Assembly (NCBI GenBank): GCA_017455585.1
Contig: JAFSZU010000028.1
Location: 3,220 to 67,219 of the forward strand
Length of the DNA stretch: 64,000 nucleotides
Source of the DNA: Bacteroidaceae bacterium
Lineage (GTDB): Bacteria; Bacteroidota; Bacteroidia; Bacteroidales; Bacteroidaceae
Reading direction: 5' to 3'
Shown here: in pieces, positions 1 to 64,000 of the stretch
How the letters are laid out: each line of letters starts with the position of its first letter
Position numbering within the stretch: the stretch's first letter is position 1
Notes under the pieces: model-generated
The model's input: only the letters and a program-made list of their open reading frames with translations
Database searches by the model: none
What the model was told of the DNA's origin: nothing
Made by a program: the position numbers and the translations under genes

Positions 1-481
1 CTTCCATAATCTCACGCCAACGCTTCATTTCTTCCGTTTCCTCAACGTTGAAACTCAATTCGTACTTTCCGTCAGGATTCCAGTTGAACGGCTTCATTCT
101 TGGTGCGACATCTGCCGTCAGTGAGTTTACTCTTTTGATGTTGGAACTTATCGGCTGGCCGTTCAAAGTCACGCTGATTCCCATCACTTCTTTCCTCTGC
201 CCGTTGACGCTGGAGTAACGGAACTGATTCGTGATGCGTTTCTTCTCCTTGTCATACACGCCCCAATACTTCTTTGAGAATGCTAAGACAGACTTACGCA
301 AAAACCATCCTGCTATCCAATAGGCTTTGTCTGTATTCTGTTCGTCCTTGCCGTACACTACAGACTTTGGTACGTTGGCCACGTTACCTTTCACGTCCTT
401 TGCCTTGTAGCACTTCTCTGAAATGTCCGTCAGCGTACACGCCACGCTGTAAACTCGGACTATCTTTGTTTCGCTTTTCAT
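1..481 (-). CDS. hypothetical protein, 3'-truncated by window edge (AT-richer island)
   Basis: Manual reverse translation from the ATG at 481-479 (MKSETKIVRVYSVACTLTDISEKCYKAKDVKG...) stays open for 160 codons down to position 1. It is absent from the supplied track because it has no stop in the window. A TAACTTTG box lies at 523-530. No family recognised. Confidence 0.5.
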   Translation of the reverse strand, partial: MKSETKIVRVYSVACTLTDISEKCYKAKDVKGNVANVPKSVVYGKDEQNTDKAYWIAGWFLRKSVLAFSKKYWGVYDKEKKRITNQFRYSSVNGQRKEVMGISVTLNGQPISSNIKRVNSLTADVAPRMKPFNWNPDGKYELSFNVEETEEMKRWREIME

Positions 482-522
482 ACGTTCTTCGTTTACGCCA
501 TTATAAACGATGCTTCCAAGTT

Positions 523-530
523 CAAAGTTA
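523..530 (-). promoter_or_regulatory. Bacteroidota -7 box (TAACTTTG)
   Basis: TAnnTTTG match 42 nt upstream of ATG 481. Confidence 0.4.
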
Positions 531-770
531 GAAACGAAAATAACAGAGCGGAACTTGAAGCCTATTGTCTAATCAGGGTGCGTTTCACGATGACTCCGTA
601 CGCAATACCCCTATCGGTACGGAACCATCCTTTGAAGATAATAATTTCGGTGTACACGGAAACTGATTTGGCTTCATTGTTCTGCTTTGTTATTTTCGTT
701 TTCACTGCTAATAACAGGTAACAACGCCAAACCTCGGAATTTTGCTACACTCTTAACACTAATTAAGAGC

Positions 771-811
771 AAAAGAAAACCGCCTACTACTTTCACAAGC
801 AATAGGCGGTT
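771..811 (-). terminator. putative intrinsic terminator (minus strand) in AT-rich island
   Basis: On the minus strand: AACCGCCTA-N15-TAGGCGGTT followed by TTTTCTTTT. Confidence 0.4.
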
Positions 812-914
812 GGAACCAGTTGAATACACAACTTACGTCCATATACTCTCGTGTTTATATAATCTTGTGCAATAATTCTCCTTGTTTCTCGTTATTATAA
901 CAAACAACTCTCGT

Positions 915-1121
915 ATGCCAACAATTGAAGAAATATTGAAACTTGAATACGTTGTCATTGAGACTGGCGACCACGCTGGTCGGATTCTCAGTGTTCACAA
1001 CGTATCAAGCAACAATAACTTCATGGATTGTAAAGATAGCAATGGAAATCGTTTTAGTATCGCAGTTGACAATGTCAGACTTGCAACGCAAGATGAAATC
1101 TTAATGTTTCTGCGCTTGTAA
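915..1121 (+). CDS. hypothetical small protein (68 aa)
   Basis: ORF 882-1121 re-started at the first ATG (MPTIEEILKLEYVVIETGDHAGR...). AT-rich island. No recognisable family. Its 3' end overlaps the convergent ORF 1101-1349. Confidence 0.3.
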   Translation: MPTIEEILKLEYVVIETGDHAGRILSVHNVSSNNNFMDCKDSNGNRFSIAVDNVRLATQDEILMFLRL

Positions 1122-1349
1122 GTTTTCTAAAGCCTCTTTCACTGGTATCATAGGTTGTATCGTGTGCAACCACTTTGCTACCTCATCGGTGTACACGTTT
1201 GCTCTTTCGCACCACTCCGCTGTAACACGATGGTCTGATAACGTCAATCCTAATGCTTCTGCTACCTCTTCCAACTCTTTCTTAACCTCATCTATGTTGT
1301 CGTGACGGCGGCGTAGTTTGCCGTCAGTATCTAAAAACCATTTGGCCAT
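1101..1349 (-). CDS. hypothetical small protein (82 aa)
   Basis: ATG-initiated ORF MAKWFLDTDGKLRRRHDNIDEVKKELEEVAEALG... in the AT-rich island. No family recognised. Confidence 0.4.
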   Translation of the reverse strand: MAKWFLDTDGKLRRRHDNIDEVKKELEEVAEALGLTLSDHRVTAEWCERANVYTDEVAKWLHTIQPMIPVKEALENLQAQKH

Positions 1350-1423
1350 ACTTTTCTGTGTTTATTATTGTAACCTCGTTATGATATGGTCGCCTACAAC
1401 GACTTGCGTGAGATATAACTTTG

Positions 1424-1669
1424 TTAGTTGCCGAATACGCGTGACTGACATCTTGATTTGTTAAGTGCAAGATGTAGCGGATGTCCCTTGAAGTAATCCA
1501 CGAAGCCCTTCTCGCGTAGCACCTTCAGATAGGTGGCCACGGTGGTATAGGCGGGCTTAGGCTGCTCCCAACGCTCCAGAATGTCCCAGGCGCAGGCGGC
1601 ATGGCCCAAGTCCCAGAGTATCGTCATCACCTGGAACTCCGTTTTGGTCAGTGTCTGTTTATTCTTCAT
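1424..1669 (-). pseudogene. BlaI/MecI/CopY-family winged-helix repressor, 3'-truncated remnant
   Basis: The first ~63 aa (MKNKQTLTKTEFQVMTILWDLG..AWDILERWEQPKPAYTTVATYLKVLREKGFVDY) match the BlaI N-terminal DNA-binding domain. The sequence then diverges and stops at 81 aa, against about 120 aa expected. The divergence point (~1470-1480) coincides with the GC shift. There is no BlaR/M56 partner downstream. Confidence 0.6.
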
Positions 1670-1854
1670 CGTTATTGGGGTTTTCTCGGTGCAAAGGAAG
1701 AGGGAAAAAGTGAATCTCGCAATATTCCGATATACCTTTCTACGCCGCCACGCCCCTTTTTAACCTTTATTCTTAGAAATGCAACAACTATTTGCAATCA
1801 AAAGGTTGAAAGACGGGAGCACAAAGGATTACTGGCAAAAACATTGGACATAAT

Positions 1855-1890
1855 TGAAAACCCCGCCGCGCCGTCACGGCGAAGCGGGGG
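1855..1890 (-). terminator. intrinsic terminator after receptor-1 gene
   Basis: CCCCGCCGCGCCG-TCA-CGGCGAAGCGGGG hairpin followed on the minus strand by TTTTCAATT. Confidence 0.55.
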
Positions 1891-1933
1891 CCAGTGTACC
1901 TATAGGTTTTCGTTTACTAACTGCTTTATGGGG

Positions 1934-2001
1934 ATTATAAGGTTTTTAGGTTATAAGGTTTTTAGGTTATAAGGTTTATAGGTTATCAGGTTTTTAAGGT
2001 T
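1934..2001. repeat. AT-rich tandem repeat (AGGTTTTTAGGTTATA, ~16 bp x4) overlapping stop of receptor-1
   Basis: attataaggtttttaggttataaggtttttaggttataaggtttataggttatcaggtttttaaggtt. Confidence 0.8.
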
Positions 2002-5000
2002 CCTCGCCGCGGGCTCGTTTCCGTTCGCTCTTGCGCATGGGCTGGCGATTGAGACGCCACACGGCATGGAAGAGGACGTAGCGGGGCGGGACATTGGTGT
2101 ATGTCTCGATGCGGCCTTGGGCGTTGAGGATGTTGGTGGTGCTGCGCAGCTGGCCGAGGATGTCGAAGCCGTCGAGCATCACGACGAGGTTGCCCTTGAA
2201 GAAGGGACGTGCAAGGCGGGCTTTCCACATCCAGTCGGTGGTGTTCATCGAGGCATCGGCATAGCCGCGGCGGGCATAGAGCGTCAGGTCGGTCGAAAGT
2301 TGCAGCTTCCACGGCAGGTTCAGCAGGACGGAGAAGGTGGTCTTGTAGTCGGCCACATGGAAGTCCGTGAAGTCCGTGCGCGGGCTGTGAAGCCACTGCC
2401 ACTTGGGCTCGCAGTCCAGCTTTAGGTTGCCCAGGTCGCCGAGGCTGTACCTGGCAATCAGCAGCGGGCTTAGGGTGGTGGTGCTGACGGTGCTGCGTTG
2501 CAGTTGTGTCGTACCCGTCAGATCTACACTGTGACGGTAGCCAACGGAAGGCACAACGTAGATGCGCAGTCGGCCTCGCTTGTCGAGCGGCAGGTTACCG
2601 ATGCCATAGCCTCCGATGAATTCCCAGTTACCATTGATGCTGTAGGGCTTGTAGGTTCGGACACCTGTCTCGGGGTTGTAAAGCTGGCTCATGACCGTGG
2701 CGTTCTGCGTCAGGACGAAGTCTATGCCGCCCGTAAGCTTTATCTGCTTATTCTTGTAGTTCTTCTGATGATGCACCTGCATGCTGTGGCGGTAGATATT
2801 GTGCAGGTCGGAGTTGCCTTCGGTGATGTTCAGCGGGTCGGTGGCGTCACGGATGTTGACGTAGTTGAGCATCGAGGGGGCGTCGGCCTTCAGGCGATAG
2901 GCGATGAAGAGGGCGTTGCCGTTGTCCCAGCGTCCCTCGGCATAGCTCCAGTCGGTGTCGAGGAGGACGGTGCGGTGCGTGATGAGCGTATCGACCTGTC
3001 CGCGCTGGTAGTGCAATGTGCGGTTGAGCAGACTTATAGGTAGGCGCTGGCTGATGCTCCAACTACCGTTCTTCATCTTGGGGAACCACCAGAGGAAGGG
3101 TCGCAGGGAGTAGTAATGCTCGGTCAGACGGTAGCTGTAGCTGTTGGCGGCGTCCATGGTCCGCTCATACTCGGCCACGGAGGGCAGCACTCCAACATCC
3201 AGTGTGTCCGTGCGCTCCATTCGGTCTAAGAGGAAGAGCGAGGATTCCCGCTGCGTGTTGCGGTATTCGTAGCTGAGGTGGGTTTCCAAGGAGAGGTTGC
3301 GGCGGATGGTCCAATGGTACATGCCCTGTACCCACAACTTGCCATAGCGGTCAGGGTGGTCGCGGAAGTACTGGTCGCCATAAAATGGCGACCCACCTGA
3401 CACTCGCTGGCGGTTGAAGCGGTCGTCGGCTTTCACGTCGTAGCAGGCATCGGTTTCGAATTCGAAGTAGTCGCTGGTGCCGTCCAGCTTGATGGCTGTG
3501 AAGGTCGAGAGGTTGGGATGCAGGGAATAACCGCTCCGCGAACCCTGTTGTTGGTTGGTATTGATGAGGGAGTCGCCGGCATTCCATGCTTGAGACTGGA
3601 AGGACGAACGGTTGTCCCATCGATGATAGTCAAAGCTGGGTCTGATGCGGAGCTGCACCTTCGGGAAGTTATACTGGAACTGGTTCCATGTGCTCACAGA
3701 GAGTGACTTGTCCTCCGCCACCGAGCGGCTATGCTCGCGGGTGTCGCCGCCGGGCAGGTAGTTCACGCGCTCCGTGACGGTTGTCACATCATTCGTCGTG
3801 TGCTCGGCGCGGACATTGCCCTCCAGCTTCCATTTCTTGTCGCGATCCTCAGTGAAATAGTCGATGCCGCCCTGTTGTCGCGTCTGCTGTCCCGGACTCA
3901 CGCCCATCCTGTAGCCACCGCTTTCACCCGGTCGCTCGCCGTCGTTCAGGTTGTTGACATTGAAGTAGGCCGCAAGCCGCGAGTGGTCCGAGAAACGCAT
4001 GGCCAAGAGGCGGGCGAGGTAACGAAGACCCTCTCCCCGCTCCACCTTTAGGGGGAGAGCCTCGATACGCTCTTTTGCTGTGCGCAGCCACTCCTCTCCC
4101 ACACGGGAGGGGTTGGGGGTGGGTCTGCCCATACCTCCTTCCACATTCACCAGCCATCCGATGCTATATTCCCTCTTCAGCTTCACGTCCATCACATACT
4201 GCTTGTCGTTCTCCAACTGCTGTCCGAGGAACTCGCTCTTGTCTCCATACTTGTCATAAATCTCTACCTGCTTCACCGTATAGGCTGGCAGGTTCTCAAG
4301 CATCACGCGGTTGTCACCACGGAAGAAGTCTTTGCCATTGAGCAGCAGGGCCTCCACGCGCTTGCCGTTGACGGTGATTTCGCCACCGTCCTTCAACTCC
4401 ACGCCCGGCAGCTGCTTCACCAGCGCATCGAGCATGGAACCCTCTGCCAACTGGAAGGCATCGGCGTTATAGACCACTGTGTCGCCACGATAGTAGAACA
4501 TCACCTTCGAGGCGGTGACAGTCACTTCACGCATCGTATGACGTACAGTCTTGTGCATCAGGACGGGTGGCAGTTCGCGCACGAACTCCCGTCTGCCCAC
4601 GTTGCTGAGGTTATAATCCACGTAGGTGGTGTCGTGCCCCTCGAAGGATGCCCGCAGGATGTAAGCCTCCTGACGGTGAGGCACTTCGAAATAGAAGTCC
4701 GATGTGTAGCCGCTATGATCCATATTCATCCAAAACGACTTGGCTTCACGTGTACTGAGCACGGTGCTGTCTCGTGTCATCAACGTTACCACAGCCCCTG
4801 GCAGGTCGTTGCGCGTCATGTTGTCTAATACCTTGCCGTGGATGCTCATCATCTCCTTGTCCTGCTTGCGCTGTACAAAAATTTGACGAAGAGCCTTCTT
4901 CACTTTCACCTTCACGGGTAGGCTCTTCGTCAGCCGCTCCACGGCATCAGGAACGTCTTCTTCCGCTACCGACTCCAACGTGACAGCAGCTTCCAATCCC

Positions 5001-5176
5001 AGCAGTTCATCCGTCACGAAAGTGATGGTCCACTCCTCCTGCTGCTCGTTGAGGCGGGCGAGGGCTTGGGAAAGTGAGAGATGACCCTCCCCCGAAAAGG
5101 GAGCGGTTACCTGTGCTGATATGGGGAATAAGGCCACGCACGCGTATATAATAATAAGGTATAGCAGTCGTTTCAT
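1994..5176 (-). CDS. outer-membrane beta-barrel receptor (TonB-dependent-receptor-like, cell-surface-signalling partner of ECF module 1)
   Basis: 1060-aa ORF. Signal peptide MKRLLYLIIIYACVALFPISAQ. N-terminal STN-like segment, then a CarboxypepD_reg-like segment (IHGKVLDNMTRNDLPGAVVTLM). Plug-like VTVTASKVMFYYRGDTVVYNADAFQLAEGSMLDALVKQLPGVEL, followed by a long barrel. It overlaps the anti-sigma gene by 4 bp. Paralogue of 6471-9716. Confidence 0.75.
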   Translation of the reverse strand: MKRLLYLIIIYACVALFPISAQVTAPFSGEGHLSLSQALARLNEQQEEWTITFVTDELLGLEAAVTLESVAEEDVPDAVERLTKSLPVKVKVKKALRQIFVQRKQDKEMMSIHGKVLDNMTRNDLPGAVVTLMTRDSTVLSTREAKSFWMNMDHSGYTSDFYFEVPHRQEAYILRASFEGHDTTYVDYNLSNVGRREFVRELPPVLMHKTVRHTMREVTVTASKVMFYYRGDTVVYNADAFQLAEGSMLDALVKQLPGVELKDGGEITVNGKRVEALLLNGKDFFRGDNRVMLENLPAYTVKQVEIYDKYGDKSEFLGQQLENDKQYVMDVKLKREYSIGWLVNVEGGMGRPTPNPSRVGEEWLRTAKERIEALPLKVERGEGLRYLARLLAMRFSDHSRLAAYFNVNNLNDGERPGESGGYRMGVSPGQQTRQQGGIDYFTEDRDKKWKLEGNVRAEHTTNDVTTVTERVNYLPGGDTREHSRSVAEDKSLSVSTWNQFQYNFPKVQLRIRPSFDYHRWDNRSSFQSQAWNAGDSLINTNQQQGSRSGYSLHPNLSTFTAIKLDGTSDYFEFETDACYDVKADDRFNRQRVSGGSPFYGDQYFRDHPDRYGKLWVQGMYHWTIRRNLSLETHLSYEYRNTQRESSLFLLDRMERTDTLDVGVLPSVAEYERTMDAANSYSYRLTEHYYSLRPFLWWFPKMKNGSWSISQRLPISLLNRTLHYQRGQVDTLITHRTVLLDTDWSYAEGRWDNGNALFIAYRLKADAPSMLNYVNIRDATDPLNITEGNSDLHNIYRHSMQVHHQKNYKNKQIKLTGGIDFVLTQNATVMSQLYNPETGVRTYKPYSINGNWEFIGGYGIGNLPLDKRGRLRIYVVPSVGYRHSVDLTGTTQLQRSTVSTTTLSPLLIARYSLGDLGNLKLDCEPKWQWLHSPRTDFTDFHVADYKTTFSVLLNLPWKLQLSTDLTLYARRGYADASMNTTDWMWKARLARPFFKGNLVVMLDGFDILGQLRSTTNILNAQGRIETYTNVPPRYVLFHAVWRLNRQPMRKSERKRARGEEP
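4026..4126. repeat. GC-rich hairpin element, double-ended copy, inside receptor-1 CDS
   Basis: AGACCCTCTCCCCGCTCCACCTTTAGGGGGAGAG ... TGCGCAGCCACTCCTCTCCCACACGGGAGGGGTTGGGGGTGGGTCT. Inverted AGACCC/GGGTCT termini and two hairpins. Confidence 0.75.
5083..5111. repeat. GC-rich hairpin element (short variant) in receptor-1 N-terminus
   Basis: GACCCTCCCCCGAAAAGGGAGCGGTTACC. Encodes ..APFSGEGH.. just after the signal peptide. Confidence 0.5.
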
Positions 5177-5793
5177 TGCGCGCCTCCTTTCTGCACAAAG
5201 ATGGTATCTCGCAGCTCTGTCAGTTGCAGCCCATCCAGCTCATTGAGGCTTTCGATGAACACTGCCAGGCTGTCCTCTTGGTTCCACTTGGTGTGAATAC
5301 GGAGTCCTTTCAGTTGCTCATTACCGAAGGACACGGCTTTGCCATAATGCTGGCTCACAATCGCCAGCATGGAGTCCAAGCGGACATCGGCAAAAAGGAT
5401 GGGTGTCCCCCGTAGCCCCCCGGCGGGGGGCGCTTGAAGGCTGCCAACCTTTTCATCCTCCGCCGGGGGATTATAGGGGGCCAGGATTTGTATGCTTGCC
5501 CACACCAACCCACCGAGGAAGACGGCAGCGAGGAAGACGGCGGCAATCTTGCGATAGAAGACCCATCCCGCCCTTCGGGCACCTCTCCCGTGATAGAGGG
5601 GAGTGGCTGCGCACAGTTTCTCCCCATTGATGACTTCCTCCTTCACCAGCATCAGGATAGCATGGCGGTCGGTGGCGAGTTCGTCGGTGCAGTCATCGGC
5701 GAGGAGGTAGCTGACGAGGCGGCGCTCTTCATCGGCCGTCGTCTCGCCGCGGAAGAAACGGTCGCGGAGTATCAAGGCATCATTCTCTTTCAT
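5173..5793 (-). CDS. anti-sigma factor (single TM, FecR_C/DUF4974-like periplasmic domain), module 1
   Basis: Lies between the ECF sigma and receptor genes. TM helix IAAVFLAAVFLGGLVWASIQIL. C-terminal FADVRLDSMLAIVSQHYGKAVSF..IHTKWNQEDSLAVFIESLNELDGLQL resembles the FecR C-terminal domain. Confidence 0.65.
   Translation of the reverse strand: MKENDALILRDRFFRGETTADEERRLVSYLLADDCTDELATDRHAILMLVKEEVINGEKLCAATPLYHGRGARRAGWVFYRKIAAVFLAAVFLGGLVWASIQILAPYNPPAEDEKVGSLQAPPAGGLRGTPILFADVRLDSMLAIVSQHYGKAVSFGNEQLKGLRIHTKWNQEDSLAVFIESLNELDGLQLTELRDTIFVQKGGAQ
5559..5616. repeat. GC-rich hairpin element inside anti-sigma-1 CDS
   Basis: AGACCCATCCCGCCCTTCGGGCACCTCTCCCGTGATAGAGGGGAGTGGCTGCGCACAG. Confidence 0.75.
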
Positions 5794-5805
5794 AGTTGTA
5801 TGGAG

Positions 5806-6315
5806 TTAAGGATTGTCTGGATGTTCATGGAAATAGGAACGTAGTTGCTGGCGGGCGCGGGTGAGGATGGAGCGTGTGTTGGCAGGCGTCTCGCCCAGGA
5901 CGAGGGCGATGTCACGGGTCGTCATGTCGTCGAAGTACTGCATCGTGATGGCACTGCGTGCCTTGGGCTTCAGCGTGGCGAGTGCGAGGCGCAAGCGGCG
6001 CAGGTCGGCGTGCAGCTGTTCGCGCAGTTCCGTGTCCAGCTCGTCGGAGAGGCCATAGACCTCGCTTTCCTCAAGAGATACTGTTTCAGGGTGGCGGCTG
6101 CGCAACAGGTTCAGGCAGTGGTTCCTCAACGTCAGCAGGAAGAAACCCTCGGGCGACACCATGTCATCCAGCCGCTCACCTTGTCGCCACAGTCGCAGGA
6201 AAGTCTCCTGCACGGCGTCCTCGGCCTCCTGCCAATTGCCCAGCAGTGCCAGCGCCGTGCGCATTAGTCGCGTCCGCAGCGGCCAGTATTGTCGTTCAAA
6301 TTCGAGTTGGTTCAT
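5806..6315 (-). CDS. ECF (sigma-70 family) RNA polymerase sigma factor, module 1
   Basis: 169 aa. Region 2 EDAVQETFLRLWRQ..FFLLTLRNHCLNLLR. Region 4 HTH MTTRDIALVLGETPANTRSILTRARQQLR. Confidence 0.85.
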   Translation of the reverse strand: MNQLEFERQYWPLRTRLMRTALALLGNWQEAEDAVQETFLRLWRQGERLDDMVSPEGFFLLTLRNHCLNLLRSRHPETVSLEESEVYGLSDELDTELREQLHADLRRLRLALATLKPKARSAITMQYFDDMTTRDIALVLGETPANTRSILTRARQQLRSYFHEHPDNP

Positions 6316-6383
6316 TGTCTTGTTGTGATGCGTCTCTATTTATAGAACACATGAACCCCAGAAATGTTGCAAGAAGGATGTAG

Positions 6384-6422
6384 AAAAAAACGCCCCGCCA
6401 CGTCTCACGACGCAGCGGGGCG
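6384..6422 (-). terminator. intrinsic terminator after receptor-2 gene
   Basis: Minus strand: CGCCCCGCTGCGTCGTGAGACGTGGCGGGGCG followed by TTTTTTT. Confidence 0.7.
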
Positions 6423-6470
6423 ATGTGCCTATAGGTCTTGATTGTTTACTAACTACTTTATGGAAATCGA

Positions 6471-9400
6471 TTATCTTTTCTTCGGGTTCTTGTTGAAGTG
6501 CCAGACGGCGTGGAGCATGACGTAGTGGGGGAGGGAGCGGTACCAGGTGACGGTGCGGCCCTGGGCATTGATGCTGTAGTCGATGGGCGACAGCTGGTGC
6601 AGGAGGTCGAAGGCCTGGAGACTGAGGATGAACCTGCCCTTTGCCAGGGACTGGCTGAGGGAGGCGTTGACAACGAAGTTGTTTCGGTTGAGGTCGGCTG
6701 TGCCGTAGCCGCGACGGCTGAACATGGTGCCGTCGGCGGCGAGGGTGAGGCCTCCGAACCTGGTGCCCCAGAGGGCGGGTGTGGTGTAGGTGGCTTCGAG
6801 TCCGTACTGGAAGTCGAGGGCGGAAAGGGAAGACCCACCCCCTGCCCCTCCCGTGAGGGAGGGGAGTGGCTGCGCAGAGTGCCGCCAGTTGATTGACCCC
6901 ACAGCGCGGACGTTCAAGGTCTTGCGGTTGTAGCGGATGTTCGCTCCGCTGTTGAGACCGAGGGTATTCACGGTGTTGACACTGCTCTCGTTTTCGCCCT
7001 CCAGCAAGGCGTGGTCCTTGGAATGATTCCAGTCTGCACCTGCGTCGAGATGCCACGTCCAGTAGCGCTTCTCGCCGATGGTGCGGTTGGTGCCGAAGTT
7101 GGCGCGGGCGGCGTAGGCGCCGCTGATGTTCATGGGTTTGTAGGTGCTGATGCCGGTGGCGGGGTCGTAGGTCAGGGACTGTGCGATGTCGCGATGGTGG
7201 TAGTCGAAGGAGGCAGAGAGGTTGTAGGAGTCGTTTCGCGGCCCGGTGCTGTCATAGTATCTGATGTTGAAGGTCGTCTTTGCCGTGGGTTTCAGGTCGG
7301 GGTTGCCCAGCTTGACGATGAGGGGCTGGCTGTCGTCGCGGAAGGTGATGCGGTCCAGCAGGAGGGTGCGCTCCTGGCTGAAGCCGACATTGAAGTTGAG
7401 GTCTCGCCGCCCGCCTTTCCACACGTTGCGATAGCGGAACGTGGCTTTAGGCAGGAACACGGTCTGGCGTGCCAGCGTGTCCAGCGTGCCGCGGTGGTAG
7501 TGGAGGCGTTCGCCGGACAGCGGCGTGCCCACCTCCAGCGCAAACCGCTGGTAGCTGATTTTGGCGTGGAACTGCGGATGCACATAGTAGGCGTTCTTGT
7601 AGAACATGAGACCCACGTCGTTGCTCCAGTCGCGGTCGCGGCTGTCATAGGAGTTCGCGGCATCGGTGATGGCGGTCAGGGCGTCAAGCTGCGAGGGGAG
7701 GAGGGGGGACAGGGAGGTGTCCTCGGCGGGAAAACCGCCGAGCACCAACGCATCGGGCTGTGAAGGACTGCCGGGCACCAACGGGGAGGTACCTTCGGGA
7801 GCGCTCGGCTTTGCCGCTTCGCTTTGCGAAGAACCCTCGGGAACGGTAACGGGGTGGTAGAGGTAGTCGCGGTTGTGCTGGCGGCGGCTGAAGAACCCGT
7901 CGCTGATGCCTATGCGCAGGGCGTTGGGCAGTTCCCATTGGTATCCCATGCGGCCGAGAAACCATGTGCTGCGGTTGAAGAGCGTGTTGGAGTTGTGGGT
8001 GGCTCCCCCATTCTCCTCCGAGGGGGTGGCCGTTCTTGTTTCATACCTTGTCGCACGCTCGCTCTCGTCGTTGCTGTGTTCAAAGTGGAAGAAGTATTCT
8101 AAATGCTTCTTGTCCTTGCCCACATTGAAGGATCCCTGAACATCGAATATAGCATTCCACGCCCGCCCCTCGCTGACGCCCACGGTGCGCTGGCTGACGG
8201 TGAGGCTGTCGCTCCACTGGTCGAAGGCGGAGTTGAACGAGCCGTCGCGACTGGCGTAGCTGTAACGGGCCAGGGAGTAGAGATAGAAGGGCTTGGACAG
8301 CGACAGCGTGTTGTTCAGGCTGAGCCTGCGGTTGCCCGCGCGGTTGAAGGACTCGGTGACGGACGTGGGTGTGCAGCCGTCGATGAACTGTTCGCGGCGC
8401 TGCTGCACGGTCTGCTCGTCGGTCGAAGAGGTGTAATCAGCGCTGAATGTCTCCTTCAGTTTGTCGCCCTTGGTCTGGTAGTTGAGTTCTCCGGCCACGC
8501 TGCGCGTCGTCAGCAGCGATCGCGGCTGGCGCGCCGGGTTCCACTGGTCGGACTGCCCGATATGGCGACCCTCGTTGACGTTATTCGCGTTGGCCAGGAG
8601 CGTGAAGCGCAGACGGTCGGTGAAGCCGAGGAGGAAGCCACGGGCAAGCCACCGCTCCTGAGTGCCTCCTGCCGCTTCTACATTGCCGATGTAGCCTTGG
8701 CTGTATTCGTCCTTCAGGTTCACGTCCATCACATAGCGGCGCGGCTCCACGTCGTAGCCCAGTGCCACGCTCTTGTCGGTCTGCTTCTCATAGACCTTCA
8801 GGTTCTTCACGGTGTAGTACGGCAGGTTCTCCAACAGCACCTTCTTGTTGCCGCCGAAGAACGAGCGGGAGCCGAGCAGCAGCTCATCCACCTTGCGCCC
8901 GTTGACGAATATCTCGCCGTCGACGTTCATGGTCACGCCCGGCAGCTGGCGGATGAGGTCGTCGAGCATGGAGCCGTCGGGCAGCCGGAAGGCCGTGGCG
9001 TCGTAGATGAGCGTGTCGCCGCGGTAGAACATCTTGATCTTGGTGGCCGTGACGGTCACCTCACGCATGGTCTTGGTCGTACCGCGGCGCATCTTCAATG
9101 TGGGCACTTCCACACCGTCCTCAGGCAAGGGACGGGGGATGGTCACCCGTTGCCACACGTCGTCGTAGCCCTCCTGGCTGGCGCGGACGAGGTACTGCGA
9201 CTCGGCGGCACTCACTTCGGCGTTGAACTGTGCCCGAACCATCTTCATACCGCTTCCGTAGAAGACAACGATTTGTGCGGAATCCACCACCACGCTGCTG
9301 TCCGCGCGCAGGATGGAAACCTTTGCATAGGGCAGCGGCATCTCCAGGAAACCGTCCTCCACACAGCCTGAGAGGTGCACCGTCTTGCCTGTGAGGTCTC

Positions 9401-9716
9401 GTTCAGGCTTGTACTGTACAAAGATCTGCTTGCCCCTCGTCTTCACCTTCACGGGCTGTCCCTTGCATACCCGCGCCACCGCCTTGTCGGCTCTGAGATT
9501 CTTGGACGGCCGTGCCGAGACGCGCAGGTGTTCCAGATTGTTGTGGATGAAGTGGATGGCGTATTCTGTCTGCGCTGTTGCCAAAGAGTCAAGGGCAGTG
9601 GCGAGGGAAGACTCTTCCCCCGCCCTCCCTTGTAGGGAGGGAGAGGTTACTTGTGCGGATAGGGGAAATAACGCTGTCGCAAGGACATATATAATAAGGT
9701 ATAACCGTTTCATCAC
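6471..9716 (-). CDS. outer-membrane beta-barrel receptor (TonB-dependent-receptor-like), module 2
   Basis: 1081-aa paralogue of 1994-5176 with the same layout: signal peptide MMKRLYLIIYVLATALFPLSAQ and plug-like VTVTATKIKMFYRGDTLIYDATAFRLPDGSMLDDLIRQLPGVTM. Confidence 0.75.
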   Translation of the reverse strand: MMKRLYLIIYVLATALFPLSAQVTSPSLQGRAGEESSLATALDSLATAQTEYAIHFIHNNLEHLRVSARPSKNLRADKAVARVCKGQPVKVKTRGKQIFVQYKPERDLTGKTVHLSGCVEDGFLEMPLPYAKVSILRADSSVVVDSAQIVVFYGSGMKMVRAQFNAEVSAAESQYLVRASQEGYDDVWQRVTIPRPLPEDGVEVPTLKMRRGTTKTMREVTVTATKIKMFYRGDTLIYDATAFRLPDGSMLDDLIRQLPGVTMNVDGEIFVNGRKVDELLLGSRSFFGGNKKVLLENLPYYTVKNLKVYEKQTDKSVALGYDVEPRRYVMDVNLKDEYSQGYIGNVEAAGGTQERWLARGFLLGFTDRLRFTLLANANNVNEGRHIGQSDQWNPARQPRSLLTTRSVAGELNYQTKGDKLKETFSADYTSSTDEQTVQQRREQFIDGCTPTSVTESFNRAGNRRLSLNNTLSLSKPFYLYSLARYSYASRDGSFNSAFDQWSDSLTVSQRTVGVSEGRAWNAIFDVQGSFNVGKDKKHLEYFFHFEHSNDESERATRYETRTATPSEENGGATHNSNTLFNRSTWFLGRMGYQWELPNALRIGISDGFFSRRQHNRDYLYHPVTVPEGSSQSEAAKPSAPEGTSPLVPGSPSQPDALVLGGFPAEDTSLSPLLPSQLDALTAITDAANSYDSRDRDWSNDVGLMFYKNAYYVHPQFHAKISYQRFALEVGTPLSGERLHYHRGTLDTLARQTVFLPKATFRYRNVWKGGRRDLNFNVGFSQERTLLLDRITFRDDSQPLIVKLGNPDLKPTAKTTFNIRYYDSTGPRNDSYNLSASFDYHHRDIAQSLTYDPATGISTYKPMNISGAYAARANFGTNRTIGEKRYWTWHLDAGADWNHSKDHALLEGENESSVNTVNTLGLNSGANIRYNRKTLNVRAVGSINWRHSAQPLPSLTGGAGGGSSLSALDFQYGLEATYTTPALWGTRFGGLTLAADGTMFSRRGYGTADLNRNNFVVNASLSQSLAKGRFILSLQAFDLLHQLSPIDYSINAQGRTVTWYRSLPHYVMLHAVWHFNKNPKKR
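6831..6878. repeat. GC-rich hairpin element inside receptor-2 CDS
   Basis: AGACCCACCCCCTGCCCCTCCCGTGAGGGAGGGGAGTGGCTGCGCAG. This is a near-consensus copy. Confidence 0.8.
7719..7750. repeat. CGG hairpin type 1 in receptor-2 CDS
   Basis: GTCCTCGGCGGGAAAACCGCCGAGCACCAACG. Confidence 0.65.
7828..7854. repeat. PEG box (encodes PVTVPEGS) in receptor-2 CDS
   Basis: GAAGAACCCTCGGGAACGGTAACGGGG. Confidence 0.7.
9609..9650. repeat. GC-rich hairpin element in receptor-2 N-terminus
   Basis: AGACTCTTCCCCCGCCCTCCCTTGTAGGGAGGGAGAGGTTAC. Confidence 0.65.
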
Positions 9717-9737
9717 TCAATCAATTTTAGAAGGTGA

Positions 9738-9775
9738 CTACTCCTTCCCTTTGAGGGAAGGTGAGGGGAGGGTCT
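9738..9775. repeat. GC-rich hairpin element forming the last codons and stop of anti-sigma-2
   Basis: CTACTCCTTCCCTTTGAGGGAAGGTGAGGGGAGGGTCT. The CTA at 9738-9740 is the TAG stop on the minus strand. Confidence 0.65.
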
Positions 9776-10319
9776 TAACAAACACAGTGTCTCTTTCTTC
9801 CGTCACCTGTAAACCGTCGAACTCATTGAGCATGGTGATGAACGTCGCCAGAGAATCCTCGCGGTCCCACGTGATGGTGAAGCGCAGGTTGCGCGATGCC
9901 TCGTCGAGGAACTGCACCTGCTGCTTGTAGTGCGCCGCCACCACAGAGAGAATGCTGTCCAAGCGGACGTCGGAGAAACGGACGGGCGAAGCCCCCCGTA
10001 GCCCCCCGGTGGGGGGCGTTTGAAGACTGCCAACCTTTTCATCCCCCACTGGGGGATTATAAGGGGTCAGGATTTGTATGCTTGCCCACGCCAGCGCGCC
10101 GAGGAAGACGGCGGCGATGAGGATGGCAGCCATGCGGCGGTAACGATTGAGTCTAAGGAGGAACGGATTTTCGGATGCAGTCCCCCTCTCTTGCGTCCTC
10201 AGTTCCAGAGACTTCTCCATCAGTTGATCTACAAAGTCCTCGGAGTGTGGTGACGATGGCGGTGTGATGCGGCGGAGGGCATCACGCAGGTCGGAATGAG
10301 TGTTGTTCATTGTTCTCAA
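9738..10319 (-). CDS. anti-sigma factor (single TM, FecR_C-like), module 2
   Basis: Paralogue of 5173-5793 (AAILIAAVFLGALAWASIQIL; FSDVRLDSILSVVAAHYKQQVQF). The start could be the ATG at 10310 (MNNTHSDL). It overlaps the 3' end of the sigma gene. Confidence 0.6.
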   Translation of the reverse strand: MRTMNNTHSDLRDALRRITPPSSPHSEDFVDQLMEKSLELRTQERGTASENPFLLRLNRYRRMAAILIAAVFLGALAWASIQILTPYNPPVGDEKVGSLQTPPTGGLRGASPVRFSDVRLDSILSVVAAHYKQQVQFLDEASRNLRFTITWDREDSLATFITMLNEFDGLQVTEERDTVFVKTLPSPSLKGKE

Positions 10320-10914
10320 TGTTTAGGATAAGTGAGTAGAGTTTGCGGCGCAGACGATACAGGCGGCTGTAGAGGGCATCTGCTTCAGTGCCGAGGATGT
10401 AGGCTATGTCAGCCACGCCACGTTCCTCGGCATACCGCATGTAGAGCAGGTTGCGCTCCTCGTCCGTCAGGGTGGCGAGGGCTCGTGTCAGGCTCTCCAC
10501 GCGGTCGGGGCGTCCTGTGGAGAAAGCGGCATCCAGCTCCGCCTCCGATACGTCGGCCAGTTCAATGGTGTGTCTGGCAACAGCTGGCGCATCTATGGGC
10601 AACGTCGGCACTTGTGGATGCAACCGCAAGTGATTCAGGGCTGTGTTATAGGCGATGCGACTGAGCCACGTCGGCAGCGAGGCACGCGCGGGGTCATAGC
10701 TGTCGAGTCCCTGAAATACCTTCAGCAAAGTATCCTGCAATACCTCCTCTGCCTCGGCGGCATGGTGTATCATGCCGCGGATCAGCGTCAGCAGTTGCTG
10801 CCCGTAGGCATCGACCAGCGTCTGGCAGGCACCGCGGTCACCAGCCCTGGCGGCACGTATCATCTGTATGTCATCTGTCTGTGTCATTCTACTCATATAT
10901 ACAACCTGCATCAT
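10282..10914 (-). CDS. ECF (sigma-70 family) RNA polymerase sigma factor, module 2
   Basis: Region 2 AEEVLQDTLLKVFQGLDSYD..WLSRIAYNTALNHLR. Region 4 ERGVADIAYILGTEADALYSRLYRLRRKL. The exact start is uncertain because there are several N-terminal Met codons. Confidence 0.8.
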   Translation of the reverse strand: MMQVVYMSRMTQTDDIQMIRAARAGDRGACQTLVDAYGQQLLTLIRGMIHHAAEAEEVLQDTLLKVFQGLDSYDPARASLPTWLSRIAYNTALNHLRLHPQVPTLPIDAPAVARHTIELADVSEAELDAAFSTGRPDRVESLTRALATLTDEERNLLYMRYAEERGVADIAYILGTEADALYSRLYRLRRKLYSLILNIENNEQHSFRPA

Positions 10915-10979
10915 GGAATCTGACGCTGCGACACACCTTTTTCACAAACTTTAAGTTTTATATCCTCGTCTATGAACTG

Positions 10980-11014
10980 AAAAGCCCCGCTGCATCATTA
11001 TGACGCAACGGGGC
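10980..11014 (-). terminator. intrinsic terminator after AGE epimerase gene
   Basis: 15-bp stem GCCCCGTTGCGTCAT-A-ATGATGCAGCGGGGC (two G-U pairs) followed by TTTTC on the minus strand. Confidence 0.65.
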
Positions 11015-11074
11015 AGGATGTCTATGCGTACAACTGTTCTTGTCGTTACTGTGTTCGGAGGGAGAGAGAACAGT

Positions 11075-12307
11075 TTATGAGCGTGACGCAAGGTCTTCGA
11101 GAATCTTCCAGACGTTGAGGAGGCCGCGGGGGACGTGGAAGCAGCCTTTCCACTTGCCGCCCTTGAGGGGCAGGAGAACTTCGCCCTGGCGGTTGAGATA
11201 ACCATACCATTCGGGATAGTCGGGGTCGCGGAAATGGGTCCAGGTGTAGTCGTGAACGCGCTGGAACCAATCGAGACAGCGCTGGTCGCCCGTGAGTTGA
11301 TAGCCCTTGATGAGGGAGATGAGGGTCTCGAGGTGCACCCACCAGAGCTTCTGGTCCCATTCGAGTTCATGGCGCGGGTGGCCGAGTCGGTCCATGAAGT
11401 AGAAGATGCCGCCGAACTCCTTGTCCCAACCGTATTCGACTTCCTGCAGACAGATATCGACCGCTTTCTGGATGAGCTCGGGACGGTTGAGACGCTTGCC
11501 CAGGTCCATGACGAACCACATGGCCTCGATGGCGTGGCCGGGATTGAGCTTGCGACCGTCGAAGCAATCGACGAGGTTGCCGTCCTTGCCCAGGGCTTCC
11601 ACGATGAGACCGAGTTCAGGACGATAGAAGACATCCAAGACCTCGTGCAGGCAGTCGTCGATGGCTTTCTGCAGGAAGGCGGGGTCGAGGAGGGATTCTA
11701 TCTCCAATGAGACATTGCAGAGGATCATGGGGAGGTCGAAGGTCTTTAGGGCACGGGCACCAGGTGAGGCTTTTGACCATTTGCCCTTGGGGTTATCGAC
11801 CTTGGAGAGAACGATGTCGAAGGTGCGACGGGCAATGGAAGCGTACTCGGTGGAGAGCTCAGCGGCGGGGAAACCGCCGCATACCAATGAGGGCGAAGCT
11901 TTGGCGGCAGTGGCGAGGGCAATGCTCAATTGTCCGAAGGCGATGGTGGCGAAGGTGTAGGAGAAGATGTTGTAGGGCTCCACGAGGGGATGGCCTTCAC
12001 GGTCGAGGGCAAAGTACCAGTTGAGGTTGCCGTCGTGACCGTGCTTCTTCAGGAACTCGGCACCCTGAACAGCGGCATCGAGCCATTCCTGACGGGGCTC
12101 CACGGTGTTGTAGAGTTTGGAAAACATCCATACCTCGCGGCCTTGCAGCCAGATGAACTTGTCGGTGTCATAAACTGAGCCGTCTCGGTCGAGGCAGGTG
12201 AAATAGCCGCCAAATTCGGTGTCCTGGGACTTATTGAGCCAGAAGGGAACAACCCTATCAAGTAATTCAGAGCGATATTGCTCCGCCAATTGTTTGAAAT
12301 CTATCAT
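11075..12307 (-). CDS. N-acylglucosamine 2-epimerase (AGE / renin-binding-protein family)
   Basis: VPFWLNKSQDTEFGGYFTCLDRDGSVYDTDKFIWLQGREVWMFSKLY and WWVHLETLISLIKGY are typical AGE-family blocks. It sits beside nanA and a sialate transporter. Confidence 0.8.
   Translation of the reverse strand: MIDFKQLAEQYRSELLDRVVPFWLNKSQDTEFGGYFTCLDRDGSVYDTDKFIWLQGREVWMFSKLYNTVEPRQEWLDAAVQGAEFLKKHGHDGNLNWYFALDREGHPLVEPYNIFSYTFATIAFGQLSIALATAAKASPSLVCGGFPAAELSTEYASIARRTFDIVLSKVDNPKGKWSKASPGARALKTFDLPMILCNVSLEIESLLDPAFLQKAIDDCLHEVLDVFYRPELGLIVEALGKDGNLVDCFDGRKLNPGHAIEAMWFVMDLGKRLNRPELIQKAVDICLQEVEYGWDKEFGGIFYFMDRLGHPRHELEWDQKLWWVHLETLISLIKGYQLTGDQRCLDWFQRVHDYTWTHFRDPDYPEWYGYLNRQGEVLLPLKGGKWKGCFHVPRGLLNVWKILEDLASRS
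11857..11889. repeat. CGG hairpin type 1 in AGE epimerase CDS
   Basis: GCTCAGCGGCGGGGAAACCGCCGCATACCAATG. Encodes ..VCGGFPAAELS.. Confidence 0.6.
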
Positions 12308-12324
12308 ATAAGTATTGTGTTAAG

Positions 12325-15216
12325 TTATTCTTTAGGAAGGGTTTTCCACGTGAGTCCGGGTTGCTCCTTGTCTTGCGGGATGAAGATGCTGAGGATGAGG
12401 GCAACGAGGACGCTGACGAGCATGGAGACGAAACCGAAGAGGAGGAAGTTGGCCTGGGTGCAGAAGTTCATATAGAAGACGGTGGCTGTGCCGCAGAGGA
12501 AACCGATGAGGGCGGCACGGGAACCGATGCGTGGGAAGAAGATGCCCATGAGGAAGAGGCCGCCGATGGCACCGCTGAGGAGACCGAGGATGGTGTTGAA
12601 GTAGTCGAGGAGCGACTGGATGTCCACGGTGGCCATCAACCAGGCGATGGCCATGCCGATGAGACCGGCACAGATACCGGCGATGCGGGCGGTGCGGACG
12701 GAGGAGGTGGAACCCTCGGGAACAGTGACAGGACGGCGGAGGGTTGTCCACTTCGACCATAAATCTACGGTAAAGGCGGTGGAGATAGAGTTGATGTTGG
12801 AGGCGATGGTGGACATCGTGGCGGCGAAGACGGCGGCGATGAGGAGACCGGCGAGTCCTGCGGGCAACTGGCTCATCATGAAGAAGGGGAAGATGGCATC
12901 GCCCTTGGCCATCGTGATGTCCAGCTCGGCGGGATGGGTTTTGAAGAAGGTGTAGAGACCTGTGCCGATGGTGAAGAAGGCGATGGTGACGATAACGGAC
13001 ATGAGGCCGTTGGTCAGGATGCCGCGGGCGGCACTCTTCTCGTCGGAGGTGGTCAGGTAGCGCTGGATGACGGTCTGGTCGCTGGTGTAGGAGATAAGGT
13101 TATTGGCCAGACCACCGAGGATGACCACCCACCACGTGGCATTGACGAAGTCGAAGGGATTTTCCGAATTGAAAAGGAAAAGGCGGAACTTGTCGTGATC
13201 GGTGGCTATCTGCCAGAAGTCCGAAGCACCATTGTCGCCTGTATTGACAATGAGATAGACGGCAGCCAAGATGGCACCGCCCACAAGGATAATTCCCTGA
13301 ATGACATCGCCCCAGACGACCGCTTCCACACCACCCATCGTACAGTAAAGGATGGTGATGAGAGCCATCAAGGCTATACAAATATAGATATTGATACCCG
13401 TAACAGCTGTCATCGCCAAGGACGGAAGGAAGAGCACGAGGGCTGTGCGCGCCACCATGAAGACGATGAAGAGGATGCTGGCCATGAGGCGCGTGGCGCT
13501 GTTGAAGCGGCGTTCCAGATATTCATAGGCGGTGGTCACGTTCAGGCGACGGAAGAAGGGCAAATAATATTTGATGACGGGGAAGGACACCAGCAGGATG
13601 CAGATCTGCATGGGGTAGTAAGTCCAGTCGGTGGCGTAGGCCTTGGCGGGGATACTCATATAGGTAATGGCAGAAAGCATGGTGGCGAAGATGCTGATGC
13701 CAGCCGCCCACCAGGGGATGCGGCCGCCGCCCTTGAAGAAGTCTTCAGAAGAATTCGAGGCGCGCTTCATGAAGTAGTAGCCCAGATAGACCATGCCTAA
13801 CAGGTAGAGGATGAGCACTGTCCAGTTCAACCAGCCGAAGTGGGCGGTGTAGGTGATATCCACGCGGGTGACATCGGAAGAGCGGACACCGGGTTTCTCC
13901 TCGCCGTTGATAACGAGGAGGGAGACGGCGGACGAACCGCCGCCCACAGAGCCCAAGGCAGACGATGGCATGGGCACCAGGCCAGCACCGGCACGGGCGA
14001 TGAGGGGGCTGTCAAAGACCTCGGCCCACGAATCGGTGACGGTATGATAGACAAGAATGCTGCGGCGGAACTGGTACCAGGCGGGTTGCTGGGTCATGTA
14101 ATAGTGCATTTCCTCGCGGAGGTTGGCCAGACGCTCTGCGGTCTGGGTGGTGTCTGAGAGGAGGGCTCCGCGCTGGAGAGCGCCTTCAAAGATGCGCTTG
14201 TTCACACCGCCGAAGCAGAGGATATGGGCGGCACCGGAGGGGATGGCAGAGGCACCGACCAAAGACCCCTCATCTCCCCGTAAGGGGAGACTTTCGTTTC
14301 CACTCGTCTTCACTGCGCAGCCACTCCCATCCCTTACGGGAGGAGTTTGGGGGTGGGTCTTTATCAGACTTGTCGCCAACCAATCTCCTTTCCTTGGGTC
14401 ATAATAAACACCGTTGGTGACAGCTTTCCCATAGCGAGGGTCATAGCCGCCGAGGAGGTAGAAGTTGCTGCCGATAGCGCCTTTCTGCACGGCTGCGGCA
14501 GGTTGCACGCGGGCAGGGCCTGGCATATCGGGCAGCTCTTCCCAGGCAGCTCCTGTCTGTGTGTCGAACCAGGCAGAGGGTAGCGGCCATTTCAGGCGGA
14601 AGGCCTTGTGGTTGGCTACTCCATTGTGCAGACCACCAGCGATATAGATAAAGCCATCACCGTAGGCGGCAGCGAAGTTGTCGAGAGAAACAGGCAATGA
14701 TGGCAAATCCCGGCTAATGGCCTCGCCACTCGTTCCAAGGGTCAGGAGAACTGCAAAGTCCTCGCTCTTCTTACCGTCTGCCGTGCCGCCCAAACAGACA
14801 ACACCCTCGGACGTGGTGACGCTGGCACCGTAGGCTAACGCACAAGGCAGGGAGCCGGCACGCCACCAATAAGTGTCAGAATCTGAAAGGCTTATTGCAT
14901 AAATGTCTGTGTAGAAGACCTTTTGGCCACCCTCAGATGCTGGGATGTCTGGGAAGTTGCAGCCACCAGCCACCAAAACACGGTTGAAAGGCATCAAGAA
15001 ATCTTTTGGAACAAACCCAGCAAAGGAACCACTCACGCCCTGACCGCCAAATGCAGAGAGAGCCGGGACGGGAGTGAAGGAAGCGTTGTTGAAGCGGTGG
15101 GAAGACCTGCCCCCCTGCCCCTCCCTTGTAGGGAGAGGAGTAGAATCATTTGCAAATGAGAAACTTGATAGGAGAATCGCCAAAGCGAAAAGAGACATGA
15201 TTTTTTTCATAATCAC
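12325..15216 (-). CDS. fusion protein: N-terminal Kelch-type cyclically-permuted mutarotase (NanM-like) + C-terminal sodium:solute symporter (SSS family)
   Basis: 963 aa. Residues ~1-450 carry signal-peptide and Kelch-like blocks (VLVAGGCNFPD.., FIYIAGG, FYLLGGY, ILCFGGV). Residues ~455-963 are polytopic SSS-like (FFKGGGRIPWWAAGISIFATMLSAITYMSIPAKAY). Confidence 0.75.
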   Translation of the reverse strand: MIMKKIMSLFALAILLSSFSFANDSTPLPTREGQGGRSSHRFNNASFTPVPALSAFGGQGVSGSFAGFVPKDFLMPFNRVLVAGGCNFPDIPASEGGQKVFYTDIYAISLSDSDTYWWRAGSLPCALAYGASVTTSEGVVCLGGTADGKKSEDFAVLLTLGTSGEAISRDLPSLPVSLDNFAAAYGDGFIYIAGGLHNGVANHKAFRLKWPLPSAWFDTQTGAAWEELPDMPGPARVQPAAAVQKGAIGSNFYLLGGYDPRYGKAVTNGVYYDPRKGDWLATSLIKTHPQTPPVRDGSGCAVKTSGNESLPLRGDEGSLVGASAIPSGAAHILCFGGVNKRIFEGALQRGALLSDTTQTAERLANLREEMHYYMTQQPAWYQFRRSILVYHTVTDSWAEVFDSPLIARAGAGLVPMPSSALGSVGGGSSAVSLLVINGEEKPGVRSSDVTRVDITYTAHFGWLNWTVLILYLLGMVYLGYYFMKRASNSSEDFFKGGGRIPWWAAGISIFATMLSAITYMSIPAKAYATDWTYYPMQICILLVSFPVIKYYLPFFRRLNVTTAYEYLERRFNSATRLMASILFIVFMVARTALVLFLPSLAMTAVTGINIYICIALMALITILYCTMGGVEAVVWGDVIQGIILVGGAILAAVYLIVNTGDNGASDFWQIATDHDKFRLFLFNSENPFDFVNATWWVVILGGLANNLISYTSDQTVIQRYLTTSDEKSAARGILTNGLMSVIVTIAFFTIGTGLYTFFKTHPAELDITMAKGDAIFPFFMMSQLPAGLAGLLIAAVFAATMSTIASNINSISTAFTVDLWSKWTTLRRPVTVPEGSTSSVRTARIAGICAGLIGMAIAWLMATVDIQSLLDYFNTILGLLSGAIGGLFLMGIFFPRIGSRAALIGFLCGTATVFYMNFCTQANFLLFGFVSMLVSVLVALILSIFIPQDKEQPGLTWKTLPKE
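12709..12732. repeat. PEG box in SSS-transporter CDS
   Basis: GGAACCCTCGGGAACAGTGACAGG. Encodes RPVTVPEGST. Confidence 0.7.
14263..14360. repeat. GC-rich hairpin element, double-ended copy, inside NanM::SSS CDS
   Basis: AGACCCCTCATCTCCCCGTAAGGGGAGA ... CTGCGCAGCCACTCCCATCCCTTACGGGAGGAGTTTGGGGGTGGGTCT. Confidence 0.8.
15103..15143. repeat. GC-rich hairpin element in NanM::SSS N-terminus
   Basis: AGACCTGCCCCCCTGCCCCTCCCTTGTAGGGAGAGGAGTAG. Confidence 0.7.
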
Positions 15217-15233
15217 TCTTTTAATAAGGTTAC

Positions 15234-15270
15234 TACTCCCCTCGGCTCTTGGAGAGGTGGGGGTGAGGCT
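15234..15270. repeat. GC-rich hairpin element, intergenic (nanA / transporter)
   Basis: CTACTCCCCTCGGCTCTTGGAGAGGTGGGGGTGAGGCT. Confidence 0.65.
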
Positions 15271-15295
15271 TGAAGAGGCTTAGTAGAGGCTTCTA

Positions 15296-16243
15296 TTACT
15301 TATTGCAGTGGTTGAAGAAGTCGATGGCTTCGAGCTCGGCTTTCAGGCGGGCTTCCTCTTCGGGAGTGATGTTCTGAAAGGGTGTGCGGTTGGGACCCAA
15401 GTCGAGGCCGATGAGCTTCATGATGCGCTTGCCGCCGACAATGTTGCCGCGGAAGTGGCAAATGACATCGATGACGTCCTGCGCGTAGTTCTGCAAGGAA
15501 CGGGCCTTCTCCAGATCACCTTCTTCCCAGGCCTTGATGATGCCCGTGAGGCAGCGTCCGTTGTAGTTGGTGGTGCCGCCGATGCCGCCCTGTGCGCCGC
15601 CCATGGCAAGGCACGGAAGGATGGTCTCGTCCTGACCGTGCAGCATGTCGAACTTACCGTCCTTATATCGGCGGCAGCGGTTGTACTCGTAGAGGCTCTC
15701 AAACGTATATTTGATGCCGGCAAAGTTGGGAATGCGGCCATCCACGGCTTGCAAGAAGTCATACATGGAGAGGAAGGCACCGTTGAACGCTGGGATGTGG
15801 TAGAAATAGAAGGGAAGCTTGGGTGCTCCACAAGCGATTTCCTCGCAGTACTTCACCAGTTCCTCGATGCGTCCCACCTTGGGGAAGGGAGGTGCCATGG
15901 CGCCGATGCCGAAGGCTCCGATGGCCTGTGCGTGCTCGGCGAGGTTGCGGCTGCTGCGGACGCAGGTGCTGCCCACGTGAACGATGACCTTGAAGCCCTC
16001 GGGAGAACCTTCGGGAATAGTAACGGGAAGTTTTTTCACGGCATCCATCCACGCCTCGGCGATGGCCTTGCGCTCGTCCTCGGTGAGCATATAGCCCTCT
16101 CCGCTGGAGCCGTTGATAAACACACCTTTAAGACCATTGCGCTGAAGCAATGCTGCATACTGTGGGATAACAGACAGGTTGATGCTGCCGTCGGCGTGCA
16201 TCGGGGTAAATGGGGCGTCAATGAGACCTTTGATTTTTTCCAT
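15296..16243 (-). CDS. nanA: N-acetylneuraminate lyase (DHDPS/NAL family)
   Basis: GLIDAPFTPMHADGSINL..GVFINGSSGEGYMLTEDERKAI..VIVHVGS..YFYHIPAFNG is typical of the NAL family. The adjacent AGE and transporter genes support the call. Confidence 0.85.
   Translation of the reverse strand: MEKIKGLIDAPFTPMHADGSINLSVIPQYAALLQRNGLKGVFINGSSGEGYMLTEDERKAIAEAWMDAVKKLPVTIPEGSPEGFKVIVHVGSTCVRSSRNLAEHAQAIGAFGIGAMAPPFPKVGRIEELVKYCEEIACGAPKLPFYFYHIPAFNGAFLSMYDFLQAVDGRIPNFAGIKYTFESLYEYNRCRRYKDGKFDMLHGQDETILPCLAMGGAQGGIGGTTNYNGRCLTGIIKAWEEGDLEKARSLQNYAQDVIDVICHFRGNIVGGKRIMKLIGLDLGPNRTPFQNITPEEEARLKAELEAIDFFNHCNK
15995..16027. repeat. PEG box (double) in nanA CDS
   Basis: GCCCTCGGGAGAACCTTCGGGAATAGTAACGGG. 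Encodes LPVTIPEGSPEG. Confidence 0.7.
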
Positions 16244-16304
16244 TCTATAAGTTAGTTAGAGGGTTGATTGTATTTTTGGTTTGACGATTTCGGATGGATG
16301 CTTC

Positions 16305-17273
16305 CTAATTGACGACATGGATGGGCTGGCCATTCATGAATGCCACGAGGTTCTGTGTGGCGATGGTGATGAGGCGTTGACGCGCCTCGCGGGTGGCCCA
16401 TGCGATGTGTGGTGTCATGTAACAACGCGGTGCCGATAACAGGGGATTGTTTGTTGCCGGCGGTTCGGTGGAGAGTACATCGGCGCAGTAGGCCGCAAGG
16501 CGGTTCTGCTGCAATGCTGTGGCCACCGCCTCCTCGTTCACCAGGGGGCCGCGCCCCGTGTTGATGAGGATGGCTGTCGGCTTCATACAGGCTAACGTTG
16601 TGGCATTGATCATCTCGCGGGTATTCGGGGTGAGAGGACAATGCAGGGAGAGAACGTCGGCCTTCTGTAGTACCGTTTCCCATTCTGCTTTCTCCACACC
16701 AACGGGCAATATCTCTGGCGGCCTGGAGGTCACCGCCAACACTTTCATGCCGAAAGCCAGGGCAATACGTGCCACGGCGGAACCGATATTCCCGAGTCCA
16801 AAGATGCCCAAGGTCTTGCCTGTCAACTCAGTAAGCGGCGTGTCTGACCATGTGAAGTCGGGTGTCGATGGCCAGCGCTGACGGTTTTCGGCATAATGTG
16901 CCACGCTGTTTGTGACATTGAGCAGATGGGCAAACACGAGTTGTGCCACAGAATCTGTGCTATAAGCTGGGATGTTCGTCACCACGACGCCGCGTTGTCG
17001 GGCCGCTGCACAGTCAACCACATTATAGCCTGTTGCCAACACGCCGATGTAACGGAGGTGGGGGAGAGCCGTGAGCAATTCTGCTGTCAGCACCACCTTG
17101 TTCGTCAGCACGGCCTCTGCGTCTTGGCAGCGGTCCAGGGTTTCCTCGGGGCGGGTGCGGTCATAGGCCGTCACTTCCACATCAGGACATGACTTCGAGA
17201 GTTCTGTCTTCAAGTTTTGCCAGTTCAGGTCGTGCTGGATGACGGAATAGCCGTCGAGAATAGCAATCTTCAT
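16305..17273 (-). CDS. D-isomer-specific 2-hydroxyacid dehydrogenase (glycerate dehydrogenase-like)
   Basis: NAD-binding LGIFGLGNIGSAVARIA, then LINTGRGPLVNEEA and MTPHIAWATREA. Confidence 0.8.
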   Translation of the reverse strand: MKIAILDGYSVIQHDLNWQNLKTELSKSCPDVEVTAYDRTRPEETLDRCQDAEAVLTNKVVLTAELLTALPHLRYIGVLATGYNVVDCAAARQRGVVVTNIPAYSTDSVAQLVFAHLLNVTNSVAHYAENRQRWPSTPDFTWSDTPLTELTGKTLGIFGLGNIGSAVARIALAFGMKVLAVTSRPPEILPVGVEKAEWETVLQKADVLSLHCPLTPNTREMINATTLACMKPTAILINTGRGPLVNEEAVATALQQNRLAAYCADVLSTEPPATNNPLLSAPRCYMTPHIAWATREARQRLITIATQNLVAFMNGQPIHVVN

Positions 17274-17278
17274 TGGGC

Positions 17279-18124
17279 TTACTGTTTGATGGTGCGGATG
17301 GTGACTCGCTTGATGCAGACTGGTTTGCGGGGATGTTCTTTGGCATCTACGGGTGTACGTCCGATGCGGAGCGCAATGGGCATTCCCTCTACCACTTCAC
17401 CGAAAACCGTGTATTCGCCATCCAGATGGGGTGCCCCGCCCACGCGGGCATAGGTTTGTTTCTGCTGTTCATTGAAGGGACGTGGCGGATTGGCTGCCAG
17501 CGTTTCCTCGGCCTCGACTTGTAATTGGCTGAGGAGCGTCTGCTGGGCAGCACGGTCTGTGATGCGCAGACGTTCCAGTTCGTCGGCATGTTCCTGCTGG
17601 AGCCGCTCAAAGAGGGCTTGCACTTTTCCCTCATAGAGCAACACTTGCAGTTCTGCCAAGTCGGCCGAAGTCTGCTTCTTGCCCGTGACGATATACCACT
17701 GCAAGTCGCTGGATGCCCTTCCGGGATTGATACTGTCTGGCTCGCGTGCCATAGCCAGCGCTCCCTGTTTGTGGAAATGACGGGGATAGACAATCTCGGC
17801 GGGGATAGTATGAGCGGGCTGTTTGACCGTTTCAGCGGTTGTCTCTCGTCTGCCATCCACTTTCAGGGTGGTGTCGCCCGCCTGGATGACCATGTCCGGC
17901 ACAATGCGATTGAAGAGGATGCCATTATATGCTCCGGCTTCAGCGTTCTTGATGAAATTGTCGCGATGCAGCGGTGTGTCATCATAGAGGCGCAGACGGA
18001 TGTCGCCCTCCGAGGTTTCTATCAGTACTTCGGTACTGCCGATGGCGGCATATTTATCCCGACAGGCTGTTAGGATGCAGAGCATCACCAACAGAACCAC
18101 GTTCTGAGTCTTCAAGATATTCAT
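17279..18124 (-). CDS. peptidyl-prolyl cis-trans isomerase, cyclophilin type (secreted)
   Basis: FNRIVPDMVIQAGD and GEYTVFGEVVEGMPIALRI are cyclophilin signatures. N-terminal signal/lipobox LTAC. Confidence 0.8.
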   Translation of the reverse strand: MNILKTQNVVLLVMLCILTACRDKYAAIGSTEVLIETSEGDIRLRLYDDTPLHRDNFIKNAEAGAYNGILFNRIVPDMVIQAGDTTLKVDGRRETTAETVKQPAHTIPAEIVYPRHFHKQGALAMAREPDSINPGRASSDLQWYIVTGKKQTSADLAELQVLLYEGKVQALFERLQQEHADELERLRITDRAAQQTLLSQLQVEAEETLAANPPRPFNEQQKQTYARVGGAPHLDGEYTVFGEVVEGMPIALRIGRTPVDAKEHPRKPVCIKRVTIRTIKQ

Positions 18125-18139
18125 GTGTTGACATCATCT

Positions 18140-19033
18140 TTAATACTTGATGTTCAAATCCCGCAGAATGGCCGAGATCTGCTCCATCGTGGTCAGGCGT
18201 GTGGGCACAAGGGGGAGTCGCAACTGGTTCTCGATCATTCCCATGGCGTGAAGCATGGCTTTCACACCGGCAGGGTTGCCATCGACGAAGAGGAGTTTGA
18301 AGAGTTCGGCAAACTTGTGGTGGATGTGCAGGGCCGAGGCGTAGTCACCGCCCAAGGCCAGACGCACCATGCGGCTGAACTCGCGGGGCAGGGCGTTGCC
18401 TATCACCGAGATGACGCCCACGGCACCAAGGGTGATGAGGGGGAAGGTGATGCCGTCGTCGCCGGAGATGACATCGAAGCCGTCGGGCTTGTTCTTGATG
18501 ATGTCATCCATCTGGGTGATATTGCCGCTGGCTTCCTTGATGGCCACGATATTCTCCAAGTCACGTGCCAGACGCAAGGTGGTCTCGGCGGTCATGTTCA
18601 CGCCCGTGCGCCCGGGTACATTATATAATACTACGGGCACGGGCGAGGCTTCGGCAATGGCACGGAAATGCTGGTAGAGTCCTTCCTGCGACGGCTTGTT
18701 ATACATGGGGCAGACGCTCAACACGCCGTCGATGCCTGTCCAGTCGGTCGCCTGTAACTCGTTGACCACGGCCGTGGTGCAGTTGCCGCCGCAGCCCATC
18801 AACAGGGGTACACGCCCGGCCACACGCTCCACCAGCAATGCCTTCAGCCATCGTTTCTCGTCGGCGGTCAGGCAGGGCGTCTCGGCGGTGGTGCCCATGA
18901 TGCACAGGAAATCGGCCCCGTTCTTGATTTGGTATTCGACTAATCGGATGAGGGCATCGGTGTCAATGGTGCCGTCGGCCTTGAAAGGTGTGACGAGCGC
19001 GATACCCAGACCCTTGAACTTATTTTGTGCCAT
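18140..19033 (-). CDS. dapA: 4-hydroxy-tetrahydrodipicolinate synthase
   Basis: Re-started at ATG 19033 (MAQNKFKGLGIALVTPFKADGTIDTDAL...GTTAETPCLT...). The longer track ORF adds an Arg/Ser-rich non-homologous extension. Confidence 0.85.
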   Translation of the reverse strand: MAQNKFKGLGIALVTPFKADGTIDTDALIRLVEYQIKNGADFLCIMGTTAETPCLTADEKRWLKALLVERVAGRVPLLMGCGGNCTTAVVNELQATDWTGIDGVLSVCPMYNKPSQEGLYQHFRAIAEASPVPVVLYNVPGRTGVNMTAETTLRLARDLENIVAIKEASGNITQMDDIIKNKPDGFDVISGDDGITFPLITLGAVGVISVIGNALPREFSRMVRLALGGDYASALHIHHKFAELFKLLFVDGNPAGVKAMLHAMGMIENQLRLPLVPTRLTTMEQISAILRDLNIKY

Positions 19034-19049
19034 TGTGTGTCGTGTGTGT

Positions 19050-19520
19050 TTATGCCTTCTTGAAGAAGTAGATGAAGGTGGCAATGCCCTCGAGGGCGGT
19101 CTTGCCCGTCTCCTTGATTTCAATCTTGAAATGGATGCTCATGCGGATGGCACCGCGCAAGTTGGCCAGTGCCTCCATGCTGGTGGTCATGCGGACGCTC
19201 TGCCCCGAGAGTACAGGCTGCCCGAACTTCATCTTGTCCATGCCATAGTTCACCAGACGTTCCAGGTTGTTCACCTGAATAATCTGATCCCACAGGTGGG
19301 GCAGGAGAGAGAGGGTGAGATAGCCGTGGGCAATGGTCTGGCCGAAAGGGCTCTCTGTCTTGCAGCGTTCCTCGTCCACGTGAATCCACTGGTGGTCCAG
19401 CGTGGCGTCGGCAAACATGTTGATGCGGTCCTGCGGAATGTCCACGTAGTCAGAGGTGCCAATCTCTTTTCCCAGCAGACGCTCGAAGTCTTCGTAACAG
19501 TTAATAATCACTTTGCTCAT
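19050..19520 (-). CDS. MaoC-like (R)-hydratase / hotdog-fold protein
   Basis: Re-started at ATG 19520 (MSKVIINCYEDFERLLGKEIGTSDYVDIPQDRINMFADATLDHQWIHVDEERC..FGQTIAHGYLTLSL). This matches the MaoC dehydratase motif region. Confidence 0.7.
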   Translation of the reverse strand: MSKVIINCYEDFERLLGKEIGTSDYVDIPQDRINMFADATLDHQWIHVDEERCKTESPFGQTIAHGYLTLSLLPHLWDQIIQVNNLERLVNYGMDKMKFGQPVLSGQSVRMTTSMEALANLRGAIRMSIHFKIEIKETGKTALEGIATFIYFFKKA

Positions 19521-19649
19521 TGTTGCACTCTGTTTTATTTCGCCACAAAAGTACTGCTTTTTGTCCAAATATATGCTATCTTTCACGCTTTTTTGCAAAA
19601 ATACTTGTTCCTTCGCGTGATTTCGTGTAATTTTGCACGCCGAAGGACA

Positions 19650-19750
19650 TGCAATTGGACAATTGGACAAAATACAATTGGACAGTTGCTCCGTCATAAA
19701 GTTGCGTAATCGTGTATTTGTGCAATCGTCAAATTGTGCAATCGTCAAAT
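19650..19750. repeat. short tandem repeats in MaoC-kdsA spacer
   Basis: CAATTGGAC x3 and TGTGCAATCGTCAAAT x2. Confidence 0.6.
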
Positions 19751-19756
19751 ATATAA

Positions 19757-20530
19757 ATGTCAAATAAAACCGTGAAGCCATTATTCATTGCCGGCCCCTG
19801 TGTCATCGAGAATGCCGACGTCCTGGACGTCGTTGCCACAGCGTTGAGCCGTCTGCAGAAGCTATATGACCTTGATGTTTATTTCAAGGCATCGTTTGAC
19901 AAAGCCAACCGCACCAGTCTCTCTTCCTATCGGGGCCCGGGCATGGAGCGTGGGCTGCAGATGCTGTCCGATGTGCGCCAGCGCCATGGGCTGCGCCTGT
20001 TGACAGACATTCATGAAGCGTGGCAGGCTGCACCCGTGGCAGAGGTCGTGGATGTGCTGCAGATTCCTGCTTTCCTCTGCCGACAGACCGACCTGCTGGT
20101 GGCCGCAGCCCGCACAGGGCGCATCGTGAATATCAAGAAAGCACAGTTCCTTTCGGGGTTGGATATGCAGTATCCCGTGGAGAAGGCGCGCCAGAGCGGA
20201 GCCGCCGACGTGTGGCTCACCGAACGCGGCAACTCCTTTGGCTACAACAATCTGGTGGTGGATTTCCGCAATATCCCCGACATGCTGCGCTGGACACCGC
20301 GTGTCATCATGGACTGCACACACAGCGTGCAGCGGCCGGGAGCCGCCGGCGGCAAGACGGGCGGAAATCGTGAGTTCGTGCCGTCCATGGCCTTGGCAGC
20401 CAAGGCTTTCGGTGCCAACGGCTATTTCTTTGAGACGCATCCCGACCCCGACCACGCGCTGTCCGACGGGCCAAACATGCTTCAACTGAGCGACTTGGAA
20501 GCTGTCATCAAGAGTTTGATAAGTAGGTGA
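19757..20530 (+). CDS. kdsA: 3-deoxy-8-phosphooctulonate synthase
   Basis: FIAGPCVIEN..YFKASFDKANRTS..GPG...QIPAFLCRQTDLL..VNIKKAQF..TERG is the classical KdsA sequence. Confidence 0.9.
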   Translation: MSNKTVKPLFIAGPCVIENADVLDVVATALSRLQKLYDLDVYFKASFDKANRTSLSSYRGPGMERGLQMLSDVRQRHGLRLLTDIHEAWQAAPVAEVVDVLQIPAFLCRQTDLLVAAARTGRIVNIKKAQFLSGLDMQYPVEKARQSGAADVWLTERGNSFGYNNLVVDFRNIPDMLRWTPRVIMDCTHSVQRPGAAGGKTGGNREFVPSMALAAKAFGANGYFFETHPDPDHALSDGPNMLQLSDLEAVIKSLISR

Positions 20531-20548
20531 ACACAATTATCTTATATA

Positions 20549-20673
20549 AACCACAGATTACACAGATTACACGGATTATAGTCCTTTCCAATATAGAGAA
20601 TCTGTGAAATTCAGATAACAGTTACACAGATTAGAAGCAGTAAAGAATCTGTTTAATCTGTGCAATCTGTGGT
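20549..20673. mobile_element. MITE-like element with CACAGATT-repeat terminal inverted repeats (short form)
   Basis: Left AACCACAGATTACACAGATTACACGGATTA. Right GAATCTGTTTAATCTGTGCAATCTGTGGTT. Sits in the kdsA-kdsD spacer. Confidence 0.75.
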
Positions 20674-20695
20674 TCTTGTTAGAAACTAATTAAGT

Positions 20696-21655
20696 ATGAT
20701 CAATCATATCAATGTGAGGGACGTGGCGGTGCAGTGTCTGCGTGACGAGGCCGATGCCATCCTGCAGCTGATCCCGCAATTAGACGACTCCTTCGACCAT
20801 GTGGTGGAGCTGATTCTGCGCTGTCAGGGCAAGGTCATCGTCACCGGTGTGGGCAAGAGCGGCCACGTGGGTGCCAAGATTGCAGCCACACTGGCCAGCA
20901 CCGGCACGCCGGCTTTCTATATCAACCCGCTCGATGCCTATCATGGTGACCTGGGCATGATCACCCGTGCCGACATCGTGCTGGCCATCTCCAACAGCGG
21001 ACAGACCGACGAGTTGCTGCGCTTCATCCCGCAGCTGCGTGACCAGGGGGTGACGCTCGTCGGCATCTCCGGCAACGCCGACTCCCTGCTGGCCCGCAAC
21101 AGCGACCTGCATCTGCTGGTGCATGTGGATCACGAGGCCTGCCCGCTGAATCTGGCTCCCACCAGCAGCACCACGGCCCAGCTGGCCTTCGGCGATGCGC
21201 TGGCCATCGCCCTGATGCGTGTCCGCGGTTTCCAAGCCCGCGACTTCGCACAGTTCCACCCCGGCGGTTCGCTGGGACGGCGGCTGCTCACCACGGCTCG
21301 TGACATCATGCGCACCGACGACCTGCCCACGTGCTCCCTGCAAACGCCACTCTCCGAGGCCGTCATCCTCGTCAGCCGCTCCCGTCTGGGACTTGTCGTG
21401 CCTGTGCAGAACGGTGTTGTCCAGGGCATCATCACCGATGGCGATGTGCGCCGCGCCATGGAACGTCTGCAGGAACGATTCTTCAGCGTCACGGTGGAAG
21501 AGGTGATGACGCGCACCCCAAAATGTGTTCCGGCAGATATGAAAATCAGCGATATCCAGCGTCTCATGCACAAGAACAAGATACACGCCGTCCTCATCAC
21601 CGACCAGCAGAGGCACCTCATCGGCATCGTGGATTCCTTCAGCTGCATGATATAA
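20696..21655 (+). CDS. kdsD: arabinose-5-phosphate isomerase (KpsF/GutQ family: SIS + tandem CBS)
   Basis: SIS block GKVIVTGVGKSGHVGAKIAATLASTGTPAFY..ISNSGQTDE, with a C-terminal CBS pair. It lies adjacent to kdsA. Confidence 0.85.
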   Translation: MINHINVRDVAVQCLRDEADAILQLIPQLDDSFDHVVELILRCQGKVIVTGVGKSGHVGAKIAATLASTGTPAFYINPLDAYHGDLGMITRADIVLAISNSGQTDELLRFIPQLRDQGVTLVGISGNADSLLARNSDLHLLVHVDHEACPLNLAPTSSTTAQLAFGDALAIALMRVRGFQARDFAQFHPGGSLGRRLLTTARDIMRTDDLPTCSLQTPLSEAVILVSRSRLGLVVPVQNGVVQGIITDGDVRRAMERLQERFFSVTVEEVMTRTPKCVPADMKISDIQRLMHKNKIHAVLITDQQRHLIGIVDSFSCMI

Positions 21656-21673
21656 GGGTGCGACTGCGTCGCA

Positions 21674-21710
21674 GTTTAAGGTTTAAAAGTTTAAGGTTTA
21701 AAGTTGAAAG
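21674..21710. repeat. AT-rich tandem repeat (GTTTAAGG-like) upstream of cls
   Basis: gtttaaggtttaaaagtttaaggtttaaagttgaaagg. Confidence 0.6.
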
Positions 21711-23095
21711 GATTTATTATTTGCTTTCTGTTGTGCATCTCTGTTTCCGCTTGGACGCAGGAAACGGAGGTGGATGCCTCACGTCTGCTGCAGCAGGTGT
21801 TGACGGAGGAACTGGGCACGCGCTTCAGCAGCAACAACAGCGTGGTGCTGCTCTACACAGGACAGGACAAGTTTGATGCCATGTTCAATGCCATCCGTCA
21901 GGCCAGGCACTATGTTCATCTCGAATACTTTAACTTTCGCAACGACAGCATCGGCCTCGCGCTCTTTGACCTCCTGGGGCAGAAAGCCGCAGAGGGCGTG
22001 GAGGTGCGGGCCATGTTCGACAGCTTTGGCAACAGCAGCAATGATTCACCCCTGCTGAACCGTCACCTCAAGGCCATCAGGGCCACAGGCGTGCATGTCG
22101 AGGAGTTCGACCCCATCAAGTTCCCCTGGATCAATCACGCCTATCACCGTGACCACCGCAAGATTGTGGTCATCGACGGTGCCGTGGCCTATACTGGCGG
22201 CATGAATGTGGCCGACTACTACATCCACGGGCGACCCGAATACGGTGAGTGGCGCGATATGCACATGGAACTCACGGGGGATGTCGTGGCCGAGTATGAA
22301 CGCCTCTTCGCCCGCATGTGGTGGGAACAGACCGGCGAAATTCTCCTCAATGAGATCTATGCACCATCCCCTTCAGAAGCCGTAACGCCCCCCCTTGCAC
22401 CTCCTTCACCCTCCGTCGCTTCCTCCCCGGCTGCTCCTTTGTCTTCGTTGGTGCCCGTCGGTTTCCCCGACGGGAATCTCCCTTCCCTTGCCCGTTCCTC
22501 TTCCGCCTTCACCCTGCTGCCAGACACCACCCCCACAGCCGGCAGCAAGACCATCGGCGTGGTGGAACGCGGCCCCCACGACCATGCCAAAGACATGCGC
22601 AAGGCCTATGTGGCCGCCATCGATGCCGCCCAGCATCATATCCAGATTGTCAACCCCTATCCCACCAATGTCAAGAGCGTGCGACGCGCCTTGCGCCGTG
22701 CCCTCAAACGTGGTGTGCGCCTGGAAATCATGGTCTCTGCCAAGAGCGATGTGCCCGTCACCCCCGACGTCGTGGCTCTGGAGATGAAGAAACTGGCCAA
22801 GCGCGGTGCCGAAGTCTATTATAACCAGACCGGCTTCCACCACTCCAAGGTGATGATGGTGGATGGCAGCTACTGCACCGTGGGCAGCACCAATCTGGAT
22901 GCGCGCAGCTTCTGCTTCGACTATGAGGTCAACAGCTTTATCTTCGATGCCGCCACCACGCATCAGTTGCAGCACATTTTTGAACAGGACAAGCAGAACT
23001 GCACCACCTTCACGGTCGAGGACTACCGCCGCACGCAGAACTTCGGCCACCGCCTCACAGGCCACTTCTTCAGCCTCTTCCGCGGCTTCTTCTAA
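21704..23095 (+). CDS. cls: cardiolipin synthase / phospholipase D family protein
   Basis: Two HKD motifs (HRDHRKIVVIDG and HHSKVMMVDGSYCTVGSTNLD). There is an apparent TTG start and no in-frame ATG near the N-terminal hydrophobic segment. Confidence 0.8.
   Translation: MKGFIICFLLCISVSAWTQETEVDASRLLQQVLTEELGTRFSSNNSVVLLYTGQDKFDAMFNAIRQARHYVHLEYFNFRNDSIGLALFDLLGQKAAEGVEVRAMFDSFGNSSNDSPLLNRHLKAIRATGVHVEEFDPIKFPWINHAYHRDHRKIVVIDGAVAYTGGMNVADYYIHGRPEYGEWRDMHMELTGDVVAEYERLFARMWWEQTGEILLNEIYAPSPSEAVTPPLAPPSPSVASSPAAPLSSLVPVGFPDGNLPSLARSSSAFTLLPDTTPTAGSKTIGVVERGPHDHAKDMRKAYVAAIDAAQHHIQIVNPYPTNVKSVRRALRRALKRGVRLEIMVSAKSDVPVTPDVVALEMKKLAKRGAEVYYNQTGFHHSKVMMVDGSYCTVGSTNLDARSFCFDYEVNSFIFDAATTHQLQHIFEQDKQNCTTFTVEDYRRTQNFGHRLTGHFFSLFRGFF
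22451..22477. repeat. CGG hairpin type 2 (inverted orientation) in cls CDS
   Basis: GTGCCCGTCGGTTTCCCCGACGGGAAT. Confidence 0.55.
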
Positions 23096-23175
23096 ATTCT
23101 TTTTGTCTGCGCTCTGCACGATGCAAGTATTGTCAATCTATTAGGGCACACGTCTTTTCAGATGCCATTGGCAAA

Positions 23176-23285
23176 ACGTCCGCACGAAAGCATTATCACG
23201 TGCGGACGTATAAGCAAAAACGTGCGCACGAAAAGGCAGGAACGTGCGCACGATATTTTCATCACGGGTGCACTACCCGTTTTCA
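23176..23285. repeat. 22-bp phased tandem array (5 units) abutting stop codon of porin-like gene
   Basis: ACGTSCGNACG cores start at 23176, 23198, 23220, 23242 and 23264, an exact 22-bp spacing. Confidence 0.8.
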
Positions 23286-23288
23286 TGT

Positions 23289-25529
23289 TCAATTGTAGAA
23301 GTTCCAGGAGATGCCGAGGTGGATGGCGGTGGGGTCGATGGGGTAGTGGGGCGCCCAGAAGGCCCGGCCTGTAGATTGGTTGGCATGTTGATAATTAAGG
23401 TACATGCGCACGCGCTTGATGGCCAGGTTGACGTAGGCGTTGATAATGGGGTAGTTGCCTATCTTGATGCGTTCCTGCGAGGCATCCTGCACGGAAAACT
23501 GTCCGAGGAAGGGTGCATAGTCGGGAGCGTAGTAGCTGGTGAAGTAACGCATGTCTGCTCCGAGTTCCACGCGCAGCACCTTGGCCACATGGAAGAGCAG
23601 GTAGGCATTGGAGTAGAGCGAGATGACGGGCAGTGGCAGGGCATCGGCGTTGGAGGTGTGCTGCCATGTGACCTCGTTGTCGAGGTGAAAGATGCCGGCT
23701 GCGAGGTCTTGGCGCAGGGTGGCACTCATGACCTGCACGCTGCTGGTCTGGCGCACGGTGACATCGTGGCTGTAGGAGCTGATGGTGGTGCCGTCGGTGG
23801 CGTAGTTGGGGGTGAGGACGTTGGCGAAGTGTGTGTAGTCTGTGATGTTCTCGACGCCGAAACGGAAGGTGGTGTGTGTGCGGTCGATGGTGAAGAGTCC
23901 TTCGATGCGGGTGCGGGTCTCGTTGTTGAGGTTGTTGTCCCAGTAATGAGCGGCGCTGTGGAAATGCTGGAAATAGAAGGCCGGTTCGACGTTCTTGAAG
24001 TAGGCGTTGGCGGCCAGGTGCACGGTGTCCTTGAAGAGGCGGAAGTTGAGGTCGGCGGTGCCGTGGAGGTCCAGGTTCCCCACTTTCTGGCCGATGACCC
24101 AGAACTCCGCACCGGCACGGTAGTGGACGGTGCGCCCTTGTGTCTTGGAGATTTCTCCGCCCACGCTGATGTTGTTCTCGGTATATTTCTCAAAGACATC
24201 GAGTGTGTCGGAGGTGAGTGGGGAGGGCAGTGTGAAGCGTTCTGCCTGATGAGTGGCAAAGAGGGTGACACCTGCCTTGGCCCAACGGTTGAAGCCCTCG
24301 CGCAACTGCAGACCGAGGGTGTTGCGTAGGTTGCTGGCGATGGTCTGGTCTGTGAAAGCGTTGTAGGAGGAACGCAGGTAGGGGTCGTGAGAGAAATAGG
24401 TGGAGGGTATGCCGCCTGACTTCACAATATTGTCATGCGTCAGCTGTTTGAAGTCGATGGTGTGGATGATGCTGGTGACGGGGATGAACTCCTGGGGCGT
24501 GATCTGCTCCGACTGCCATTGCTGGCGCAGACTGTCGAGGGCTGTGGCGAGGCGGAGGGTGTCGGCTTTGATGACATCGCGGATGCTGTCCGACTTGATG
24601 CGCTGGAGCAGTTCCTGGTCCTTCGGCATCTGCGGTTTCAGGCTGTCCGGGACTTCAAGATCGCGGTTGAATCCGATATGATAGCGGTGAGTGAGAAAAT
24701 ACTCCTGCTGGTCATTACGGTTCCATACGGAGGAGAGGACTGTGGGGATGTCACGGCTATTCACGCTCCGCGGAAAGCTCTCGGGGTCAGTGATATAGAG
24801 GTCGCTCTCGATGCCGCCGTTCTCATACATCTTGGAATGGTCCCAAGAAGCGTAGGCGTGCATCTCATAGCGCTCACCGCGGTGATAGCCGAAGAGCGTT
24901 CCGCCGAACTGTGCATTGGACTGATTGTTGTAGTAGCCGCGGCCGTAGAGGTAATCGAGCTTGAAGCCGATGCCCGACTCCTTGTTGATGTTGGAGGCGA
25001 AGTAGGCCAGCACACGATCCTGCCCGTTCTCGCGCGACCCACATTCGTGGTACTGCAACTGTGTGAGCGGGCTTTTGCAATTGGAGAAAAGGAGATTGCC
25101 GGGGGTGGTGTGGAAGTAATCGTAGGGCTGGAAGAACATGATGTCATCCGTCATCTCGCGATCCAGGAAGTTGCGGTGGAGGCGCGGTGAACCCAGATTG
25201 CCCAGAATATTGTACTCTCCGCGGAAGCCCTCGGTGGCATTGAAGTTCTGGAAGAGGTGGGGCAGGGTGTCGTTGAGGGCCTCGGGCTGCACGGTGCCCA
25301 GCCGCTCGTCGATATGCCACTGGAAGTAGTCGGTGGGGATGACTTTATCGACCTTGGAGGTGTCGCGGCCCCATGTGCTGCGCTTCTGGCCGGAAGGGTC
25401 TGTGGAGCTGTCATCGCCGTTGGTGCCAAAGGTGCCGCCCTGTCCAAAAGTGCTGAAAGGGTCTTGTGCCAAAGCCGGGAGGCTGATGGCAAAGAGGAGC
25501 AGGATGGAAAGGAGAGAGAGATGGCGCAT
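23289..25529 (-). CDS. outer-membrane protein, putative-porin-like beta-barrel
   Basis: 746 aa. Signal peptide MRHLSLLSILLLFAISLPALAQ. Aromatic C-terminal residue (..ISWNFYN). The alternating beta-strand character resembles the Bacteroidota putative-porin family. The family call was made by eye only. Confidence 0.5.
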   Translation of the reverse strand: MRHLSLLSILLLFAISLPALAQDPFSTFGQGGTFGTNGDDSSTDPSGQKRSTWGRDTSKVDKVIPTDYFQWHIDERLGTVQPEALNDTLPHLFQNFNATEGFRGEYNILGNLGSPRLHRNFLDREMTDDIMFFQPYDYFHTTPGNLLFSNCKSPLTQLQYHECGSRENGQDRVLAYFASNINKESGIGFKLDYLYGRGYYNNQSNAQFGGTLFGYHRGERYEMHAYASWDHSKMYENGGIESDLYITDPESFPRSVNSRDIPTVLSSVWNRNDQQEYFLTHRYHIGFNRDLEVPDSLKPQMPKDQELLQRIKSDSIRDVIKADTLRLATALDSLRQQWQSEQITPQEFIPVTSIIHTIDFKQLTHDNIVKSGGIPSTYFSHDPYLRSSYNAFTDQTIASNLRNTLGLQLREGFNRWAKAGVTLFATHQAERFTLPSPLTSDTLDVFEKYTENNISVGGEISKTQGRTVHYRAGAEFWVIGQKVGNLDLHGTADLNFRLFKDTVHLAANAYFKNVEPAFYFQHFHSAAHYWDNNLNNETRTRIEGLFTIDRTHTTFRFGVENITDYTHFANVLTPNYATDGTTISSYSHDVTVRQTSSVQVMSATLRQDLAAGIFHLDNEVTWQHTSNADALPLPVISLYSNAYLLFHVAKVLRVELGADMRYFTSYYAPDYAPFLGQFSVQDASQERIKIGNYPIINAYVNLAIKRVRMYLNYQHANQSTGRAFWAPHYPIDPTAIHLGISWNFYN

Positions 25530-25542
25530 AGAGAGCGAGGAT

Positions 25543-25571
25543 GGCCGCGCGAATACGCGCTACACCCGACC
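25543..25571. repeat. CGCG hairpin box, 5' of porin-like gene
   Basis: GGCCGCGCGAATACGCGCTACACCCGACC. Confidence 0.6.
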
Positions 25572-25645
25572 AGAAGTTTACTGAAGGGTTGTGCAACAGA
25601 GGTTATTGAGGGTCGCCAGAGGGAGAGGTCGCGAAGGTGGTTTCC

Positions 25646-26188
25646 TCACTTTCTTGTGATGATTTCCATGCCGCGGCGGAGGGCTTCCTCGTTGGCGGGA
25701 ATGAGGTGGTGATGGCGCTCGGGGAGGGTCTTGCGGAGGGCGGCAAGGACATCGTCGATATTGACGAGGCCGCGAATCTTCAAGAGACCACCGAGGACAA
25801 TCATGTTGAATCCCTTGGGGTTGCCCATCTCTGCGGCAGCGTCCATGGCATCGATTTCATAGATGTTGATGTCTGTGCGCTTGGGTGGCTCGCTGATGCC
25901 ATAGCCGTCGTAGATGAGGGTGCCGCCGGGCTTGATTTGCGGCTCAAAGCGCTCCAAGGAGGGCTGGTTGAGGATGACGGCAGTGTCGAACTGGCTGACG
26001 ATGGGCGATGAGATGCGCTCGTCGGAGATGATGACGGTGACGTTGGCGGTGCCGCCGCGCTGTTCGGGACCGTAGGCGGGCATCCAGGAGACCTCCTTGC
26101 CCTCGACGAGGGCGGAGTAGGCCAGAATCTTGCCCATGGAGAGGACACCTTGTCCTCCAAAACCGGATATGATGATTTCTTCTGTCAT
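25646..26188 (-). CDS. korC: 2-oxoacid:ferredoxin oxidoreductase, gamma subunit
   Basis: IIISGFGGQGVLSMGKILAYSALVEGKEVSWMPAYGPEQRGGTANVTVIIS is the typical gamma subunit. Confidence 0.85.
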   Translation of the reverse strand: MTEEIIISGFGGQGVLSMGKILAYSALVEGKEVSWMPAYGPEQRGGTANVTVIISDERISSPIVSQFDTAVILNQPSLERFEPQIKPGGTLIYDGYGISEPPKRTDINIYEIDAMDAAAEMGNPKGFNMIVLGGLLKIRGLVNIDDVLAALRKTLPERHHHLIPANEEALRRGMEIITRK

Positions 26189-26949
26189 TGTTCTGTTGTG
26201 TTTTTGAGGTCGCCAATGTGGTAGTAATCAAACATGTGCTCTTCCATCCAGGCATTGGCCTCGATGGGTGTCTTCTTCCAGCCGGAGGAACAGGTGGAGA
26301 CAATCTCCACGAGGCTGGAACCGCGACGGTTGACACTGTTCTCGAAGGCTTGACGGATGGCGCGCTTGGCCTTGCGGATGGCGGCCACGCTGTGCACGCT
26401 CTGACGGGTGACATAGCATGTGCCTTCCAACTGTGCTGCCAGTTCTGTGATTTTCAGGGGATATCCGTGCAGGTCTGCCTGGCGACCGTAGGGGCAGGTG
26501 GCTGTCTTCATGCCCATGAGCGTGGTGGGAGCCATCTGTCCGCCTGTCATGCCGTAGATGGCATTGTTGATGAATATGATGGCGATGTTCTCGCCGCGGT
26601 TGAGGGCATGGATGGTCTCTGCGGTGCCGATACAGGCCAGATCGCCGTCGCCCTGATAGGTGAAGACGAGATGCTCTGGCCAGAGGCGCTTGATGGCAGA
26701 GGCGATGGCGGGCGCGCGTCCGTGGGCAGCTTCCTGCCAGTCGATGTCGATATACTTGTAGGCAAAGACGGCACAGCCTACGGGTGAGACACCTACGGCT
26801 TTCTCCGTGATGCCCATCTCCTCGATGACCTCGGCGATGAGCTTGTGGACCACGCCGTGGGAGCAGCCGGGGCAGTAGTGCATGTGTTCGTCATTGAGGA
26901 GCGCGGGCTTCTGATAGACGATATTCTCTGGTGAGATGATATTTTCCAT
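26185..26949 (-). CDS. korB: 2-oxoglutarate:ferredoxin oxidoreductase, beta (TPP-binding) subunit
   Basis: Re-started at ATG 26949 (MENIISPENIVYQKP..HYCPGCSHG..GDGD..). The track start at 26967 is a TTG inside the TTGTCAAC repeat array. Confidence 0.85.
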   Translation of the reverse strand: MENIISPENIVYQKPALLNDEHMHYCPGCSHGVVHKLIAEVIEEMGITEKAVGVSPVGCAVFAYKYIDIDWQEAAHGRAPAIASAIKRLWPEHLVFTYQGDGDLACIGTAETIHALNRGENIAIIFINNAIYGMTGGQMAPTTLMGMKTATCPYGRQADLHGYPLKITELAAQLEGTCYVTRQSVHSVAAIRKAKRAIRQAFENSVNRRGSSLVEIVSTCSSGWKKTPIEANAWMEEHMFDYYHIGDLKNTTEQ

Positions 26950-26960
26950 AATCTTAATAC

Positions 26961-27057
26961 TTGTCAACTTGTCAACTTGTCAACTTGTCAACTTGTCAAC
27001 TTGTTAACTTGTCAACTTGTCAACTCGTTAACTTGTCAACTGGTTAACTTGTCAACT
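26961..27057. repeat. perfect/near-perfect 8-bp tandem array TTGTCAAC x12 inside kor operon
   Basis: ttgtcaac repeated about 12 times with a few point variants (ttgttaac, tcgttaac, tggttaac). It lies 11 bp upstream of the korB ATG. Confidence 0.9.
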
Positions 27058-27059
27058 AT

Positions 27060-27233
27060 TTAAAACATAAAGCGGACGAAGAACTCCACCACCTTGACAA
27101 CCATGCCGATGCCAATGACAATCAGCCCAATGATGTGGTGGGCTGGGATGGCAAAGTAGAGCACCATGCCGATGATGGCGAGGAGCAGGAAGATGGTGTT
27201 GAGGGTGTTGCGGAGTTCGTCGCGGTTCTGCAT
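27060..27233 (-). CDS. small hydrophobic protein (57 aa) embedded in kor operon
   Basis: Hand-translated: MQNRDELRNTLNTIFLLLAIIGMVLYFAIPAHHIIGLIVIGIGMVVKVVEFFVRFMF*. Two predicted TM helices. It is below the track's 60-aa cut-off and fills the korA-korB gap. Confidence 0.35.
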   Translation of the reverse strand: MQNRDELRNTLNTIFLLLAIIGMVLYFAIPAHHIIGLIVIGIGMVVKVVEFFVRFMF

Positions 27234-27252
27234 TGTGTGGAGAGAGAGGTAT

Positions 27253-27292
27253 TATAGAAGCTATAGAAGCTATAGAAAAGATAGATTCTATA
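27253..27292. repeat. 9-10-bp tandem repeat (CTATAGAAG) at korA stop
   Basis: tatagaagctatagaagctatagaaaagatagattctata. Confidence 0.7.
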
Positions 27293-28388
27293 AGGTGATA
27301 CTGAAGTGGTTCTTGAGGGTGGCGATGACCTCGTCTGGGGTGGGCACGATTCCGCCCATCTTGCCATAGTGGGTGACGGGTGTACGGCCCTCGACGGCGA
27401 GGCGGACATCCTCTACCATCTGTCCGGCATTGATCTCGAAGGTGAGGATGCCACGTACCTTCTGGGAGAGTTCGCGGATGCGGTCGTAGGGGAAGGGCCA
27501 GAGCGTGATGGGACGCAGCAAGCCCACGCGGATGCCCTCGGCACGGAGGTCGCTGATGGCCTTCTGCGCGATGCGTGCAGCAGAGCCGAAGGCCACGATG
27601 AGGTAGTCGGCATCCTCGGTCTGCAGTTCCTCATAGCGCACCTCGTTCTTGCGGATCTCGGCGTACTTGGCCTGCAGGTGGAGGTTGTGCTGCTCCATGG
27701 CCTCGGGACGGAGTTCCAGGGAGGTGATGACGTTGATGGGTCGCATACCCTTCCGTCCGGTGCTGGCCCAGGGGCACTGGGCAATGACTTCCTCGTCGGT
27801 GCGACGGGGTTTGAAGGGAGGCAGCGTGACTTTCTCCATGACTTGCCCGATGACACCATCGGAGAGAATCATGGCGGGAATGCGGTACTTGAAGGCCAGC
27901 TCGAAGCTGAGATCCACGAAGTCGGCCATCTCCTGCACGGTGGAAGGGGCCAGCACGATGATGTAATAGTCGCCGTTGCCGCCGCCACGGGTGGCCTGGA
28001 AGTAGTCGCCCTGTGAGGGCTGGATGGTGCCCAGGCCGGGGCCGCCGCGCTGCACGTTGACGATGAGACCGGGAATCTCTGCGCCTGCCATGTAGGCGAT
28101 GCCCTCTTGCATGAGAGCCACGCCGGGGCTGGAGCTGGAGGTCATGACGCGCTTGCCGGCGCCGCCGCCGCCATAGAGCATGTTGATGCTGGCGACTTCG
28201 CTTTCTGCCTGGAGGACGACCATGCCGGTGGTCTCCCAGGGTTTCTGGGCGGCGAGGGTCTCGAGGATTTCACTCTGTGGAGTGATGGGATAACCAAAAT
28301 AGCCATCGCACCCGCAGCGGATAGCTGCATGGGCGATGGCCTCGTTACCCTTCATCAGTAGTATATCGTTGTTTGCCATAATGGGCAC
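27288..28388 (-). CDS. korA: 2-oxoglutarate:ferredoxin oxidoreductase, alpha subunit
   Basis: LMKGNEAIAHAAIRCGCDGYFGYPITPQSEI... is typical of the alpha subunit. Operon context with korB/korC and a ferredoxin gene. Confidence 0.85.
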   Translation of the reverse strand: MPIMANNDILLMKGNEAIAHAAIRCGCDGYFGYPITPQSEILETLAAQKPWETTGMVVLQAESEVASINMLYGGGGAGKRVMTSSSSPGVALMQEGIAYMAGAEIPGLIVNVQRGGPGLGTIQPSQGDYFQATRGGGNGDYYIIVLAPSTVQEMADFVDLSFELAFKYRIPAMILSDGVIGQVMEKVTLPPFKPRRTDEEVIAQCPWASTGRKGMRPINVITSLELRPEAMEQHNLHLQAKYAEIRKNEVRYEELQTEDADYLIVAFGSAARIAQKAISDLRAEGIRVGLLRPITLWPFPYDRIRELSQKVRGILTFEINAGQMVEDVRLAVEGRTPVTHYGKMGGIVPTPDEVIATLKNHFSITL

Positions 28389-28421
28389 GGCTGTTAGCCG
28401 TAGTTTAGAGTTTACTCAATT

Positions 28422-28655
28422 TTAATTCTCAATTTTCTTGCGATAGACGGTGATGCAGCCGTCTGGACAGACGATGGCACAGGATGTGCATCCAGTGCAT
28501 GCGTCTTGGTTTGTTTGCTCGACATAGCGGTATCCTCTGCGGTTGACCATCTTGTCTGCGAGCTGGATGATGTTGAGCGGACACGCGACGACACAGAGCG
28601 AACAACCTTTGCAGCGTTCTGTGTTGACGATGATGGCTCCTTTCATTTTTGCCAT
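28422..28655 (-). CDS. 4Fe-4S dicluster ferredoxin-type subunit
   Basis: Two CxxCxxCxxxCP motifs (CKGCSLCVVACP and CTGCTSCAIVCP). Confidence 0.8.
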   Translation of the reverse strand: MAKMKGAIIVNTERCKGCSLCVVACPLNIIQLADKMVNRRGYRYVEQTNQDACTGCTSCAIVCPDGCITVYRKKIEN

Positions 28656-28711
28656 AAGCGGTGTGTTTTTGTGTGTATGGGCTGCAACGTGTTGCAGCGT
28701 AGGGGGAAACT

Positions 28712-28933
28712 TTATGGGTTGTAATATTCTTTGCAGCGGTAGTCCATGATTTGCTGCAGCATCTCGCGTGCGTGTACGGCCGGTGAGGCAGGATCGAGCG
28801 CAGCGGCCTGGTCGTATGCATTAAGAGCAAGGCTCCACTGCTGCCGTTTGCGGTGCTGGTTGCCCTGCTCATAGAGTGCTGCTGCCTGTTGTGCAGATGA
28901 TGTGGTTGACTCCTGTATGGTGTCTGTGTTCAT
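28712..28933 (-). CDS. small TPR-like protein heading the kor operon
   Basis: 73-aa ORF with one TPR-like unit (AAALYEQGNQHRKRQQWSLALNAYDQAAALDP). A TACCTTTG box lies 23 nt upstream. Confidence 0.45.
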   Translation of the reverse strand: MNTDTIQESTTSSAQQAAALYEQGNQHRKRQQWSLALNAYDQAAALDPASPAVHAREMLQQIMDYRCKEYYNP

Positions 28934-28955
28934 GGACGTTTGCTTTTTCGGGGTG

Positions 28956-28963
28956 CAAAGGTA
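28956..28963 (-). promoter_or_regulatory. Bacteroidota -7 box (TACCTTTG) for kor operon
   Basis: TAnnTTTG match 23 nt upstream of ATG 28933. Confidence 0.5.
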
Positions 28964-29032
28964 GTGAATATTGGTGAAATAATCCTCGAATCTGAGTAAA
29001 AAGTGTTTGGAGCCTCTTGTTTTTAAGGGTTT

Positions 29033-29070
29033 TTAGAGAAATACGCCACCTTCCAGACAGGAAGACGGCG
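29033..29070 (-). terminator. putative terminator after DUF4468 gene
   Basis: CGCCGTCTTCC-TGTCT-GGAAGGTGGCG followed by TATTTCTCT on the minus strand. Confidence 0.4.
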
Positions 29071-29101
29071 TATAATAACGGGAATCGGGCCCTCGGTTAG
29101 G

Positions 29102-29698
29102 TTACTGAACGAAGGTCGCCGACGAGGGTTTCTCGAAGGCAGCACGGGCTGCTGTGAAGATCTCTGCCACGCGGTCAATGGTCTTGCGGCGGAACTTGCC
29201 GCTGCGGGGATAGAGCTTGGTGCCAGCCTTGTTGATGGCTTCTTTGTCGCTGATCCATTCCTCGGCCTTGTAATGTTCACCGCCTTTGCCCTCGTTATCG
29301 AACTGATACTGATAGGTAATCTGGGTAATGGTGAGGGCCACTTTGCTGTCAGGGGTGCACTGTGCCGTGATGCGATAACGGAAGAAGCAGTGGTCCCAGT
29401 TGAGGAAGACTTTCTTGAAGGTCATGATTTCCTCGACCTTGGCCACGGTGGTGAAGTCCTCGTCGGAGACGAGGCGTGTGCGCAGGTCCTGGCGGCCGTC
29501 GGACACCAGTTGCTTGACGAAGGACTGCATGACGGGGTAAATGTCTGCCTGTGTCTTGCCGGGAACAGAGAAGGTCTGGGTGAAGATGATGATGCCGTTC
29601 TGCTCAGGGACGGCACCTGCGAGATACTTCTGGTCCTCTACCTTGGCACTGGCCAGGAGGGGGAGGGTGAGAAGGAGAGTGAAAAGGATTTTCTTCAT
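29102..29698 (-). CDS. DUF4468-like secreted protein
   Basis: Signal peptide MKKILFTLLLTLPLLASA. YLAGAVPEQNGIIIFTQTFSVPGK..ITQITYQY resembles the DUF4468 (TBP-like fold) family. Call made by eye. Confidence 0.55.
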   Translation of the reverse strand: MKKILFTLLLTLPLLASAKVEDQKYLAGAVPEQNGIIIFTQTFSVPGKTQADIYPVMQSFVKQLVSDGRQDLRTRLVSDEDFTTVAKVEEIMTFKKVFLNWDHCFFRYRITAQCTPDSKVALTITQITYQYQFDNEGKGGEHYKAEEWISDKEAINKAGTKLYPRSGKFRRKTIDRVAEIFTAARAAFEKPSSATFVQ

Positions 29699-29731
29699 TA
29701 TTTTAGAGGGATTGGTTGATGGCTGGGGAGT

Positions 29732-29760
29732 TTCCGCGCGAATACGCGCGACACCCGACC
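29732..29760. repeat. CGCG hairpin box, 5' of DUF4468 gene
   Basis: TTCCGCGCGAATACGCGCGACACCCGACC. It is followed by a GGTTGCGGAGAGAG x4 tandem at about 29778-29835. Confidence 0.6.
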
Positions 29761-29845
29761 GGGGGGATTAAAGGGGTGGTTGCGGAGAGAGGGCTACAGG
29801 GGAGAGGTTGCGGAGAGAGGTTGCGGAGAGAGGCTGCTGGTGAGG

Positions 29846-31066
29846 TTACTCATAACGGATGGCCTCGATGGGGTCGAGGCGGGCGGCTTTCTGGGCGGGG
29901 AAGTAACCGAAGCCCACGCCGATGGCGACACAGACGGCAAAGCTGACGATGACACTCCAGGCGGGGATGACGGCGGGATAGCCGACAATGGTGTTGCAAC
30001 CCCAGGTGAGCAGTCCGCCGAAGAGCACTCCGAGGATGCCGCCCGTGAGGCTGATGAGGATGGACTCGATGAGGAACTGGTTACTGATGTCCAGCCCTCG
30101 CGCGCCCACGCTCATGCGCAAACCTATTTCCTTAGTACGCTCGGTGACGCTGACGAGCATGATGTTCATGATGCCGATGCCGGCCACGAGGAGCGAGAAG
30201 GCTGCTGCCACCACGAGGATGATGGTGATGGTGTCCATGGTGGAGGACATGGTCTCCATGAACTCCTGCTGGGAGCGGATGGTGAAGTTATCTTCATCAC
30301 CGTCCTTGAGCTTGTGGGTGCGGCGCAGGATCTGCGTGAGGTCTTCAATGGCCTGGTCGGACAGCTCTTCGGTGACGGCAGAGCAGACAATGCTGTTGTA
30401 GTGTGTCTGCGCGGCCAGACGTTTCATGACGGTGGTGTAGGGGGCGATGATGACGTTGTCCTGATCCATGCCCCAGTTGTTGTAGCCTTTGCCTTTGAGG
30501 ACACCGATGATGCGGAAGGGGATGTTCTTGAAGCGGATGGTTTTGCCCACGGGATCCTGCCCATTGGGGAAGAGTTCCTTGACCACCGTCTTGCCAACGA
30601 TGCAGACCTTGGCGGACTTCTTCACGTCTTCCTCGGTGAAGCAGGTGCCTTCCTCTACGTCCCAAAGCTTGATGCTGATATAGTCGGGTGATTCACCGTA
30701 GCAGGTGGAGGTGGTGTTGTTGGAGCCGAAGACAGCTTGTCCAGAGGAGGTGACCTCGGGGCTGACCTTGGTGACGAACTTGGCTTCAGAGAGGATGGTC
30801 TCATAATCCACCTGCTTGAGGGTCTGCATGGCAGAGGGGTCGAGGCGCACACCGCCGCGCATGTCGGCTCCCGGACGTATGGTGAGGAGGTTTGTACCTT
30901 GCTTGGACAGTTCCTCGCGGATGCTCTGCTTGGAACCTTGTCCGATGGCCATCATGACGATGACGGCTCCCACGCCGATGATGATGCCGAGCATGGAGAG
31001 GAACGAGCGGGCTTTGTTGCTGAGAATGGCCTTGATGGCTATCTTGAAGAGGTTGATGTAGGACAT
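29846..31066 (-). CDS. ABC transporter permease, MacB/FtsX type
   Basis: N-terminal TM, a large periplasmic domain and a C-terminal FtsX-like 3-TM block (ERTKEIGLRMSVGARGLDI..). Follows the ATPase gene. Confidence 0.85.
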   Translation of the reverse strand: MSYINLFKIAIKAILSNKARSFLSMLGIIIGVGAVIVMMAIGQGSKQSIREELSKQGTNLLTIRPGADMRGGVRLDPSAMQTLKQVDYETILSEAKFVTKVSPEVTSSGQAVFGSNNTTSTCYGESPDYISIKLWDVEEGTCFTEEDVKKSAKVCIVGKTVVKELFPNGQDPVGKTIRFKNIPFRIIGVLKGKGYNNWGMDQDNVIIAPYTTVMKRLAAQTHYNSIVCSAVTEELSDQAIEDLTQILRRTHKLKDGDEDNFTIRSQQEFMETMSSTMDTITIILVVAAAFSLLVAGIGIMNIMLVSVTERTKEIGLRMSVGARGLDISNQFLIESILISLTGGILGVLFGGLLTWGCNTIVGYPAVIPAWSVIVSFAVCVAIGVGFGYFPAQKAARLDPIEAIRYE

Positions 31067-31074
31067 AATACTCT

Positions 31075-31207
31075 AATTCACAATGCACAATTCATAATTC
31101 ATAATTGGCTGCGCATGGTTCGCATGTACCGCCAGTCTGTTTATAAATCATGAGTTGTCATTGTCTGGGGGAAATAATTGTGAATTATGAATTATCAATT
31201 ATGAATT
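31075..31207. repeat. inverted pair of 32-bp AATTCATAATT-type modules flanking 69-bp core, between ABC ATPase and permease genes
   Basis: Left aattcacaatgcacaattcataattcataatt. Right aattgtgaattatgaattatcaattatgaatt. Confidence 0.75.
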
Positions 31208-31211
31208 GACA

Positions 31212-31967
31212 TCAGTCATCCTGCGGAGCGGGCAGGGCAGCGAGGGCTTCTGCGGCAGAGAGGATATTGGGGTTGTAGGTGTCTTCGCGTACCTTGCCGT
31301 CGCGCAGGACGATGTTGCGGGAGGAATACTGCGCAATTTCGGGGTTGTGGGTGACGAAGATGATGGTGCGTCCCTCGGCATGAAGCTTCTGGAAGAGAAC
31401 CAGCACCTCGAAGGAGGTACGGGTGTCGAGGTTACCCGTGGCCTCATCGGCGAGGATGACGGCGGGGTTGTTGACCAGGGCACGGGCAATGGCCACACGC
31501 TGCATCTGTCCGCCGGACATCTGGTTGCTCTTGTGTTCCAAACGGTCACCAAGTCCCACAGCCTGCAGGGCTGCCACGGCTGCCTCACGACGCTGGCGCG
31601 AGTTATACTCCTTATTATACATGAGGGGCAGTTCCACATTCTCCACGGCTGTGGTCTTGGCCAGCAGGTTGTAGTTCTGGAAGACGAAGCCTATTTTGCG
31701 GTTGCGCAGACGGGCACGCTGGCTGCGGCGCATGGAGCGGACAGGGATGCCGTCGAGCAGATATTCTCCGCTGGTGGGCGTGTCTAAGCAACCGAGTTGG
31801 TTCAGGAGAGTGGATTTGCCGGAGCCGGAGGTGCCCATGATGGTAACGAACTCACCTTCGTAGATCTTGAACGAGATGCCGCGCAGGGCGTGGACGGTCT
31901 CGCTGCCCACCTGGAAGTTGCGACGCACGTCGCGGAGTTCGATAACGACTTTCTTTTCTTCTGCCAT
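31212..31967 (-). CDS. ABC transporter ATP-binding protein (MacB/LolD type)
   Basis: Walker A GTSGSGKST, signature MSGGQMQR, Walker B ILADEATGNLD. Confidence 0.9.
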   Translation of the reverse strand: MAEEKKVVIELRDVRRNFQVGSETVHALRGISFKIYEGEFVTIMGTSGSGKSTLLNQLGCLDTPTSGEYLLDGIPVRSMRRSQRARLRNRKIGFVFQNYNLLAKTTAVENVELPLMYNKEYNSRQRREAAVAALQAVGLGDRLEHKSNQMSGGQMQRVAIARALVNNPAVILADEATGNLDTRTSFEVLVLFQKLHAEGRTIIFVTHNPEIAQYSSRNIVLRDGKVREDTYNPNILSAAEALAALPAPQDD

Positions 31968-32012
31968 TGGGTTTTGGTTTTATTCCTGGAGGGAATTAAT
32001 TGGGGATTGATT

Positions 32013-32038
32013 ATCCCGGCGGGTGAACCGCCGGACAC
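32013..32038. repeat. CGG hairpin type 2, intergenic within efflux operon
   Basis: ATCCCGGCGGGTGAACCGCCGGACAC. Confidence 0.6.
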
Positions 32039-32041
32039 TAA

Positions 32042-33238
32042 CTACTTCTTAGTGGTGCCTTGGCCAGTCTTCTGGTTCTTGTTGTTGTTACGCGGTCCGG
32101 GCATGAAGGGGTTCTTGTTCTGCGAGGAGGTGGGGTCTTCTGCCACTTCGCCGAAGATCATGTCCTCGAGGACTTCTGTGTCGGCCTTGATGCCAGAGAC
32201 GATTTCCGTGGTGGTGCCGTTGGTGACGCCGGTCTCCACGGGAATGGCCTTGAACACCTTACCCTCGCGCACCCAGAGCTTGAATCTGCTGTCGCAGCCT
32301 TGAATGGTCTCGTCCTCGTCAATGAGAGCCTCGTTGGGAGCAAAGCGCAGGGCCTTGGCGGAGACGGTGAGGACATCGTTCTTCTCTAGGGTGAAGATGG
32401 TGACGTTGGCAGTGAGACCGGGCATGAGCTTGAGGTCGGCGTTGGGGGCGGAGATGACCACCTCGTAGGTGACCACGTTGCTCTCTGTGGTAGCCTGGCG
32501 GCGTACTTGTGTGACAGCACCATTGAAGATGTCGTTGGGGAATGCATCCACGGTGAAGGTGACGCGCTGCCCTTCCTTGACCTCGCCAATGTCGGCCTCG
32601 TCAATGTCTGCGATGACGCGCATGTCCGTGAGGTCCTGGGCGATGGTGAAGAGGGTAGGGGTGCTGAAGCTGGCTGCCACGGTCTGTCCTTCCTCTACCG
32701 CCTTGTTGAGCACGATGCCGTTGATGGGGGAGGTAATGGTGGCGTAGCCGAGGTCAGTCTCTGCACGCTTGACACTCTGGCGGGCAGTGTTCACCTGCTG
32801 CTGTGCCTTGATATAGGAGAGGCGTGACTGCTCGAAGTCGTTGGCACTGATTAAGCCCTTGTCATAGAGACCCTTCTGGCGCTCAAAGTTGGCTTTCTGG
32901 TACTCCAGTTCGCTCTGTGCGCTGGTGAGGTTGGAACGCTGGCTCTCCAGGGTGCTGAGGAGGTTGGTGCGGTCGAGTTCGGCAATGACCTGTCCGGCCT
33001 TCACCTCCGAGTTGTAATCCACATAGATTTTGGAGACGATGCCGCTGACCTGCGTACCCACTTCCACGCTGGTGACAGGCTCTATGGTGCCAGTGGCGGT
33101 GACGGTGGTGCTGATGTTACCCATTTCAACGGTGGTGGTGGCATACTCTGTCTTGGGTTTGGAGGAGCAGGCGACCATCATTGCAACGATTGCAATGATG
33201 GATGTAAAGTGTAAAATGTTAAATGCTTTGCGTGACAT
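32042..33238 (-). CDS. efflux periplasmic adaptor (membrane-fusion protein, HlyD/MacA family)
   Basis: Lipobox MVACSS, coiled-coil hairpin, and barrel-sandwich blocks (GIVSKIYVDYNSEVKAGQVIAELD). Confidence 0.8.
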   Translation of the reverse strand: MSRKAFNILHFTSIIAIVAMMVACSSKPKTEYATTTVEMGNISTTVTATGTIEPVTSVEVGTQVSGIVSKIYVDYNSEVKAGQVIAELDRTNLLSTLESQRSNLTSAQSELEYQKANFERQKGLYDKGLISANDFEQSRLSYIKAQQQVNTARQSVKRAETDLGYATITSPINGIVLNKAVEEGQTVAASFSTPTLFTIAQDLTDMRVIADIDEADIGEVKEGQRVTFTVDAFPNDIFNGAVTQVRRQATTESNVVTYEVVISAPNADLKLMPGLTANVTIFTLEKNDVLTVSAKALRFAPNEALIDEDETIQGCDSRFKLWVREGKVFKAIPVETGVTNGTTTEIVSGIKADTEVLEDMIFGEVAEDPTSSQNKNPFMPGPRNNNKNQKTGQGTTKK

Positions 33239-33263
33239 ATATAGTTCTACAATGATTACAGGG

Positions 33264-33293
33264 TTTCAACTTTCAACTTTTAACTTTCAACTT
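33264..33293. repeat. 8-bp tandem repeat (TTTCAACT) between TolC and adaptor genes
   Basis: tttcaactttcaacttttaactttcaactt. Confidence 0.7.
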
Positions 33294-34641
33294 AAATAGT
33301 CAACTGTCCGCCCTCGTAGAAGCGCAGGAGTTGGGTGTTGAGGATGGTGGTGTATTTACTCTGCAGGCGGTTCTGCTGTGCCTGTAGCAGGTTGTCGCGG
33401 GCTTGTAGCAGATCCACGATGTTCTTCAGTCCGGCCTTGAACTGCTCGTTGATGAGTTCGTAGTTGGTTTCCTGACTCTGCACGGCAGCCTGAGCACTCT
33501 TGAAACGCTGCTGTGCGCTGGTGGCTTGCAGCCATAGATTTTCGATGGTACTGCCCAGCGATGTCTGCTTGTCCAAGAGGTCGAGTGCGGTGGTTGTCTG
33601 GTTGAGCTTGGCACGGTTCACGGCGGTCTTGTTGCGGCGGTTGTCCAGGATGGGCACGCTGACACTGAGTCCCACGGAACCATTGAGGTTACGCTTCACC
33701 TGCTCGCCGAAGCCTTTCTGTCCGGTGGCCCAGTAATGACTGGTGCCGATGCCGGCGTTGAGTCCCACTGTGGGCAGATATCCACGCTTGGCGATGTCCA
33801 GCTGCACGTCGGCGGCATCTGCTTGCAGCTTGGCGGCACGAATCTCCGGGCGGAAGTTCAGAGCCGCGTTATATACCTCTGTCTTCTCCGGCACGGGATC
33901 CAGCGCCCGACTGTCTGCCATCTCGCTCTCGGCCACGTCAAAGGGCTGTTCTATACCCAGTTGCAGCAGTTCCTTCAACTGACGCTTGTAGCCAGCAATC
34001 TGTGTCTCAGCGTTCACTACATCATATTGTGCCGAGGCCACCTGTGACTCCAACTGTGCCAAATCGGCTTTAGCCAGATCACCCAGTTTGAAGCGTTCCT
34101 GCCCGCGGTCCAATTGCTGCTTGGCTGTCTCCAGAAGTTTCTCGTTCACGTGCTTGGCCTCGGTGGTATAGAGCACCTGCACATAGAGCTGGGCTATCTG
34201 CTCCTGAATGGTGCTGAGGCTCTGTTCTGCCTGTACTTCTGTGATTTGTGACTGCAACTTGGCGGCCTCAATATTCTTGTGGTTGATGCCGCCGTTCCAG
34301 ACGGTCCAATTGGCATTGAGACCGTATGAACCGTTCTCCGTCACCTTGTTGTTGGTGCTGGTGGCCATGCCGTTCTGCACGACAGTCATGGACTCTTGGA
34401 ATGGCCGATAGCCCACGCTCTGACTGACGGATGCGGAGAGCGAGGGGAATAGTGCAGCCTGATATTGCTTCAACTGCTCCTGTGCATCCTGTTGGCTGAT
34501 GCGGCTTTTCTGGAGCTGGATGTTGTGTTCTGCGGCGTAATCCAGGCACTGCTGCAACGTCCATGCCTGTTGGGCATGTGCATTGCTGCAGAAAGCAAGG
34601 AGTGAAGCCGCAAGAACTGTGAAGATGGGTTTGTGTTTCAT
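33292..34641 (-). CDS. TolC-family outer-membrane efflux protein
   Basis: 449 aa with a signal peptide and two repeated coiled-coil/OEP halves (LQQCLDYAAEHNIQLQKSRI.. ; ..LLQARDNLLQAQQNRLQSKY). Confidence 0.8.
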   Translation of the reverse strand: MKHKPIFTVLAASLLAFCSNAHAQQAWTLQQCLDYAAEHNIQLQKSRISQQDAQEQLKQYQAALFPSLSASVSQSVGYRPFQESMTVVQNGMATSTNNKVTENGSYGLNANWTVWNGGINHKNIEAAKLQSQITEVQAEQSLSTIQEQIAQLYVQVLYTTEAKHVNEKLLETAKQQLDRGQERFKLGDLAKADLAQLESQVASAQYDVVNAETQIAGYKRQLKELLQLGIEQPFDVAESEMADSRALDPVPEKTEVYNAALNFRPEIRAAKLQADAADVQLDIAKRGYLPTVGLNAGIGTSHYWATGQKGFGEQVKRNLNGSVGLSVSVPILDNRRNKTAVNRAKLNQTTTALDLLDKQTSLGSTIENLWLQATSAQQRFKSAQAAVQSQETNYELINEQFKAGLKNIVDLLQARDNLLQAQQNRLQSKYTTILNTQLLRFYEGGQLTI

Positions 34642-34832
34642 TGACGAATGTTTGATTGCTTTTTCTTGATTGAGCGTACAAAGGTACGTCTTTTTTCTCG
34701 TACTTGACCTTTTTTCGTCGGGCAGGTTTAAATCGTTTAAGAGGGTTTAACATTTCGACGGGTAAATCATAATAAATCTATCTTCATGGATAGATTATTC
34801 CCCATATCCTTGCTGATTCTGCATATTTGCCA

Positions 34833-34840
34833 TACCTTTG
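34833..34840 (+). promoter_or_regulatory. Bacteroidota -7 box (TACCTTTG)
   Basis: TAnnTTTG match 19 nt upstream of ATG 34859. Confidence 0.5.
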
Positions 34841-34858
34841 CGAAACATTTGTTCAACG

Positions 34859-36340
34859 ATGATTGTCATGACAACAGCACTCAGAGAAATCTTCCGCCTG
34901 TGGCTCAGGCAAAAGCGCAAGGACTTCCGTTGGCAGGAAGTCTTCATGTTTTTCTATTTCAGTGGCTTGTATCTGGCCATGGTCATTGGATTCTATGCCG
35001 CTGTGCATGATGAAGTGGCACAGCAGACCTTCCCTTCAATCTTAGTGACTTTTGCACCGCTTGTGGCTGTGAGCTTGCAGTTTGGCGACCTGGTGATGAA
35101 ACTCTTCTGGCGACGCTCGCCCGTGGAAATGGATGATTACCTGCGCACACGCCCCGTTCCTCCCCGTGACTGGGCACGTTTTGTGCTGATAGACACTTCC
35201 GCAGGATTCCTACAGTGGATGCTGGCTCTGATGGTCGGCACAGCTGCCATTCTCATCCTGTCGTGGTGGATGGCCCTGCTGTTGATGGTGCTCATCTTCT
35301 CGGTCTCACTCACCAACGCGCTATTCCAGAACTGCTGGCGACGTGCCCCGGGCAATCAGTGGACACTGCCTCTGGTCTTCGGTTACATCTTCTGGTCGGG
35401 GGTGATATGGGTTGTTGCCATCGGCACGGCTGTCGGGACGATGATGTTCACGGGCTTGCTTGATTTCAAAGACATCGTTGCAGAGAAACAATTCACCGAA
35501 GGCTTTGTGCTACCGGGGCTGCTGGCATCTGCCGCCCTGTTGCTGATTAACGGTCTCACTTGCTACATCCTGAATCGTTACTTCACGCGCATGAAGAATC
35601 ATAATGAGGAGCATCACGCGCCCGTGACCGCCACGGCGCATTCCCTCGGAGAGGTCTCGCTCTGGAGCATCGAATGGGTGCAACTGCTGCGAAGCAAACG
35701 TCTCAAGACCAGTTTCTTTGTCATTGTGGTGGTCTTCCTGCTGAACACCTATATGCAACAGAATTCCACCATCCAGACTGACATGCATGGGGTGAACATC
35801 ATGTTGCTTTTTGGCATTGCATTTCCCAGCATCATTCTGGCTCAATGGGTCATGGGTGTGGAAGCCAACTTCTTCTCGGGCATCTGGACCAAACCCTGGA
35901 GCGTGGAGGGCATCCTGCGGCGCAAGTATGTGTTCTTCTGTGCAATATGCGGTAGCATGGCATTACTGATGGTGCCTATGATCATTTGGATGGGTTTGTC
36001 GCCGCTGATGTGGCTGTGTACTTTGCTCTTCGGCTGTGGTGCCTTCGTGCTGCCCTTCATGGCTACTTGCCTGTTCAGCAGCCGCATGGACCTCTTCGCC
36101 AGCGCGTTCTTCAATTATCAGGGAGCCAACAAGCAACTTAACTTTTTCTCCTTCATTATGTTCGTTCCCATGGGCATCTACTATGCAGCCTACTTCCTCC
36201 TGCCTACGCTCTGGGCGCACGCCCTCATCGGCGGCCTCGGCATCCTCGGACTCCTGCTGCACCGCCCCTATATCCACTGGATCTATACCATCTGGCACAA
36301 GCGGAGATACAAAATCATGGAACGCTGGCAGGGAGAGTAA
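34859..36340 (+). CDS. polytopic membrane protein (DUF5687-like), putative partner of downstream ABC ATPase
   Basis: Re-started at ATG 34859, because the track start is a TTG inside the TACCTTTG promoter box. About 12 hydrophobic segments. Family call made by eye. Confidence 0.5.
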   Translation: MIVMTTALREIFRLWLRQKRKDFRWQEVFMFFYFSGLYLAMVIGFYAAVHDEVAQQTFPSILVTFAPLVAVSLQFGDLVMKLFWRRSPVEMDDYLRTRPVPPRDWARFVLIDTSAGFLQWMLALMVGTAAILILSWWMALLLMVLIFSVSLTNALFQNCWRRAPGNQWTLPLVFGYIFWSGVIWVVAIGTAVGTMMFTGLLDFKDIVAEKQFTEGFVLPGLLASAALLLINGLTCYILNRYFTRMKNHNEEHHAPVTATAHSLGEVSLWSIEWVQLLRSKRLKTSFFVIVVVFLLNTYMQQNSTIQTDMHGVNIMLLFGIAFPSIILAQWVMGVEANFFSGIWTKPWSVEGILRRKYVFFCAICGSMALLMVPMIIWMGLSPLMWLCTLLFGCGAFVLPFMATCLFSSRMDLFASAFFNYQGANKQLNFFSFIMFVPMGIYYAAYFLLPTLWAHALIGGLGILGLLLHRPYIHWIYTIWHKRRYKIMERWQGE

Positions 36341-36501
36341 AGACCCACTCCCAACCCCTCCCGTGAGGGGAGGGGAGAGTTTGCAGTTAATATAGAAAAA
36401 TGAACTAAAAGATTATTAACCCTATAATATGACCCAGTAACTTCTCAACTCTCAAGCGCCAGTCGCGCCCCTCCCTCACGGGAGGGGTTGGGGGTGGGTC
36501 T
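36341..36501. mobile_element. MITE-like intergenic element: two inverted GC-rich hairpin modules flanking ~80 bp AT-rich core
   Basis: Left module AGACCCACTCCCAACCCCTCCCGTGAGGGGAGGGGAGAGTTTGCAG (36341-36386). Right module GCGCCCCTCCCTCACGGGAGGGGTTGGGGGTGGGTCT (36465-36501). It starts 1 nt after the stop of 34859-36340 and ends 8 nt before ATG 36509. Confidence 0.75.
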
Positions 36502-36508
36502 TTATCTT

Positions 36509-37237
36509 ATGGAACTGAAAATCAAACAACTCAAGAAGACTTATGGTGAGAAAGTGGCACTGGATATTCCTGAACTGAATATCTATAGTGGTGAACTCGT
36601 AGGCCTCGTGGGCAATAACGGTGCGGGCAAGACCACGCTGCTGCGCCTCATCCTGGATCTCATCAAGGCAGACACCGGCCACGTCTATTCCGGCGGTATC
36701 GACGTGGCAGCACCCGCCTCTAAGCCGCAGGAGTGCGAGGCGTGGAAACTCTACACCGGCTCCTTCATCGACGGGCGCTTCCTCATAGATTTCTACACGC
36801 CCGAAGAGTATTTCACCCTTATCGGACGTCTGTATGGGATTCCACAAGCCACCATCGACGAGCGTCTGGAAGCCTTCAAGCCTCTCATGCACGACGAGAT
36901 ACTGGGCACCAAGAAGTATCTCCATGACTTCTCTGAGGGCAACCGTCAGAAGATAGGTATCATAGGAGCCATGCTCATACACCCGAAGGTGCTTCTGCTG
37001 GACGAGCCTTTCAATTATCTGGACCCCTCCAGCCAGATTGTGGTGGCACGCCTCATCCAGCAGATGAACCGTGAGCACGGCACCACCGTCCTCATCTCCT
37101 CCCACAACCTCAACTTTGTCTCGGACATCAGCACCCGCATCCTTCTCTTGGAGAAGGGAATTGTCATCAAGGACTTGTCTAATAATGAAGGAAGTGCTAC
37201 GCAGGAGCTGAATGACTACTTCAATGCTGAAGCATAG
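36509..37237 (+). CDS. ABC transporter ATP-binding protein
   Basis: Re-started at ATG 36509 (MELKIKQLKKTYG). Walker A GNNGAGKTT, signature FSEGNRQK, Walker B LLLDEP. The track start lies inside the repeat element. Confidence 0.85.
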   Translation: MELKIKQLKKTYGEKVALDIPELNIYSGELVGLVGNNGAGKTTLLRLILDLIKADTGHVYSGGIDVAAPASKPQECEAWKLYTGSFIDGRFLIDFYTPEEYFTLIGRLYGIPQATIDERLEAFKPLMHDEILGTKKYLHDFSEGNRQKIGIIGAMLIHPKVLLLDEPFNYLDPSSQIVVARLIQQMNREHGTTVLISSHNLNFVSDISTRILLLEKGIVIKDLSNNEGSATQELNDYFNAEA

Positions 37238-37351
37238 CTTGCCACGTCGTATGATACAGACTCTCCTGATATAACAACAAACACCCTTTTACGTATAACA
37301 CAAAACACACCTGCCTCATGGCAGGTGTGTTTTGTGTTATACGCAGGATAC

Positions 37352-39859
37352 CTATTTCAGCCAGCGGGCGAGCCAGTTGAAGTAGGTGCGCTGCCAGAGG
37401 ATGCCGTTCTGGGGATGGAGCACCCAGTGGTTCTCGTCGGGATAGAGGAGCAACTCGGCTTCGATGCCTCTCATGCGTGCGGCGTTGAAGGCGCTCATGC
37501 CCTGGGTGGCGTTGATGCGGTAGTCCTTTTCGCCGTGGATGCAGAGAATGGGGGTGTCCCACTGGTCAACAAAGCGGTGAGGAGAGTTCTCATAGGTTCT
37601 CCTGGCGTTGGCTGTCATGTCCTTGTTCCAGTAGGCATCGTCATATTCCCAGTTACTGAACCAGTTCTCCTCGGTCTCTGTATACATGGCTTCGAGGTTG
37701 AAGGCGCCGTCGTGAGCGATGAAGCACTTGAAACGCTTGTCATGGTGACCGGCAAGGTAATAGACGCTGAAGCCGCCAAAGCTGGCTCCCACGGCACCCA
37801 GACGGTCACGGTCCACGTATGGGAGGGAGTCGCACGCATCATCGATGGCACTGAGGTAGTCCTTCATGCACTGGCCTGTCCAGTCGCCGGAGATTTCCTC
37901 CAGCCACTCCTGCCCGAAGCCGGGGAGGCCGCGGCGGTTGGGGGCAATGATGACGTAGCCCTGTGAGGCCATGATGTCGAAGGTCCAGCGGTAGCTCCCG
38001 AACTGTGAGACGGGTGACTGGGGGCCGCCTTCGCAGAAGAGCAGGGTGGGGTATTTCTTCGATGGGTCGAAGTGGGGGGGCTTGATGACCCAGTAGAGGA
38101 GCTGCTGGCCATCGGTGGTGGGGCACCAGCGGGGCTCGGAGGTGCCGGGGGCGAGTTGGGAAAGGATGTGGTCGTTCTCGGCGGTGAGGCGGGTGATTTC
38201 TGCAACGGCGGTGCCGTTGCCTGCGCCAAGAGAAGAAGCAGCATTGGAGGCTGTGGTAGTGGGAACGGTAACCAGATAGAGGTCGGCGGGATGGAAGAAG
38301 TCGTGACGCTCCATGAGGAGGGTGGCGCCAGCCTTCTCCCCTCCATCACGGGCGGGGTCGGGGGTGGGTCTTGGGATGAGTTGCAAATTGCCCCAGTCGG
38401 CCTGGTCATTGGTGAGCTGTGTGACTTCGCCCTTCAGGTTGGTGCGGTAGAGATTGACGGTGGCGTGCCAGACACCTATATAATATAAGGTATAGCTGTC
38501 ATCGTCCCATACGAAGTCGTCAACGTTGCTGTCAAAGGACTCGGTGACATATACTTTGGCGTTCTCTATTGGCTCATTGGCGAGCTGCTGCAGGTCATAG
38601 ACGCAGAGACGCTGGCGGTCTGCCTCGTAGCCGTCACGCTTCATAGAGAGCCAGGCCACGTAGCGGCCATCGGGCGAGAACTTGGGGTTCTGGTCGTAGC
38701 CCACATTGCAGCCCTTCAAATCCTGGGCCTGGTTGATGTACTGGTTTTTGAGAGACTTGGTGGGATTGCAGGAGTTATCAGGACTGCCGACGAATCCTCC
38801 ATCGGGTACAACGTCAAACTCACAACCGTTCTTGCAGAGGTTCCTGGTCTTGTTCATGTCGCCGCTCTCCACATCAAAGAGGAAGATGTCGGAGTCGGTG
38901 CTGATGCTGTAGTCAATCCCGGTCTTGCAGCGGCAGGTGAAAGCGATGAACTTGCTGTCGGGGCTCCAAGCGAGCTGCTCGATGCCGCCGAAAGGTTCCA
39001 TGGGACATTCATAAGGCTCACCTTCGAGGATGTCGAACTCCTTACCCGTGGCCAGGTCAAGGACGAAGGGATGCGGGATGCTCTCGACATAGTGATCCCA
39101 GTGTCGGTACATGAGGTCTGTGATGACGCGGCCAGTGCTCTTGGGCAGGTCGGCGGGGCGCTCCTGGATGATGTCGTGGAAAGGCACGGACTTGATAATG
39201 ATGACCTTTTTCTGGTCGGGTGAGAAGAGGAAACCATCTACGCTGCCGCCGGTCTTGGTGAGTTGCTTGCGGGACTTGCCTTTTGCGGTCATGGTCCAGA
39301 TGTCGCCTTTGAGGTTGAAGGCGATGCGGTTGTTGTCCAGCCAGACAGGGTCGCTGCCGAGACCGAGGAAGGTGGGGGATGTTTCCGCGCTAATAAGCGC
39401 GGCACCCGACCCTGCGGCGGTTGAGGATGCAGGAGATCCTGCGGCGGCTGGGGAGGCAGGGCTTGTTTCAGGCTCGGCGGCGGTTGAGGATGCAGGAGAC
39501 CCTGCGGCGGTTGAGGAGGTTGTTCCCCGTTCTGCGGCGGCTGAGGAGGCAGGAATATCCAGACAGTAGAGGAGGGTGTTGCTGCGGTCTTCGGGGACGC
39601 TGTAATAGGTGACCTGATAGGCGACTTTGGAGCCGTCGGGGGAAACGGCGTAGGAGCCGATGCGTCCCATGGCCCAGAGGGCTTCGGGCGTGAGGGTGTC
39701 GCTCTGGAGCTGGATGTTGCTGCGCGTGATGACGGGCTTCTGTTCTTTCTGGCAGGCGGTCATGATGGCGATGATGAGGAGGAGGAGGAAAAGCCTCACC
39801 CCCGCCCCCTCTCCGAGTGAAGAGGGGAATAGATGGTTGTGGATAAAGGAATGTTTCAT
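37352..39859 (-). CDS. S9-family serine peptidase (beta-propeller + alpha/beta-hydrolase)
   Basis: Lipobox IMTAC. Nucleophile elbow GASFGGFSV. C-terminal ..IHGEKDYRI..HWV catalytic Asp/His region. N-terminal WD40-like propeller. Confidence 0.75.
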   Translation of the reverse strand: MKHSFIHNHLFPSSLGEGAGVRLFLLLLIIAIMTACQKEQKPVITRSNIQLQSDTLTPEALWAMGRIGSYAVSPDGSKVAYQVTYYSVPEDRSNTLLYCLDIPASSAAAERGTTSSTAAGSPASSTAAEPETSPASPAAAGSPASSTAAGSGAALISAETSPTFLGLGSDPVWLDNNRIAFNLKGDIWTMTAKGKSRKQLTKTGGSVDGFLFSPDQKKVIIIKSVPFHDIIQERPADLPKSTGRVITDLMYRHWDHYVESIPHPFVLDLATGKEFDILEGEPYECPMEPFGGIEQLAWSPDSKFIAFTCRCKTGIDYSISTDSDIFLFDVESGDMNKTRNLCKNGCEFDVVPDGGFVGSPDNSCNPTKSLKNQYINQAQDLKGCNVGYDQNPKFSPDGRYVAWLSMKRDGYEADRQRLCVYDLQQLANEPIENAKVYVTESFDSNVDDFVWDDDSYTLYYIGVWHATVNLYRTNLKGEVTQLTNDQADWGNLQLIPRPTPDPARDGGEKAGATLLMERHDFFHPADLYLVTVPTTTASNAASSLGAGNGTAVAEITRLTAENDHILSQLAPGTSEPRWCPTTDGQQLLYWVIKPPHFDPSKKYPTLLFCEGGPQSPVSQFGSYRWTFDIMASQGYVIIAPNRRGLPGFGQEWLEEISGDWTGQCMKDYLSAIDDACDSLPYVDRDRLGAVGASFGGFSVYYLAGHHDKRFKCFIAHDGAFNLEAMYTETEENWFSNWEYDDAYWNKDMTANARRTYENSPHRFVDQWDTPILCIHGEKDYRINATQGMSAFNAARMRGIEAELLLYPDENHWVLHPQNGILWQRTYFNWLARWLK
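38331..38371. repeat. GC-rich hairpin element inside S9 peptidase CDS
   Basis: GCCTTCTCCCCTCCATCACGGGCGGGGTCGGGGGTGGGTCT. Confidence 0.7.
39383..39411. repeat. CGCG hairpin box inside S9 peptidase CDS
   Basis: TTCCGCGCTAATAAGCGCGGCACCCGACC. Confidence 0.55.
39411..39565. repeat. in-frame 27-33-bp tandem repeats (CTGCGGCGGYTGAGGAGGCAGGA) in S9 peptidase CDS
   Basis: Five units encoding an A/S/T/P-rich tract (..STAAGSPASSTAAEPETSPASPAAAGSPASSTAAGSG..). Confidence 0.75.
39792..39832. repeat. GC-rich hairpin element in S9 peptidase signal-peptide region
   Basis: AGCCTCACCCCCGCCCCCTCTCCGAGTGAAGAGGGGAATAG. Confidence 0.65.
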
Positions 39860-39882
39860 TGTTAGTTAAGGGTTGGGCGGGT

Positions 39883-39915
39883 GGCCTCGGTGGGGAAACC
39901 ACCGAGCACCAACGG
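39883..39915. repeat. CGG hairpin type 1, intergenic (yidC / peptidase)
   Basis: GGCCTCGGTGGGGAAACCACCGAGCACCAACGG. Confidence 0.65.
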
Positions 39916-39918
39916 TGG

Positions 39919-41844
39919 TTATCTTTTTTGCTGGCGCTGCTGCTCGGCGGCCATCTTCTGGAGGGCTTCCAGGCGGGCAGCCATGCCGGATTGTTTCTTG
40001 GGATTATTGGCGTTCTTGGCGCGGTAGGCTTCGAGCTCGGCGAGGAGGCGACTGTCATTGGTGGTCTTGCGGAGCACCCACATGATGATGATGCTGGTGA
40101 GGCCGGAGAGGAAGTAGTAGTAGTTGAGGCCTGAGCTGTATGTGTTGAACATGAAGAAGAACATGATGGGCATGAGGTACATCATCCAGCGCATCATCTT
40201 CATGCTCTGTTCCTGCTCGGGCGACATCACGGCGTTCTGCTGCTGCTTCATGCTGATCCAAGTGTTGGCCACCTGCATCACACAGAAAAGAACGCAGAAG
40301 ATGCTGAGGTGGTCGCCGATGAGCCAGAGGTCTTTGCCCCAGTGGATGACATCGTCGTAGGCAGAGAGGTCATCGGCCCAGAGGAAGCTCTGTCCGCGCA
40401 GCTCGATAGCGTTGGGGACGAAGTTGAAGAGGGCCACCCAGATGGGCATCTGGATGAGCATGGGCAGACAGCCGCCCATGGGCGAGACGCCGTACTGGCT
40501 GTAGAGCTGCATCATCTCCTGCTGCTTCTTCATGGCATCTTCCTGCTTGGGGTACTTGGCGTTGAGCTGGTCGATTTTGGGCTTGAGGACTCTCATGCGG
40601 GCACTGGCCATGTAGCTCTTCTTGGTGGCGGGATAGACGAGGGCCTTGACGATGAGGGTCAGCAGCAGGAGGACAAGTCCCATGTGGAGTCCGAAGCCCT
40701 TGAGCCAGTCGAAGAGGTAGATGATGAACCAGCGGTTGATCCAGCGCACGATGGGCCATCCGAGATAGACGAGGTCTTCGAGTTCCAGGTCTTTGTCTGC
40801 GTTGATGCTGAGGTCATTGTGGGCTTTCAGGGTGTGGAAGTCATTGGGGCCGAAATACATTTGCAATTGGGTCGGTTGTGCGCCGGTGGGGTCGAAGGGT
40901 GTCTGGAGGGATGCCTCGTAGTTCTTCAGGTAGCCTTGTCCTTTCTTGTAGAGTTGTGATTTAAAGTGTGCGCCATGCATCTGCTGGTGGCTGATGAGCA
41001 CGGCAGAGAAGAACTGGTTCTTGAAGGCCACCCAGTCGATGGGTTCCTCGATGTCTTTCTCCTGATCCGAGGTCTCGCTCAGGTTCTTGGTCTTGCCGTC
41101 GGTGCGGTGGTAGCGGATGCAGGCGTAGCGCTGCTCAAAGTCAAAGCCTTTCTCGAGCTGGCGGGCACGGTCTGTCCATGCGATGTCGAGGGTCTTCATG
41201 GAGGGGGCGAAGAGGTTGGCGATGCCGCGGGCGGTGATGGTCATATCCACCATGTAGGCATCGGGGCGGAGGGTGTAGTCGATGTCGAGGGAGCCGCCGG
41301 GGAGGGGGAGGCGGAGGGTGGTGGATTGTCCCTCGGGAGAGCCCTCGGGCACAGTAACTGGCTGGAAGAAGAGGTCGGAGGTGACAATGTTCTCCTGCTT
41401 GGTGGCCAGCGAGAGAATCATCTGAGCGTCTTTGGCGCTGACGAGGTGGACGTTCTCCTTCTGCTGGTCTTTGTAGTTCTTGAGTTCGGCATCCTCGATG
41501 ATGCCGCCGCGGGTGTTGATGGTGAGTTTCACCAGGTCGTTCTCGAGGGTGATGCGCTCCTCGGTGCCTTGTGCTGCGGCGAAGAGGATGCTGGCGGAGT
41601 CTGGGACGAGATTGCCGGTGGAATCGGCAACGAGGCCGGCAGTGGCGGCGGAAGCGGTGGTGGTCCCGGCGGATGAACCGCCGGGCACGGTGCTCTGCGT
41701 TTCCTGCTGGGCGAGCTGTGCGGCGGCGATGGAGTCGCGTTCACGTTGTGCTTTGAGTTGTGCTTCTGAGGGGCGGCTGTACCACGAGAAGGCGATGAGC
41801 ACAGCGGCCATGAGGACGAATCCTGTGATGGTGTTTTTGTCCAT
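39919..41844 (-). CDS. yidC: membrane protein insertase YidC
   Basis: 641 aa with a large periplasmic P1 domain and a conserved C-terminal core (..MRVLKPKIDQLNAKYPKQEDAMKKQQEMMQLYSQYGVSPMGGCLPMLIQMPIW..). Confidence 0.9.
   Translation of the reverse strand: MDKNTITGFVLMAAVLIAFSWYSRPSEAQLKAQRERDSIAAAQLAQQETQSTVPGGSSAGTTTASAATAGLVADSTGNLVPDSASILFAAAQGTEERITLENDLVKLTINTRGGIIEDAELKNYKDQQKENVHLVSAKDAQMILSLATKQENIVTSDLFFQPVTVPEGSPEGQSTTLRLPLPGGSLDIDYTLRPDAYMVDMTITARGIANLFAPSMKTLDIAWTDRARQLEKGFDFEQRYACIRYHRTDGKTKNLSETSDQEKDIEEPIDWVAFKNQFFSAVLISHQQMHGAHFKSQLYKKGQGYLKNYEASLQTPFDPTGAQPTQLQMYFGPNDFHTLKAHNDLSINADKDLELEDLVYLGWPIVRWINRWFIIYLFDWLKGFGLHMGLVLLLLTLIVKALVYPATKKSYMASARMRVLKPKIDQLNAKYPKQEDAMKKQQEMMQLYSQYGVSPMGGCLPMLIQMPIWVALFNFVPNAIELRGQSFLWADDLSAYDDVIHWGKDLWLIGDHLSIFCVLFCVMQVANTWISMKQQQNAVMSPEQEQSMKMMRWMMYLMPIMFFFMFNTYSSGLNYYYFLSGLTSIIIMWVLRKTTNDSRLLAELEAYRAKNANNPKKQSGMAARLEALQKMAAEQQRQQKR
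41329..41361. repeat. PEG box (double) in yidC CDS
   Basis: TCCCTCGGGAGAGCCCTCGGGCACAGTAACTGG. Encodes QPVTVPEGSPEG. Confidence 0.7.
41663..41688. repeat. CGG hairpin type 2 in yidC CDS
   Basis: GTCCCGGCGGATGAACCGCCGGGCAC. Encodes ..TVPGGSSAGT.. Confidence 0.6.
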
Positions 41845-41861
41845 TGTTATTTGAGGTGGTT

Positions 41862-41884
41862 ATCCCGGCAAATATGCCGGGCAC
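41862..41884. repeat. CGG hairpin type 2, upstream of yidC
   Basis: ATCCCGGCAAATATGCCGGGCAC. Confidence 0.55.
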
Positions 41885-41891
41885 TCAACCA

Positions 41892-42030
41892 TGATGAGTT
41901 AAATGATAGATGGTTAAATGCTGAGGGGTTGATGGGAAACGAGCGGGGTTGATGGCACAGGGGGGGATGGAAAGCGAGCGGGATGATGGGAAGAGTGGAA
42001 TGATGGGAAGAGCGGGATTGATGGCTAATG
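41892..42030. repeat. degenerate GATGG-rich ~18-bp tandem repeats between engB and yidC
   Basis: ..gatgggaaacgagcggggttgatggcacagggggggatggaaagcgagcgggatgatgggaagagtggaatgatgggaagagcgggattgatgg.. Confidence 0.6.
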
Positions 42031-42630
42031 GGTGAGGGATTTGTTAATCTCTTCGATGTAGGCGAGGAGGTCTTCACGGCCTTGTTTGCTCTCGGCAGAG
42101 GTGATGAAGTGGGGTGGGAGGGGATCCCATTCCTCAGAGAGTCGTTGCAGATAGGCGTTGACATTCTCTGTGAGTTTGGCGCGGCTGAGTTTGTCGGCCT
42201 TGGTGAAGACGATGCTAAAGGGCACGTTGCTCTCTCCCAGCCAGCGCATGAACTCCAGGTCAATCTGCTGTGGCTCATGGCGGCAGTCGATGAGCAGGAA
42301 GAGGTTAGTGAGCTGCTCGCGTTGCAGGATGTAGCCGGAGATGATCTTCTCCAACCTGGCGCGCTCTGTCTTGCTGCGCTTGGCAAATCCATAGCCGGGC
42401 AAGTCCACGAGATACCACTCTCCTCCGTTGATGATGAAATGATTGATGAGCAGTGTCTTGCCGGGTTGTGCCGAAGTCTTGGCCAGTTTGCGGTTGTCTG
42501 CCAGCATGTTGATGAGGCTTGACTTGCCGACATTGCTGCGCCCGATGAAGGCATATTCGGGACACCTGTGCACAGGACACTGGCTGATGAACTCGCTGCT
42601 CTTGACGTATGTGGCGTTCTTGATGGTCAC
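42025..42630 (-). CDS. engB: ribosome-biogenesis GTPase YsxC/EngB
   Basis: G1 [12 protein letters not shown], then DLPGYG and TKADK motifs. Confidence 0.9.
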
Positions 42631-42661
42631 GTGATATGTTGAGCGTTTAGGCGTTTAACGT

Positions 42662-44038
42662 TTAGAAATCGTAGTTCAGACCGAGGGACAGGAACTCCTT
42701 GAACATCCAGAATGTGCCGTCGTGGTTCTCTCCGGAACGGTAATTGGGCGAGCTGTCCTCGAAGCGCGGATACATGAACAGCTTGGCCGAGATATACTTG
42801 TTGACCGTGAAGTTGAAGGTGTTTTCCCATTCGATGCGTGTCAGTTTGAGGTTGGAGAACCAGTAGGCACGGCTGGACCATGTGATGTTCTTCAGCAGTT
42901 TCCACGTGAACGTGAGGTTCACGTTGGGACCCCAGTCGTGTTTGGCATTGTGTCCTGCGTCGATACCATAGCGTGTCACGAGGTTGTCCCGGTCCACGTA
43001 TGTGATGTTCCAAGAGAGTGGTGCCAGGAGGAGTGCTCCGGAAAGGTTCTTCCAGCTGAACTTGTAGTCCATACCGATTGATGAGCGGATGTAGAGCGGT
43101 GAGATGAAGTCTGCCACCACGTTGTCACCGCTCCCGTCGTAGGTCATGTAGGGTTGCGACTGCAACTGGAGCTGGGCGGCGTAGTTCCACTTGCCGATGG
43201 CCTTGATGCCGAGCTTGCTGGTGAGGCGCAGCAGGTTGCTGGTGGCCCGGAACTTGGGCTTGCTGTTCTCGGTTGTCTGGAAGCCCAGTTGTGCCTCGAA
43301 CTTGTTGTCCCACTGGATCTTGCGTTTGTTGTCATAGTTGGCATCCAGGGTGAGGAGGGTGAGCATGGAGTACATGTCATCACCGCCCTGGTACCAGTTG
43401 TCTGAGAAGTGGTTCTGTGTGAACTGCATGCCTCCGTTTCCCTTTAGGGTCCAGAAGTTGGGCTTCATCACTTCCACGTCCACGGCCTCGACCTGCATCT
43501 GTGGCTTGTCCTCCACCACCTTCTCTGCCAGTTTCTTGTTTGATTCCTGTTTCTTGGTGAGGTCCGACCTGATGCGTGAACCGCTCATCAGCTCCTGCTG
43601 CGTTGTGGAGAAGAACTGCGGGGAGGTGATATATGCCTGTGCCAGCGCGTTGTTGATGTCCTCGGCCAGCTGCAGCTGGCTGTCTGTGGTGCTGCCGAGC
43701 TGTGGGCGCTTGGCTGCCTCTGTGTCATCTGCATCTTCTGCATTGATAGACATTTTCTGACTGAGCACATTGTTATAGAGTGTGCCGGGCGCGAACAGCC
43801 GGAATAGATATGGGCTGGGTGCAGATGTGGTTCCTGTGGCCTGTTGCTGCAAAGTCACCAGGTTCTGTAGTGACACGATATAGGCGTTCACGATGGAGTC
43901 TGCCTGATTGGCAAAAGCTTGTTGCACGGAATCTACTTCTTCGGCCATTGCTTTTGAACCTTTCACCTCACGTGCCTCGAGCAAAGAGGATTGGAGTGTC
44001 AGCATCAAGAATGCTGCAATAAAAAGTTGTTTATTCAT
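42662..44038 (-). CDS. DUF3078-like outer-membrane protein
   Basis: Re-started at ATG 44038 (MNKQLFIAAFLMLTLQSSLL). WTLKGNGGMQFTQNHFSDNWYQGGD is characteristic of DUF3078. Confidence 0.6.
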   Translation of the reverse strand: MNKQLFIAAFLMLTLQSSLLEAREVKGSKAMAEEVDSVQQAFANQADSIVNAYIVSLQNLVTLQQQATGTTSAPSPYLFRLFAPGTLYNNVLSQKMSINAEDADDTEAAKRPQLGSTTDSQLQLAEDINNALAQAYITSPQFFSTTQQELMSGSRIRSDLTKKQESNKKLAEKVVEDKPQMQVEAVDVEVMKPNFWTLKGNGGMQFTQNHFSDNWYQGGDDMYSMLTLLTLDANYDNKRKIQWDNKFEAQLGFQTTENSKPKFRATSNLLRLTSKLGIKAIGKWNYAAQLQLQSQPYMTYDGSGDNVVADFISPLYIRSSIGMDYKFSWKNLSGALLLAPLSWNITYVDRDNLVTRYGIDAGHNAKHDWGPNVNLTFTWKLLKNITWSSRAYWFSNLKLTRIEWENTFNFTVNKYISAKLFMYPRFEDSSPNYRSGENHDGTFWMFKEFLSLGLNYDF

Positions 44039-44181
44039 ACTTATCCGAAATTTGCGGCAAAGATACAAATAATGTTTGAAAGGCGAGCAGAATCTGCGCA
44101 CGAATCATCAATTATTGTATTTTTTTCACCTCTTAGTCTCATATTTGTTGTTGGACATCGTGCAGAAAGAGGATTTTTATA

Positions 44182-44189
44182 TACCTTTG
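44182..44189 (+). promoter_or_regulatory. Bacteroidota -7 box (TACCTTTG)
   Basis: TAnnTTTG match 26 nt upstream of ATG 44215. Confidence 0.5.
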
Positions 44190-44214
44190 TCGGCAGAATC
44201 AAAGCAACAGGACC

Positions 44215-45036
44215 ATGATACAACTCATCGCAGACAGCGGCTCCACAAAGACAACCTGGCTCCTCCGGGACGGCGTTCACCCGGATGTCTGCCTGCAAAC
44301 GGCAGGCATCAATCCCGTTCGTGACACAGAGGACACGATATGTTCAGTGGTGGCGTCTCTGCCACAAACAGCTGTGTCTGACCTCTATTTCTACGGGGCC
44401 GGCTGCATCCAGCCCTATTCAGAGACCGTCTCTCGTGTGCTGCGGTCGGCATTCCCGGGCGCAAATATCTGTGTGGAGAGTGATTTGCTGGGGGCTGCCC
44501 GCGCCCTTTGCGGCCACGATGAAGGCATCGCCTGCATACTGGGCACAGGGTCCAATTCCTGTCTGTATGACGGCACGCGGATGGTTCAGAACGTCTCTCC
44601 GCTGGGTTGGATTCTGGGCGATGAGGGCAGCGGTGCCGTGCTTGGCCGCACGCTGGTCGGCGACCTGCTCAAGGGTCAACTGCCTCATTCACTGCTGGAA
44701 GCGTTCTTGTCACGCTTCCACCTCACCCAGGCGTCCATCATCGATGCGGTGTATCGCCAGCCCCAGCCCAATCGTTTTCTTGCCTTTTTGGTTCCCTTCC
44801 TGTCAGAACACCGTGCAGAGCCGGGCATCCATGATTTGCTGCTTCGCCAGTTCCGTCTGTTCCTGGCGCGCAACGTGGCAGCCTATCAGCGTCGGGACTT
44901 GCCGGTCAATTGCGTAGGTGGTGTTGCCTATTCCTTTGAGAATGAACTCCGTGAGGCCGCCAGCCTGGAGGGCTTTGACGTGGGTGTGGTGAATCGGTCT
45001 CCCATGGACGGTATGGCTCGTTTCCACGAGTTTTGA
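44215..45036 (+). CDS. BadF/BadG/BcrA/BcrD-type ATPase (N-acetylglucosamine-kinase-like)
   Basis: MIQLIADSGSTKTTW.. phosphate-1 motif, then ..ILGTGSNSC.. and GWILGDEGSGA. Confidence 0.65.
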   Translation: MIQLIADSGSTKTTWLLRDGVHPDVCLQTAGINPVRDTEDTICSVVASLPQTAVSDLYFYGAGCIQPYSETVSRVLRSAFPGANICVESDLLGAARALCGHDEGIACILGTGSNSCLYDGTRMVQNVSPLGWILGDEGSGAVLGRTLVGDLLKGQLPHSLLEAFLSRFHLTQASIIDAVYRQPQPNRFLAFLVPFLSEHRAEPGIHDLLLRQFRLFLARNVAAYQRRDLPVNCVGGVAYSFENELREAASLEGFDVGVVNRSPMDGMARFHEF

Positions 45037-45192
45037 CGAGCCTGATTTGCAATGTCGAGTTTGCAAAACCAGAGCTTTTGACCCACGAATCAATGAATTT
45101 ATTTCAAAAATAAGGATGTTTTGAAAAATGTATGTTGCAAAACATGTTTTCAGGGTTACATGCTGACGCTTTCACCCGTATCTTTGTGTCAG

Positions 45193-45283
45193 TTATCCTG
45201 AAAACAATCTTTTTACCTTAAACAGGCTAATACCTAAAGATTAAGCATTGGGGTCGCTGTGAAGCGACCCCTGTGTTGTTCTG
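45193..45283 (+). ncRNA. candidate small RNA (promoter box + ~90 nt + terminator hairpin)
   Basis: TATCTTTG box at 45179-45186. GGGGTCGCT-GTGA-AGCGACCCC hairpin at 45250-45271, followed by TGTGTTGTTCT. No ORF. Sits in a convergent intergenic region. Confidence 0.3.
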
Positions 45284-45373
45284 CACGTTTGATGCTTTTC
45301 AGCTGTGCTTTTGGCTCTTTTCTGGCTGTGCTTTTGGCTCTTTCCTGGCTGGTGGGTATATATGGACTTTTGA

Positions 45374-45483
45374 ACGTGCGGTCGTGATGCCAATTACGTG
45401 CAGACGTGATGCCAATTACGTGCGGTCGTAAAGGCAATGACGTGCGGTCGTGAAGGCAATGACGTGCGGACGTGTTGTGAGCG
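45374..45483. repeat. 22-bp phased tandem array (5 units) abutting stop codon of glycosyltransferase gene
   Basis: ACGTGCGGTCGTGATGCCAATT-type units start at 45374, 45396, 45418, 45440 and 45462. Confidence 0.85.
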
Positions 45484-45494
45484 ACCCCTGCTTG

Positions 45495-46661
45495 TTATCG
45501 CTGACTCTCGTAAAAGTCTTGATACTCAAGGGCTACGTGGATGTGGTCATGGTGGCGGCGGATATACTCGACACTGTCCATTTGCAGCTGATGGATATTC
45601 TCTTTGCCGGATAGCAGCCGACGGGCAATCTGGTCATAGACATCTTGCTCTGTGGGCTGCACATTGATGATGGGACGCAGTTCTGTCTCGCCCAGCAACT
45701 GGTATTGCTCTTCCTCGCCGCCGCCCACCACAATGAGCCCTTTGGCCATCGCCAAGAGGGCGTTCATGGCGGGGGTATAGCTGTAGAGCTGGTCCAGCAG
45801 CACGTGGCTGCTGTCCATCATCTGCTGATAACGGGCAAAGGGCACGCTCTCTGCCACCTGCAAGCCCACACGCTCAGGCCCGAAGTCGGCCTGCAGACGG
45901 TGCAAAGCGGCCAGCATGATGTCTGTTCCCTTGTAGGCTGACCGCGCACGCTGGATGCCGATGAAGAAGTTGAGGGGTGAGGGTTGGGGGTTGAGGGTTC
46001 TTGAAGGGTCAAGCGTCTCTGCGGGCCGAGCGGAGGAGTTTGGGTTGAGGGTGGCGGTTGGAGTGACGGTGGAGCGGTCGATGGGGAAGGGAATGAAACG
46101 TGTCTTGTCCGGGAAGAAGGGTCGATAACACATTTCATATTCATAGAGTCCGGTGATGATGCCGTCGCAGTCCTCGGCCATGCGCTGGTTGAGGGCTCCC
46201 TTGGGCCCGTGCAGCCAGTCGGCAATCATGGTGTCCATGAAAGGATAGCTGCGCAGGGTGGGGCCGAAGTTGAAGTCGCTGTAGCGGAACGTCTTGCAGT
46301 CCATGCCCACCCGCACCCAGTAGTGGTCGATGCCGAAGGCACCGAGGAAGACGCGCCCGTTGTGACGTCGCAAGAAGCGGTAGAAGGGCCAGATGCGCTC
46401 GCCCTTGAGGTCGATGAAGACGGGGTTGATGAGTTGCACGACATCATAGCCGCGCAGACGGGGCCAGATGCGTGCCAGGTCTGTGAGATAGCGGATGGTG
46501 CCGGTGACAGAGAGGCTGCGGCGCCGCAGGTCGATGTCGCGGGGATAGTTCTTCCAGCGATCGCCGTCGGACACCACCGTGACTTGATGTCCCAGGGTTC
46601 TCAGTCCCTGGCCCAACGTCCAGTGCACGTTGCTGTATTCGCCGATGAGCAGTATCTTCAT
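45495..46661 (-). CDS. glycosyltransferase (GT-B, family 1/4-like)
   Basis: MKILLIGEYSNVHWTLGQGLRTLGHQVTVVS.. with a C-terminal GT-B half. Sits in a glycan-locus context. Confidence 0.6.
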   Translation of the reverse strand: MKILLIGEYSNVHWTLGQGLRTLGHQVTVVSDGDRWKNYPRDIDLRRRSLSVTGTIRYLTDLARIWPRLRGYDVVQLINPVFIDLKGERIWPFYRFLRRHNGRVFLGAFGIDHYWVRVGMDCKTFRYSDFNFGPTLRSYPFMDTMIADWLHGPKGALNQRMAEDCDGIITGLYEYEMCYRPFFPDKTRFIPFPIDRSTVTPTATLNPNSSARPAETLDPSRTLNPQPSPLNFFIGIQRARSAYKGTDIMLAALHRLQADFGPERVGLQVAESVPFARYQQMMDSSHVLLDQLYSYTPAMNALLAMAKGLIVVGGGEEEQYQLLGETELRPIINVQPTEQDVYDQIARRLLSGKENIHQLQMDSVEYIRRHHDHIHVALEYQDFYESQR

Positions 46662-46676
46662 GAGAAAGAGGTTGTT

Positions 46677-47843
46677 TCAGGACGAGGAACCCTTGAAGCG
46701 GCAGTAGGCACGCTGTTGCCAGTCGAAGAGGCGGTCGCTGTAGAGTAGCCAGTAGCCGGGCTTCCAGCGGGCACTCCACCGCAGCCGCGAGGGGCGGAAG
46801 GTATGCAGGATGGTGTGGAAACGGCTGTGCAGCAGCACACGGTCGGTCTCTGGGATTTCTGCCTCGTGGCGCAGATAGAGCCGGTAGCAGGCGATGAATG
46901 TCATCCAGCGGTGCACCTCGTAGCGGCGCAGCAGCCGGACAGCAACGCCCTCGCGCTTCAGTGTCAGCAGCAGAGACAGGTTGGCCTCCATGAAGTCGAA
47001 ACGCCGCAGGTTGAAGTTCTGTGTCATTGACAGCTGATGCTGCCTATAATAATAGATACCCGCGCACGCGCGAACCTCTTTACTATATAGGTAGTGCAGT
47101 CGCGAACTGTTGTCGTCGCTGTAGAGCCGTGTGGCGGTGTCGAAGGGGAATTGGCGGTGGAGCGGTGTGCGGGTGAGATAGAGGCCGTGGAGCTGCCAGC
47201 CGTCCAGACACAGCTCAAAGGCCTGTTCACCCGTGAGCATGCCGCCCGCTTCCAGTTCCTGTGGCAGACCATAGTCCTCTTCGCGGCCGTCTGCATCGAA
47301 GTGCCGTCGCAGGTGGAAGACACAGCAGTCTGTACGCGGGTGCTGCTGCATCACCTGCACAGCCGCCTCCAGGGCATCGGCAGACAGCCAGTCGTCGGCA
47401 TCCACCATGCAGACGTAGGGTGCCTTCACCTGCTGCAGCGCCAGATTACGCGCCACAGCCTGACCGCTGTTCACGGGTGTCTGCAGCACATGGATGCGGG
47501 CATCCAGCGCGGAGCGGTCACGCAACAGAGACAGCGTCTCGTCGGTGGAGCAGTCATCGACGCATAGAATCTCTATGTCATGCAGGGTCTGCCCACACAG
47601 CGAGTCGAGGCAGGCGGGCAGGGTTCCGGTCGCGTTGTAGGCGGCCACGAGCACGGCCACTGTTGGAGAACCGCCAACAGCCTCACCCACTGCAACACCA
47701 CCCCCAAACCTGTCCGTTCTCGGTTTAGGAGATAAACCTCGGTCGCTCGGAGAGATTGACATCAAGTCAATCTCTTTTTCCCTCGCTACCCTGTCAGGGA
47801 GAGGAGCGGTCACCTTAGACTGTGGAACAATGCTGTCTCTCAC
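46677..47843 (-). CDS. glycosyltransferase family 2
   Basis: VAVLVAAYNATGTLPACLDSLCGQTLHDIEILCVDDCSTDETL..DADD is a GT-A signature. The first ~60 codons are repeat-derived, so the real start may be ATG 47762. Confidence 0.7.
   Translation of the reverse strand: MRDSIVPQSKVTAPLPDRVAREKEIDLMSISPSDRGLSPKPRTDRFGGGVAVGEAVGGSPTVAVLVAAYNATGTLPACLDSLCGQTLHDIEILCVDDCSTDETLSLLRDRSALDARIHVLQTPVNSGQAVARNLALQQVKAPYVCMVDADDWLSADALEAAVQVMQQHPRTDCCVFHLRRHFDADGREEDYGLPQELEAGGMLTGEQAFELCLDGWQLHGLYLTRTPLHRQFPFDTATRLYSDDNSSRLHYLYSKEVRACAGIYYYRQHQLSMTQNFNLRRFDFMEANLSLLLTLKREGVAVRLLRRYEVHRWMTFIACYRLYLRHEAEIPETDRVLLHSRFHTILHTFRPSRLRWSARWKPGYWLLYSDRLFDWQQRAYCRFKGSSS
47780..47814. repeat. GC-rich hairpin element in 5' region of GT2 ORF
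   Basis: CCCTCGCTACCCTGTCAGGGAGAGGAGCGGTCACC. Confidence 0.5.
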
Positions 47844-47857
47844 TTATTATTTAATGG

Positions 47858-49369
47858 TTATTTGGTTCCTCTCTTGAGCAGTTTCTGTCTCACCTTTTCA
47901 ATGATGGTGGTCTCTGCGGCCAGGATGCGATAGCTGATGATGGCGGAACAGGCCAGCAGCGGCAATCCCGCAGCCAGGCGCCAGAAGGACGGCAATAACA
48001 TGCAGCCCACCACAGCCGCGCCCAGCAACAAAGCCTGCATGACGGCCAGACGGATGGTGGCAACGGGCAGACGGACACGGTAATACCGCCCGTAGGTGAA
48101 GCCGATGAGCAGCAAGTCAAAGAGGGCTGAGGCAGAAAGACCCAGACCCGCACCCGTCAGGCCAAACAGATAATAGCCGCAGAAGATGATGCCTAGGGAG
48201 ATCGCATCATAGATGACCTCCATCAGCAGGAACAGGATGGAGTCTCCGCAGGCCAGGGCCGTATAGCCCATGGGCACGGTGATGCTGCGCAGGAACATGT
48301 AGAAGGCAGCGCAGACAGCCATGTCTGTGGCTGGCAGGAAGGCCGTGGTGTTCAACAGGCGGATGACCAGTGGCATCGCCGTGACCAGCGCAATGAGCAT
48401 GGGAGCAATGAGCAGCAGACACACCCTCACCTGCTGATTGATGGTGTGGTTGCGCTGTTGCTCATCATGGTTGACAGCAGAGAGACGGGGGAAGTAATCG
48501 GCCTCGAAAGCGGTGAAGATGATGCCGGCATAGCTCACCATGAGGCCATAGCCCACGCGATAAAAGCCCACATCCTCTAAACTGCCATAGTGAATCATGA
48601 GTGCCGGCAGAGCCATGGCCACACCGGAACCGGCAATGGCGGCCATGGCGTATGGCAGACCCACCCGCACCAGTTCCAGCCCTTCTCGGAGGATTGAGCG
48701 GGAAAAAGGAGAGATGCGCCAAGGATAGAGGGGGGTGGTGAAACACAGGTGAATGATGGTGATGGCAACCGTGCTGACATCGAGTGCCAGGATGATGCCC
48801 CGGATGTGAAACGCCCAGAACAGGGGCACCGTCAGACACAGGGTGGACAAGGCGCCCAACACAGAGATGGAAGCCACGCGACGCAGACGGCGCACGCCCT
48901 TGAGAATGGACAACTCACCGGCCGTGATGGTCAGGGCCGTCACCATGGGTGCCAGGAGAATCACACTCCACACGGATATCTCGGTGTCCTTGCCGAACCA
49001 CATCCCAAGCCAGTGGGCACCAAGGATGCAGAGCAGAACGGCGAGGATGGCTATCCAGAAGCACCATGTGCGGATGACACGCACCAGACGCTCCACGGCC
49101 GCGGCGTCCTGGGTCTCAAAAAGCTCAGACAGCCGCCGCACAGACGCGAAGTGGATGCCCATGTTGCTGGTGCTGGTGATAAACTCAGAAATATTGATAT
49201 AGACCCCCATCAGCGCAAAGCCGATGGGCCCGAGGAGGTATGACGTCAGTTTCGTGCGGACAACACTCATCAGAATGTTCAAACCCTGCACACCGCCGAA
49301 CACGCCAGTGTACTTCAGCACATGATCCAGGGTGCTGGCATCCTTCCGCTGTTCCTCTGTCATCTTCAC
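47858..49369 (-). CDS. oligosaccharide flippase (Wzx / MOP superfamily)
   Basis: 503 aa with about 12-14 TM segments. Lies next to the glycosyltransferases. Confidence 0.7.
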   Translation of the reverse strand: MKMTEEQRKDASTLDHVLKYTGVFGGVQGLNILMSVVRTKLTSYLLGPIGFALMGVYINISEFITSTSNMGIHFASVRRLSELFETQDAAAVERLVRVIRTWCFWIAILAVLLCILGAHWLGMWFGKDTEISVWSVILLAPMVTALTITAGELSILKGVRRLRRVASISVLGALSTLCLTVPLFWAFHIRGIILALDVSTVAITIIHLCFTTPLYPWRISPFSRSILREGLELVRVGLPYAMAAIAGSGVAMALPALMIHYGSLEDVGFYRVGYGLMVSYAGIIFTAFEADYFPRLSAVNHDEQQRNHTINQQVRVCLLLIAPMLIALVTAMPLVIRLLNTTAFLPATDMAVCAAFYMFLRSITVPMGYTALACGDSILFLLMEVIYDAISLGIIFCGYYLFGLTGAGLGLSASALFDLLLIGFTYGRYYRVRLPVATIRLAVMQALLLGAAVVGCMLLPSFWRLAAGLPLLACSAIISYRILAAETTIIEKVRQKLLKRGTK

Positions 49370-49372
49370 GTC

Positions 49373-49996
49373 CTAAACAAGTATCTCCTTGAAGTTGTCT
49401 ATCACCTCATCTGCCAGCGGCGCAATGACCTCGCGAGGGTTGGTCGTGGCCAGACCAACGACATGGCACCCCGCCGCGCGACCGGCCTTGAGACCGTTGA
49501 TGCTGTCCTCAAACACCGCGCAGTCGGCAGCCGGAACGCCGAAGAGCCGCATTCCGAGCAGATAGCAGTCCGGTGCGGGCTTGGAGGCAGAAAAGTCTTC
49601 GCTGGTGAGGATTCGGTCAAAAAGTTGTGGCAGCTCAGGGTGGGCACTCATGACCTGCCGCATCTTCTCCTGATTGCTGCTGGTGACAATGGCCATGGGG
49701 ATGCCCAGTGCATGCAACTGCATGATATATTCCCGGGCACCGGGGATATACTCATAATGCATCTGGGCCTCGAACGCATCCAGCCGCTGGGTAATCTGTG
49801 CCTGCTTGGCTTCCTCACCCGCGAACCAGCGTTCATAAATCTGCACAAGTGTCTGCCCCTTGATGAGTTGACAGAAATTGGGGACCTCTGGATGATATTC
49901 GTGACCGATGCCACCCCAGAAGACAGAATACTGACTTTCTGTGTCCAAGATGACCCCATCAAGGTCAAAAAGGGCCGCTTTTGGCTGTTTTTGCAT
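49373..49996 (-). CDS. HAD-superfamily hydrolase (beta-phosphoglucomutase-like)
   Basis: Re-started at ATG 49996. Motif [14 protein letters not shown], then ..VTSS.. and [15 protein letters not shown]. Confidence 0.75.
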
Positions 49997-50097
49997 TGCC
50001 TTACGTAGATTTTGGGCGCAAATATAGTGTTTATTTGGGAGAAATATGTACTTTTGCGCCCGAATTTTTGAATATAACACTTTTTACACTCATAATA

Positions 50098-50919
50098 ATG
50101 GCTGGATACCTCGTTGACGATACGCGCAAAGTGACCACGCACCGTCTTTATGAAATGAAACAGAACGGCAAGAAGATTGCCATGCTCACCTCCTATGACT
50201 ACTCTATGGCACGCATCGTGGACGGAGCAGGAGTGGACGTCATCCTCGTGGGAGACAGCGCCTCAAATACCATGGCTGGCAACGTCACAACACTGCCCAT
50301 CACGCTGGATCAGATGATTTATCACGCCCGCAGTGTGGTGCGTGGTGTGACACGCGCCCTCGTGGTCTGCGACATGCCATTCGGCACCTATCAGGTAGAC
50401 CCGCAGGATGCCGTGCGCCATGCCGTGCGCATCATGCAGGAGACGGGCTGCGATGCCCTCAAGCTGGAAGGCGGTGTGGAGATCATTCCTGCCATCAAGC
50501 TGATTCTCGACGCCGGCATACCGGTCATGGGACATCTGGGACTGACACCCCAGAGCATCAACAAGTTCGGGACCTACGCCGTGCGGGCCAAGGAACAAGC
50601 TGAGGCCGACAAACTGCGTTCCGATGCCTGTGCGCTGGCCGAAGTCGGCTGCTTTGCCCTGGTGCTGGAGAAGATTCCGGCCGTCCTGGCCACAGAGGTG
50701 ACACAGAGCATACCCATTCCCGTTATCGGCATCGGAGCTGGTGGCGGCTGTGACGGACAGGTGCTTGTCGTGCATGACATGCTGGGGATGACCAAGGGCT
50801 TCTCGCCCAAGTTCCTGCGCCGCTATGCCGACCTCAGCACTGTCATCACCGATGCTGTGGGGCAATATGTCACCGACGTGAAGAACTGTGACTTTCCCAA
50901 CGAGAACGAACAGTACTGA
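50098..50919 (+). CDS. panB: 3-methyl-2-oxobutanoate hydroxymethyltransferase
   Basis: Re-started at ATG 50098. [36 protein letters not shown] is classical PanB. Confidence 0.9.
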
Positions 50920-51024
50920 GCAAGGACATCACGAGAACACACAGCCCGCAGAGCAAGGACAACATAAAAGCGGAACACATGATTGTGCAAATGCATCATG
51001 TGTTCCGCTTTTGTGATGAAACAT

Positions 51025-51642
51025 TTATCGGATGAAGTTGGTGCGGAGCGGTTGCTCCAGTTGTGGATGGCCGTCTTGGCGGATATTCAACCGCTGGAGC
51101 ATCCACGCCATATTGCGTCCGAGGGTACGCATCGTCTGCATCCCCTCTTCATCCTGCTCCACTTGACCCGGAGTCTGCCCATAGGCCATGTTCCAGTACT
51201 GTGAACTCACAACAGGCATGTTCAATATCGTGAAGTACTTGTTCAGACGGTCGAAGGCTGCCGAGGCACCGCCGCGACGACAGACAACCACGCTGGCACC
51301 GGGCTTGAAACGCAAGTCGGCACCCAATGAATAGAAGACTCGGTCGAGCAGAGCACAGAGCGAGCCGTTGGGACCGCCATAATAGACAGGCGAGCCGATG
51401 ATGAGACCGTCAATCCCCTCCTTGATGGAACGCAGGACCCGATGATACAAGTCATCATGGAACGTGCAGCGACCTGTGCGGCCGCACATGGCACAGGCGA
51501 TGCAGCCTTGCACAGCCTGCTTGCCGATGCTGATGATTTCTGTGTCAACGCCTTCGGCATTCAATGTCTGGGCGACTTCACTTAGCGCGCGAAAGGTGTT
51601 TCCGTGTTCGCGCGGGCTACCGTTAATCAATAGGACTTTCAT
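51025..51642 (-). CDS. flavodoxin-like NAD(P)H-dependent FMN reductase / iron-sulfur flavoprotein
   Basis: Re-started at ATG 51642 (MKVLLINGSPREHGNT...CIACAMCGRTGRC...IIGSPVYYG). Confidence 0.7.
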   Translation of the reverse strand: MKVLLINGSPREHGNTFRALSEVAQTLNAEGVDTEIISIGKQAVQGCIACAMCGRTGRCTFHDDLYHRVLRSIKEGIDGLIIGSPVYYGGPNGSLCALLDRVFYSLGADLRFKPGASVVVCRRGGASAAFDRLNKYFTILNMPVVSSQYWNMAYGQTPGQVEQDEEGMQTMRTLGRNMAWMLQRLNIRQDGHPQLEQPLRTNFIR

Positions 51643-51671
51643 TTCTTTGCGATATTTCAATAATTGTAGAA

Positions 51672-53225
51672 TCAGAAAGGCAACGTGTCGTCTGAGGGAT
51701 GGCTCCCGTCTGTGGGCCATGTGCCGTAAAGGTGATAATAGTAATAGTCCAAAAAGTCCGTTAAGGGTGTTCCCACCGGCAGGATCTGACCGAAGAGTTC
51801 CATCAGGTTGGTGGCTTTGAGCTGCACGGCCTGCTTCATCTCATCCAGCGATGCTTCATACTCCTGCAACTCATAGCTACAGGCAGCCAGATAGGTCCAC
51901 GTGTTGGCGTGCAACTGTTGTTCAGAGACGAAATCAGGAGAGGTTTCTGCATCCGTGTCCATCGAGGCGGGGGCGGTGAATGGCGTACTCAGCACAAGGC
52001 GGAAATAGTCTTGCGCCAGCTGGAAATATCCGGTATCAAATAATATCTGGCCACCTTGATAATAGATAAATGGCAAATCCGACGGATACTGGCGGGCACA
52101 CTGTGTGAGCACTGCCACCGCTTGCTGAGGTTGATTGTTCTCGGCATAGACACGAGCCTTCAGGAATTGGTAGTCTGTCTGATCACCACTTTGCCCGAAC
52201 TGTTGTTCCGCCTGTTCCAGAAGTTGCAGGGAGCCTTCGACATCATGCAACTCAGAGAGAATATGTGCGTGATGTTCCATGATAGCTTGTTGTTCCGTGC
52301 TCATTCCCCCTGAGAGTTCTTCTGCCTGTTCTACCAATCGTAATGCTTCATGAATCTCACCCTTGTCATACATACAGAAGGAGTCATAGAGGTAATTCAA
52401 CTCGTAGGCAGGGTTCATGACTTCCAGCTGTTGGTAAAGCTCATGGGCTTCATCACTGTTGCCTTGTTGCATGAGAACCCAGGCCTTGAGCTGCAGGGCG
52501 CGTTCGTCCTGTGGGTCCACGGCGAGTGCATAGTCACAACTCTCCACAGCCTTTTCAAACTGCATGAGACCGCAGTAGGCTTCACATCGCCAGTTCCAGG
52601 CTTCCACATAGAAGGGGTCTATGTCCAAGAGTCGTTCTATGTAGGAAATGGCCTGTTCATAGTCTTCTTGTGCCAGTAGAATATCTGCGCGCACCTGCCA
52701 CGTCTTGAACCATTTGGGGGCCATCTGCTCCAGCACGTCTGCCAGTTCCTGCGCCGATGAGTAATCTTCATAGTCTATGAAGATGTAGGCACTGTCATAG
52801 TAGAAATAGTCAAGATCCTCGTCCACAGAATCTGCCATGTCCAACAAATAGCGCATCGCCTCATCGTTCCTTTGCTGGCGAATCAACAGTTCTGCCCGCA
52901 GGAAGATGACCTCGCGATGCTGCTGGTCATCGATGGCATCACATATCAGTTGTGCCGTTTCTGTGTCTCCGTCCAGCATTCGCTTGCGCGCCCTGAAGAT
53001 TTGAGGATCCACGGCATCGGGATGCAGTTGCAGGGCCATGTCTATTACCTCTGCCGCAGCCTCATCATCGTGGCACACCATGGCATAATACTCTGCCACG
53101 TCGGTGAGCTCGTCGGCATCCATATAGATGGCAGAACGATTCTCCCTGGAAGCCTCGTACTTCGACAGAATCTCCTTGAACTCAGAAGATTCGAAATAGC
53201 TAAGGTCATCGTCCTGCCGCATCAC
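51672..53225 (-). CDS. tetratricopeptide-repeat protein
   Basis: 517 aa, acidic, with many TPR-like A/Y/L-patterned 34-mers. Confidence 0.6.
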   Translation of the reverse strand: MMRQDDDLSYFESSEFKEILSKYEASRENRSAIYMDADELTDVAEYYAMVCHDDEAAAEVIDMALQLHPDAVDPQIFRARKRMLDGDTETAQLICDAIDDQQHREVIFLRAELLIRQQRNDEAMRYLLDMADSVDEDLDYFYYDSAYIFIDYEDYSSAQELADVLEQMAPKWFKTWQVRADILLAQEDYEQAISYIERLLDIDPFYVEAWNWRCEAYCGLMQFEKAVESCDYALAVDPQDERALQLKAWVLMQQGNSDEAHELYQQLEVMNPAYELNYLYDSFCMYDKGEIHEALRLVEQAEELSGGMSTEQQAIMEHHAHILSELHDVEGSLQLLEQAEQQFGQSGDQTDYQFLKARVYAENNQPQQAVAVLTQCARQYPSDLPFIYYQGGQILFDTGYFQLAQDYFRLVLSTPFTAPASMDTDAETSPDFVSEQQLHANTWTYLAACSYELQEYEASLDEMKQAVQLKATNLMELFGQILPVGTPLTDFLDYYYYHLYGTWPTDGSHPSDDTLPF

Positions 53226-53263
53226 TTCATTTCAATCTACTATCACTCATATTTTAATTAAAC

Positions 53264-53480
53264 ACCACGGATTACACGGATTAAACAGATTCTTTCTGCT
53301 TCTCATCTGTATAGTTTTCATCTGTATTTCACAGATTTCCTAAAATGGGAAGGACACTGTGTAATCAGCTTGTATATATGATAGCACTTGCGTAACGTTT
53401 CACTCGAAAATCTGTGAAATACAGATAAAAATTGAAAGCCAGGGACACGTAATCCGTTTAATCTGTGTAATCTGTGGTGC
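53264..53480. mobile_element. MITE-like element with CACAGATT-repeat terminal inverted repeats (long form)
   Basis: Left CACCACGGATTACACGGATTAAACAGATTC. Right CACGTAATCCGTTTAATCTGTGTAATCTGTGGTG. An internal ATCTGTATTTCACAGATTT / AATCTGTGAAATACAGAT inverted pair is shared with the 20549 copy. Confidence 0.75.
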
Positions 53481-53503
53481 ACATGACAAACGAAGAATGA
53501 TTC

Positions 53504-55357
53504 TCAGCTCTTCAGCCCCACGGTCTTGTTGAAGACAAGGTGGTCGGGGGTGGAATCGGTGTCAATGTTGAAGTAGCCGATGCGCTGGAACTGGAGGTAT
53601 GTCAAAGCGGGCATGTCACGCACAAACTTCTCGATGTAGCAGTGCTGGAGCACGTGCAGCGAATCGGGGTTCATCATCTGCTGCATGGCCTCGATGGCAG
53701 AGAGGCCCTCGCCCTGCAGGCGTGCCAGTTCGTCACGCGGGTTCTCCACCTGCCACAACCGTTCATACATACGCACCTCGGCGGGCAGACAATGTCCGCA
53801 ACTGAGCCAGTGCAGGGTCTTGCCCTTGATCTTGCGGTCGGCACCGGGCAGTCCGCTGCGCGTCTCGGGGTCGTAGGTAGCATAGATGGTGGTCACGTTG
53901 CCGTCGGCATCCTCGTCGAAGGGGTGCTCCTCGTCGCACTTGATGATGTAGGCGTTCTTCAGGCGCACTTCCTTGCCGGGAGCCAGGCGCATGAACTTCT
54001 TCTCGGCCACCTTCTGGAAGTCGTCGCGCTCTATCCATAGCTCACGTGAGAACTCGATAGTATGTGTGCCGTCCTCCGGGCGTTCAGGGTTGTTGACGGC
54101 TTCCAACTCCTCGACCTGTCCCTCCGGGTAGTTGGTAATCACGAGTTTGACAGGGTTGATGACCGCTGCCACACGGGTGGCGCGCTGGTTCAGGTCCTCG
54201 CGCACGGCACTCTCCAAGAGAGCGAAGTCGTTCAAGGCATCGTATGTGGTGTAGCCAATCTTCTGGATGAAGTTGACAATGCTCTCGGGCGAATAGCCAC
54301 GACGGCGGAAGGCGCAGATGGTGGGCATACGCGGGTCGTCCCATCCGCTGACGAAGCCGTTCTTGACCAGTGCCAGCAGGTTGCGCTTGGACATGAGCGT
54401 GTAGTTGAGGTTCAGCTTATTGAATTCTGTCTGGCGCGGGCCTTGATAAGTTGAAAGTTGAGAGTTCTCCAAGTGTGGAGCGACCAAGGTCGAGCGGAAA
54501 GTTGAAAGTTGACTACCGCTCTCTGCCTGGCTACCGCAATCGGCAATCCACTCTCGCATCCACGTGACGAAGAGGTCATACAAGGGTCGGTGCTCCACAA
54601 ACTCCAGCGTACACCATGAGTGGGTGACACCCTCTAAGTAGTCGCTCTGTCCGTGAGTGAAGTCATACATGGGATAGGCGTTCCAGCGGTTGCCTGTCTT
54701 CAGGTGCGGGATGTTCAACACGCGGTAAATCAGCGGGTCGCGGAACAGCATATTGGGGTGAGCCATGTCTATCTTGGCACGTAGCACAAGGGTGCCCGGC
54801 TCGCACTTGCCACTGTTCATGTACTCGAACAGGCGCAGGTTCTCCTCCACGGGACGGTCACGGAAGGGGCTGTTGGTGCCCGGAGAGGTGGTCGTACACT
54901 TCTGCTGGGCAATCTGCTCGCTTGTCTGTTCATCCACGTAGGCACGCCCCTGCTTGATGAGCCACACGGCGAAGTCCCACAACTGCTGGAAGTAGTCGCT
55001 GGCATAATAGACATTGGCCCACTGGAAGCCCAGCCACTTGATGTCCTGCTCAATGGCTTCGATGTACTCGGTGTCCTCCTTCTGCGGGTTGGTGTCATCG
55101 AAGCGCAGGTTACACGTGCCGCCATACTTCTTGGCCAGTCCGAAGTCCAGTGCGATGGCCTTGGCGTGGCCGATATGCAGGTAGCCATTGGGTTCAGGCG
55201 GGAAGCGTGTCTGGAACCTTCCGCCGTTCTTGCCTTCGGCCAGGTCGTTGATTACTTTCTGTTCGATGAAGGAGGCAGCACGCCCGGCCTCACCCCCCGT
55301 CCCCCTCTCCAAGGGGCGAGGGGGAGTAGTTACATTTGAAGAGTTGTTTTCGTTCAT
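53504..55357 (-). CDS. glnS: glutamine--tRNA ligase
   Basis: Class I HIGH motif (PEPNGYLHIGHAKA), LMSKR (KMSKS-like), and a conserved C-terminal anticodon-binding region. The start is set at ATG 55357 (MNENNSS). It contains repeat-derived inserts (see findings). Confidence 0.9.
   Translation of the reverse strand: MNENNSSNVTTPPRPLERGTGGEAGRAASFIEQKVINDLAEGKNGGRFQTRFPPEPNGYLHIGHAKAIALDFGLAKKYGGTCNLRFDDTNPQKEDTEYIEAIEQDIKWLGFQWANVYYASDYFQQLWDFAVWLIKQGRAYVDEQTSEQIAQQKCTTTSPGTNSPFRDRPVEENLRLFEYMNSGKCEPGTLVLRAKIDMAHPNMLFRDPLIYRVLNIPHLKTGNRWNAYPMYDFTHGQSDYLEGVTHSWCTLEFVEHRPLYDLFVTWMREWIADCGSQAESGSQLSTFRSTLVAPHLENSQLSTYQGPRQTEFNKLNLNYTLMSKRNLLALVKNGFVSGWDDPRMPTICAFRRRGYSPESIVNFIQKIGYTTYDALNDFALLESAVREDLNQRATRVAAVINPVKLVITNYPEGQVEELEAVNNPERPEDGTHTIEFSRELWIERDDFQKVAEKKFMRLAPGKEVRLKNAYIIKCDEEHPFDEDADGNVTTIYATYDPETRSGLPGADRKIKGKTLHWLSCGHCLPAEVRMYERLWQVENPRDELARLQGEGLSAIEAMQQMMNPDSLHVLQHCYIEKFVRDMPALTYLQFQRIGYFNIDTDSTPDHLVFNKTVGLKS
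54449..54513. repeat. AGTTGAAAGTTGA-type direct repeats inside glnS CDS
   Basis: aagttgaaagttgagagtt (54449-54467) and aaagttgaaagttgac (54498-54513). These are the reverse complement of the 33264 repeat type. Confidence 0.7.
55287..55329. repeat. GC-rich hairpin element in glnS N-terminal extension
   Basis: GGCCTCACCCCCCGTCCCCCTCTCCAAGGGGCGAGGGGGAGTAG. Encodes ..TPPRPLERGTGGEAG.. Confidence 0.7.
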
Positions 55358-55382
55358 ATTTAATCTGTTTGCTATTCTTCTA

Positions 55383-55658
55383 TTATTTATCATCATAATG
55401 CCCGTATGCAGTTAGCACAAGAACCACGACTTGCATATCATGAATTTCATAGACAAGACGGTGTTTCTTGGTGATGCTGCGTGACCACTGTCCCGCACGG
55501 TCACCACTAAGCTGGTGGGGATGACCTGTGCCAGTGCGTGGATGCTCCATGAGTTCTTTCAACAAATCACCCAATTTAGAGAAAGCCTTTGGTTCACTCT
55601 TCTTCAAGCGAGCCATTCCCTCTTGAGCCAAAGAGGTATAATCCAAGTCATAAATCAT
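55383..55658 (-). CDS. type II toxin, Txe/YoeB family
   Basis: ..LLKELMEHPRTGTGHPHQLSGDRAGQWSRSITKKHRLVYEIHD..VLTAYGHY parallels the E. coli YoeB core ([26 protein letters not shown]...HY). Confidence 0.75.
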   Translation of the reverse strand: MIYDLDYTSLAQEGMARLKKSEPKAFSKLGDLLKELMEHPRTGTGHPHQLSGDRAGQWSRSITKKHRLVYEIHDMQVVVLVLTAYGHYDDK

Positions 55659-55915
55659 AAGCTATTGAGAAAGGCTTCCAGCTCCTCATGTGAATGGATG
55701 GTCTTGTACTCTCCCCGCTCATACTGAGCTTTGGCACGGTCAACCTTCGCAAAGAACTCTTCCTTGGTCATCAGCGTAGGGTCTTGCTGTTTGGCAGCGG
55801 CACGCTCCCGCTCCACGTCGTGGATGAGGCGGTCTGCCAGCCACTTCTTGTTTCTCGTACTCAGCGACAGAGACTGCAGAAAGTCCCAGATGCCGTTCAT
55901 CGTAATCGTTGCCAT
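55655..55915 (-). CDS. putative antitoxin of the YoeB-like toxin
   Basis: Re-started at ATG 55915 (MATITMNGIWDFLQ...). 86 aa. It overlaps the toxin gene by 4 bp. Charged helical C-terminus. No family recognised. Confidence 0.45.
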   Translation of the reverse strand: MATITMNGIWDFLQSLSLSTRNKKWLADRLIHDVERERAAAKQQDPTLMTKEEFFAKVDRAKAQYERGEYKTIHSHEELEAFLNSL

Positions 55916-55919
55916 CTTT

Positions 55920-56573
55920 TTAATCTTTAATGTTTTGCAAATACTGAGCATAGCGGGCGATGTACTTGCCCAGGATGTCAAACTCCAGGTTCACCACGGT
56001 TCCCTCCTTGATGCTGTGGAAGTTGGTGTTGTCAAAGGTGTAGGGGATGATGCAGACAGCAAAAGCCCCTTTCCCGGTTCCTCCTGTGGGGGGGAGAGAC
56101 ATGGTGGGTCGGCAGACGGTCAGCGACACGCCATTGACACAGACAGAACCTTTATCTACGGTGAAGTAGCCGCGGGCGACCATCTCGGCGTCTGCATCAT
56201 ACTCAAAGGTGAACTCGTGGCTGCCCGCCTGGTCTTCCACACGGATGCAGCGCGCCGTCTGATCCACATGCCCCTGCACGATGTGGCCGTCCAGACGGCC
56301 TCCCATCTGCATGGAGCGTTCCACGTTCACTTCGTCGCCCACTTGCAGCAGACCCAGATTGGAGCGTTCCAGTGTCTCGCGCATGGCTGTAACCACATAG
56401 GTTCCAGCATCGAGGTCGATGCGCACCACGGTGAGGCACACGCCGTTGTGTGCAATGCTCTGGTCAACCTTCAGCTCGCTGGTGAAGGGACAACGGAGCG
56501 TAAAGTGCAGGTTGTCCTGCTCACGTTCTATAGCCACCACAGTGGCCGTGCTTTCTACAATTCCTGAGAACAT
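55920..56573 (-). CDS. ribE: riboflavin synthase (alpha chain)
   Basis: MFSGIVESTATVVAIE...SIAHNGVCLTVV...VNVERS...GHIVQGHVD...GVSLTV..IPYT. This is the duplicated lumazine-binding domain pattern. Confidence 0.85.
   Translation of the reverse strand: MFSGIVESTATVVAIEREQDNLHFTLRCPFTSELKVDQSIAHNGVCLTVVRIDLDAGTYVVTAMRETLERSNLGLLQVGDEVNVERSMQMGGRLDGHIVQGHVDQTARCIRVEDQAGSHEFTFEYDADAEMVARGYFTVDKGSVCVNGVSLTVCRPTMSLPPTGGTGKGAFAVCIIPYTFDNTNFHSIKEGTVVNLEFDILGKYIARYAQYLQNIKD
56062..56113. repeat. GC-rich element (degenerate) inside ribE CDS
   Basis: AGCCCCTTTCCCGGTTCCTCCTGTGGGGGGAGAGACATGGTGGGTCGGC. Confidence 0.5.
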
Positions 56574-56694
56574 ATATTAGTTGAGAGTTGGACAACAGAA
56601 ATAACGGAAAAGAAGCGGATTTGTTTCCGGGTATTTCAGATGGTTTCTGTGATTTCCGTTGTAGAGAGTTGAATGTATGATGAATATTTGCGTG

Positions 56695-56702
56695 CAAAGG
56701 TA
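56695..56702 (-). promoter_or_regulatory. Bacteroidota -7 box (TACCTTTG) upstream of ribE
   Basis: TAnnTTTG match about 120 nt upstream of ATG 56573. Confidence 0.35.
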
Positions 56703-56758
56703 CATATTTTTTATTTATTTGCGCGCAAAAAAAGAATTATTTATTGCATTGCTTTTGA

Positions 56759-56846
56759 ACGTGCGCACGTGAAGGCAATTGCGTGCGCACGTGATGCCGT
56801 TCACGTGCGCTCGTGAATGGCTTTGCGTGCGCTCGTGATTTTCGCA
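56759..56846. repeat. 22-bp phased tandem array (4 units) abutting stop codon of cstA
   Basis: RCGTGCGCNCGTGA.. units start at 56759, 56781, 56803 and 56825. The first unit is preceded by CTTTTGA, as at 45367. Confidence 0.85.
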
Positions 56847-56850
56847 TGGT

Positions 56851-58368
56851 TCAAGCCCTCTTTTCCTGTCCTTTGCACAATTTGATTTTCCACACCGTGA
56901 AGCGGATGAGGCAAGCGGTGGTGAGGACGGCGGCGATGATGAGGGAGGGTGTCTCTGGCAAGGATAGGGTGGTGGGGGAGGCCAGGAAGAAGTCTGTGAC
57001 CACCATGGTCATGAAGATGGCAGGCAGCAGTGTCAACATATATAGTTTATGTTCGCGCGCAAGATAGACAGTGCAGATCCACAGCGTGACGGCGGCCATG
57101 AGCTGTGTGCCCCATGCCACATACTGCCACACGGTGCTGAACCCTGAAGGATTGCCAATCTGCCAGGCCAGCAGGGCGATGCCCACGGCAAAGACGGGCA
57201 GCGAGAGCAACAGACGGGAGCGGGCGGTGGTCTGCTTCAGACCCAGGGCCTCGGTGAGAATCAGGCGGGCACTGCGGAACGAGCTGCCGCCCGTGGTGAT
57301 GGGGGCTGCCACCACACCGAGCAGGGCCAGGATGCTGCCGGCCAGTCCCAGCCACGAGGCACAGATGGTTGTGACCACCGTGGGCGCGTCGAAGAACTGG
57401 ATGAGCGAGCGGCCGTCGGCATGGCGGATGAGACCGTCGGCACCCGCGGTGAACTGCTGCACCAACTCGGGCGAGCAGACGTCCTTCCACCCGTCGGCAA
57501 AGAAGAAGTAGCTGGAGATGGTGGCCCAGACGAGTGCCACCAGACCCTCGGTGACCATGGCACCGTAGAAGATGGGGCGCCCCTGCCGCTCGCTCTTCAT
57601 GCAGCGCGCCATCATGGGCGACTGCGTGGCGTGGAAGCCGCTGACGGCTCCGCAGGCGATGGTGACAAAGAGGGCAGGGAAGAGGGGCTGCTTCAGACCC
57701 AGGTGTTCCGGTCCCCAGTTGCCCAGACCGTCCCAGACCTCGGGCAGCACGGGCTGCTTCCAGAACAGTACGACACCGATGGCAATCACCATGAAGAGCA
57801 TGGACAGCGCAAAAGCGGGATAGATCTTGCCGATGACCTTGTCGATAGGCATCATGGTGGTGGCCACGTAGTAGAGGAAGATGAGTACCACCCACATCAT
57901 CTTGTCGCCCCATATGCCGCTGAGGATGATGGCAGGACAATAGACAAAGAACGCGCCCACGAGCACCATCATCATCATCGTGAAGAGAATCATGCCCTTG
58001 CGCGCCATGCTGCCCAGATAGATGCCGGTGAGCTCGGCCTGTCCGCAGCCGTCGTGGCGCATGGACAGCATGCCGCTGATGTAGTCGTGCACCGCGCCGC
58101 CGAAGATGCAACCGAAGACAATCCACAGGTAGGCAGCAGGGCCGAACCACATGCCCATGATGGCACCGAAGATGGGGCCTGTGCCGGCAATGTTGAGGAA
58201 CTGAATCATGAAGATGCGCCAGGAGGGCAGGACGATGTAGTCCATCTTGTCGGCCTTGCGGATGGCAGGGGTCTCGCGGTCATCGGGACCGAAGATGCGT
58301 TCGGCCACGCGCCCGTAGAGGAGATAGCCCACGAAGAGGGCGATGACGCTGAGTGTAAAGGAAATCAT
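56851..58368 (-). CDS. cstA: carbon starvation protein A (peptide/pyruvate transporter family)
   Basis: Re-started at ATG 58368 (MISFTLSVIALFVGYLLYGRVAERIFGPDDRETPA..FGAIMG..). Polytopic. A TAACTTTG box lies 42 nt upstream. Confidence 0.85.
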   Translation of the reverse strand: MISFTLSVIALFVGYLLYGRVAERIFGPDDRETPAIRKADKMDYIVLPSWRIFMIQFLNIAGTGPIFGAIMGMWFGPAAYLWIVFGCIFGGAVHDYISGMLSMRHDGCGQAELTGIYLGSMARKGMILFTMMMMVLVGAFFVYCPAIILSGIWGDKMMWVVLIFLYYVATTMMPIDKVIGKIYPAFALSMLFMVIAIGVVLFWKQPVLPEVWDGLGNWGPEHLGLKQPLFPALFVTIACGAVSGFHATQSPMMARCMKSERQGRPIFYGAMVTEGLVALVWATISSYFFFADGWKDVCSPELVQQFTAGADGLIRHADGRSLIQFFDAPTVVTTICASWLGLAGSILALLGVVAAPITTGGSSFRSARLILTEALGLKQTTARSRLLLSLPVFAVGIALLAWQIGNPSGFSTVWQYVAWGTQLMAAVTLWICTVYLAREHKLYMLTLLPAIFMTMVVTDFFLASPTTLSLPETPSLIIAAVLTTACLIRFTVWKIKLCKGQEKRA

Positions 58369-58409
58369 TTTGAAGTGTCTTTGTTGTGGATTTGGTTGAA
58401 TTGCCGCCG

Positions 58410-58417
58410 CAAAGTTA
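58410..58417 (-). promoter_or_regulatory. Bacteroidota -7 box (TAACTTTG) for cstA
   Basis: TAnnTTTG match 42 nt upstream of ATG 58368. Confidence 0.5.
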
Positions 58418-58696
58418 CGGAAAAAGCTTGTAACAAACGAGGAATTTTGGAAATTCTTTGCAAGCAAAGCGTCCTTTTAGGCCGAGCGAGCGCAATTCGG
58501 GCTAAGAATATGCAAAAACGGGGTCGAATGAGTACGTCCGTCCATTATTTAACATCTTTTATGAGTAATCTTTCCGAGCGTTTTGCGTTATATAGACAGA
58601 ACGTTTTCGATAAGCCATGAGCAGAGCCAAACTTGCATGAACAATACCATGGCGAGAAAATGAAGGATGCAATCCTGTGACTTAAAGTGAAGACTT

Positions 58697-59641
58697 ATGA
58701 ACAAGGAACACAGCAACGAGCTTGAATTTGCTCAGATAGAGAAGCGGCTGCGCCCACGGCTGATGCAGATGGGGCGCGAGTTCTTCGGCTCCGACACCGA
58801 GGCCGAGGAGGTGGTGCAGGAAACGTGGCTGCGGGCATGGAGTGTCCGGGACAGGGTAGAGTTCACCGATGCCTACATCCTGCGCATTGCACGCAACGTC
58901 TGTGTCAGTATGTGGCGCGGACAGCGGGTACAAACGGAGTTGACAGATGAGGAAAGTGCCGCTATCACTGAGATTACACCACAGGAAGAAGTGGAGGAGC
59001 GCGAAAACTCCGAATGGTTGCAGTCGCGCCTCCAGCGTCTGCCCCAGGCCGAGCGCGAAGTGTGGCAGTTATTCTACGACGAGGGGCTGACCGTGGAGGA
59101 GATTGCCGAAGCGCGAGGTACGACGGTCGCCACTGTTCGTAAGACCATCAGCAACGTGCGCAACCGCTTGCGTAAAGACATACGCCGCCACTTCTTCGGA
59201 TTGCGTCATCTGCTCATCTTTATCATTATTGCACTGGCTACGGGTATAGCCGTAGCGGCCATTATCAGTCCGCGTGGCACGGTGCGCGGGGTCATAGAGA
59301 AAGTCTTCCACCTGCCCGAGGACACAACTATCTGCGATATCCCGGAAGTGATGCCCAGCTATCGTGGTGACGTTGATGCCCTATACAGGCACATCGCTTT
59401 CGAGATGCATTATCCCGATGCTGCGCAGGCCGATAGCGTGCAGGGGCGCGTCATCATCCGTTTCGTGGTTGAGAAGGACGGTAGGCTTACTAACTTTGAA
59501 GTAGTGCGCACACCTGACGACCGCCTCAGTGCCGAGGCCATCCGCGTCCTGCGTCTGACCGAGCCTTGGCAGCCCGCCCAGAATCAAGGTCGCCCTGTTC
59601 GCTGCCACTTCTGCGTGCCCGTCTCGTTTAGGTTAAGGTGA
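58697..59641 (+). CDS. fusion: ECF sigma factor (regions 2 and 4) + TM helix + TonB C-terminal domain
   Basis: Region 2 AEEVVQETWLRAWSVRD..ILRIARNVCVSMWR. Region 4 EREVWQLFYDEGLTVEEIAEARGTTVATVRKTISNVRNRL. TM helix LLIFIIIALATGIAVAAII. TonB_C-like PSYRGDVDALYRHIAFEMHYPDAAQADSVQGRVIIRFVVEKDGRLTNFEVV. Confidence 0.7.
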   Translation: MNKEHSNELEFAQIEKRLRPRLMQMGREFFGSDTEAEEVVQETWLRAWSVRDRVEFTDAYILRIARNVCVSMWRGQRVQTELTDEESAAITEITPQEEVEERENSEWLQSRLQRLPQAEREVWQLFYDEGLTVEEIAEARGTTVATVRKTISNVRNRLRKDIRRHFFGLRHLLIFIIIALATGIAVAAIISPRGTVRGVIEKVFHLPEDTTICDIPEVMPSYRGDVDALYRHIAFEMHYPDAAQADSVQGRVIIRFVVEKDGRLTNFEVVRTPDDRLSAEAIRVLRLTEPWQPAQNQGRPVRCHFCVPVSFRLR

Positions 59642-59697
59642 ATATATTTTTCATAAAGCAGTTATTTAGTAAACAGAAAGACCTATAGGCATCTTGG

Positions 59698-59736
59698 CCT
59701 CACTGCGTCGCGATGACACGGTGGGGCTTTTCTTTT
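59698..59736 (+). terminator. intrinsic terminator after sigma::TonB_C fusion gene
   Basis: CCTCAC-N17-GTGGGG followed by CTTTTCTTTT. Confidence 0.6.
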
Positions 59737-59962
59737 AACATCCCATTCACGGCAAACGGGCAGACTATTGGAACGAAATCCAATACACCGACATCTACAT
59801 TGAAGGACAGACCGCCACAGAATACCACACCATGCCGCACGGTTTCCAAGGTGAAAACGATTATCTGGTGGAGAAGTTTGCGCACACCAGAGAAGGTGCT
59901 TTTTGTGTCTTTTGGAAATCAAGGCACCCATCGTACAAGAGGGGTCATCTAAATAGTCTATA

Positions 59963-62242
59963 TCAGATAGTTTCTTTTTTGGGTTCCCGATACTCCGAAG
60001 GGGTGATGCCGAACATCTTCTTGAACTGCGTGGAGAAGTAGCGGGGAGTGGTGAAGCCTACGCGCTCGGAGATCTCGACGATGGAGAGGTCGGTGTCGGA
60101 TAGTAGGACGGCAGCACGTTTGAGGCGGACGCTGCGGATGAAGTCGTTGGGCGTGATGCCCAACATAGTCTGCATGCGCTTGTAGAGGTTGGTGCGTCCG
60201 AGAGCCACGTCGCGGGCCAGTTGGTCAACGCTGTATTCCGTGTTGTCGAGGTTCTGTTCTATGGCTTTCAGAAGCTGACCGACAAGGGCTTCTTCCTCGC
60301 TGTTGACACCAATCTTGGAGGCATCGATGCGTACGTTATCCACGAATTGCTTGCGGGCTTGCTCGCGCAATTCAAAGAGGTGGTTGACACGCTCCTCGGC
60401 TTCGGCTTCGAGGCGGGCCCGCTTCTTCTTCAAATAGAATTCTATAAGCCCTATAAGCCCCATTAGCCCTATAAGCCCATAAATCATCTTCATCCACCAG
60501 GTGAGCCACCATGGCGGGCGGATGGTGAAGGGTATGGACAGGGCTTCGCCCCATTCGCCTCCTGCGACAGAGGCTTGTGCCTCGAAGACGTATCGACCTG
60601 GCTGCAGAGCGTTATAGGAGGCCGTGGCAAGTCCCGTGCCGCTGCTGTCGTAGAGCCAGTCGCGGTCGAGACCAACAAGACGATAGCGGTAGATGGTATG
60701 TTCAGGAGCTGCGTAGTTGAGGGCGGAGAAACGGAAGGTGAGGTAGTTCTGGGAGTGGGGGAAAAGCCCCCTCCCGACCTCCCTTAAGGGGGAGGGGACT
60801 GGCTGCCCGTTAACCTCGAAGCTGACGAGGTGGACGGGAAACGTGGTCGAATCAGCTACGAACCACTCCGGACGAATGGTAACGAGACCCATGGTGTGCT
60901 GCACGAACACCAGGCGCCCATCGTCCAAGAGGGTTGCTGCCCGCTCATCCATCGAAACCTGTGGCACGCCGTCAGAAAGACCCAAATTCAGAATGGGAAA
61001 TGGCTCGTGAGCTCCAACCCTGCTGATTCCGCTTGATGAGCCTACCCATATATTGCCCTCCTTGTCCTCCACAAGGCTACGTATGCAGTTGTTAGCTAAC
61101 CCCTCCATACGAGTAACTTCAGCACAATTATGAATTATAAATTGTGAATTATGAATTAAAAAGAGTCCATTCTGTGTTCCGAGCCACAATCGTCCCTTGC
61201 TGTCTCGCAGGGCGCAGTTGTATTTTTCTGTCCAACGTGCTATCTCGCTTGCTGGGGCAAACTCGTTGATGCTGTCGTGCTTGACATCAAGCAGGAAGGC
61301 ACCGTTCTGGGAATACACCAACACATCATTCTCCGTCAATGGGCAGGCTCCCACAATCCAGCGATAGTTGGCCTCTATCTGTGGCAGTTTGCGGTTTAAG
61401 ACATCGAACGAAAGGGCTTCCGGGTCGAAATAGCCGAGGTTGTTGCCGTTGTTACAAAGCAACAATCGGCCGTCAGGCAACTCTGTGATAAACACAATCC
61501 GATTATGTACGAAGCCTGGGACGTTGTCTTGTCCGTAGCGTATGGCCCTGCTCTCAGGCCCCAGGAAGTCGGACTCGGAACGGCAGTAGAGACCATTCAT
61601 GGTGCATTGCCATGCTCGCCCCTGAGAGTCCTGCATATAGCGGGCAGCATGGAGCAGGCTATCATTGTGTCCGATATAGATGGCCTGCGGACGCGGCGGA
61701 CGGACGTAGAACAAGCCGTTGCCACGAGTGCCTATCCAGCGACCACCCTGTCGGTCGGTCATAGCATGTGCCACCTTCGACGCAGTTCCCAGACTATCAG
61801 CTAACTGCTGCCAAGAATCATCAGGACTCTCGTAAGTTCCCTCTCCGGCTACCAACTGGTTCAGTTGTTCTGACGTAAGGCGCGCTTCCACATCATAACG
61901 AAATGCCCTCTCACGCGCATCGAACAAATAAAGGTGATAGAAGTCGCGCAGCCACAGCAGCGAGTCACCTTGCCACAGATGGGCATAGCCGCCAAAATGT
62001 TCCAGCCGATATGTGCGACTGAGGTCACACGAGATTTCCCGGAATGTCTGACCGTCGAACATACAGAAAGCGCCCTCGCAGTTCACCAACACCTGCCCGT
62101 TCGGCAGTTCCACCACCTGGCGCACTTCGTTCGTGATGAGTCCGTCGCCCACCGTATAGTGATGCCACACGTTCTGTCCGAAAGACATAAGTGTGCAGCC
62201 GAAAGATAACAATGGAATAACAATGTATAGGAAGCGTCTCAT
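59963..62242 (-). CDS. one-component transmembrane sensor-regulator: periplasmic beta-propeller/Y_Y_Y domain + TM + AraC-type HTH (no kinase or receiver)
   Basis: Re-started at ATG 62242 (MRRFLYIVIPLLSF). Reg_prop-like repeats. Y_Y_Y block (YRYRLVGLDRDWLY..GRYVFEAQA). TM helix. C-terminal AraC HTH (ISERVGFTTPRYFSTQFKKMFGITPSEYR). Confidence 0.75.
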   Translation of the reverse strand: MRRFLYIVIPLLSFGCTLMSFGQNVWHHYTVGDGLITNEVRQVVELPNGQVLVNCEGAFCMFDGQTFREISCDLSRTYRLEHFGGYAHLWQGDSLLWLRDFYHLYLFDARERAFRYDVEARLTSEQLNQLVAGEGTYESPDDSWQQLADSLGTASKVAHAMTDRQGGRWIGTRGNGLFYVRPPRPQAIYIGHNDSLLHAARYMQDSQGRAWQCTMNGLYCRSESDFLGPESRAIRYGQDNVPGFVHNRIVFITELPDGRLLLCNNGNNLGYFDPEALSFDVLNRKLPQIEANYRWIVGACPLTENDVLVYSQNGAFLLDVKHDSINEFAPASEIARWTEKYNCALRDSKGRLWLGTQNGLFLIHNSQFIIHNCAEVTRMEGLANNCIRSLVEDKEGNIWVGSSSGISRVGAHEPFPILNLGLSDGVPQVSMDERAATLLDDGRLVFVQHTMGLVTIRPEWFVADSTTFPVHLVSFEVNGQPVPSPLREVGRGLFPHSQNYLTFRFSALNYAAPEHTIYRYRLVGLDRDWLYDSSGTGLATASYNALQPGRYVFEAQASVAGGEWGEALSIPFTIRPPWWLTWWMKMIYGLIGLMGLIGLIEFYLKKKRARLEAEAEERVNHLFELREQARKQFVDNVRIDASKIGVNSEEEALVGQLLKAIEQNLDNTEYSVDQLARDVALGRTNLYKRMQTMLGITPNDFIRSVRLKRAAVLLSDTDLSIVEISERVGFTTPRYFSTQFKKMFGITPSEYREPKKETI
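60442..60478. repeat. 10-bp tandem repeat (CTATAAGCCC) encoding part of the sensor's TM helix
   Basis: ctataagccctataagccccattagccctataagccc. Encodes GLIGLMGLIGLI. Confidence 0.65.
60765..60806. repeat. GC-rich hairpin element inside AraC-type sensor CDS
   Basis: AGCCCCCTCCCGACCTCCCTTAAGGGGGAGGGGACTGGCTGC. Confidence 0.7.
61126..61157. repeat. 32-bp AATTATGAATT-type module inside AraC-type sensor CDS
   Basis: aattatgaattataaattgtgaattatgaatt. Encodes ..LIHNSQFIIHN.. Confidence 0.7.
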
Positions 62243-62412
62243 GTCATTAATCCTTGGTTTGCAAGGGCAAAAGTAGTAAAAACCCTTTAATGGACAGCAT
62301 AAAAGCGTCCAAAATCGTACATGAAGCATCAAAAACCGTCCATTTTATCGATGTGAACGATTCTTTCGGGCTGTTTCGAACGCATGATGATTAAAAAAAC
62401 TATCTCATTTTC

Positions 62413-62420
62413 TACTTTTG
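62413..62420 (+). promoter_or_regulatory. Bacteroidota -7 box (TACTTTTG) for lyase gene
   Basis: TAnnTTTG match 31 nt upstream of ATG 62451. Confidence 0.5.
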
Positions 62421-62450
62421 CAGTGTCAAAACAACTTTAATCTCTAAAAA

Positions 62451-64000
62451 ATGAAACGTATCCTCTCTTTCGCATTATTCATTTTTCATTTTTCGTTTTT
62501 TATTTCGTCGCAGACGACCGACCGTGGCTTCATTCATCCCGGCGGTCTGCACACGCAGACAGACTTCGACCGTGTGAAGGCACAGTTGGCAGACGGCAAT
62601 ACTAAGGTGAAACAGGCTTATGCCAAGTTGACGAGTGCTGCTTACGCACAGAGCAGCGTACAGACCTATCCCGTGGAGACCATTGTACGCGGCGGTGGAA
62701 GCGGTGAGAACTACATTAATGCGGCACGAGGGGCTACGATGGCCTACCAGAACGCCCTGCGCTGGAAAATCGGCGGTACGGAAGCCAATGCCAAGGCTGC
62801 CGTGAGGATTCTCATGGCGTGGTGCAATACGACGAAAGCCATTAGCGGCAACTCCGACCAGTGTCTGGCCGTGGGGCTCTACGGCTATCAGTTTGCACAG
62901 GCTGCTGAGTTGATGCGCGACTACGAAGGTTGGAGCCGAGAAGATTTCCAGAAGTTTCAGCACTGGATGCTCAAACTGTGGTATCCAAAGGCTATTAACT
63001 TTCTTCGCTCACGCAACGGCACTTGGGAAAACTCGAGCAAATGGTGGCAGGCACCCGGTCACTACTGGTCGAACTGGGGACTGTGTAACTGCCTCTGCGT
63101 GGCTATGATCGGCATCCTCTGCGACGACGTGTTCATCTACAATCAGGCCATGTCCTATTTCAAATATGACCAGTGCGGCACGTTCCGCGACCCGCGAACT
63201 GAGGTTCCTATCAAGAACGACGGCCTCACCGAGTTTCTCGGCAACCTCGTGGTGACTACTTCCGAGAGTGAACTTGAAACAGGTGCTTACGGGGAGCTCG
63301 GACAGATGAATGAGAGCGGACGCGACACGGGCCACTCGGCCATGGCGCTGGGCCTGGCCGTGGATATGGCCAAGGTGGGCTGGAACCAGGGCGACGACCT
63401 CTTCGCCTACATGGACCACCGCCTGGCTGCCGGCATCGAGTACGTGGCGGCACAGACGCAGAGCATCGAGGGTCTGCCGTGGGTGAACTACCACTATGCC
63501 AACAACGGCTATTACTACAGCGACTCGCGATCATGGCTGATGGAGGGACCTGCCCTCGGCGCACAGATGCGCCCCTACTGGGGAACGGTCATCGGCATCT
63601 ACGAGGGCGTGAAGGGCGTGCAGATGCCCTTCTCTGAGGTGTCATACAAGAACATGGGCATCGATGAGGGTGGTCAGGGCGGCACCAGCGGCGGCTACGA
63701 CCACTTAGGCTATAGCGTGCTTATGAACACACGCGACGAACAGCTCTGTCCTGCCGACCAGGTGCCCACGGAACTGACGCCGAAGATGGAGTATAGCGGT
63801 ACGCTCACCACGAACCTCATACCCAGCCTGGCACAGGAGAAGACGCGCAAGCTCATCAGTGGAAAGACCCTACTCCACAATGAGCTGGGAGGATTGGTCA
63901 ACACCTATACCTTAAATAATAACACGTGCGTGCCAGCAGGTCAGACGCTGAAGCTCATGCCTCAGCTGCCCGAGGGCGAGGAGGACACAGGACAGTGGCT
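62451..64000 (+). CDS. secreted polysaccharide lyase, alginate-lyase-family-like (3'-truncated by window edge)
   Basis: Hand-translated from ATG 62451 (MKRILSFALFIFHFSFFISSQTTDRGFIHPGGLHTQTDFDRVKAQLADGN...). It is open to the end of the window and is not in the track because it has no stop. A TACTTTTG box lies at 62413-62420. The family call was made by eye from the N-terminal FIHPGGLHT..DFDRVK pattern. Confidence 0.55.
   Translation, partial: MKRILSFALFIFHFSFFISSQTTDRGFIHPGGLHTQTDFDRVKAQLADGNTKVKQAYAKLTSAAYAQSSVQTYPVETIVRGGGSGENYINAARGATMAYQNALRWKIGGTEANAKAAVRILMAWCNTTKAISGNSDQCLAVGLYGYQFAQAAELMRDYEGWSREDFQKFQHWMLKLWYPKAINFLRSRNGTWENSSKWWQAPGHYWSNWGLCNCLCVAMIGILCDDVFIYNQAMSYFKYDQCGTFRDPRTEVPIKNDGLTEFLGNLVVTTSESELETGAYGELGQMNESGRDTGHSAMALGLAVDMAKVGWNQGDDLFAYMDHRLAAGIEYVAAQTQSIEGLPWVNYHYANNGYYYSDSRSWLMEGPALGAQMRPYWGTVIGIYEGVKGVQMPFSEVSYKNMGIDEGGQGGTSGGYDHLGYSVLMNTRDEQLCPADQVPTELTPKMEYSGTLTTNLIPSLAQEKTRKLISGKTLLHNELGGLVNTYTLNNNTCVPAGQTLKLMPQLPEGEEDTGQW

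Follow-up and report, generated by a model that had tools for sequence, protein, structure and literature searches.

The receptor 2 gene and its extra DNA

The DNA analysed here, a 64,000-nucleotide stretch (the window) from an uncultured rumen Prevotella-like bacterium, carries the gene of a TonB-dependent-transporter-like outer-membrane β-barrel protein, receptor 2, with an ECF sigma gene and a FecR-like gene lying upstream (Table 1). The ORF of receptor 2 is intact, with 1081 codons from a GTG start (1080 if the ATG at 9713 is used), and a signal peptide is present. OMP_b-brl_3 (PF14905) was its only Pfam match, Plug and TonB_dep_Rec being unmatched, while the top 50 Foldseek matches were almost all TonB-dependent transporters (probability 1.0, TM-score about 0.2 to 0.3). 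The plug region had low confidence in the AlphaFold model, and when the neighbour genes of receptor 2 were compared by tblastn with the receptor loci, synteny was not found.

Table 1. Positions of the genes, filler layers and repeat copies in the window
Feature	Position	Strand	Basis or remark
Receptor 2 gene	6471..9716	minus	ORF and translation, Pfam, Foldseek
FecR-like gene	9738-10319		Pfam FecR_C
ECF sigma gene	10282-10914		Pfam Sigma70_r2/r4
Native segment LLPSQLDALTAI, outside the insertion	7668..7703	minus	nearly invariant among homologues; model helix 673-683
Filler (extra DNA) in receptor 2	7704..7850	minus	120-homologue alignment and 23 loci
Older filler layer, TSPLVPGSPSQPDALVLGGFPAEDTSLSP	7704..7790	minus	DNA and protein comparison with L030, L006 and L001; tree
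Younger filler layer, 60 nt, PEG unit split by element B	7791-7850	minus	window species only
Hairpin-1, GC-rich, encoding ALVLGGFPAEDT	7716..7752	minus	pattern scan, folding, 30-mer match
Partial second copy of the 5' part of hairpin-1, CCGTTGGTGCCCGGC	7770..7784	minus	compare GCGTTGGTGCTCGGC, 33 nt downstream
PEG unit, second part, CCC GAA GGT (PEG), 9 nt	7791..7799	minus	comparison with intact units
Element B, GTT-CTTCGC-AAA-GCGAAG-CGGC-AAA-GCCG-AGCG, two hairpins	7801..7834	minus	BLAST, nhmmer, 18-mer scan, stem covariation
PEG unit, first part, CCC GTT ACC GTT CCC GAG GGT TCT (PVTVPEGS)	7830..7853	minus	four window copies
PEG unit (PVTVPEGS), NanM-sodium:solute symporter fusion protein	12709..12732	minus	
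Intact PEG unit (PVTIPEGSPEG), N-acetylneuraminate lyase NanA	15995..16027	minus	
Hairpin-1 twin	39880..39914	minus	5 nt past the YidC stop codon, in frame with YidC
Intact PEG unit (PVTVPEGSPEG), YidC	41329..41361	minus	at the site of the tandem units in orthologues

An initial annotation had described a 55-aa loop in receptor 2. The peptide that it quoted is correct, but its extent is not: the last 12 of the residues counted as inserted, LLPSQLDALTAI, are native and conserved in nearly all homologues. The extra DNA amounts to 147 nt encoding 49 aa (V623-P671 in the 1081-codon numbering; the peptide PSAPEGTSPLVPGSPSQPDALVLGGFPAEDTSLSPLLPSQLDALTAITDAANSYDSR spans it) where the ancestral state has D-T-L, and since LLPSQLDALTAI is native, the net gain is 46 aa and not 55. 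The empty site, HP-DTL-LLPSQ, was found in more than 90 of the 120 homologues and at 17 of 23 loci, and the paralogue receptor 1, rightly described as short at this place, is empty too and keeps the ancestral ..DTL... In a neighbour-joining tree, the empty-site orthologue P0008 lay outside a clade whose members all have a filled slot. As judged from this sequence comparison, the insertion is derived and D-T-L is ancestral.

The filler was present in four independent conspecific assemblies (99.4 to 99.8% identical, their contigs located through NanA, as an exact look-up of the receptor 2 protein had matched no record), with at most one SNP each, and no filled/empty polymorphism was seen among these four strains. 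Of two SNPs in the filler or at its border, the one in the hairpin stem was synonymous. In a metagenome-assembled contig, repeats can be joined chimerically and so mimic an insertion, and a related MAG, Reindeer_1_mag_5, does have a contig break near the slot (L030 ends and L031 begins there). However, the same sequence with its intact frame recurred in three other assemblies, which differ in sample and pipeline (JGI, ENA), and we regard the chance of an assembly artefact as negligible.

Across species the slot ranges from 3 to 76 aa between nearly invariant flanks. In L004 and L005 it holds a family-2 palindromic element instead, in L001 a filler of SAPIN tandem repeats, and in two other clades independent fillers of 11 to 12 aa. 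The AlphaFold model of receptor 2 gave residues 618-687 a pLDDT below 50, between strands 599-617 and 688-711. When strand parity was counted from the C-terminal strand, long connections (70, 28, 15 and 27 residues) alternated with turns of at most 8 residues, and the filler fell on the long-connection side, in a model with a mean pLDDT of only 63. The slot is therefore predicted to be a disordered loop, tentatively L4, between strands 7 and 8 as numbered back from the C-terminus, with its extracellular side assigned by strand parity rather than by measurement; the unlike fillers in one slot and this modelled inter-strand connection both agree with the permissive barrel loop that had been proposed.

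Two layers and three repeat families

The filler consists of two layers. The sister clade has a 27-aa filler, TSAPGRLPSSPSPSIALGGSPAEEEPP, to which the last 29 aa of the receptor 2 filler can be aligned, hairpin included. The first 20 aa, VTVPEGSSQSEAAKPSAPEG, are restricted to the window species. At the sister-clade site the hairpin-1 copies have decayed and the filler has been retained, and because these decayed copies occupy the same site, the hairpin-1 layer is the earlier one. The proposal of serial insertion is thus upheld by the empty-site outgroup, the older filler of the sister clade and the segment specific to the window species.

Hairpin-1 (CTCGGCGGGAAAACCGCCGAGCACCAACG, at 7722-7750) has its stem at 7722-7729 and 7735-7742, a loop at 7730-7734 and a conserved tail, CACCAACG(C). 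Its folding energy in receptor 2 is -19.6 kcal/mol, and copies range from -15 to -20 kcal/mol. Within the 64 kb, the strict pattern was found twice and the loose pattern six times, with 0 expected. Five of seven copies lie inside ORFs and two directly after stop codons; all seven share a single orientation and a single reading frame and are co-oriented with transcription, a plus-strand gene included, and no stop codon occurs in any of the six frames of the repeat. The stems vary in a compensatory manner between copies (CGGCGG/CCGCCG, CGGTGG/CCACCG, CGTCGG/CCGACG). The receptor 2 hairpin had been reported to have a near-identical intergenic twin, and the likeness is real (31 of 35 positions identical, twin at 39886-39914; shuffles expect 0), two of the differences forming a compensatory C>T/G>A pair within the stem. 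The twin is not simply intergenic, however, its start being in frame with YidC and 5 nt past the stop codon of that gene. The partial second copy in the filler matches 15 of the first 18 nt of hairpin-1 and is missing the right arm. Furthermore, an identical hairpin-1 30-mer occurs in an unrelated ORF of another species (L038), which was the sole match when 185,579 species genomes were searched with the strict 29-nt pattern; the loose pattern, run on other loci totalling about 2 Mb, gave none beyond L038, the orthologous-site copy of L001/L002 and the conspecific contigs.

The second family, the PEG box of the initial annotation, was confirmed, with three further copies in the window (4 against 0 expected), all within ORFs and in the same frame; its first codon in receptor 2 is the native Pro codon. 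The intact unit in NanA, YidC and a further locus (L094) reads CCC GTT ACN GTT CCC GAG GGT TCT CCC GAG GGT. Homologues of NanA at 93% identity or less are missing the insert. In YidC homologues, PEG units occupy a single site, with no unit in 84 proteins, one in 23, two in 3, three in 9 and seven in 1, and the YidC DNA of L289 contains three perfect 24-nt units. The PEG copies differ at ten sites, nine of them synonymously. The PEG piece is a coding minisatellite unit and not a hairpin-type element. A search of metagenomes with the back-translated PEG pattern returned mostly noise, L094 being the sole relevant case among the matches listed; among these, PVTVPEGS was native to signal peptidase I and a 2Fe-2S subunit.

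In receptor 2 the third family, element B, interrupts the PEG unit, 30 nt of it following directly on the TCT codon. Because of a CT dinucleotide at the border, these 30 nt, which intact units do not have, may equally well be taken as 7800-7829 or as 7802-7831, and element B overlaps the GGTTCT of the PEG unit by 5 nt. What had been read as a second PEG-like stretch is really the 3' end of element B together with the 9-nt second half of the PEG unit. The general form of element B is GTT-CTTNN(loop)NNAAG-CGGCAAAGCCG-AGCG, of 30 to 36 nt. The window holds a single copy, which matched a profile built from other Prevotellaceae genomes with an nhmmer E of 7.6e-10, and local BLAST gave matches in loci of other genomes. 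An 18-mer scan returned at least 120 matches, where by our own estimate about 17 would be expected by chance over the whole collection; more than 100 were in Prevotellaceae or Bacteroidaceae, mostly in Prevotellaceae MAGs, and the element is multi-copy in many Prevotellaceae genomes. Stem P2 was kept in 110 of 121 copies, with pair 8-16 being GC in 21, CG in 11 and UA in 11. Elsewhere, about a third of the copies lie inside ORFs, there in both orientations and several frames. A three-way-junction RNA was also considered and dropped, as the outer inverted repeat was present in 16 copies against 9 in a shifted control. No paper was found for the element B 15-mer, nor any description of Prevotella REP-like repeats in the literature searched, and Rfam returned nothing for the whole window at the gathering threshold, nothing relevant over 6400-9800 at E ≤ 5, and no match where element B lies in 18 further loci. 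Element B is apparently an undescribed repeat family that is widespread in Prevotellaceae.

The nesting suggested at the outset is correct insofar as the PEG unit is split by element B. Nesting in place is only one possible origin, because the same composite occurs, with identical junctions, in YidC of two related species (contigs L287, L288 and L290), and it may have arrived ready-made. Recurrent targeting of PEG by element B, which should have left many such junctions, was weakened as an idea, the PEG-B junction pattern being found in one genome only (in its YidC), and as far as sequence junctions can tell, the scan favours the copying of a ready-made composite.

Could local slippage or low-complexity expansion alone have made the segment, its likeness to other loci reflecting shared composition and codon usage? 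Such processes leave traces of the kind seen here, namely a 13-nt tandem duplication within the segment, the partial duplicate of hairpin-1 at a spacing of 33 nt, the SAPIN repeats in the L001 slot and the varying tandem copy number of PEG in YidC. The 13-nt duplication, however, is the two hairpins of element B, and neither the element B profile match nor the exact or near-exact matches of 22 to 35 nt at unlinked loci and in other species, for which shuffles expect 0, fit this explanation, which is very improbable and already disfavoured.

We also considered that the hairpins act in the mRNA, in translation pausing for co-translational targeting, mRNA protection or protein binding, with the peptide as a by-product. 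The compensatory stem changes in hairpin-1 and element B, the co-orientation of the hairpin-1 copies with transcription, the two copies directly after stop codons, reminiscent of REP-type mRNA stabilisers, and the folding of the 171-nt region, which is better than that of shuffles (z = -3.1), would agree with such a role. Yet a SNP in one of the conspecific strains (7737 C>A) breaks the stem, the sister clade let its hairpin decay and kept the filler, element B lies inside ORFs in both orientations and several frames, and no Rfam family was matched; taking both sides, we hold an mRNA-level role to be quite improbable.

In-frame repeats in other genes and known systems

In-frame inserts of the same repeat families were found in NanA, YidC, a GlcNAc 2-epimerase, the NanM-symporter fusion, a phospholipase D-family (PLD) protein and an S9 peptidase. 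In the sister species L039, the epimerase and the NanM-symporter are free of hairpin-1, and the 30-aa family-2 insert is missing as well; the family-2 element is present in the window as an inverted pair at 36338-36504 and as 114 nt in receptor 1. Because the same families are inserted in frame in several housekeeping proteins, we regard in-frame repeat insertion as a genome-wide phenomenon like that of the Rickettsia palindromic elements (RPEs), with copy numbers for the window species counted within the 64 kb. No transposase was found by Pfam among the window ORFs scanned or in the precomputed Pfam gene calls of a conspecific contig (L043, corresponding to 5.3-26.2 kb of the window), and no RAYT gene was seen within the 64 kb.

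In-frame colonisation of genes by palindromic repeats is textbook knowledge for Rickettsia, where it is regarded as an oddity of reduced intracellular genomes. RPEs are dispersed and lie in frame in unrelated housekeeping genes (Ogata et al. 2000 Science 290:347, as summarised in PMC10969869); the RPE is a single element of about 100 to 150 bp in an obligate intracellular alphaproteobacterium, is translated at fold-compatible sites, is missing from orthologues and has one shared reading frame (PMC10969869). Likewise, the repeats of receptor 2 are in frame in an intact ORF, at a site that is empty in orthologues, and belong to families repeated in the same genome, and the inserts in the epimerase, the NanM-symporter and NanA are also in frame and missing from orthologues. 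Unlike RPEs, the units here are of 24 to 36 nt, and a single slot holds three families, in combination or nested. Their host belongs to the rumen Bacteroidota, and the PEG component, being a coding minisatellite unit, is no palindrome.

The REP/BIME sequences of Proteobacteria are GC-rich imperfect palindromes of 20 to 40 nt with compensatory stems, post-stop copies and mosaics, extragenic by definition and tied to a RAYT gene (PMC2817692). The stems of hairpin-1 and element B vary in the same compensatory way, and the hairpin-1 copies right after stop codons and the mosaics of units are further likenesses. In contrast to REPs, most of the repeats here (5 of 7 hairpin-1 copies, 4 of 4 PEG copies and the sole element B copy of the window) are inside ORFs, and a GTAG-type 5' tetranucleotide is missing. 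Intragenic MITEs (ERIC, Nezha, pneumococcal BOX) are non-autonomous and occasionally form in-frame ORF fusions (PMC10969869), are abundant in Bacteroidota (PMC11602168) and measure 50 to 800 bp in prokaryotes (PMC10969869, PMC11602168). Hairpin-1 (about 35 nt) and element B (30 to 36 nt) are undersized for this class, with no terminal inverted repeat beyond their own hairpin and no definable target-site duplication; among the window repeats, the family-2 element alone is MITE-like.

Coding minisatellites (VNTRs) in bacterial envelope proteins vary in copy number in frame, in a slippage-type manner. The 24-nt PVTVPEGS unit resembles them in its 0 to 7 tandem copies at a single YidC site, but single PEG units also occur in three unrelated genes of one genome, and we know of no ordinary VNTR whose single units are spread to unrelated genes. 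The loops of TonB-dependent transporters such as Neisseria FetA and TbpA vary within species by point mutation and allelic recombination. As in these, the barrel of receptor 2 is conserved and varies in length and sequence mainly at one predicted surface loop, but here the variation comes from imported genome-wide repeats that are fixed in the species.

A proposed history of the loop

We consider it likely that the loop was built stepwise from short dispersed repeats, which would have been tolerated because they landed in frame and free of stops in a loop that is structurally free and lies at the surface of a TonB-dependent-transporter-like barrel. The comparison of loci shows two steps. After the split from the P0008/RGIG8060 lineage, D-T-L gave way to a filler of about 27 aa containing hairpin-1 (..LGGFPAE..), which was retained in sister lineages in decayed or remodelled form. 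The lineage of the window species then gained 60 nt at the very junction of the native His-Pro with the old filler, in the form of one PVTVPEGS-PEG unit interrupted by element B. In a third step, which we infer, the PEG-B composite may have formed in place, by insertion of B into PEG, or been copied ready-made from a YidC-type locus, in which case the microhomologies CA-N-CCC-G (5' junction) and TCC (3' junction) could have served. An extracellular loop would thereby have become longer by 46 disordered residues rich in Pro, Ser, Glu and Gly.

This extension is most likely neutral or nearly neutral for transport. At the sequence level, the frame bias of hairpin-1 and the synonymy of the PEG copies point to a peptide-level or transcription-linked constraint, which a purely neutral 'junk' model would not predict. 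It could be argued instead that the repeats were raw material for an adaptive surface loop, kept for altered cell-surface display, for instance as a shield against phages, bacteriocins or host or protozoal recognition, or for changed ligand capture. The spread of slot lengths between nearly invariant flanks, the independent gain of fillers in three clades at exactly the slot position, the filler being fixed and intact in four strains with a synonymous hairpin-stem SNP, and the peptide-level constraint on PEG copies would all suit such a role. The same repeats, however, reside in cytoplasmic and inner-membrane housekeeping proteins, where surface display is irrelevant, and arms-race loops are usually variable, whereas no within-species diversity was seen among the four strains; we consider an adaptive loop unlikely. 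Stepwise construction from tolerated repeats would extend Rickettsia-style in-frame 'selfish DNA in genes' to free-living, abundant gut and rumen Bacteroidota, with essential proteins (YidC, NanA) and a surface receptor as targets and several repeat families piled at one loop, and would offer students of protein evolution a concrete, datable case of the birth of a surface loop.

A doubtful possibility is that element B acts in Prevotellaceae as a mobile element, structured, very small and still active, that prefers to insert into other repeats. Its preferred targets would then be palindrome loops, 8-nt tandem arrays and the PEG minisatellite, in coding regions and intergenic DNA alike. Together with hairpin-1 and family-2 it would keep supplying new peptide loops to envelope and housekeeping proteins in a genus that is dominant in gut and rumen, and insertion or copying coupled to transcription or translation might then explain why hairpin-1 is so strict in orientation and frame and why PEG units have diverged by synonymous changes only. 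Independently of its mobility, element B adds to the catalogue a conserved two-hairpin element that is widespread in Prevotellaceae and absent from Rfam and the literature searched. For annotation, many odd Pro/Ser/Gly/Glu-rich inserts in Prevotella proteins, as well as contig breaks within genes, may be due to repeats of these kinds.

The filled slot of receptor 2

The window (G+C ~57%) came from an uncultured rumen bacterium with the GenBank label Bacteroidaceae or Prevotellaceae; the nearest genomes in the species collection were goat, buffalo and reindeer rumen MAGs (receptor 2 protein identity 70-79%). Receptor 2, preceded by genes for an ECF sigma factor and a FecR-like anti-sigma factor, resembled TonB-dependent transporters in an AlphaFold2 model from 50 homologues. 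Across 120 aligned homologues and 23 scanned genomic loci, the ancestral slot had three residues (...RDYLYHP-DTL-LLPSQ(L/I)DAL...), whereas the slot of receptor 2 held a filler of 49 residues (V623-P671; 7704-7850, 147 nt), a net gain of 46 aa. The initial annotation had quoted the receptor 2 peptide correctly and had rightly seen that the paralogue, receptor 1, is short at the matching site, where the D-T-L form is kept. The extra segment it described as a 55-aa loop was real, but its bracket was 12 residues too long, because LLPSQLDALTAI is native and nearly invariant.

The same filler was present in the window and in three further conspecific assemblies (L043-L045), all four independent (99.4-99.8% nucleotide identity); one had a single SNP within the filler, and another had a SNP in the native Leu codon that comes first on its 3' side. 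An assembly artefact was therefore ruled out, and the filler is fixed in the population. In Reindeer_1_mag_5 (L030/L031), the contig with the closest receptor orthologue (79% identity) ended ~100 nt past the filler and the receptor resumed on a second contig at residue 685, which suggests that short-read assemblies are broken by repeats at the slot.

The model had a mean pLDDT of 63, with barrel strands for the most part at 80-95; pLDDT was <50 for residues 618-687, which linked strands 599-617 and 688-711. The C-terminal strand of a barrel must end in the periplasm. Counted from that strand, the long-side connections comprised 27, 9, 15, 8, 6, 28, (2) and 70 residues, alternating with short-side connections of 2, 8, 2, 4, 7, 4, 6 and 3. 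By parity and loop length, the filler would lie on the long, extracellular side, where all other low-confidence stretches in the counted C-terminal half of the barrel were also found. The low-confidence stretch 950-960 was a remnant of family 2, a further palindromic repeat.

The general O-glycosylation sequon of Bacteroidetes is D-[ST]-[AILVMT]. The ancestral D-T-L of the slot (e.g., L008 11939-11947) matches it; the sequon is lost in the window, which has V-T-V (7842-7850) versus the D-T-L of orthologues.

Features of the window discussed in the text
Feature	Position	Strand	Remarks
Receptor 2 ORF	6471-9716	minus	1081 codons; signal peptide; Pfam OMP_b-brl_3 match
Receptor 1	1994-5176		Paralogous sigma/anti-sigma/receptor trio adjoining receptor 2 trio; 26-34% identity
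Native LLPSQLDALTAI	7668-7703		Outside insertion
PEG unit, first part	7853-7830	minus	CCC GTT ACC GTT CCC GAG GGT TCT = PVTVPEGS
Element B	7834-7801	minus	GTT-CTTCGC-AAA-GCGAAG-CGGC-AAA-GCCG-AGCG; two hairpins
PEG unit, second part	7799-7791	minus	CCC GAA GGT
Older layer	7790-7704	minus	Partial and full hairpin-1
Partial hairpin-1, 5' part	7784-7770	minus	Within older layer
Hairpin-1, full copy	7752-7716	minus	8-bp stem, 5-nt loop, -19.6 kcal/mol
Hairpin-1 twin	39880-39914		Compensatory stem change
PEG copy, NanM-symporter fusion	12709-12732		Near-identical DNA
PEG copy, N-acetylneuraminate lyase (NanA)	15995-16027		Near-identical DNA; true gene 15296-16243, minus
PEG copy, YidC	41329-41361		Near-identical DNA; intact unit
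Family-2 copies	4025-4138, 5581-5616, 6828-6875, 9606-9647, 14303-14363, 36332-36384, 36445-36504, 38336-38372
8-nt tandem arrays	26935-27078, 1935-1996, 20540-20683, 31074-31208, 53264-53478, 61125-61158		Intergenic
22-nt tandem repeats	45345-45497, 56752-56838, 23197-23271		ACGTGCGGTCGTGATGCCAATT and variants; three separate intergenic sites

Three short repeats in the filler

An intact PEG unit reads CCC GTT ACN GTT CCC GAG GGT TCT CCC GAG GGT (PVTVPEGSPEG). Four copies were observed in the window versus 0 expected from shuffles; their host proteins were cytoplasmic, inner-membrane and outer-membrane, and 9 of 10 variable sites among them were synonymous third positions. In YidC orthologues of this clade, PEG forms a coding minisatellite at one site in the periplasmic domain, with 1-7 tandem units in 36 of 120 homologues (three perfect 24-nt units in L289). 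Among 120 receptor homologues, a unit was found only in the window's receptor, and among 120 NanA homologues only in the window and its closest relatives. The NanA insert corresponded to a 10-residue gap versus solved lyase structures.

For hairpin-1, the reported near-identical intergenic twin held up at 89% identity, although it lies just after the YidC stop codon and keeps the YidC frame. Looser relatives were found in the epimerase, NanM-symporter, YidC and a PLD-family gene, with a further loose copy immediately past the end of an HlyD-family gene; an identical 30-mer was present in a different species (L038), in an unrelated ORF rich in proline. All seven copies, including the two post-stop ones, had a single orientation relative to the gene and a single frame (..GG[F/S][P/S]A..). 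Hairpin-1 has no stop codon in any frame, and a stop-codon filter therefore cannot explain this bias. Together with the synonymous PEG variation, the bias argues for a constraint acting on the peptide or on transcription, contrary to what would be expected from a simple "tolerated junk" model. The post-stop copies (39880-39918 and 32009-32044) started 3-5 nt past the YidC and HlyD-family stop codons and, read through the stop, kept the frame of the ORF copies (PPLVLGGFPTE..., LVSGGSPAG...).

The stretch taken initially for a second PEG-like piece was instead element B, matched by local BLAST in loci of other species. Its 18-nt core gave at least 120 matches in the species-genome scan, against ~17 expected by chance in the whole collection by our estimate, and >100 of the listed matches came from Prevotella, Prevotellaceae or Bacteroidaceae, with Xylanibacter brevis ATCC 19188 among them. 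A profile from the scan copies had one match in the window (7801-7834; E = 7.6e-10). The first stem, closed by CTT/AAG, was perfect in 110 of 121 copies (91%, the unbiased figure); its fourth pair was GC in 21, CG in 11 and UA in 11, tallies from copies picked for having the stem. Elsewhere, about one third of the copies fell inside long open frames, with several frames and either orientation represented. No Rfam family matched element B, and its 15-mer did not occur in the searchable literature. This by-product of the filler analysis is apparently an undescribed two-hairpin repeat that is widespread in Prevotellaceae.

Element B often lay within 8-nt tandem arrays reading the same on both sides (loci L167-L286, Prevotellaceae; AACATTGA in L170, GAAGATT in L216), and also within the loop of another palindrome (e.g., L189, L215, L243), as if repeats were its favoured landing sites. 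L215 (a Prevotella MAG) had two Acido-Lenti-1 RNA motif matches (Rfam RF01687; 5942-5987 and 6206-6251; 43 and 37 bits), both near a tRNA and a copy of element B.

Order of insertion at the slot

The empty-site orthologue P0008 (MAG RGIG8060) branched outside the clade in which every slot is filled (neighbour-joining, gap-free columns). The commonest filler in this clade, TSAPGRLPSSPSPSIALGGSPAEEEPP or a near variant, aligned codon for codon with TSPLVPGSPSQPDALVLGGFPAEDTSLSP of the window; the hairpin was intact in L001, slightly decayed in L030 and decayed in L006. Because these fillers align with the older layer of the window, the hairpin-bearing layer is the founding insertion. A 60-nt PEG-B-PEG piece lies exactly between His-Pro and the older layer, in the window species only. 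The slot contained a family-2 palindromic element (AGACCCACCCCCGACCCCTCCCGTGAGGGAGGGG... and inverted partner) in L004/L005 and SAPIN tandem repeats in L001, and in two more distant clades unrelated fillers of 11-12 aa had arisen at that position. This comparative evidence supports the initial proposal that small repeats would have accreted serially, and nested, at a permissive barrel loop.

Element B splits one PEG unit after TCT in receptor 2; the 30 nt missing from intact PEG units start and finish inside a CT dinucleotide, and the border is therefore ambiguous by 2 nt. In YidC of two related species, on three contigs (L287, L288 and L290, the last belonging to the MAG that has the empty-site receptor), a PEG unit was split at the same nucleotide by an element B variant (..GCG TCC CAA GGG CCG AGC GCT..). 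Element B could alternatively have inserted twice independently, in receptor 2 and YidC. Copying of the composite between genes as one unit is modestly favoured by the shared split, by flanks identical to those in receptor 2 at 43 of 45 positions and by a junction scan of 185,579 species genomes, which found no further locus. Microhomology was seen at the 5' junction (CA-N-CCC-G; native H-P-D-T-L aligned with YidC Q-P-V-T-V) and the 3' junction (TCC) of the composite. The window's own YidC unit is not split.

Repeat insertion across the genome

Compared to the sister species L039 (NanA 95% identical), the NanM-symporter of the window lineage had gained two inserts (8 aa from hairpin-1 and 30 aa from family 2), its GlcNAc 2-epimerase a 12-aa hairpin-1 insert and its NanA PEG unit two residues; the L039 epimerase carried its own family-2-like insert at the N-terminus. 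A family-2 element of 114 nt was present in full in receptor 1, where it formed an insert of 38 aa. From these sequences, in-frame repeat insertion appears to be genome-wide. Family 2 is palindromic, with core CCCCTCCC-GTGA-GGGAGGGG and tail AAGACCCAC, and six of its eight copies were in frame within ORFs (receptor 1, FecR-like 1, receptor 2 at two sites, NanM-symporter and S9 peptidase). An intergenic inverted pair looked MITE-like, and in L287-L289 family 2 also came after the stop codon of YidC. A transposase was not detected in the window.

The closest known phenomenon to the filler is the Rickettsia palindromic element, while the repeats themselves most resemble REP/BIME mosaics. REPs, however, are extragenic by definition, most copies of the filler repeats in the window lie within ORFs, and hairpin-1 and element B lack the defining features of MITEs. 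We class the finding as in-frame intragenic repeat insertion, a phenomenon already known.

The 8-nt arrays consisted of ACTTGTCA (~13 times), TTATAAGG/TTTTTAGG, and units of the ACAGATTA and AATTCATA types, with some arrays pairing as long inverted repeats between distant loci. The 22-nt tandem repeats could be putative binding-site arrays. Finally, in an ORF at 58691-59641, ECF sigma regions 2 and 4 were joined to a TonB_C domain at the C-terminus; provided that this ORF is real, such a fusion is unusual.

Follow-up and report, generated by a model that had tools for sequence, protein, structure and literature searches.

Four copies of a short box lie in the window, the whole 64-kb stretch of DNA analysed here, all on the minus strand, each co-directional with its host gene and read in the frame P-V-T-(V/I)-P-E-G-S. 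The hosts, likewise on the minus strand, are an outer-membrane β-barrel receptor (6471–9716; Pfam OMP_b-brl_3), a NANM (Kelch) protein fused to a sodium:solute symporter, from the sialic-acid locus (12325–15216; NANM and SSF), a NanA-like lyase of the DHDPS family (15296–16243; DHDPS/NanA) and the membrane insertase YidC (39919–41844; YidC_periplas and 60KD_IMP).

The receptor copy (7830–7853, 24 nt) reads CCCGTTACCGTTCCCGAGGGTTCT, encoding PVTVPEGS within HPVTVPEGSS. It is an exact match to the family consensus (42.8 bits), without the hairpin's 3′ arm, and occupies a segment (residues 523–685) for which the paralogue at 1994–5176 has no aligned counterpart. Thirty nucleotides downstream on the same strand, a candidate decayed second unit (7780–7799; CCCGAAGGTACCTCCCCGTT, PEGTSPLV) was read by eye; it resembles the tandem-array junction between CCCGAGGGTTCT and CCCGTT, and is weak and statistically inseparable from chance. 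The transporter copy (12709–12732, 24 nt; CCTGTCACTGTTCCCGAGGGTTCC, PVTVPEGS within RPVTVPEGST) occupies a hypervariable loop of the SSF domain, with a degenerate head (TCAC) and again no 3′ arm. The remaining two copies are 33 nt long: CCCGTTACTATTCCCGAAGGTTCTCCCGAGGGC (15995–16027), giving PVTIPEGSPEG within LPVTIPEGSPEG in a NanA loop, and CCAGTTACTGTGCCCGAGGGCTCTCCCGAGGGA (41329–41361), giving PVTVPEGSPEG within QPVTVPEGSPEG in the periplasmic P1 domain of YidC, where it occupies a loop of variable length. Box copies are located in loops.

The original prediction of PVT(V/I)PEGS boxes in these four proteins is borne out: a pattern search returned four matches where 0.02 are expected, and none of 100 shuffles gave at least four. 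Scored with a position weight matrix trained on 76 copies from other genomes, the four reach 30–43 bits, and no other site on either strand of the window reaches 8 bits. An inverted fifth copy, proposed in cls at 22368–22388, proved to be noise; it aligns with the box over the hexamer CGTTAC only (local score 12), while scores of at least 20 arise about 14 times per shuffled window. We regard the four copies as old, fixed singlets. Two of them have no 3′ arm and are therefore probably no longer mobile.

Anatomy and distribution of the box

The conserved unit consists of a TTAC head, a 4-nt spacer (NGTN) and then CCCGAGGG-TTCT-CCC(GA/TC)GGG. The TC form makes a perfect 8-bp hairpin, and the GA form, found in the window, a stem with a tandem G·A mismatch. 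A single box of the window type folds weakly, at −6.3 kcal/mol (z = −0.9; 38 of 200 shuffles fold equally well or better); the single PEGSPSG box folds at −10.2 (z = −4.4). Read antisense, box DNA encodes GPSGEPSGTVTG or ALGRTLGNGN.

Scanning one genome per species showed the box to be concentrated in ~11 rumen Bacteroidales/Prevotellaceae MAGs, where it occupies both intergenic arrays and many unrelated ORFs. Related rumen Bacteroidales MAGs carry it in ~30 unrelated proteins. Most copies there are genic and in one frame: some 30 independent genic sites are read from the sense strand in a single frame, versus one clear antisense site outside the RAYT-like genes described below (L022). Dispersed copies stand singly or in direct tandem rather than as inverted doublets, and direct arrays are frequent, with periods of 12, 24, 32, 33, 36 and 48 bp. 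Intergenic arrays (L036 171–240 and 2640–2970; L059 1711–1840) have periods of 32, 36 and ~80 bp, not tied to multiples of three; one orthologous intergenic site holds four box copies in L059 and one in L070.

Some of this pattern would suit a DNA signal useful to the host—an uptake sequence, a Chi-like recombination hotspot or a strand-orienting motif—enriched by selection or molecular drive and present in genes incidentally. All four window copies share a strand; in other genomes, copies between genes point the same way as their neighbours; and the box is confined to one lineage. Against it, copies originate by insertion of 18–33 nt and as tandem arrays rather than through point mutation of sequence already in place, and only four occur in 64 kb. 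A search of 2.9 million viral contigs gave zero matches, which is neutral, yet lends no backing to a transfer-related signal. We give this explanation very little credence.

Empty and filled sites

Insertion of the box is polymorphic among relatives. NanA had been proposed to carry an insertion of ~11 residues, which is correct in substance: 27 nt are missing at the site in two relatives whose NanA is ~92% identical (L081 and L083), and the box is absent from the transporter of such relatives as well. The NanA of L079 (94% identity) has a shorter form, LPVPEGSPEG, without ACTATT. In YidC the site is filled in four other genomes, by one to four tandem units, and PEGS is absent from it in 55 representatives; here, alignment of orthologues, which the original prediction had called for, shows a variable loop.

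At both empty sites the junction shares bases with the box. In NanA, ...TTT GAG GAC at the empty site corresponds to ...CCC GAG GGC at the end of the filled one, with GAGG in common; in the transporter, GGT TCA ACC faces ...GAG GGT TCC ACC, with GGTTC in common, the GGTTCC-ACC of the window copy lining up with GGTTCA-ACC, native to the empty L083 orthologue. Such microhomology would be expected had the box spread by recombination, that is, by microhomology-primed template switching or gene conversion between loci followed by slippage, with the RAYT-like gene an early-colonised, tolerant host. Partial, length-variable copies (18–24 nt in the transporter and receptor, and the L079 NanA), the commonness of direct tandem arrays and genome-specific signatures reminiscent of concerted evolution point the same way. 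However, 4–5 nt of microhomology could come from alignment ambiguity alone, and recombination does not explain the head-plus-hairpin form of the conserved part.

A repeat conserved as DNA

The box is a DNA-level repeat family. Its codons are rare in this genome (GTT, 9% of Val; ACT, 7% of Thr; GGT, 21% of Gly; TCT, 12% of Ser), and each of the four is used at its position in three of the four window copies. Conservation across box copies extends to the third positions of CCC-GAG-GGT-TCT, and in 37 non-seed copies from other genomes it likewise covers synonymous third positions of the CCCGAGGGTTC part. Individual genomes have their own signature: in MAG RUI002, 12 of 16 copies use GTG as second Val codon, among them both copies inside its own RAYT-like gene, and GTT takes that position in 8/8, 9/11 and 8/8 copies of three other MAGs.

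The translated peptide has little claim to be the object of selection, either as a short linear motif for proteolysis, glycosylation or sorting or as a flexible linker, and we hold this reading to be highly improbable. Nearly all genic copies do share a frame, and 10 of the 11 differences between window copies and consensus fall at synonymous third positions. A peptide under selection would leave unexplained, however, the shared rare codons and conserved third positions, the intergenic arrays whose periods ignore multiples of three, the absence of the box from the same proteins of relatives with ~92% identical NanA, and the variable positions of TTAC-N-GT-N, which fall in the spacer of the DNA element. 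Antisense readings of the box also exist, in L022 and in the RAYT-like genes. Host proteins, moreover, reside in the cytoplasm (NanA, a class II aminoacyl-tRNA synthetase, NrnA and a dihydrolipoyl-dehydrogenase-like enzyme), inner membrane, periplasm and outer membrane, a spread that speaks against a signal for sorting, proteolysis or glycosylation, the last two of which had been suggested for the peptide. The broader proposal of a mobile or templated DNA box, in place of convergent protein evolution, is supported by codons, conserved synonymous positions, non-coding copies, empty sites and host range alike.

A RAYT-like protein family with internal boxes

Three of the box-bearing loci, each in a different MAG (L071, L060 and L044), are homologous genes, with an HUH motif (MPDHIHLL) and a tyrosine motif (RYMDENP). 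They match NCBIfam NF047646, the REP-associated tyrosine transposase, with E-values of 4e-11 and 1e-10, at a score below the curated cut-off (43 versus 80 bits). The family comprises 2,038 clusters at E ≤ 1e-5. Its proteins are 355–490 residues long, including a conserved C-terminal extension of ~170 residues that has no Pfam match. An AlphaFold model of modest confidence (pLDDT 62.8) was compared with the PDB by Foldseek; the top 30 matches are all IS200/IS605 TnpA structures (ISDra2, IS608 and IS200) plus E. coli TnpAREP (4ER8), with E-values of 3e-6 to 4e-4 and target-normalized TM-scores of 0.58 to 0.72.

The box is associated with this Y1-fold protein family-wide. Box-derived peptides lie between the HUH and tyrosine motifs in 117 of the 119 family members listed, and 100 of those 119 have both an antisense arm (ALGRTLGNGN) and a sense arm (VTVPEGSPEG). 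The pair is in frame and inverted, placed between helix αC and strand β4, with folding energies for its DNA of −31.2 kcal/mol in L085 (z = −8.0) and −35.1 kcal/mol in L071 (z = −6.3). Two protein subclades carry two box types, PEGSPEG and PE(V/A)SPSG, both of which are dispersed in other genes too (type B in L081, L088 and L090); the pairing of box type with enzyme type inside a single genome comes from three MAGs only, one of them mixed. At the RAYT-like genes, boxes were seen only internally, none flanking the gene in the style of a classical REPtron, and tblastn found no RAYT-like gene in the 64-kb window. The hairpin with its TTAC head, the RAYT-like family and the published in-frame precedents had all escaped the original prediction.

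An inverted pair at one position in nearly every listed member of a 2,038-cluster family, and a box type that tracks subclade, are left unexplained by recombination, which we consider unlikely, if the strongest of the alternatives. Nor is any host DNA signal known to take the form of an inverted pair within a transposase-like ORF, a further point against the host-signal reading.

Discussion

With a probability of roughly 0.6, the box is a lineage-specific, REP-type short interspersed repeat of Prevotella-related rumen and gut Bacteroidales, spread by a RAYT-like enzyme and surviving in tolerant loops. The RAYT-like HUH/Y1 protein, a putative single-strand-DNA transposase, would recognize and copy box units, and we infer that it cleaves and mobilizes them. 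The in-frame inverted pair of its own gene may fold into a long, REPIN-like hairpin, new copies would land in single-stranded DNA, and tandem arrays would grow by replication slippage. In genes, only frame-keeping copies in tolerant surface loops would survive, translated as the Pro/Gly/Ser/Glu-rich peptide PVTVPEGSPEG, which probably serves no purpose in the host protein. What causes the strand and frame bias (~30:1) can only be surmised. Several points count against the REP-type reading: random insertion into single-stranded DNA with mild selection does not predict a ~30:1 sense/frame bias, and junction microhomology at NanA and the transporter is matched no less well by templated copying or gene conversion than by transposition. 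To these are added the lack of a RAYT-like gene in the window and of boxes flanking such genes, the weak hairpin of the window-type box and the two missing 3′ arms, the position and sequence of the TTAC head, dispersed copies that are not inverted doublets, the sub-threshold NCBIfam match, the modest model confidence and the three-MAG basis for matching box and enzyme types.

The protein fold is shared with IS200/IS605 elements (IS608 and ISDra2, the best Foldseek matches), as would be a substrate combining a single-stranded hairpin with a tetranucleotide. TTAC is the target and cleavage site of IS608. Unlike these elements, the RAYT-like gene has neither flanking left and right ends nor tnpB, and the repeat is 24–33 nt without coding capacity. 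Variable tandem number at orthologous loci (one or four units in YidC and at the L070/L059 site) recalls the minisatellites and VNTRs of bacterial genes and operons, such as mycobacterial MIRUs, but slippage alone cannot put a box unit at more than 30 unrelated loci.

Among the closest known systems is REP/REPIN with RAYT (TnpAREP), above all subclass 2.4 of Quentin et al. 2018 (Bertels group 4; Cyanobacteria and Bacteroidetes). Common to both are a short repeat (20–40 nt) made up of an imperfect hairpin and a conserved head of four nucleotides, many dispersed copies, the intergenic ones downstream of co-directional genes, and an HUH/Y1-fold protein with a YxxxNP tyrosine motif. In subclass 2.4, in-frame REPs lie within the transposase gene between the HUH and tyrosine motifs, in a region of highly variable length (PMC6006769), and the RAYT-like protein likewise has in-frame repeats there. 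The two differ in the head (TTAC 4 nt from the stem, versus GT[AG]G (GTAG) at the stem foot), in protein motifs (DHIH, FQ and YMDENP versus NH[IFV]H, WQ and YIxNNP) and in repeat position (between αC and β4 versus between β3 and αC). The box family also has no flanking REPs seen, and its 355–490-residue proteins bear the long C-terminal extension. Dispersed boxes are mainly intragenic sense-strand singlets or direct tandems, whereas inverted doublets (REPINs) are regarded as the mobile unit elsewhere.

Intragenic REPs and Rickettsia palindromic elements (RPE; Ogata/Claverie 2000–2003; Di Nocera et al. 2013, PMC3733652) share with the box the habit of in-frame selfish palindromic repeats in unrelated genes that still function, in loops or linkers, adding 10–30 residues, with some dimers or clusters, and absent from orthologues in relatives. 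RPE-1 is longer (100–150 bp versus 24–33 nt), has no known transposase and is restricted to Rickettsia. Among the published GTAG/CGTC REPs, intragenic copies form a minority within families that are otherwise extragenic, whereas box copies are mostly genic and in one frame. Since intragenic REPs and REPs inside RAYT genes have already been published (PMC3733652, PMC6006769), the box would represent a new variant of REP-type selfish repeats.

Four copies of one box interrupt unrelated genes

A pattern search of the window with CCNGTTACNGTNCCCGAGGG, allowing up to two mismatches, returns four matches, all on the minus strand, against an expectation of 0.02 from dinucleotide-preserving shuffles (four matches were reached in 0 of 100 shuffles). 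Every copy in these 64 kb is intragenic. With hosts labelled by Pfam family, the first (7830–7853, −) encodes HPVTVPEGSS within an OMP_b-brl_3 outer-membrane barrel (ORF 6471–9716, −) and the second (12709–12732, −) encodes RPVTVPEGST within a fusion of NANM/Kelch and sodium:solute symporter domains (ORF 12325–15216, −). The third (15995–16027, −; LPVTIPEGSPEG) lies in a NanA-like member of the DHDPS family (ORF 15296–16243, −) and the fourth (41329–41361, −; QPVTVPEGSPEG) in YidC (ORF 39919–41844, −). Copies one and two comprise the first 24 nt only, the 3′ arm being missing.

Under a position weight matrix derived from 76 copies of other genomes, the four score 30–43 bits and no further window site on either strand reaches 8 bits; combined with gapped local alignment, the matrix yields no extra or decayed copies in the window. 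The original prediction of four real copies therefore holds, as does its reading of them as a mobile or templated DNA box (see below), but its inverted fifth copy in cls (22368–22388) does not. That segment has only the hexamer CGTTAC in common with the box, and its alignment score of 12 lies deep within the chance distribution. Candidates near 38300 and 42760 also score at chance level and were rejected, and a stretch at 7780–7799 with the look of a decayed box is not significant. The cls ORF (21704–23095, +) holds a Pro/Ser-rich low-complexity stretch (22360–22430; APSPSEAVTPPLAPPSPSVASSP), which is unrelated to the box and may be another lineage-specific loop insertion.

The box is a DNA repeat rather than a peptide motif

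Codon choice, non-coding copies and conservation at synonymous sites together support a DNA repeat and not a convergent peptide. Taking the 19 long ORFs of the window as a baseline, GTT accounts for 9% of Val codons, ACT for 7% of Thr, GGT for 21% of Gly and TCT for 12% of Ser; each of these codons is present in three of the four window boxes, none of which uses AGC or AGT for Ser.

When a single genome per species is scanned (the window's own genome not included), further copies are found, concentrated in about 11 rumen Bacteroidales/Prevotellaceae metagenome-assembled genomes (MAGs). Viral contigs gave no match to the box. The remaining matches, for instance those in a Clostridia 2Fe-2S domain (INNIPVTVPEGSTILEAA) and a signal peptidase (FGPVTVPEGS), represent ordinary motifs of their protein families and were taken as background. 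Non-coding copies in the rumen MAGs form tandem arrays with periods that are not multiples of three. At one locus (L059) a 32-bp-period array separates two co-directional genes; the orthologous spacer of another genome (L070) has a single box immediately after the stop codon. A third locus (L036) has one array, of 36-bp period, upstream of a peptidase gene and a second between two genes, with units of ~80 bp. Copies also resemble one another by genome: in the MAG RUI002, which gave 11 strict matches lying in genes as well as between them, the second Val codon is GTG in 12 of 16 copies, and in three other MAGs it is GTT (8/8, 9/11 and 8/8 copies).

Hosts of sense copies in other genomes include GH88, NrnA, a rhamnogalacturonan lyase, an S9 peptidase, a TonB-dependent receptor, an M13 peptidase, a class II aminoacyl-tRNA synthetase and DUF349. 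All cellular compartments are represented, which excludes a sorting or modification signal. We reject a functional peptide acting in sorting, proteolysis or glycosylation because of this spread of hosts, because the copies have rare codons in common, and because non-coding and antisense copies exist. A diversity-generating retroelement, intron, intein or translational bypass is likewise rejected for an insert this short, which stays open in frame and also occurs in non-coding DNA.

Genic copies map to variable loops

Orthologue alignments indicate that copies within genes were inserted into variable loops in a lineage-specific way. Among 120 NanA homologues, those at 90–93% identity read ...KDFEDFKVIVHVG and those at 94–96% read LPVPEGSPEGFK; LPVTIPEGSPEGFK is confined to the window's species, four assemblies of which carry identical boxes. 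At the DNA level the window gene has 27 nt more than its counterparts at loci L081 and L083, and the gene at L079 has the form lacking ACTATT. The transporter box sits in an SSF-domain loop that is hypervariable and has no box in the transporters of L079, L083 and L002. Close relatives lack the box at both sites. The L002 transporter has three boxes of its own, arranged in 48-bp units within a loop of the Kelch domain, and that of L081 a variant box at a third position; this NANM–SSF gene has been struck at three positions in three lineages (the window, L002 and L081). The insertion junctions in NanA and the transporter have 4–5 nt in common with the box, so templated copying or gene conversion is a live rival to transposition as the way in which the box spreads.

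A conserved cluster for sialic-acid utilisation (window 11075–16243; also loci L075–L083) comprises NanA, the NANM–SSF fusion and a GlcNAc 2-epimerase. The Kelch loop that holds three boxes in L002 contains in the window (14263–14340, ORF 12325–15216, −) a 30-residue insertion, KTHPQTPPVRDGSG…SLPLRGDEGS, of which the segments CCCGTAAGGGATGGGAGT and CCCTTACGGGGAGATGAGGGGTCT (14263–14286 and 14323–14340) resemble decayed boxes at a statistically chance level. In one assembly of the window's species (L077, 6772–6918) NANM–SSF is called as two ORFs (841 and 48 aa) near the 3′ end, away from the box, owing either to a frameshifted variant or to misassembly.

In YidC the box falls within a loop of variable length in the periplasmic P1 domain. 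PEGS is missing from this site in all 55 representatives at 35–51% identity, and four other MAGs carry one to four tandem 24-bp units there. The receptor box falls inside residues 523–685, a region unalignable with the paralogue at 1994–5176. The two receptors (1994–5176, −, and 6471–9716, −) are adjacent paralogous outer-membrane β-barrels with 34% identity over the N-terminal 570 residues; the first has an insertion of its own of ~30 residues (…PTPNPSRVGEEWLRTAKERIEALPLKVERGEGLRY…), missing in the second.

Anatomy of the element

The conserved unit consists of TTAC, NGTN and CCCGAGGG-TTCT-CCC(GA/TC)GGG. Conservation was read from the 37 copies not used as search seeds, in which TTAC (positions 4–7) is near-invariant. 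The four bases upstream (CCCG) vary freely and hence lie outside the element. Both N positions of TTAC-N-GT-N are variable, and CCCGAGGGTTC is kept even at synonymous third positions.

The core, CCCGAGGG-TTCT-CCCGAGGG, is predicted to form a stem with a G.A/A.G internal loop. In the GA form found in the window (PEGSPEG), whose stem has a tandem G.A mismatch, this is the predicted minimum-energy structure, but it is no better than the folds of shuffled sequences (−6.3 kcal/mol, z −0.9). The TC form (PEGSPSG), seen at four loci in other genomes (L020, L037, L049 and L070), is predicted to make a perfect 8-bp hairpin from its last 20 nt, CCCGAGGG-TTCT-CCCTCGGG (−10.2 kcal/mol, z −4.4). At another locus (L023, 6780–7060, +) an intergenic region is densely packed with related but shorter units, GGGACGGTAACGGGG(G)AGGCCCGAGGG; the array mixes the TTAC head with half-stems and may represent the element in a degenerate or alternative version.

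A RAYT-like protein family carries the box as an inverted pair

Homologous box-bearing genes occur in three MAGs (L071, 3443–4654, −; L060, 5308–6309, +; L044, 204–1739, −), encoding an HUH motif, MPDHIHLL, and GYHDRI...RYMDENP; DHIH and YMDENP are invariant in our family alignment (A1). In these genes, and in a fourth at L085, a box pair lies inside the ORF. The proteins match the NCBIfam model for REP-associated tyrosine transposases (NF047646; E 4e-11, at 43 bits, and 1e-10), both scores lying under its curated 80-bit cut-off. Pfam returns no significant match for them, and a sequence-profile search of the PDB gives marginal hits only (E 0.12–0.58), all of them IS200/IS605 transposases. Searching with an AlphaFold model (pLDDT 62.8; core 70–90), the top 30 Foldseek matches are exclusively ISDra2, IS608 and IS200 TnpA together with E. 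coli TnpAREP (4ER8), at E 3e-6 to 4e-4 and TM-scores, normalised to target, of 0.58 to 0.72.

The family comprises 2038 clusters at E ≤ 1e-5. Box-derived peptides lie between the HUH and Tyr motifs in 117 of the 119 members listed, and 100 of those 119 have both arms: antisense ALGRTLGNGN, a spacer, then sense VTVPEGSPEG. The spacer is often itself a tandem repeat (in L044, about eight units encoding GQGGGTVNE-like peptides at ~700–1200), and its length varies widely, the proteins totalling 355 to 492 aa. At the DNA level the inverted pairs of L085 and L071 are predicted to fold into long hairpins (−31.2 kcal/mol, z −8.0, and −35.1 kcal/mol, z −6.3, respectively). A C-terminal region of ~170 aa is strongly conserved in family members P0121–P0240, L071, L060 and L044 (…LHLWIHDREYAAFGNLFLLKNP…VLVTPGISKGEQ…LPLIILQKEP…LLILAPW…), with no Pfam match and no fold match.

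The larger of two subclades has a variant pair, PSGxALGTVG ... GTVPE(V/A)SPSG, whose DNA again forms a predicted hairpin. This type B box is dispersed in other genes too (at L081, at L088 and, as a tandem array, at L090); a metagenome scan for it returned mainly unrelated G+C-rich hairpins of other phyla, the informative loci being L088, L090 and L093. Two protein subclades carry two box types, both of which are dispersed in other genes. Repeat and enzyme types may co-evolve within a genome, judged by the second Val codon in a small set of three MAGs: RUI002 has GTG in the enzyme gene and in dispersed copies, mag972 has GTT in both, and RGIG8060 is mixed. On this sequence evidence, the RAYT-like genes with an internal box pair qualify as the putative cognate gene of these related genomes. 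The window contains no RAYT-like homologue, and no boxes were seen flanking the RAYT-like genes.

The box is most likely a REP-type repeat family, paired in rumen Bacteroidales with a RAYT-like Y1 transposase by which, we infer, it is mobilised. The four window copies would then be old, fixed and translated singlets in tolerant loops.

Strand and frame bias

In Bacteroidales loci the sense-strand box is read in the PVTVPEGS frame at about 30 independent genic sites. If the RAYT-like genes are set aside, the only clear antisense case is in a dihydrolipoyl-dehydrogenase-like protein (L022; GPSGEPSGTVTG). The four intergenic sites, too, run in the direction of the genes beside them. All but one of the box's six frames are open, and in antisense it would encode PSGEPSGTVTG, a peptide that seems no more harmful than its sense counterpart; selection on the peptide is therefore by itself an unsatisfying explanation. 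A more specific scheme, which we regard as unlikely, is a REP/RAYT system specialised inside coding sequences, with sense-strand-specific or transcription-coupled insertion, a single reading frame evolved to yield a harmless flexible linker, and a master pair that is itself translated.

The long ORFs of the window are nearly all on the minus strand, and GC skew on the plus strand is positive throughout (0.00 to 0.20). Transcription and replication direction are consequently inseparable here; the coding strand is C-rich for this reason, which makes GC skew unusable for inferring replication direction in the window.

Relation to known systems

Quentin, Siguier, Chandler and Fichant (2018, PMC6006769) point to earlier reports of REPs inserted into unrelated genes, and intragenic GTAG/CGTC REPs have been catalogued, some being equated with the RPEs of Rickettsia (Di Nocera et al. 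2013, PMC3733652). The box is therefore a phenomenon of a known kind, from a family that differs in several defining details. Described REP and REPIN families have a GTAG or CGTC head, whereas that of the box is TTAC, set off from the stem by NGTN. REPs are mostly extragenic; the box copies seen in the window and the scanned MAGs look mostly intragenic. REPIN doublets are the common dispersed unit of known systems; here inverted pairs occur only inside RAYT-like genes, and dispersed copies are singlets or direct tandems.

Described RAYTs are also much shorter than the present proteins. Subclass 2.4, which spans Cyanobacteria and Bacteroidetes and for which a unique feature has been described (PMC6006769), has the motifs NH[IFV]H, WQ and YIxNNP, a length of ~194 aa, and a REP insertion between β3 and αC. 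Our family has DHIH, FQ/FE and YMDENP, a length of 355–490 aa with the conserved C-terminal extension of ~170 aa, and an insertion between αC and β4 (in member P0193, after helix 119–137 and before strand 168–172). Since motifs, length and insertion point all differ, we reject membership of subclass 2.4. RPEs resemble the box in inserting in frame into ORFs, but are palindromes of 100–150 bp from Rickettsia, differing from this 24–33-nt element in size, sequence and taxon, and they are not known to have been linked to an enzyme, whereas the box has a candidate; we consider them analogues only. Our literature searches found no paper containing the box peptide string, none linking RAYTs and Prevotella in this sense, and none describing this box or protein subfamily.

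Implications

The box explains why conserved proteins of Prevotella-like bacteria from rumen and gut, among them YidC, NanA, transporters, glycoside hydrolases and an aminoacyl-tRNA synthetase, share a class of puzzling identical insertions. Alignments, phylogenies and predicted structures will be confused by them if they go unrecognised. The insertions vary in presence and copy number in the manner of a VNTR and can for that reason serve as lineage and strain markers. In-frame protein-coding repeats are now tied to a candidate enzyme, from an apparently undescribed Y1 HUH subfamily of 2038 clusters with a C-terminal extension and an internal REPIN-like box pair. Were the system specialised in coding sequences, an enzyme would be driving the formation of loop insertions and tandem linker arrays throughout the proteome of a major rumen lineage, and the bias in strand and frame would stem from the mechanism and not from selection only. 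A mechanistic origin of the sense-strand, single-frame bias would bear on target choice by single-stranded DNA transposases and on how selfish DNA creates variation in protein length.

Follow-up and report, generated by a model that had tools for sequence, protein, structure and literature searches.

BrickBuilt, a repeat of Porphyromonas gingivalis, is strictly intergenic and occupies 19 dispersed loci with 1-23 copies of a 23-nt unit; the sequence of this unit is conserved in its first half and variable in its second, and whole units are gained or lost between strains (Klein et al., 2015; PMC4596501). In Bacteroides, the operators predicted for hybrid two-component systems (HTCS) are directly repeated at intervals of about 21 bp, as in a pair of 12-bp sites separated by a 9-bp spacer (Ravcheev et al., 2013; PMC3878776). 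Here we describe a 22-bp repeat family of intergenic Bacteroidales DNA, found in a 64,000-nucleotide window from a rumen 'Bacteroidaceae bacterium' metagenome-assembled genome (MAG). The family is apparently undescribed so far; an earlier note on this DNA could not assign it to a known repeat class, and neither the curated RNA families of Rfam nor the published literature that we searched gave a match or an account of these arrays.

Compared by description, the arrays and BrickBuilt come from the same bacterial order, have units of nearly equal length without unique spacers, divide into conserved and variable halves, and have spurious ORFs placed on them by gene callers. The arrays differ in their 22-bp unit and in a core that is common to several genera, and neither a leader nor terminal inverted repeats nor a general target-site duplication was found for them. 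With the REP and BIME sequences of Enterobacteria and Pseudomonas they share short, quasi-palindromic, extragenic and clustered units, a species-specific sequence with patchy presence among relatives, enrichment at 3' ends and between convergent genes, and the ability to form 3'-UTR hairpins; Phocaeicola loci are, like BIMEs, mosaics of several repeat types. However, REPs within BIMEs alternate in orientation, whereas the units here follow one another head-to-tail at a constant 22-bp step, the core spans only 12 bp and is often non-palindromic, and no RAYT gene was found among the genes called in about 43 kb of the window. CRISPR arrays also alternate conserved and variable parts regularly, yet here the whole unit is 22 bp, the 10-bp 'spacers' are variants of each other, there is no leader, and no cas genes occur among the called genes of the same 43 kb or so, in agreement with the earlier rejection of CRISPR. 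By this comparison the arrays most resemble REP and BrickBuilt, repeats of a selfish or near-neutral kind, and we give about an even chance to the reading that they are a dispersed intergenic minisatellite of the REP/BIME or BrickBuilt kind, the core of which is kept by a putative sequence-specific protein.

Three arrays in 22-bp phase

Direct reading of the sequence identified three arrays within 34 kb of the window, in exact 22-bp phase and with 13 solid units in total, each unit consisting of a 12-bp core (ACGTGCGnnCGT) and a 10-bp spacer (features are given on the + strand). Tandem Repeats Finder recovered a period of 22 at 23198-23253, 45374-45474 and 56760-56838 with 77-87% matches, confirming the phasing first noted by eye. 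The motif ACGTGCGCACGT with up to two mismatches has 15 matches in the window, against a shuffle mean of 3.2 and maximum of 8, and the phased units make up 13 of the 15. Exact CGTGCGnnCGT cores number 13 over both strands, every one within the arrays and none isolated. The core had been called a palindrome or a near variant of one; in the window it is perfectly palindromic only once, at 56759, and one or two bases off in the remaining units.

Array 1 (23176-23263) comprises four units, starting at 23176, 23198, 23220 and 23242, with cores ACGTCCGCACGA, ACGTGCGGACGT and, twice, ACGTGCGCACGA; in units 1 and 2 the asymmetric core stands in opposing orientations, which gives an 11-bp perfect inverted repeat. 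A fifth unit had been counted at 23264, but this degenerate segment (23264-23285) matches the core at only 8 of 12 positions and is really a hairpin with a 7-bp stem, ACGGGTGCACTACCCGT (23264-23280), followed by TTTCATGTT in a T-rich tail, terminator-like on the + strand. Array 2 (45374-45483) has five units, at 45374, 45396, 45418, 45440 and 45462, with cores ACGTGCGGTCGT (three times), ACGTGCAGACGT and ACGTGCGGACGT and spacers GATGCCAATT (twice), AAAGGCAATG and GAAGGCAATG. The four units of array 3 (56759-56846), at 56759, 56781, 56803 and 56825, carry cores ACGTGCGCACGT, GCGTGCGCACGT, ACGTGCGCTCGT and GCGTGCGCTCGT, and the two halves of this array form a 36-nt inverted repeat that is 78% complementary. 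The heptamer CTTTTGA does precede two of the arrays, as reported, lying immediately 5' of arrays 2 (45367-45373) and 3 (56752-56758); at array 1, CTTTTCA stands 25 bp upstream, and after it comes a spacer-like GATGCCATTG. Arrays 2 and 3 have two spacer types in common, GAAGGCAAT and GATGCC, and therefore share an ancestor, and the presence of a distinct 'nn' variant in each window array points to local expansion.

The arrays indeed end close to stop codons, at distances of 3, 11 and 4 bp for arrays 1, 2 and 3 (stop codons at 23289-23291, 45495-45497 and 56851-56853), the first distance being counted from the degenerate unit to the minus-strand Porin_10 gene. Array 1 lies upstream of the + strand terminator-like hairpin, array 3 separates the cstA stop codon from the ribE promoter region, and two of the three window arrays are flanked by convergent gene pairs.

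Core, spacer and copy number across Bacteroidales

The repeats occupy many loci in several genera, with a preference for gene 3'-end DNA. The same core and phase with differing spacers occur in Phocaeicola coprophilus, P. barnesiae, Porphyromonas canoris, Prevotella MAGs, rumen Bacteroidales and Bacteroidaceae MAGs and one Saprospiraceae MAG; at least 10 families combine the CGTGCGnnCGT core with different spacers, and the spacers of core-sharing arrays are lineage-specific. A Phocaeicola-type family from the human gut accounts for about 55 of 120 among the metagenome matches listed, at 16 or more distinct loci, figures that are to be read with the bias of two large scans whose matches had been preselected by core and by 22-bp phase, which affects abundance and phase conservation alike. 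Presence among close relatives is patchy: about 145 kb from relatives with 59-89% protein identity to the neighbouring genes held two isolated cores and no clear family member, and downstream synteny with the window is broken in every relative compared.

Unit numbers, which the earlier note had proposed to compare between strains, vary by whole units. In the metagenomic Phocaeicola-type family one locus has 3, 4, 5, 5 and 7 units across samples, another has 5 and 9 (a 7-unit array adjoins the same 483-aa gene) and a third has 3-5; all arrays listed range from 3 to 17 units. In the metagenomic strain L005 of the window species, array 2 lacks exactly one unit through an exact 22-bp deletion. The core is kept while the spacer drifts, with 1.2-2.0 bits per core position in 60 unique units against mostly 0.4-1.0 in the spacer, three positions of which reach 1.6-1.9.

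On the REP- or BrickBuilt-like reading, modules would be seeded in dispensable DNA near terminators, and arrays would then grow or shrink through slipped-strand mispairing or unequal recombination. Core constancy would reflect recognition by the putative protein, either an element-spreading enzyme or a host DNA-binding protein, and effects on the host would be secondary and local. Several Phocaeicola loci have in common a 45-bp tail made of a T-run, GCATTGACCAGTCAATGC, GAAGGTA and a final core, which we read as probably having spread as a block. Against this reading, conservation of the core across Bacteroidales families could equally mean a conserved host function, no mobilising gene is present among the genes called in about 43 kb of the window, and the array flanks, with no terminal inverted repeats and with significant direct repeats only at array 2, give no direct evidence for a transposition mechanism.

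Such a function is the basis of an alternative that we regard as unlikely, namely that a Bacteroidota DNA-binding protein occupies ACGTGCGnnCGT on one helix face every 22 bp and acts at the 3' ends of genes, perhaps to control topology or to form a roadblock; its models would be plasmid iterons, gyrase or IHF at E. coli BIMEs, and AraC-type hybrid two-component direct-repeat operators. It accommodates a core kept across genera beside a free spacer, the dispensability of palindromy, and a spacing of 22 bp in 159 of 161 adjacent core pairs, of which 98 were forced by the search pattern. The commonest tandem period in Bacteroidales loci is also 22 bp, even with unrelated unit sequences, but simple unit duplication yields a fixed tandem period as well. 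Similarity to HTCS operators lies in a conserved 12-16-bp site with a free spacer, directly repeated about 21 bp (two helical turns) apart; however, those operators have two copies, in the promoters of specific regulons, whereas the arrays have 3-17, mostly at 3' ends, with no isolated or paired promoter sites in the window, and the core is not in the HTCS and SusR site tables (PMC3878776). Iteron-like binding, as suggested in the earlier note, retains the conserved core, the free spacer and a spacing near two helical turns, and the iterons of plasmids R6K, F, RK2 and pSC101 are direct repeats of similar period (about 22 bp) with a conserved and a variable part in 4-7 copies. The plasmid type itself is disfavoured, since such iterons stand at one origin beside a rep gene, whereas the arrays are chromosomal, variable in number between strains and located at many gene 3' ends (three loci in 34 kb), with no rep gene among the called neighbours of the window arrays and no match in plasmid collections. 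Copy number is moreover unconstrained, and absence from close relatives is unexpected for a conserved host function.

We consider it very unlikely that the arrays are independent neutral minisatellites, formed by in-place slippage of local sequence such as a terminator hairpin, with no common origin, recognition protein or function. Whole-unit gain and loss and the core variant peculiar to each window array agree with this already disfavoured reading, as do the abundance of other short tandem repeats in the window genome and the unrelated 22-23-bp arrays that relatives carry at comparable places. However, the chance of CGTGCGnnCGT in a random 22-bp repeat is about 22 x 4^-9, or roughly 1e-4, and at least 10 families have it; the spacer types common to arrays 2 and 3, the shared Phocaeicola tail and the very different evolution rates of core and spacer count against it too.

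Gene context and RNA structure

On crude metagenomic gene calls, for which ORFs had to start with ATG and reach 90 aa, 8 of 16 distinct loci among the matches listed lie between convergent genes, 6 between codirectional and 2 between divergent ones (p=0.027 against 25%), and inclusion of the window brings the convergent count to 10 of 19. Abutment on a minus-strand stop codon, emphasised in the earlier note, is true of all three window arrays but not of the family, as the nearest gene to related arrays may be on either side and either strand. The arrays have no set orientation with respect to transcription, and this favours a role at the level of DNA.

The palindromic cores of arrays 1 and 3 could allow adjacent units to pair into 10-12-bp stems in a 3'-UTR, and such stems could hinder 3' exonucleases or aid termination. 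Relative to shuffles, these two arrays fold with z of -7 to -8 alone and, once flanks are included, of -3.9 and -2.7. Folding is weak in array 2 (z -1.5 to -2.3 alone, about 0 with flanks) and not significant in almost all Phocaeicola arrays (z mostly 0 to +3), and the proposal of a structured 3'-UTR is therefore supported only in part. Across the family, palindromy and hairpin potential are not kept; 56 of 60 units have GT at positions 8-9, and positions 4-5 show no change that would compensate for it.

It is quite improbable, in our view, that the arrays act as RNA in the 3'-UTR of a co-transcribed upstream gene, whether as stacked hairpins that serve as a terminator or 3'-exonuclease block or as a C-rich, unstructured Rho-loading (rut) site. 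The strong folding of arrays 1 and 3, the perfect inverted copies in units 1 and 2 of array 1 and array starts 3-25 nt past the stop codon are consistent with a role of this kind. So are the Phocaeicola arrays, which are C-rich and G-poor, the C-rich strand being less structured than shuffles (z up to +3.2), and codirectional gene pairs have the C-rich strand as their sense strand in 6 of 7 cases from the window and Phocaeicola family (p=0.06) and in 9 of 11 over all families (p=0.03). However, the hairpin and unstructured readings are mutually exclusive inside one family, no U-tract follows the arrays, and array 1 apparently belongs to the 3'-UTR of a + strand gene and arrays 2 and 3 to 3'-UTRs of genes on the minus strand, such that opposite strands would be transcribed. 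In addition, the G-rich strand is found 17 nt past the stop codon at the Phocaeicola AraC locus, one array has a cobalamin riboswitch downstream of it, two loci are divergent, and Rfam gave no match.

The composite block around array 2

A classical MITE or IS fragment, transposing with terminal inverted repeats and target-site duplications, is a highly improbable source of the arrays and for the family already largely refuted. Inspection of the array flanks revealed no terminal inverted repeats, and flanking direct repeats reached significance only at array 2, not at arrays 1 and 3 and not at any of 16 Phocaeicola loci. No transposase or integrase is found among the genes called in about 43 kb of the window, and plasmid and phage collections and viral contigs contained no match to the arrays. 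The possibility raised earlier that the copies are fragments of a known insertion sequence is not borne out by flanks with neither terminal inverted repeats nor general target-site duplications and no transposase nearby.

The features that do recall such an element surround array 2. A second tandem array, with 2.5 copies of a 23-bp unit (CTTTTCTGGCTGTGCTTTTGGCT; 45295-45351), lies to the left of array 2 at a distance of 22 bp, and the two form one composite block. On either side of the block stands a copy of AGCGACCCCTG, a perfect direct repeat of 11 bp that by eye extends imperfectly to about 27 bp. The left copy (45263-45273) makes up the 3' arm of a terminator hairpin at 45250-45271; the right copy (45480-45490), between array 2 and the glycosyltransferase stop codon, duplicates this arm. 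No shuffle reached 11 bp for the direct repeat flanking array 2, and the corresponding figure for the composite block was 1/200. BrickBuilt is itself a minisatellite inside a MITE (PMC4596501).

Phased arrays at gene ends in the window

The three arrays that the earlier note had described as repeating every 22 bp do so, both on reading of the sequence and according to Tandem Repeats Finder at each stretch. They are referred to here as array 1 (23176-23263), array 2 (45374-45483) and array 3 (56759-56846), and the source proteins of the window (MBQ7494417 and MBQ7494436) are those of a rumen metagenome-assembled 'Bacteroidaceae bacterium'. Each unit combines a 12-bp core of the CGTGCGnnCGT type with a 10-bp spacer. 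With up to two mismatches the 12-mer ACGTGCGCACGT is matched 15 times in the window against 3.2 expected, 13 of the 15 matches being phased units, and all exact CGTGCGnnCGT cores of the window lie inside the arrays. The units run head-to-tail throughout, the sole inverted pair being units 1 and 2 of array 1. The fifth unit that had been claimed for array 1 (23264-23285) is degenerate and is actually a hairpin with a 7-bp stem followed by a T-rich tail, a terminator-like arrangement on the + strand.

Arrays 1 and 2 lie between convergent genes, the former between a + strand PLD-type gene (ending at 23095) and a minus-strand Porin_10 gene, the latter between a + strand 273-aa gene without a Pfam match and a minus-strand glycosyltransferase gene, while array 3 separates the cstA stop codon from the ribE start, both on the minus strand. 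That the arrays abut the stop codon of a minus-strand gene is thus true of all three, but array 1 sits upstream of the +-strand terminator-like hairpin, whereas arrays 2 and 3 are in the 3' regions of minus-strand genes; accordingly, the three arrays probably differ in which of their strands is transcribed. A scan for intrinsic terminators, defined as a GC-rich hairpin with a U-tract directly behind it, picked out hairpins beside the arrays only (23264-23280 and 45250-45271) and not the arrays themselves.

A core conserved across lineages with free spacers

The family to which these arrays belong is dispersed and patchily distributed, changes its length by whole units, prefers the 3' ends of genes and conserves only its core. 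A loose two-core pattern run against species-representative genomes returned at least 108 rows, most of them chance matches in high-GC genomes or (CGTG)n microsatellites, together with some true phased arrays in Phocaeicola coprophilus, P. barnesiae, several Prevotella and Prevotellaceae metagenome-assembled genomes (MAGs), Porphyromonas canoris, rumen Bacteroidales and Bacteroidaceae MAGs and one Saprospiraceae MAG, with a different spacer in each taxon. A three-core pattern matched at least 120 loci in metagenomes; among the 120 matches listed, about 55 belong to one human-gut family of Phocaeicola type, with the unit TCGTGCGGTCGT followed by TGGGGCYGRA, and represent at least 16 distinct loci on metagenome contigs. 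Both of these large scans selected for the core and the 22-bp phase, and their locus counts are lower bounds. The arrays are extragenic and dispersed: 34 kb of the window contain three loci, and the Phocaeicola metagenome contigs a minimum of 16. No match was found for a species-specific pattern in JGI metagenomes or for the three-core pattern in viral contigs.

All three arrays recur on contigs of other samples that are nearly identical to the window. The comparison of unit numbers between strains that had been proposed earlier does reveal a whole-unit change: one contig is short of exactly one 22-bp unit of array 2, the remaining differences being single SNPs only. At a single Phocaeicola-type locus the number of units varies by sample (3, 4, 5, 5 and 7); another has 5 or 9 units, and a 7-unit array adjoins the same 483-aa gene.

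Among 60 unique Phocaeicola units, information content in the core is 1.2-2.0 bits per position, compared with mostly 0.4-1.0 bits in the spacer, where three positions reach 1.6-1.9. Adjacent cores are 22 bp apart in 159 of 161 pairs, 98 of which were imposed by the search pattern. Independent neutral slippage, by which each array would have arisen separately, does not account for a core common to at least ten spacer families, and we consider it very improbable. A core held across genera with free spacers implies a candidate sequence-specific protein, either a mobilising enzyme or a host factor. Such a protein would recognise the core and be responsible for its conservation and spread, and the core offers a concrete bait for protein pull-down in a group of bacteria with little-explored non-coding DNA.

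The palindromic core described by the earlier note holds for the 12-bp core of arrays 1 and 3 but not for array 2, which is asymmetric. In the Phocaeicola units positions 8-9 are GT in 56/60 and positions 4-5 invariably TG (60/60), so that this core is not a palindrome either. Arrays 1 and 3 fold far better than shuffled sequences, with 10-12-bp stems between neighbouring units, because the palindromic cores of those units pair, whereas the core of array 2, ACGTGCGGTCGT, cannot pair with itself, so that this array folds barely, if at all, better than shuffled sequence (z ~0 when its flanks are included, -1.5 to -2.3 for the array by itself). The structured 3'-UTR that had been suggested is therefore in keeping with arrays 1 and 3 but not with array 2, nor with the Phocaeicola arrays, which are no more structured than shuffles and on the C-rich strand less so (z up to +3.2). 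What the family has in common is thus CGTGCGnnCGT in a head-to-tail 22-bp register, and not a hairpin. A function at the RNA level might also be sought in rut-type composition (C-rich, G-poor and unstructured over a minimum of 70 nt), which is compatible with array 2, whose mRNA strand has C 40 and G 22, and with the Phocaeicola arrays, whereas arrays 1 and 3 are strongly structured (z ~ -6.4 to -6.9, minus strand) with C about equal to G. Rfam 15 at the gathering score gave nothing in the window, relaxed searches no match at arrays 1 and 2 and weak eukaryotic miRNA/snoRNA noise around array 3, and nothing overlapped the arrays of 17 related loci. With structure not conserved and orientation mixed, an RNA-level function is improbable; the hairpins of the palindromic variants would have local effects on RNA 3' ends only.

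By crude heuristic gene calls on metagenomic contigs, the distinct Phocaeicola loci comprise eight convergent, six codirectional and two divergent intervals; with the window included, and on the same kind of call at the metagenomic loci, convergent intervals make up 10 of 19 (p=0.009 relative to 25%). Between codirectional genes the C-rich strand is the sense strand in 6/7 cases (window and Phocaeicola family) or 9/11 (all families), which is suggestive only. Counter-examples are an array that begins 17 nt downstream of an AraC-type gene and has its G-rich strand as the sense strand, an array upstream of a cobalamin riboswitch and the two divergent loci. The G-rich strand coincides with the G-skewed strand at ~12/17 loci, a non-significant tendency that gene orientation confounds.

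Composite blocks and likeness to known repeats

At several Phocaeicola loci the array is followed by a tail (~45 bp) made up of a T-run, the hairpin GCATTGACCAGTCAATGC, GAAGGTA and one more core, and since the flanks are unrelated beyond it, array and tail behave as one dispersed block. The flank in common among window arrays is CTTTTGA only, on one side of arrays 2 and 3. At three loci recovered elsewhere (L085, L067 and L012) the core-type array adjoins a second, different 22-bp array, and in the window array 2 adjoins a 23-bp array. The block formed by this 23-bp array and array 2 is bracketed by an 11-bp perfect direct repeat (~27 bp imperfect by eye), a copy of the loop-proximal arm and tail of the hairpin at 45250-45271, and looks like the product of one insertion or duplication event at a terminator.

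To the left of array 2, positions 45178-45277 (+) match the 3' part of BTnc060 (Rfam RF04184), an uncharacterised sRNA of B. thetaiotaomicron that has been validated on northern blots (bioRxiv 10.1101/2025.09.08.672848). The match is specific although below threshold (53.6 bits, E 1.3e-7, against a gathering score of 228.9), contains a 30-nt stretch near-identical to the Bacteroides consensus and ends in the hairpin at 45250-45271. Part of the BTnc060 terminator is present a second time, beyond array 2. Phocaeicola-type intergenic regions (e.g. L135, L138, L146, L177 and L006) are mosaics of several repeat types: at these loci a second repeat family, with 21-22-bp units of AAAGCCCGA(A/G)GGCTTTT and AAACGTTTCG motifs, adjoins the core-type arrays, and some of its units resemble bidirectional terminators.

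A search for target-site duplications, as the longest common flank string against 200 shuffles, was significant at array 2 only (11 bp, reached by no shuffle), with p 0.06-0.96 at 17 other testable loci. Inspection found no terminal inverted repeats at the window arrays or at the Phocaeicola elements, both ends of which are formed by the core in direct orientation. A classical MITE fails on both inverted ends and target-site duplications and is extremely unlikely; it is likewise extremely unlikely that the arrays, with no IS-type inverted ends seen and significant flank duplication at array 2 only, are pieces of a known insertion sequence, an outcome that the earlier note had allowed for.

We favour, with moderate confidence, a dispersed minisatellite of the REP/BrickBuilt kind. 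The closest known kind is the BrickBuilt element of P. gingivalis, reported from P. gingivalis and P. gulae only, in which a 23-nt unit with a conserved first half and a variable second half is present in 1-23 copies at 19 intergenic loci, the number changing from strain to strain (PMC4596501). BrickBuilt has leader and tail segments of its own with IS5-type inverted ends (PMC4596501); no inverted ends were seen at the window arrays. The likeness is one of unit architecture, the brick sequence being published as a logo figure, and searches of the literature on the 12-mers, 22-bp repeats and REP or intergenic repeats in Bacteroides produced nothing relevant beyond BrickBuilt.

REP/BIME units are imperfect palindromes of ~20-40 bp that can form hairpins and that alternate in orientation when clustered, and their genomes carry a cognate RAYT (Y1 transposase) gene flanked by REPs. 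Extragenic position, 3'-end bias, species specificity and mosaic clustering are common to REP/BIMEs and the present family. However, the units of the family run head-to-tail in a register that REP/BIMEs do not have, and a palindrome is present as the 12-bp core of arrays 1 and 3 while array 2 and 56/60 Phocaeicola units are asymmetric. The genes called over ~43 kb of the window include no RAYT.

The main rival to a dispersed minisatellite is an array phased on one helical face for binding of a host protein, which we regard as unlikely. Plasmid iterons are 17-22-bp direct repeats spaced by ~22 bp, beside a rep gene at the origin, with one locus per replicon. The iteron-like reading put forward earlier fits this 22-bp direct-repeat geometry but not the genomic setting, which here consists of three loci on one contig beside Porin_10, PLD-type, glycosyltransferase, cstA and ribE genes; BLAST of the arrays against 72,556 plasmids gave no match, as was the case with phages. 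The operators of Bacteroides hybrid two-component (HTCS) regulators are alike in design, with a conserved site and a free spacer over two helical turns, but differ in having two copies and lying in promoters, and the core is not among the site tables of the HTCS/SusR regulon paper (PMC3878776).

Other candidates were set aside. The arrays do not show the defining features of CRISPR, Rfam families, intrinsic terminators or classical MITEs. CRISPR arrays have 21-48-bp repeats, unique spacers of similar length and usually cas genes; the earlier exclusion of CRISPR stands, the repeat being of 12 bp, the 10-bp spacers mutually related and cas domains missing from the neighbouring gene lists. The core resembles ARACGTWCGT, presumably the Mpi invertase site, only in part, and this identity was dropped. 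Z-DNA and G-quadruplex readings were rejected, the family conserving neither purine-pyrimidine alternation nor G-runs.

The arrays are frequent in abundant gut and rumen Bacteroidales, where they break assemblies, draw spurious gene calls and vary in length by strain, which makes them relevant to annotation and potentially useful for telling strains apart. At the equivalent of array 3 on a JGI contig (L234 321-464, minus strand) a public gene call places a 47-aa ORF on the repeats; as a period of 22 bp is not divisible by 3, this ORF is almost certainly an artefact of annotation.

The 22-bp period and neighbouring repeats

Relatives' contigs, fetched via homologues of three neighbouring genes (71-89% identity in the contigs used), have no array at the corresponding gene end, but as synteny downstream is broken in every relative these are not clean empty sites on which orthologous presence or absence can be scored. 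Approximately 145 kb of unselected relatives' DNA contains two isolated cores and no clear family member. A period of 22 bp is found in 4/21 of its tandem arrays of period >=14, two with units unrelated to the core (TTGTCTCACCAGTGAGACACGG, L240 11402-11464, and AACCCTTAAGGGTTCACGCCAC, L247 17906-17964) and two being degenerate look-alikes, GATGCGGACGT... (L238) and ACTTGCGGCCTT... (L242). The same period is found in 11/32 other arrays at pattern-selected Bacteroidales loci and in 14/170 at non-Bacteroidales control loci, giving a pooled Fisher p of 6e-4 for the excess and 0.12 for the unbiased subset alone. This mode among unrelated Bacteroidales tandem arrays is a lead, not a result; it hints at a common length-setting mechanism, of which none was found in the literature searched.

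The 22-bp period might, together with the ACGTGCGnnCGT core, mark a clade-wide, chromosomal 'iteron-like' system analogous to that of gyrase or IHF on BIMEs, in which a putative conserved Bacteroidota protein would polymerise on phased 3'-end arrays, other lineages using the same 22-bp ruler with different cores. Such a system is unlikely, and if real would account for 22 bp as the commonest period of unrelated Bacteroidales tandem arrays.

With unrelated units included, 22 bp is the commonest tandem period in the Bacteroidales loci L238, L240, L242, L247, L012, L067, L085, L082, L100, L006, L138 and L146, and at L082 17 copies of GAAAAAAAATTTTCGTAGGTAA run in phase into a core-type array. Acidobacteriota MAGs (L039, L089, L105 and L113) contain dense ACGTGCG(G)ACGTGC runs with periods of 8 and 15 bp, which are similar to the Bacteroidales family in heptamer but different in architecture.

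The window contains further repeats. An 8-bp unit, ACTTGTCA, is repeated 12.4 times at 26959-27057 (89% matches). A MITE-like element is present in two copies, at 20550-20673 and 53264-53478, one upstream of a SIS/CBS gene and the other downstream of glnS; three tandem 9-mers make up either end, CACAGATTA at one and TAATCTGTG at the other, the two ends being in inverted orientation, and both copies have an internal GAATCTGTGAAAT.CAGATAA. Heptamer tandem arrays form inverted pairs 70-165 bp apart (31074-31106 / 31176-31207, also 61126-61158 and 62473-62505) in which (TAATTCA)n faces (AATTATG)n, and in a relative's contig (L240 1219-1249 / 1413-1444), upstream of araA, (ATTCACA)n faces (AATTGTG)n; these pairs may be binding sites of regulators. 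Finally, the window has a YoeB-type toxin gene (55383-55658) with an antitoxin-like ORF upstream (whole region 55383-55981); the JGI contig L234 also carries the toxin gene, which is missing between ribE and glnS in the same-species contigs L001-L003.
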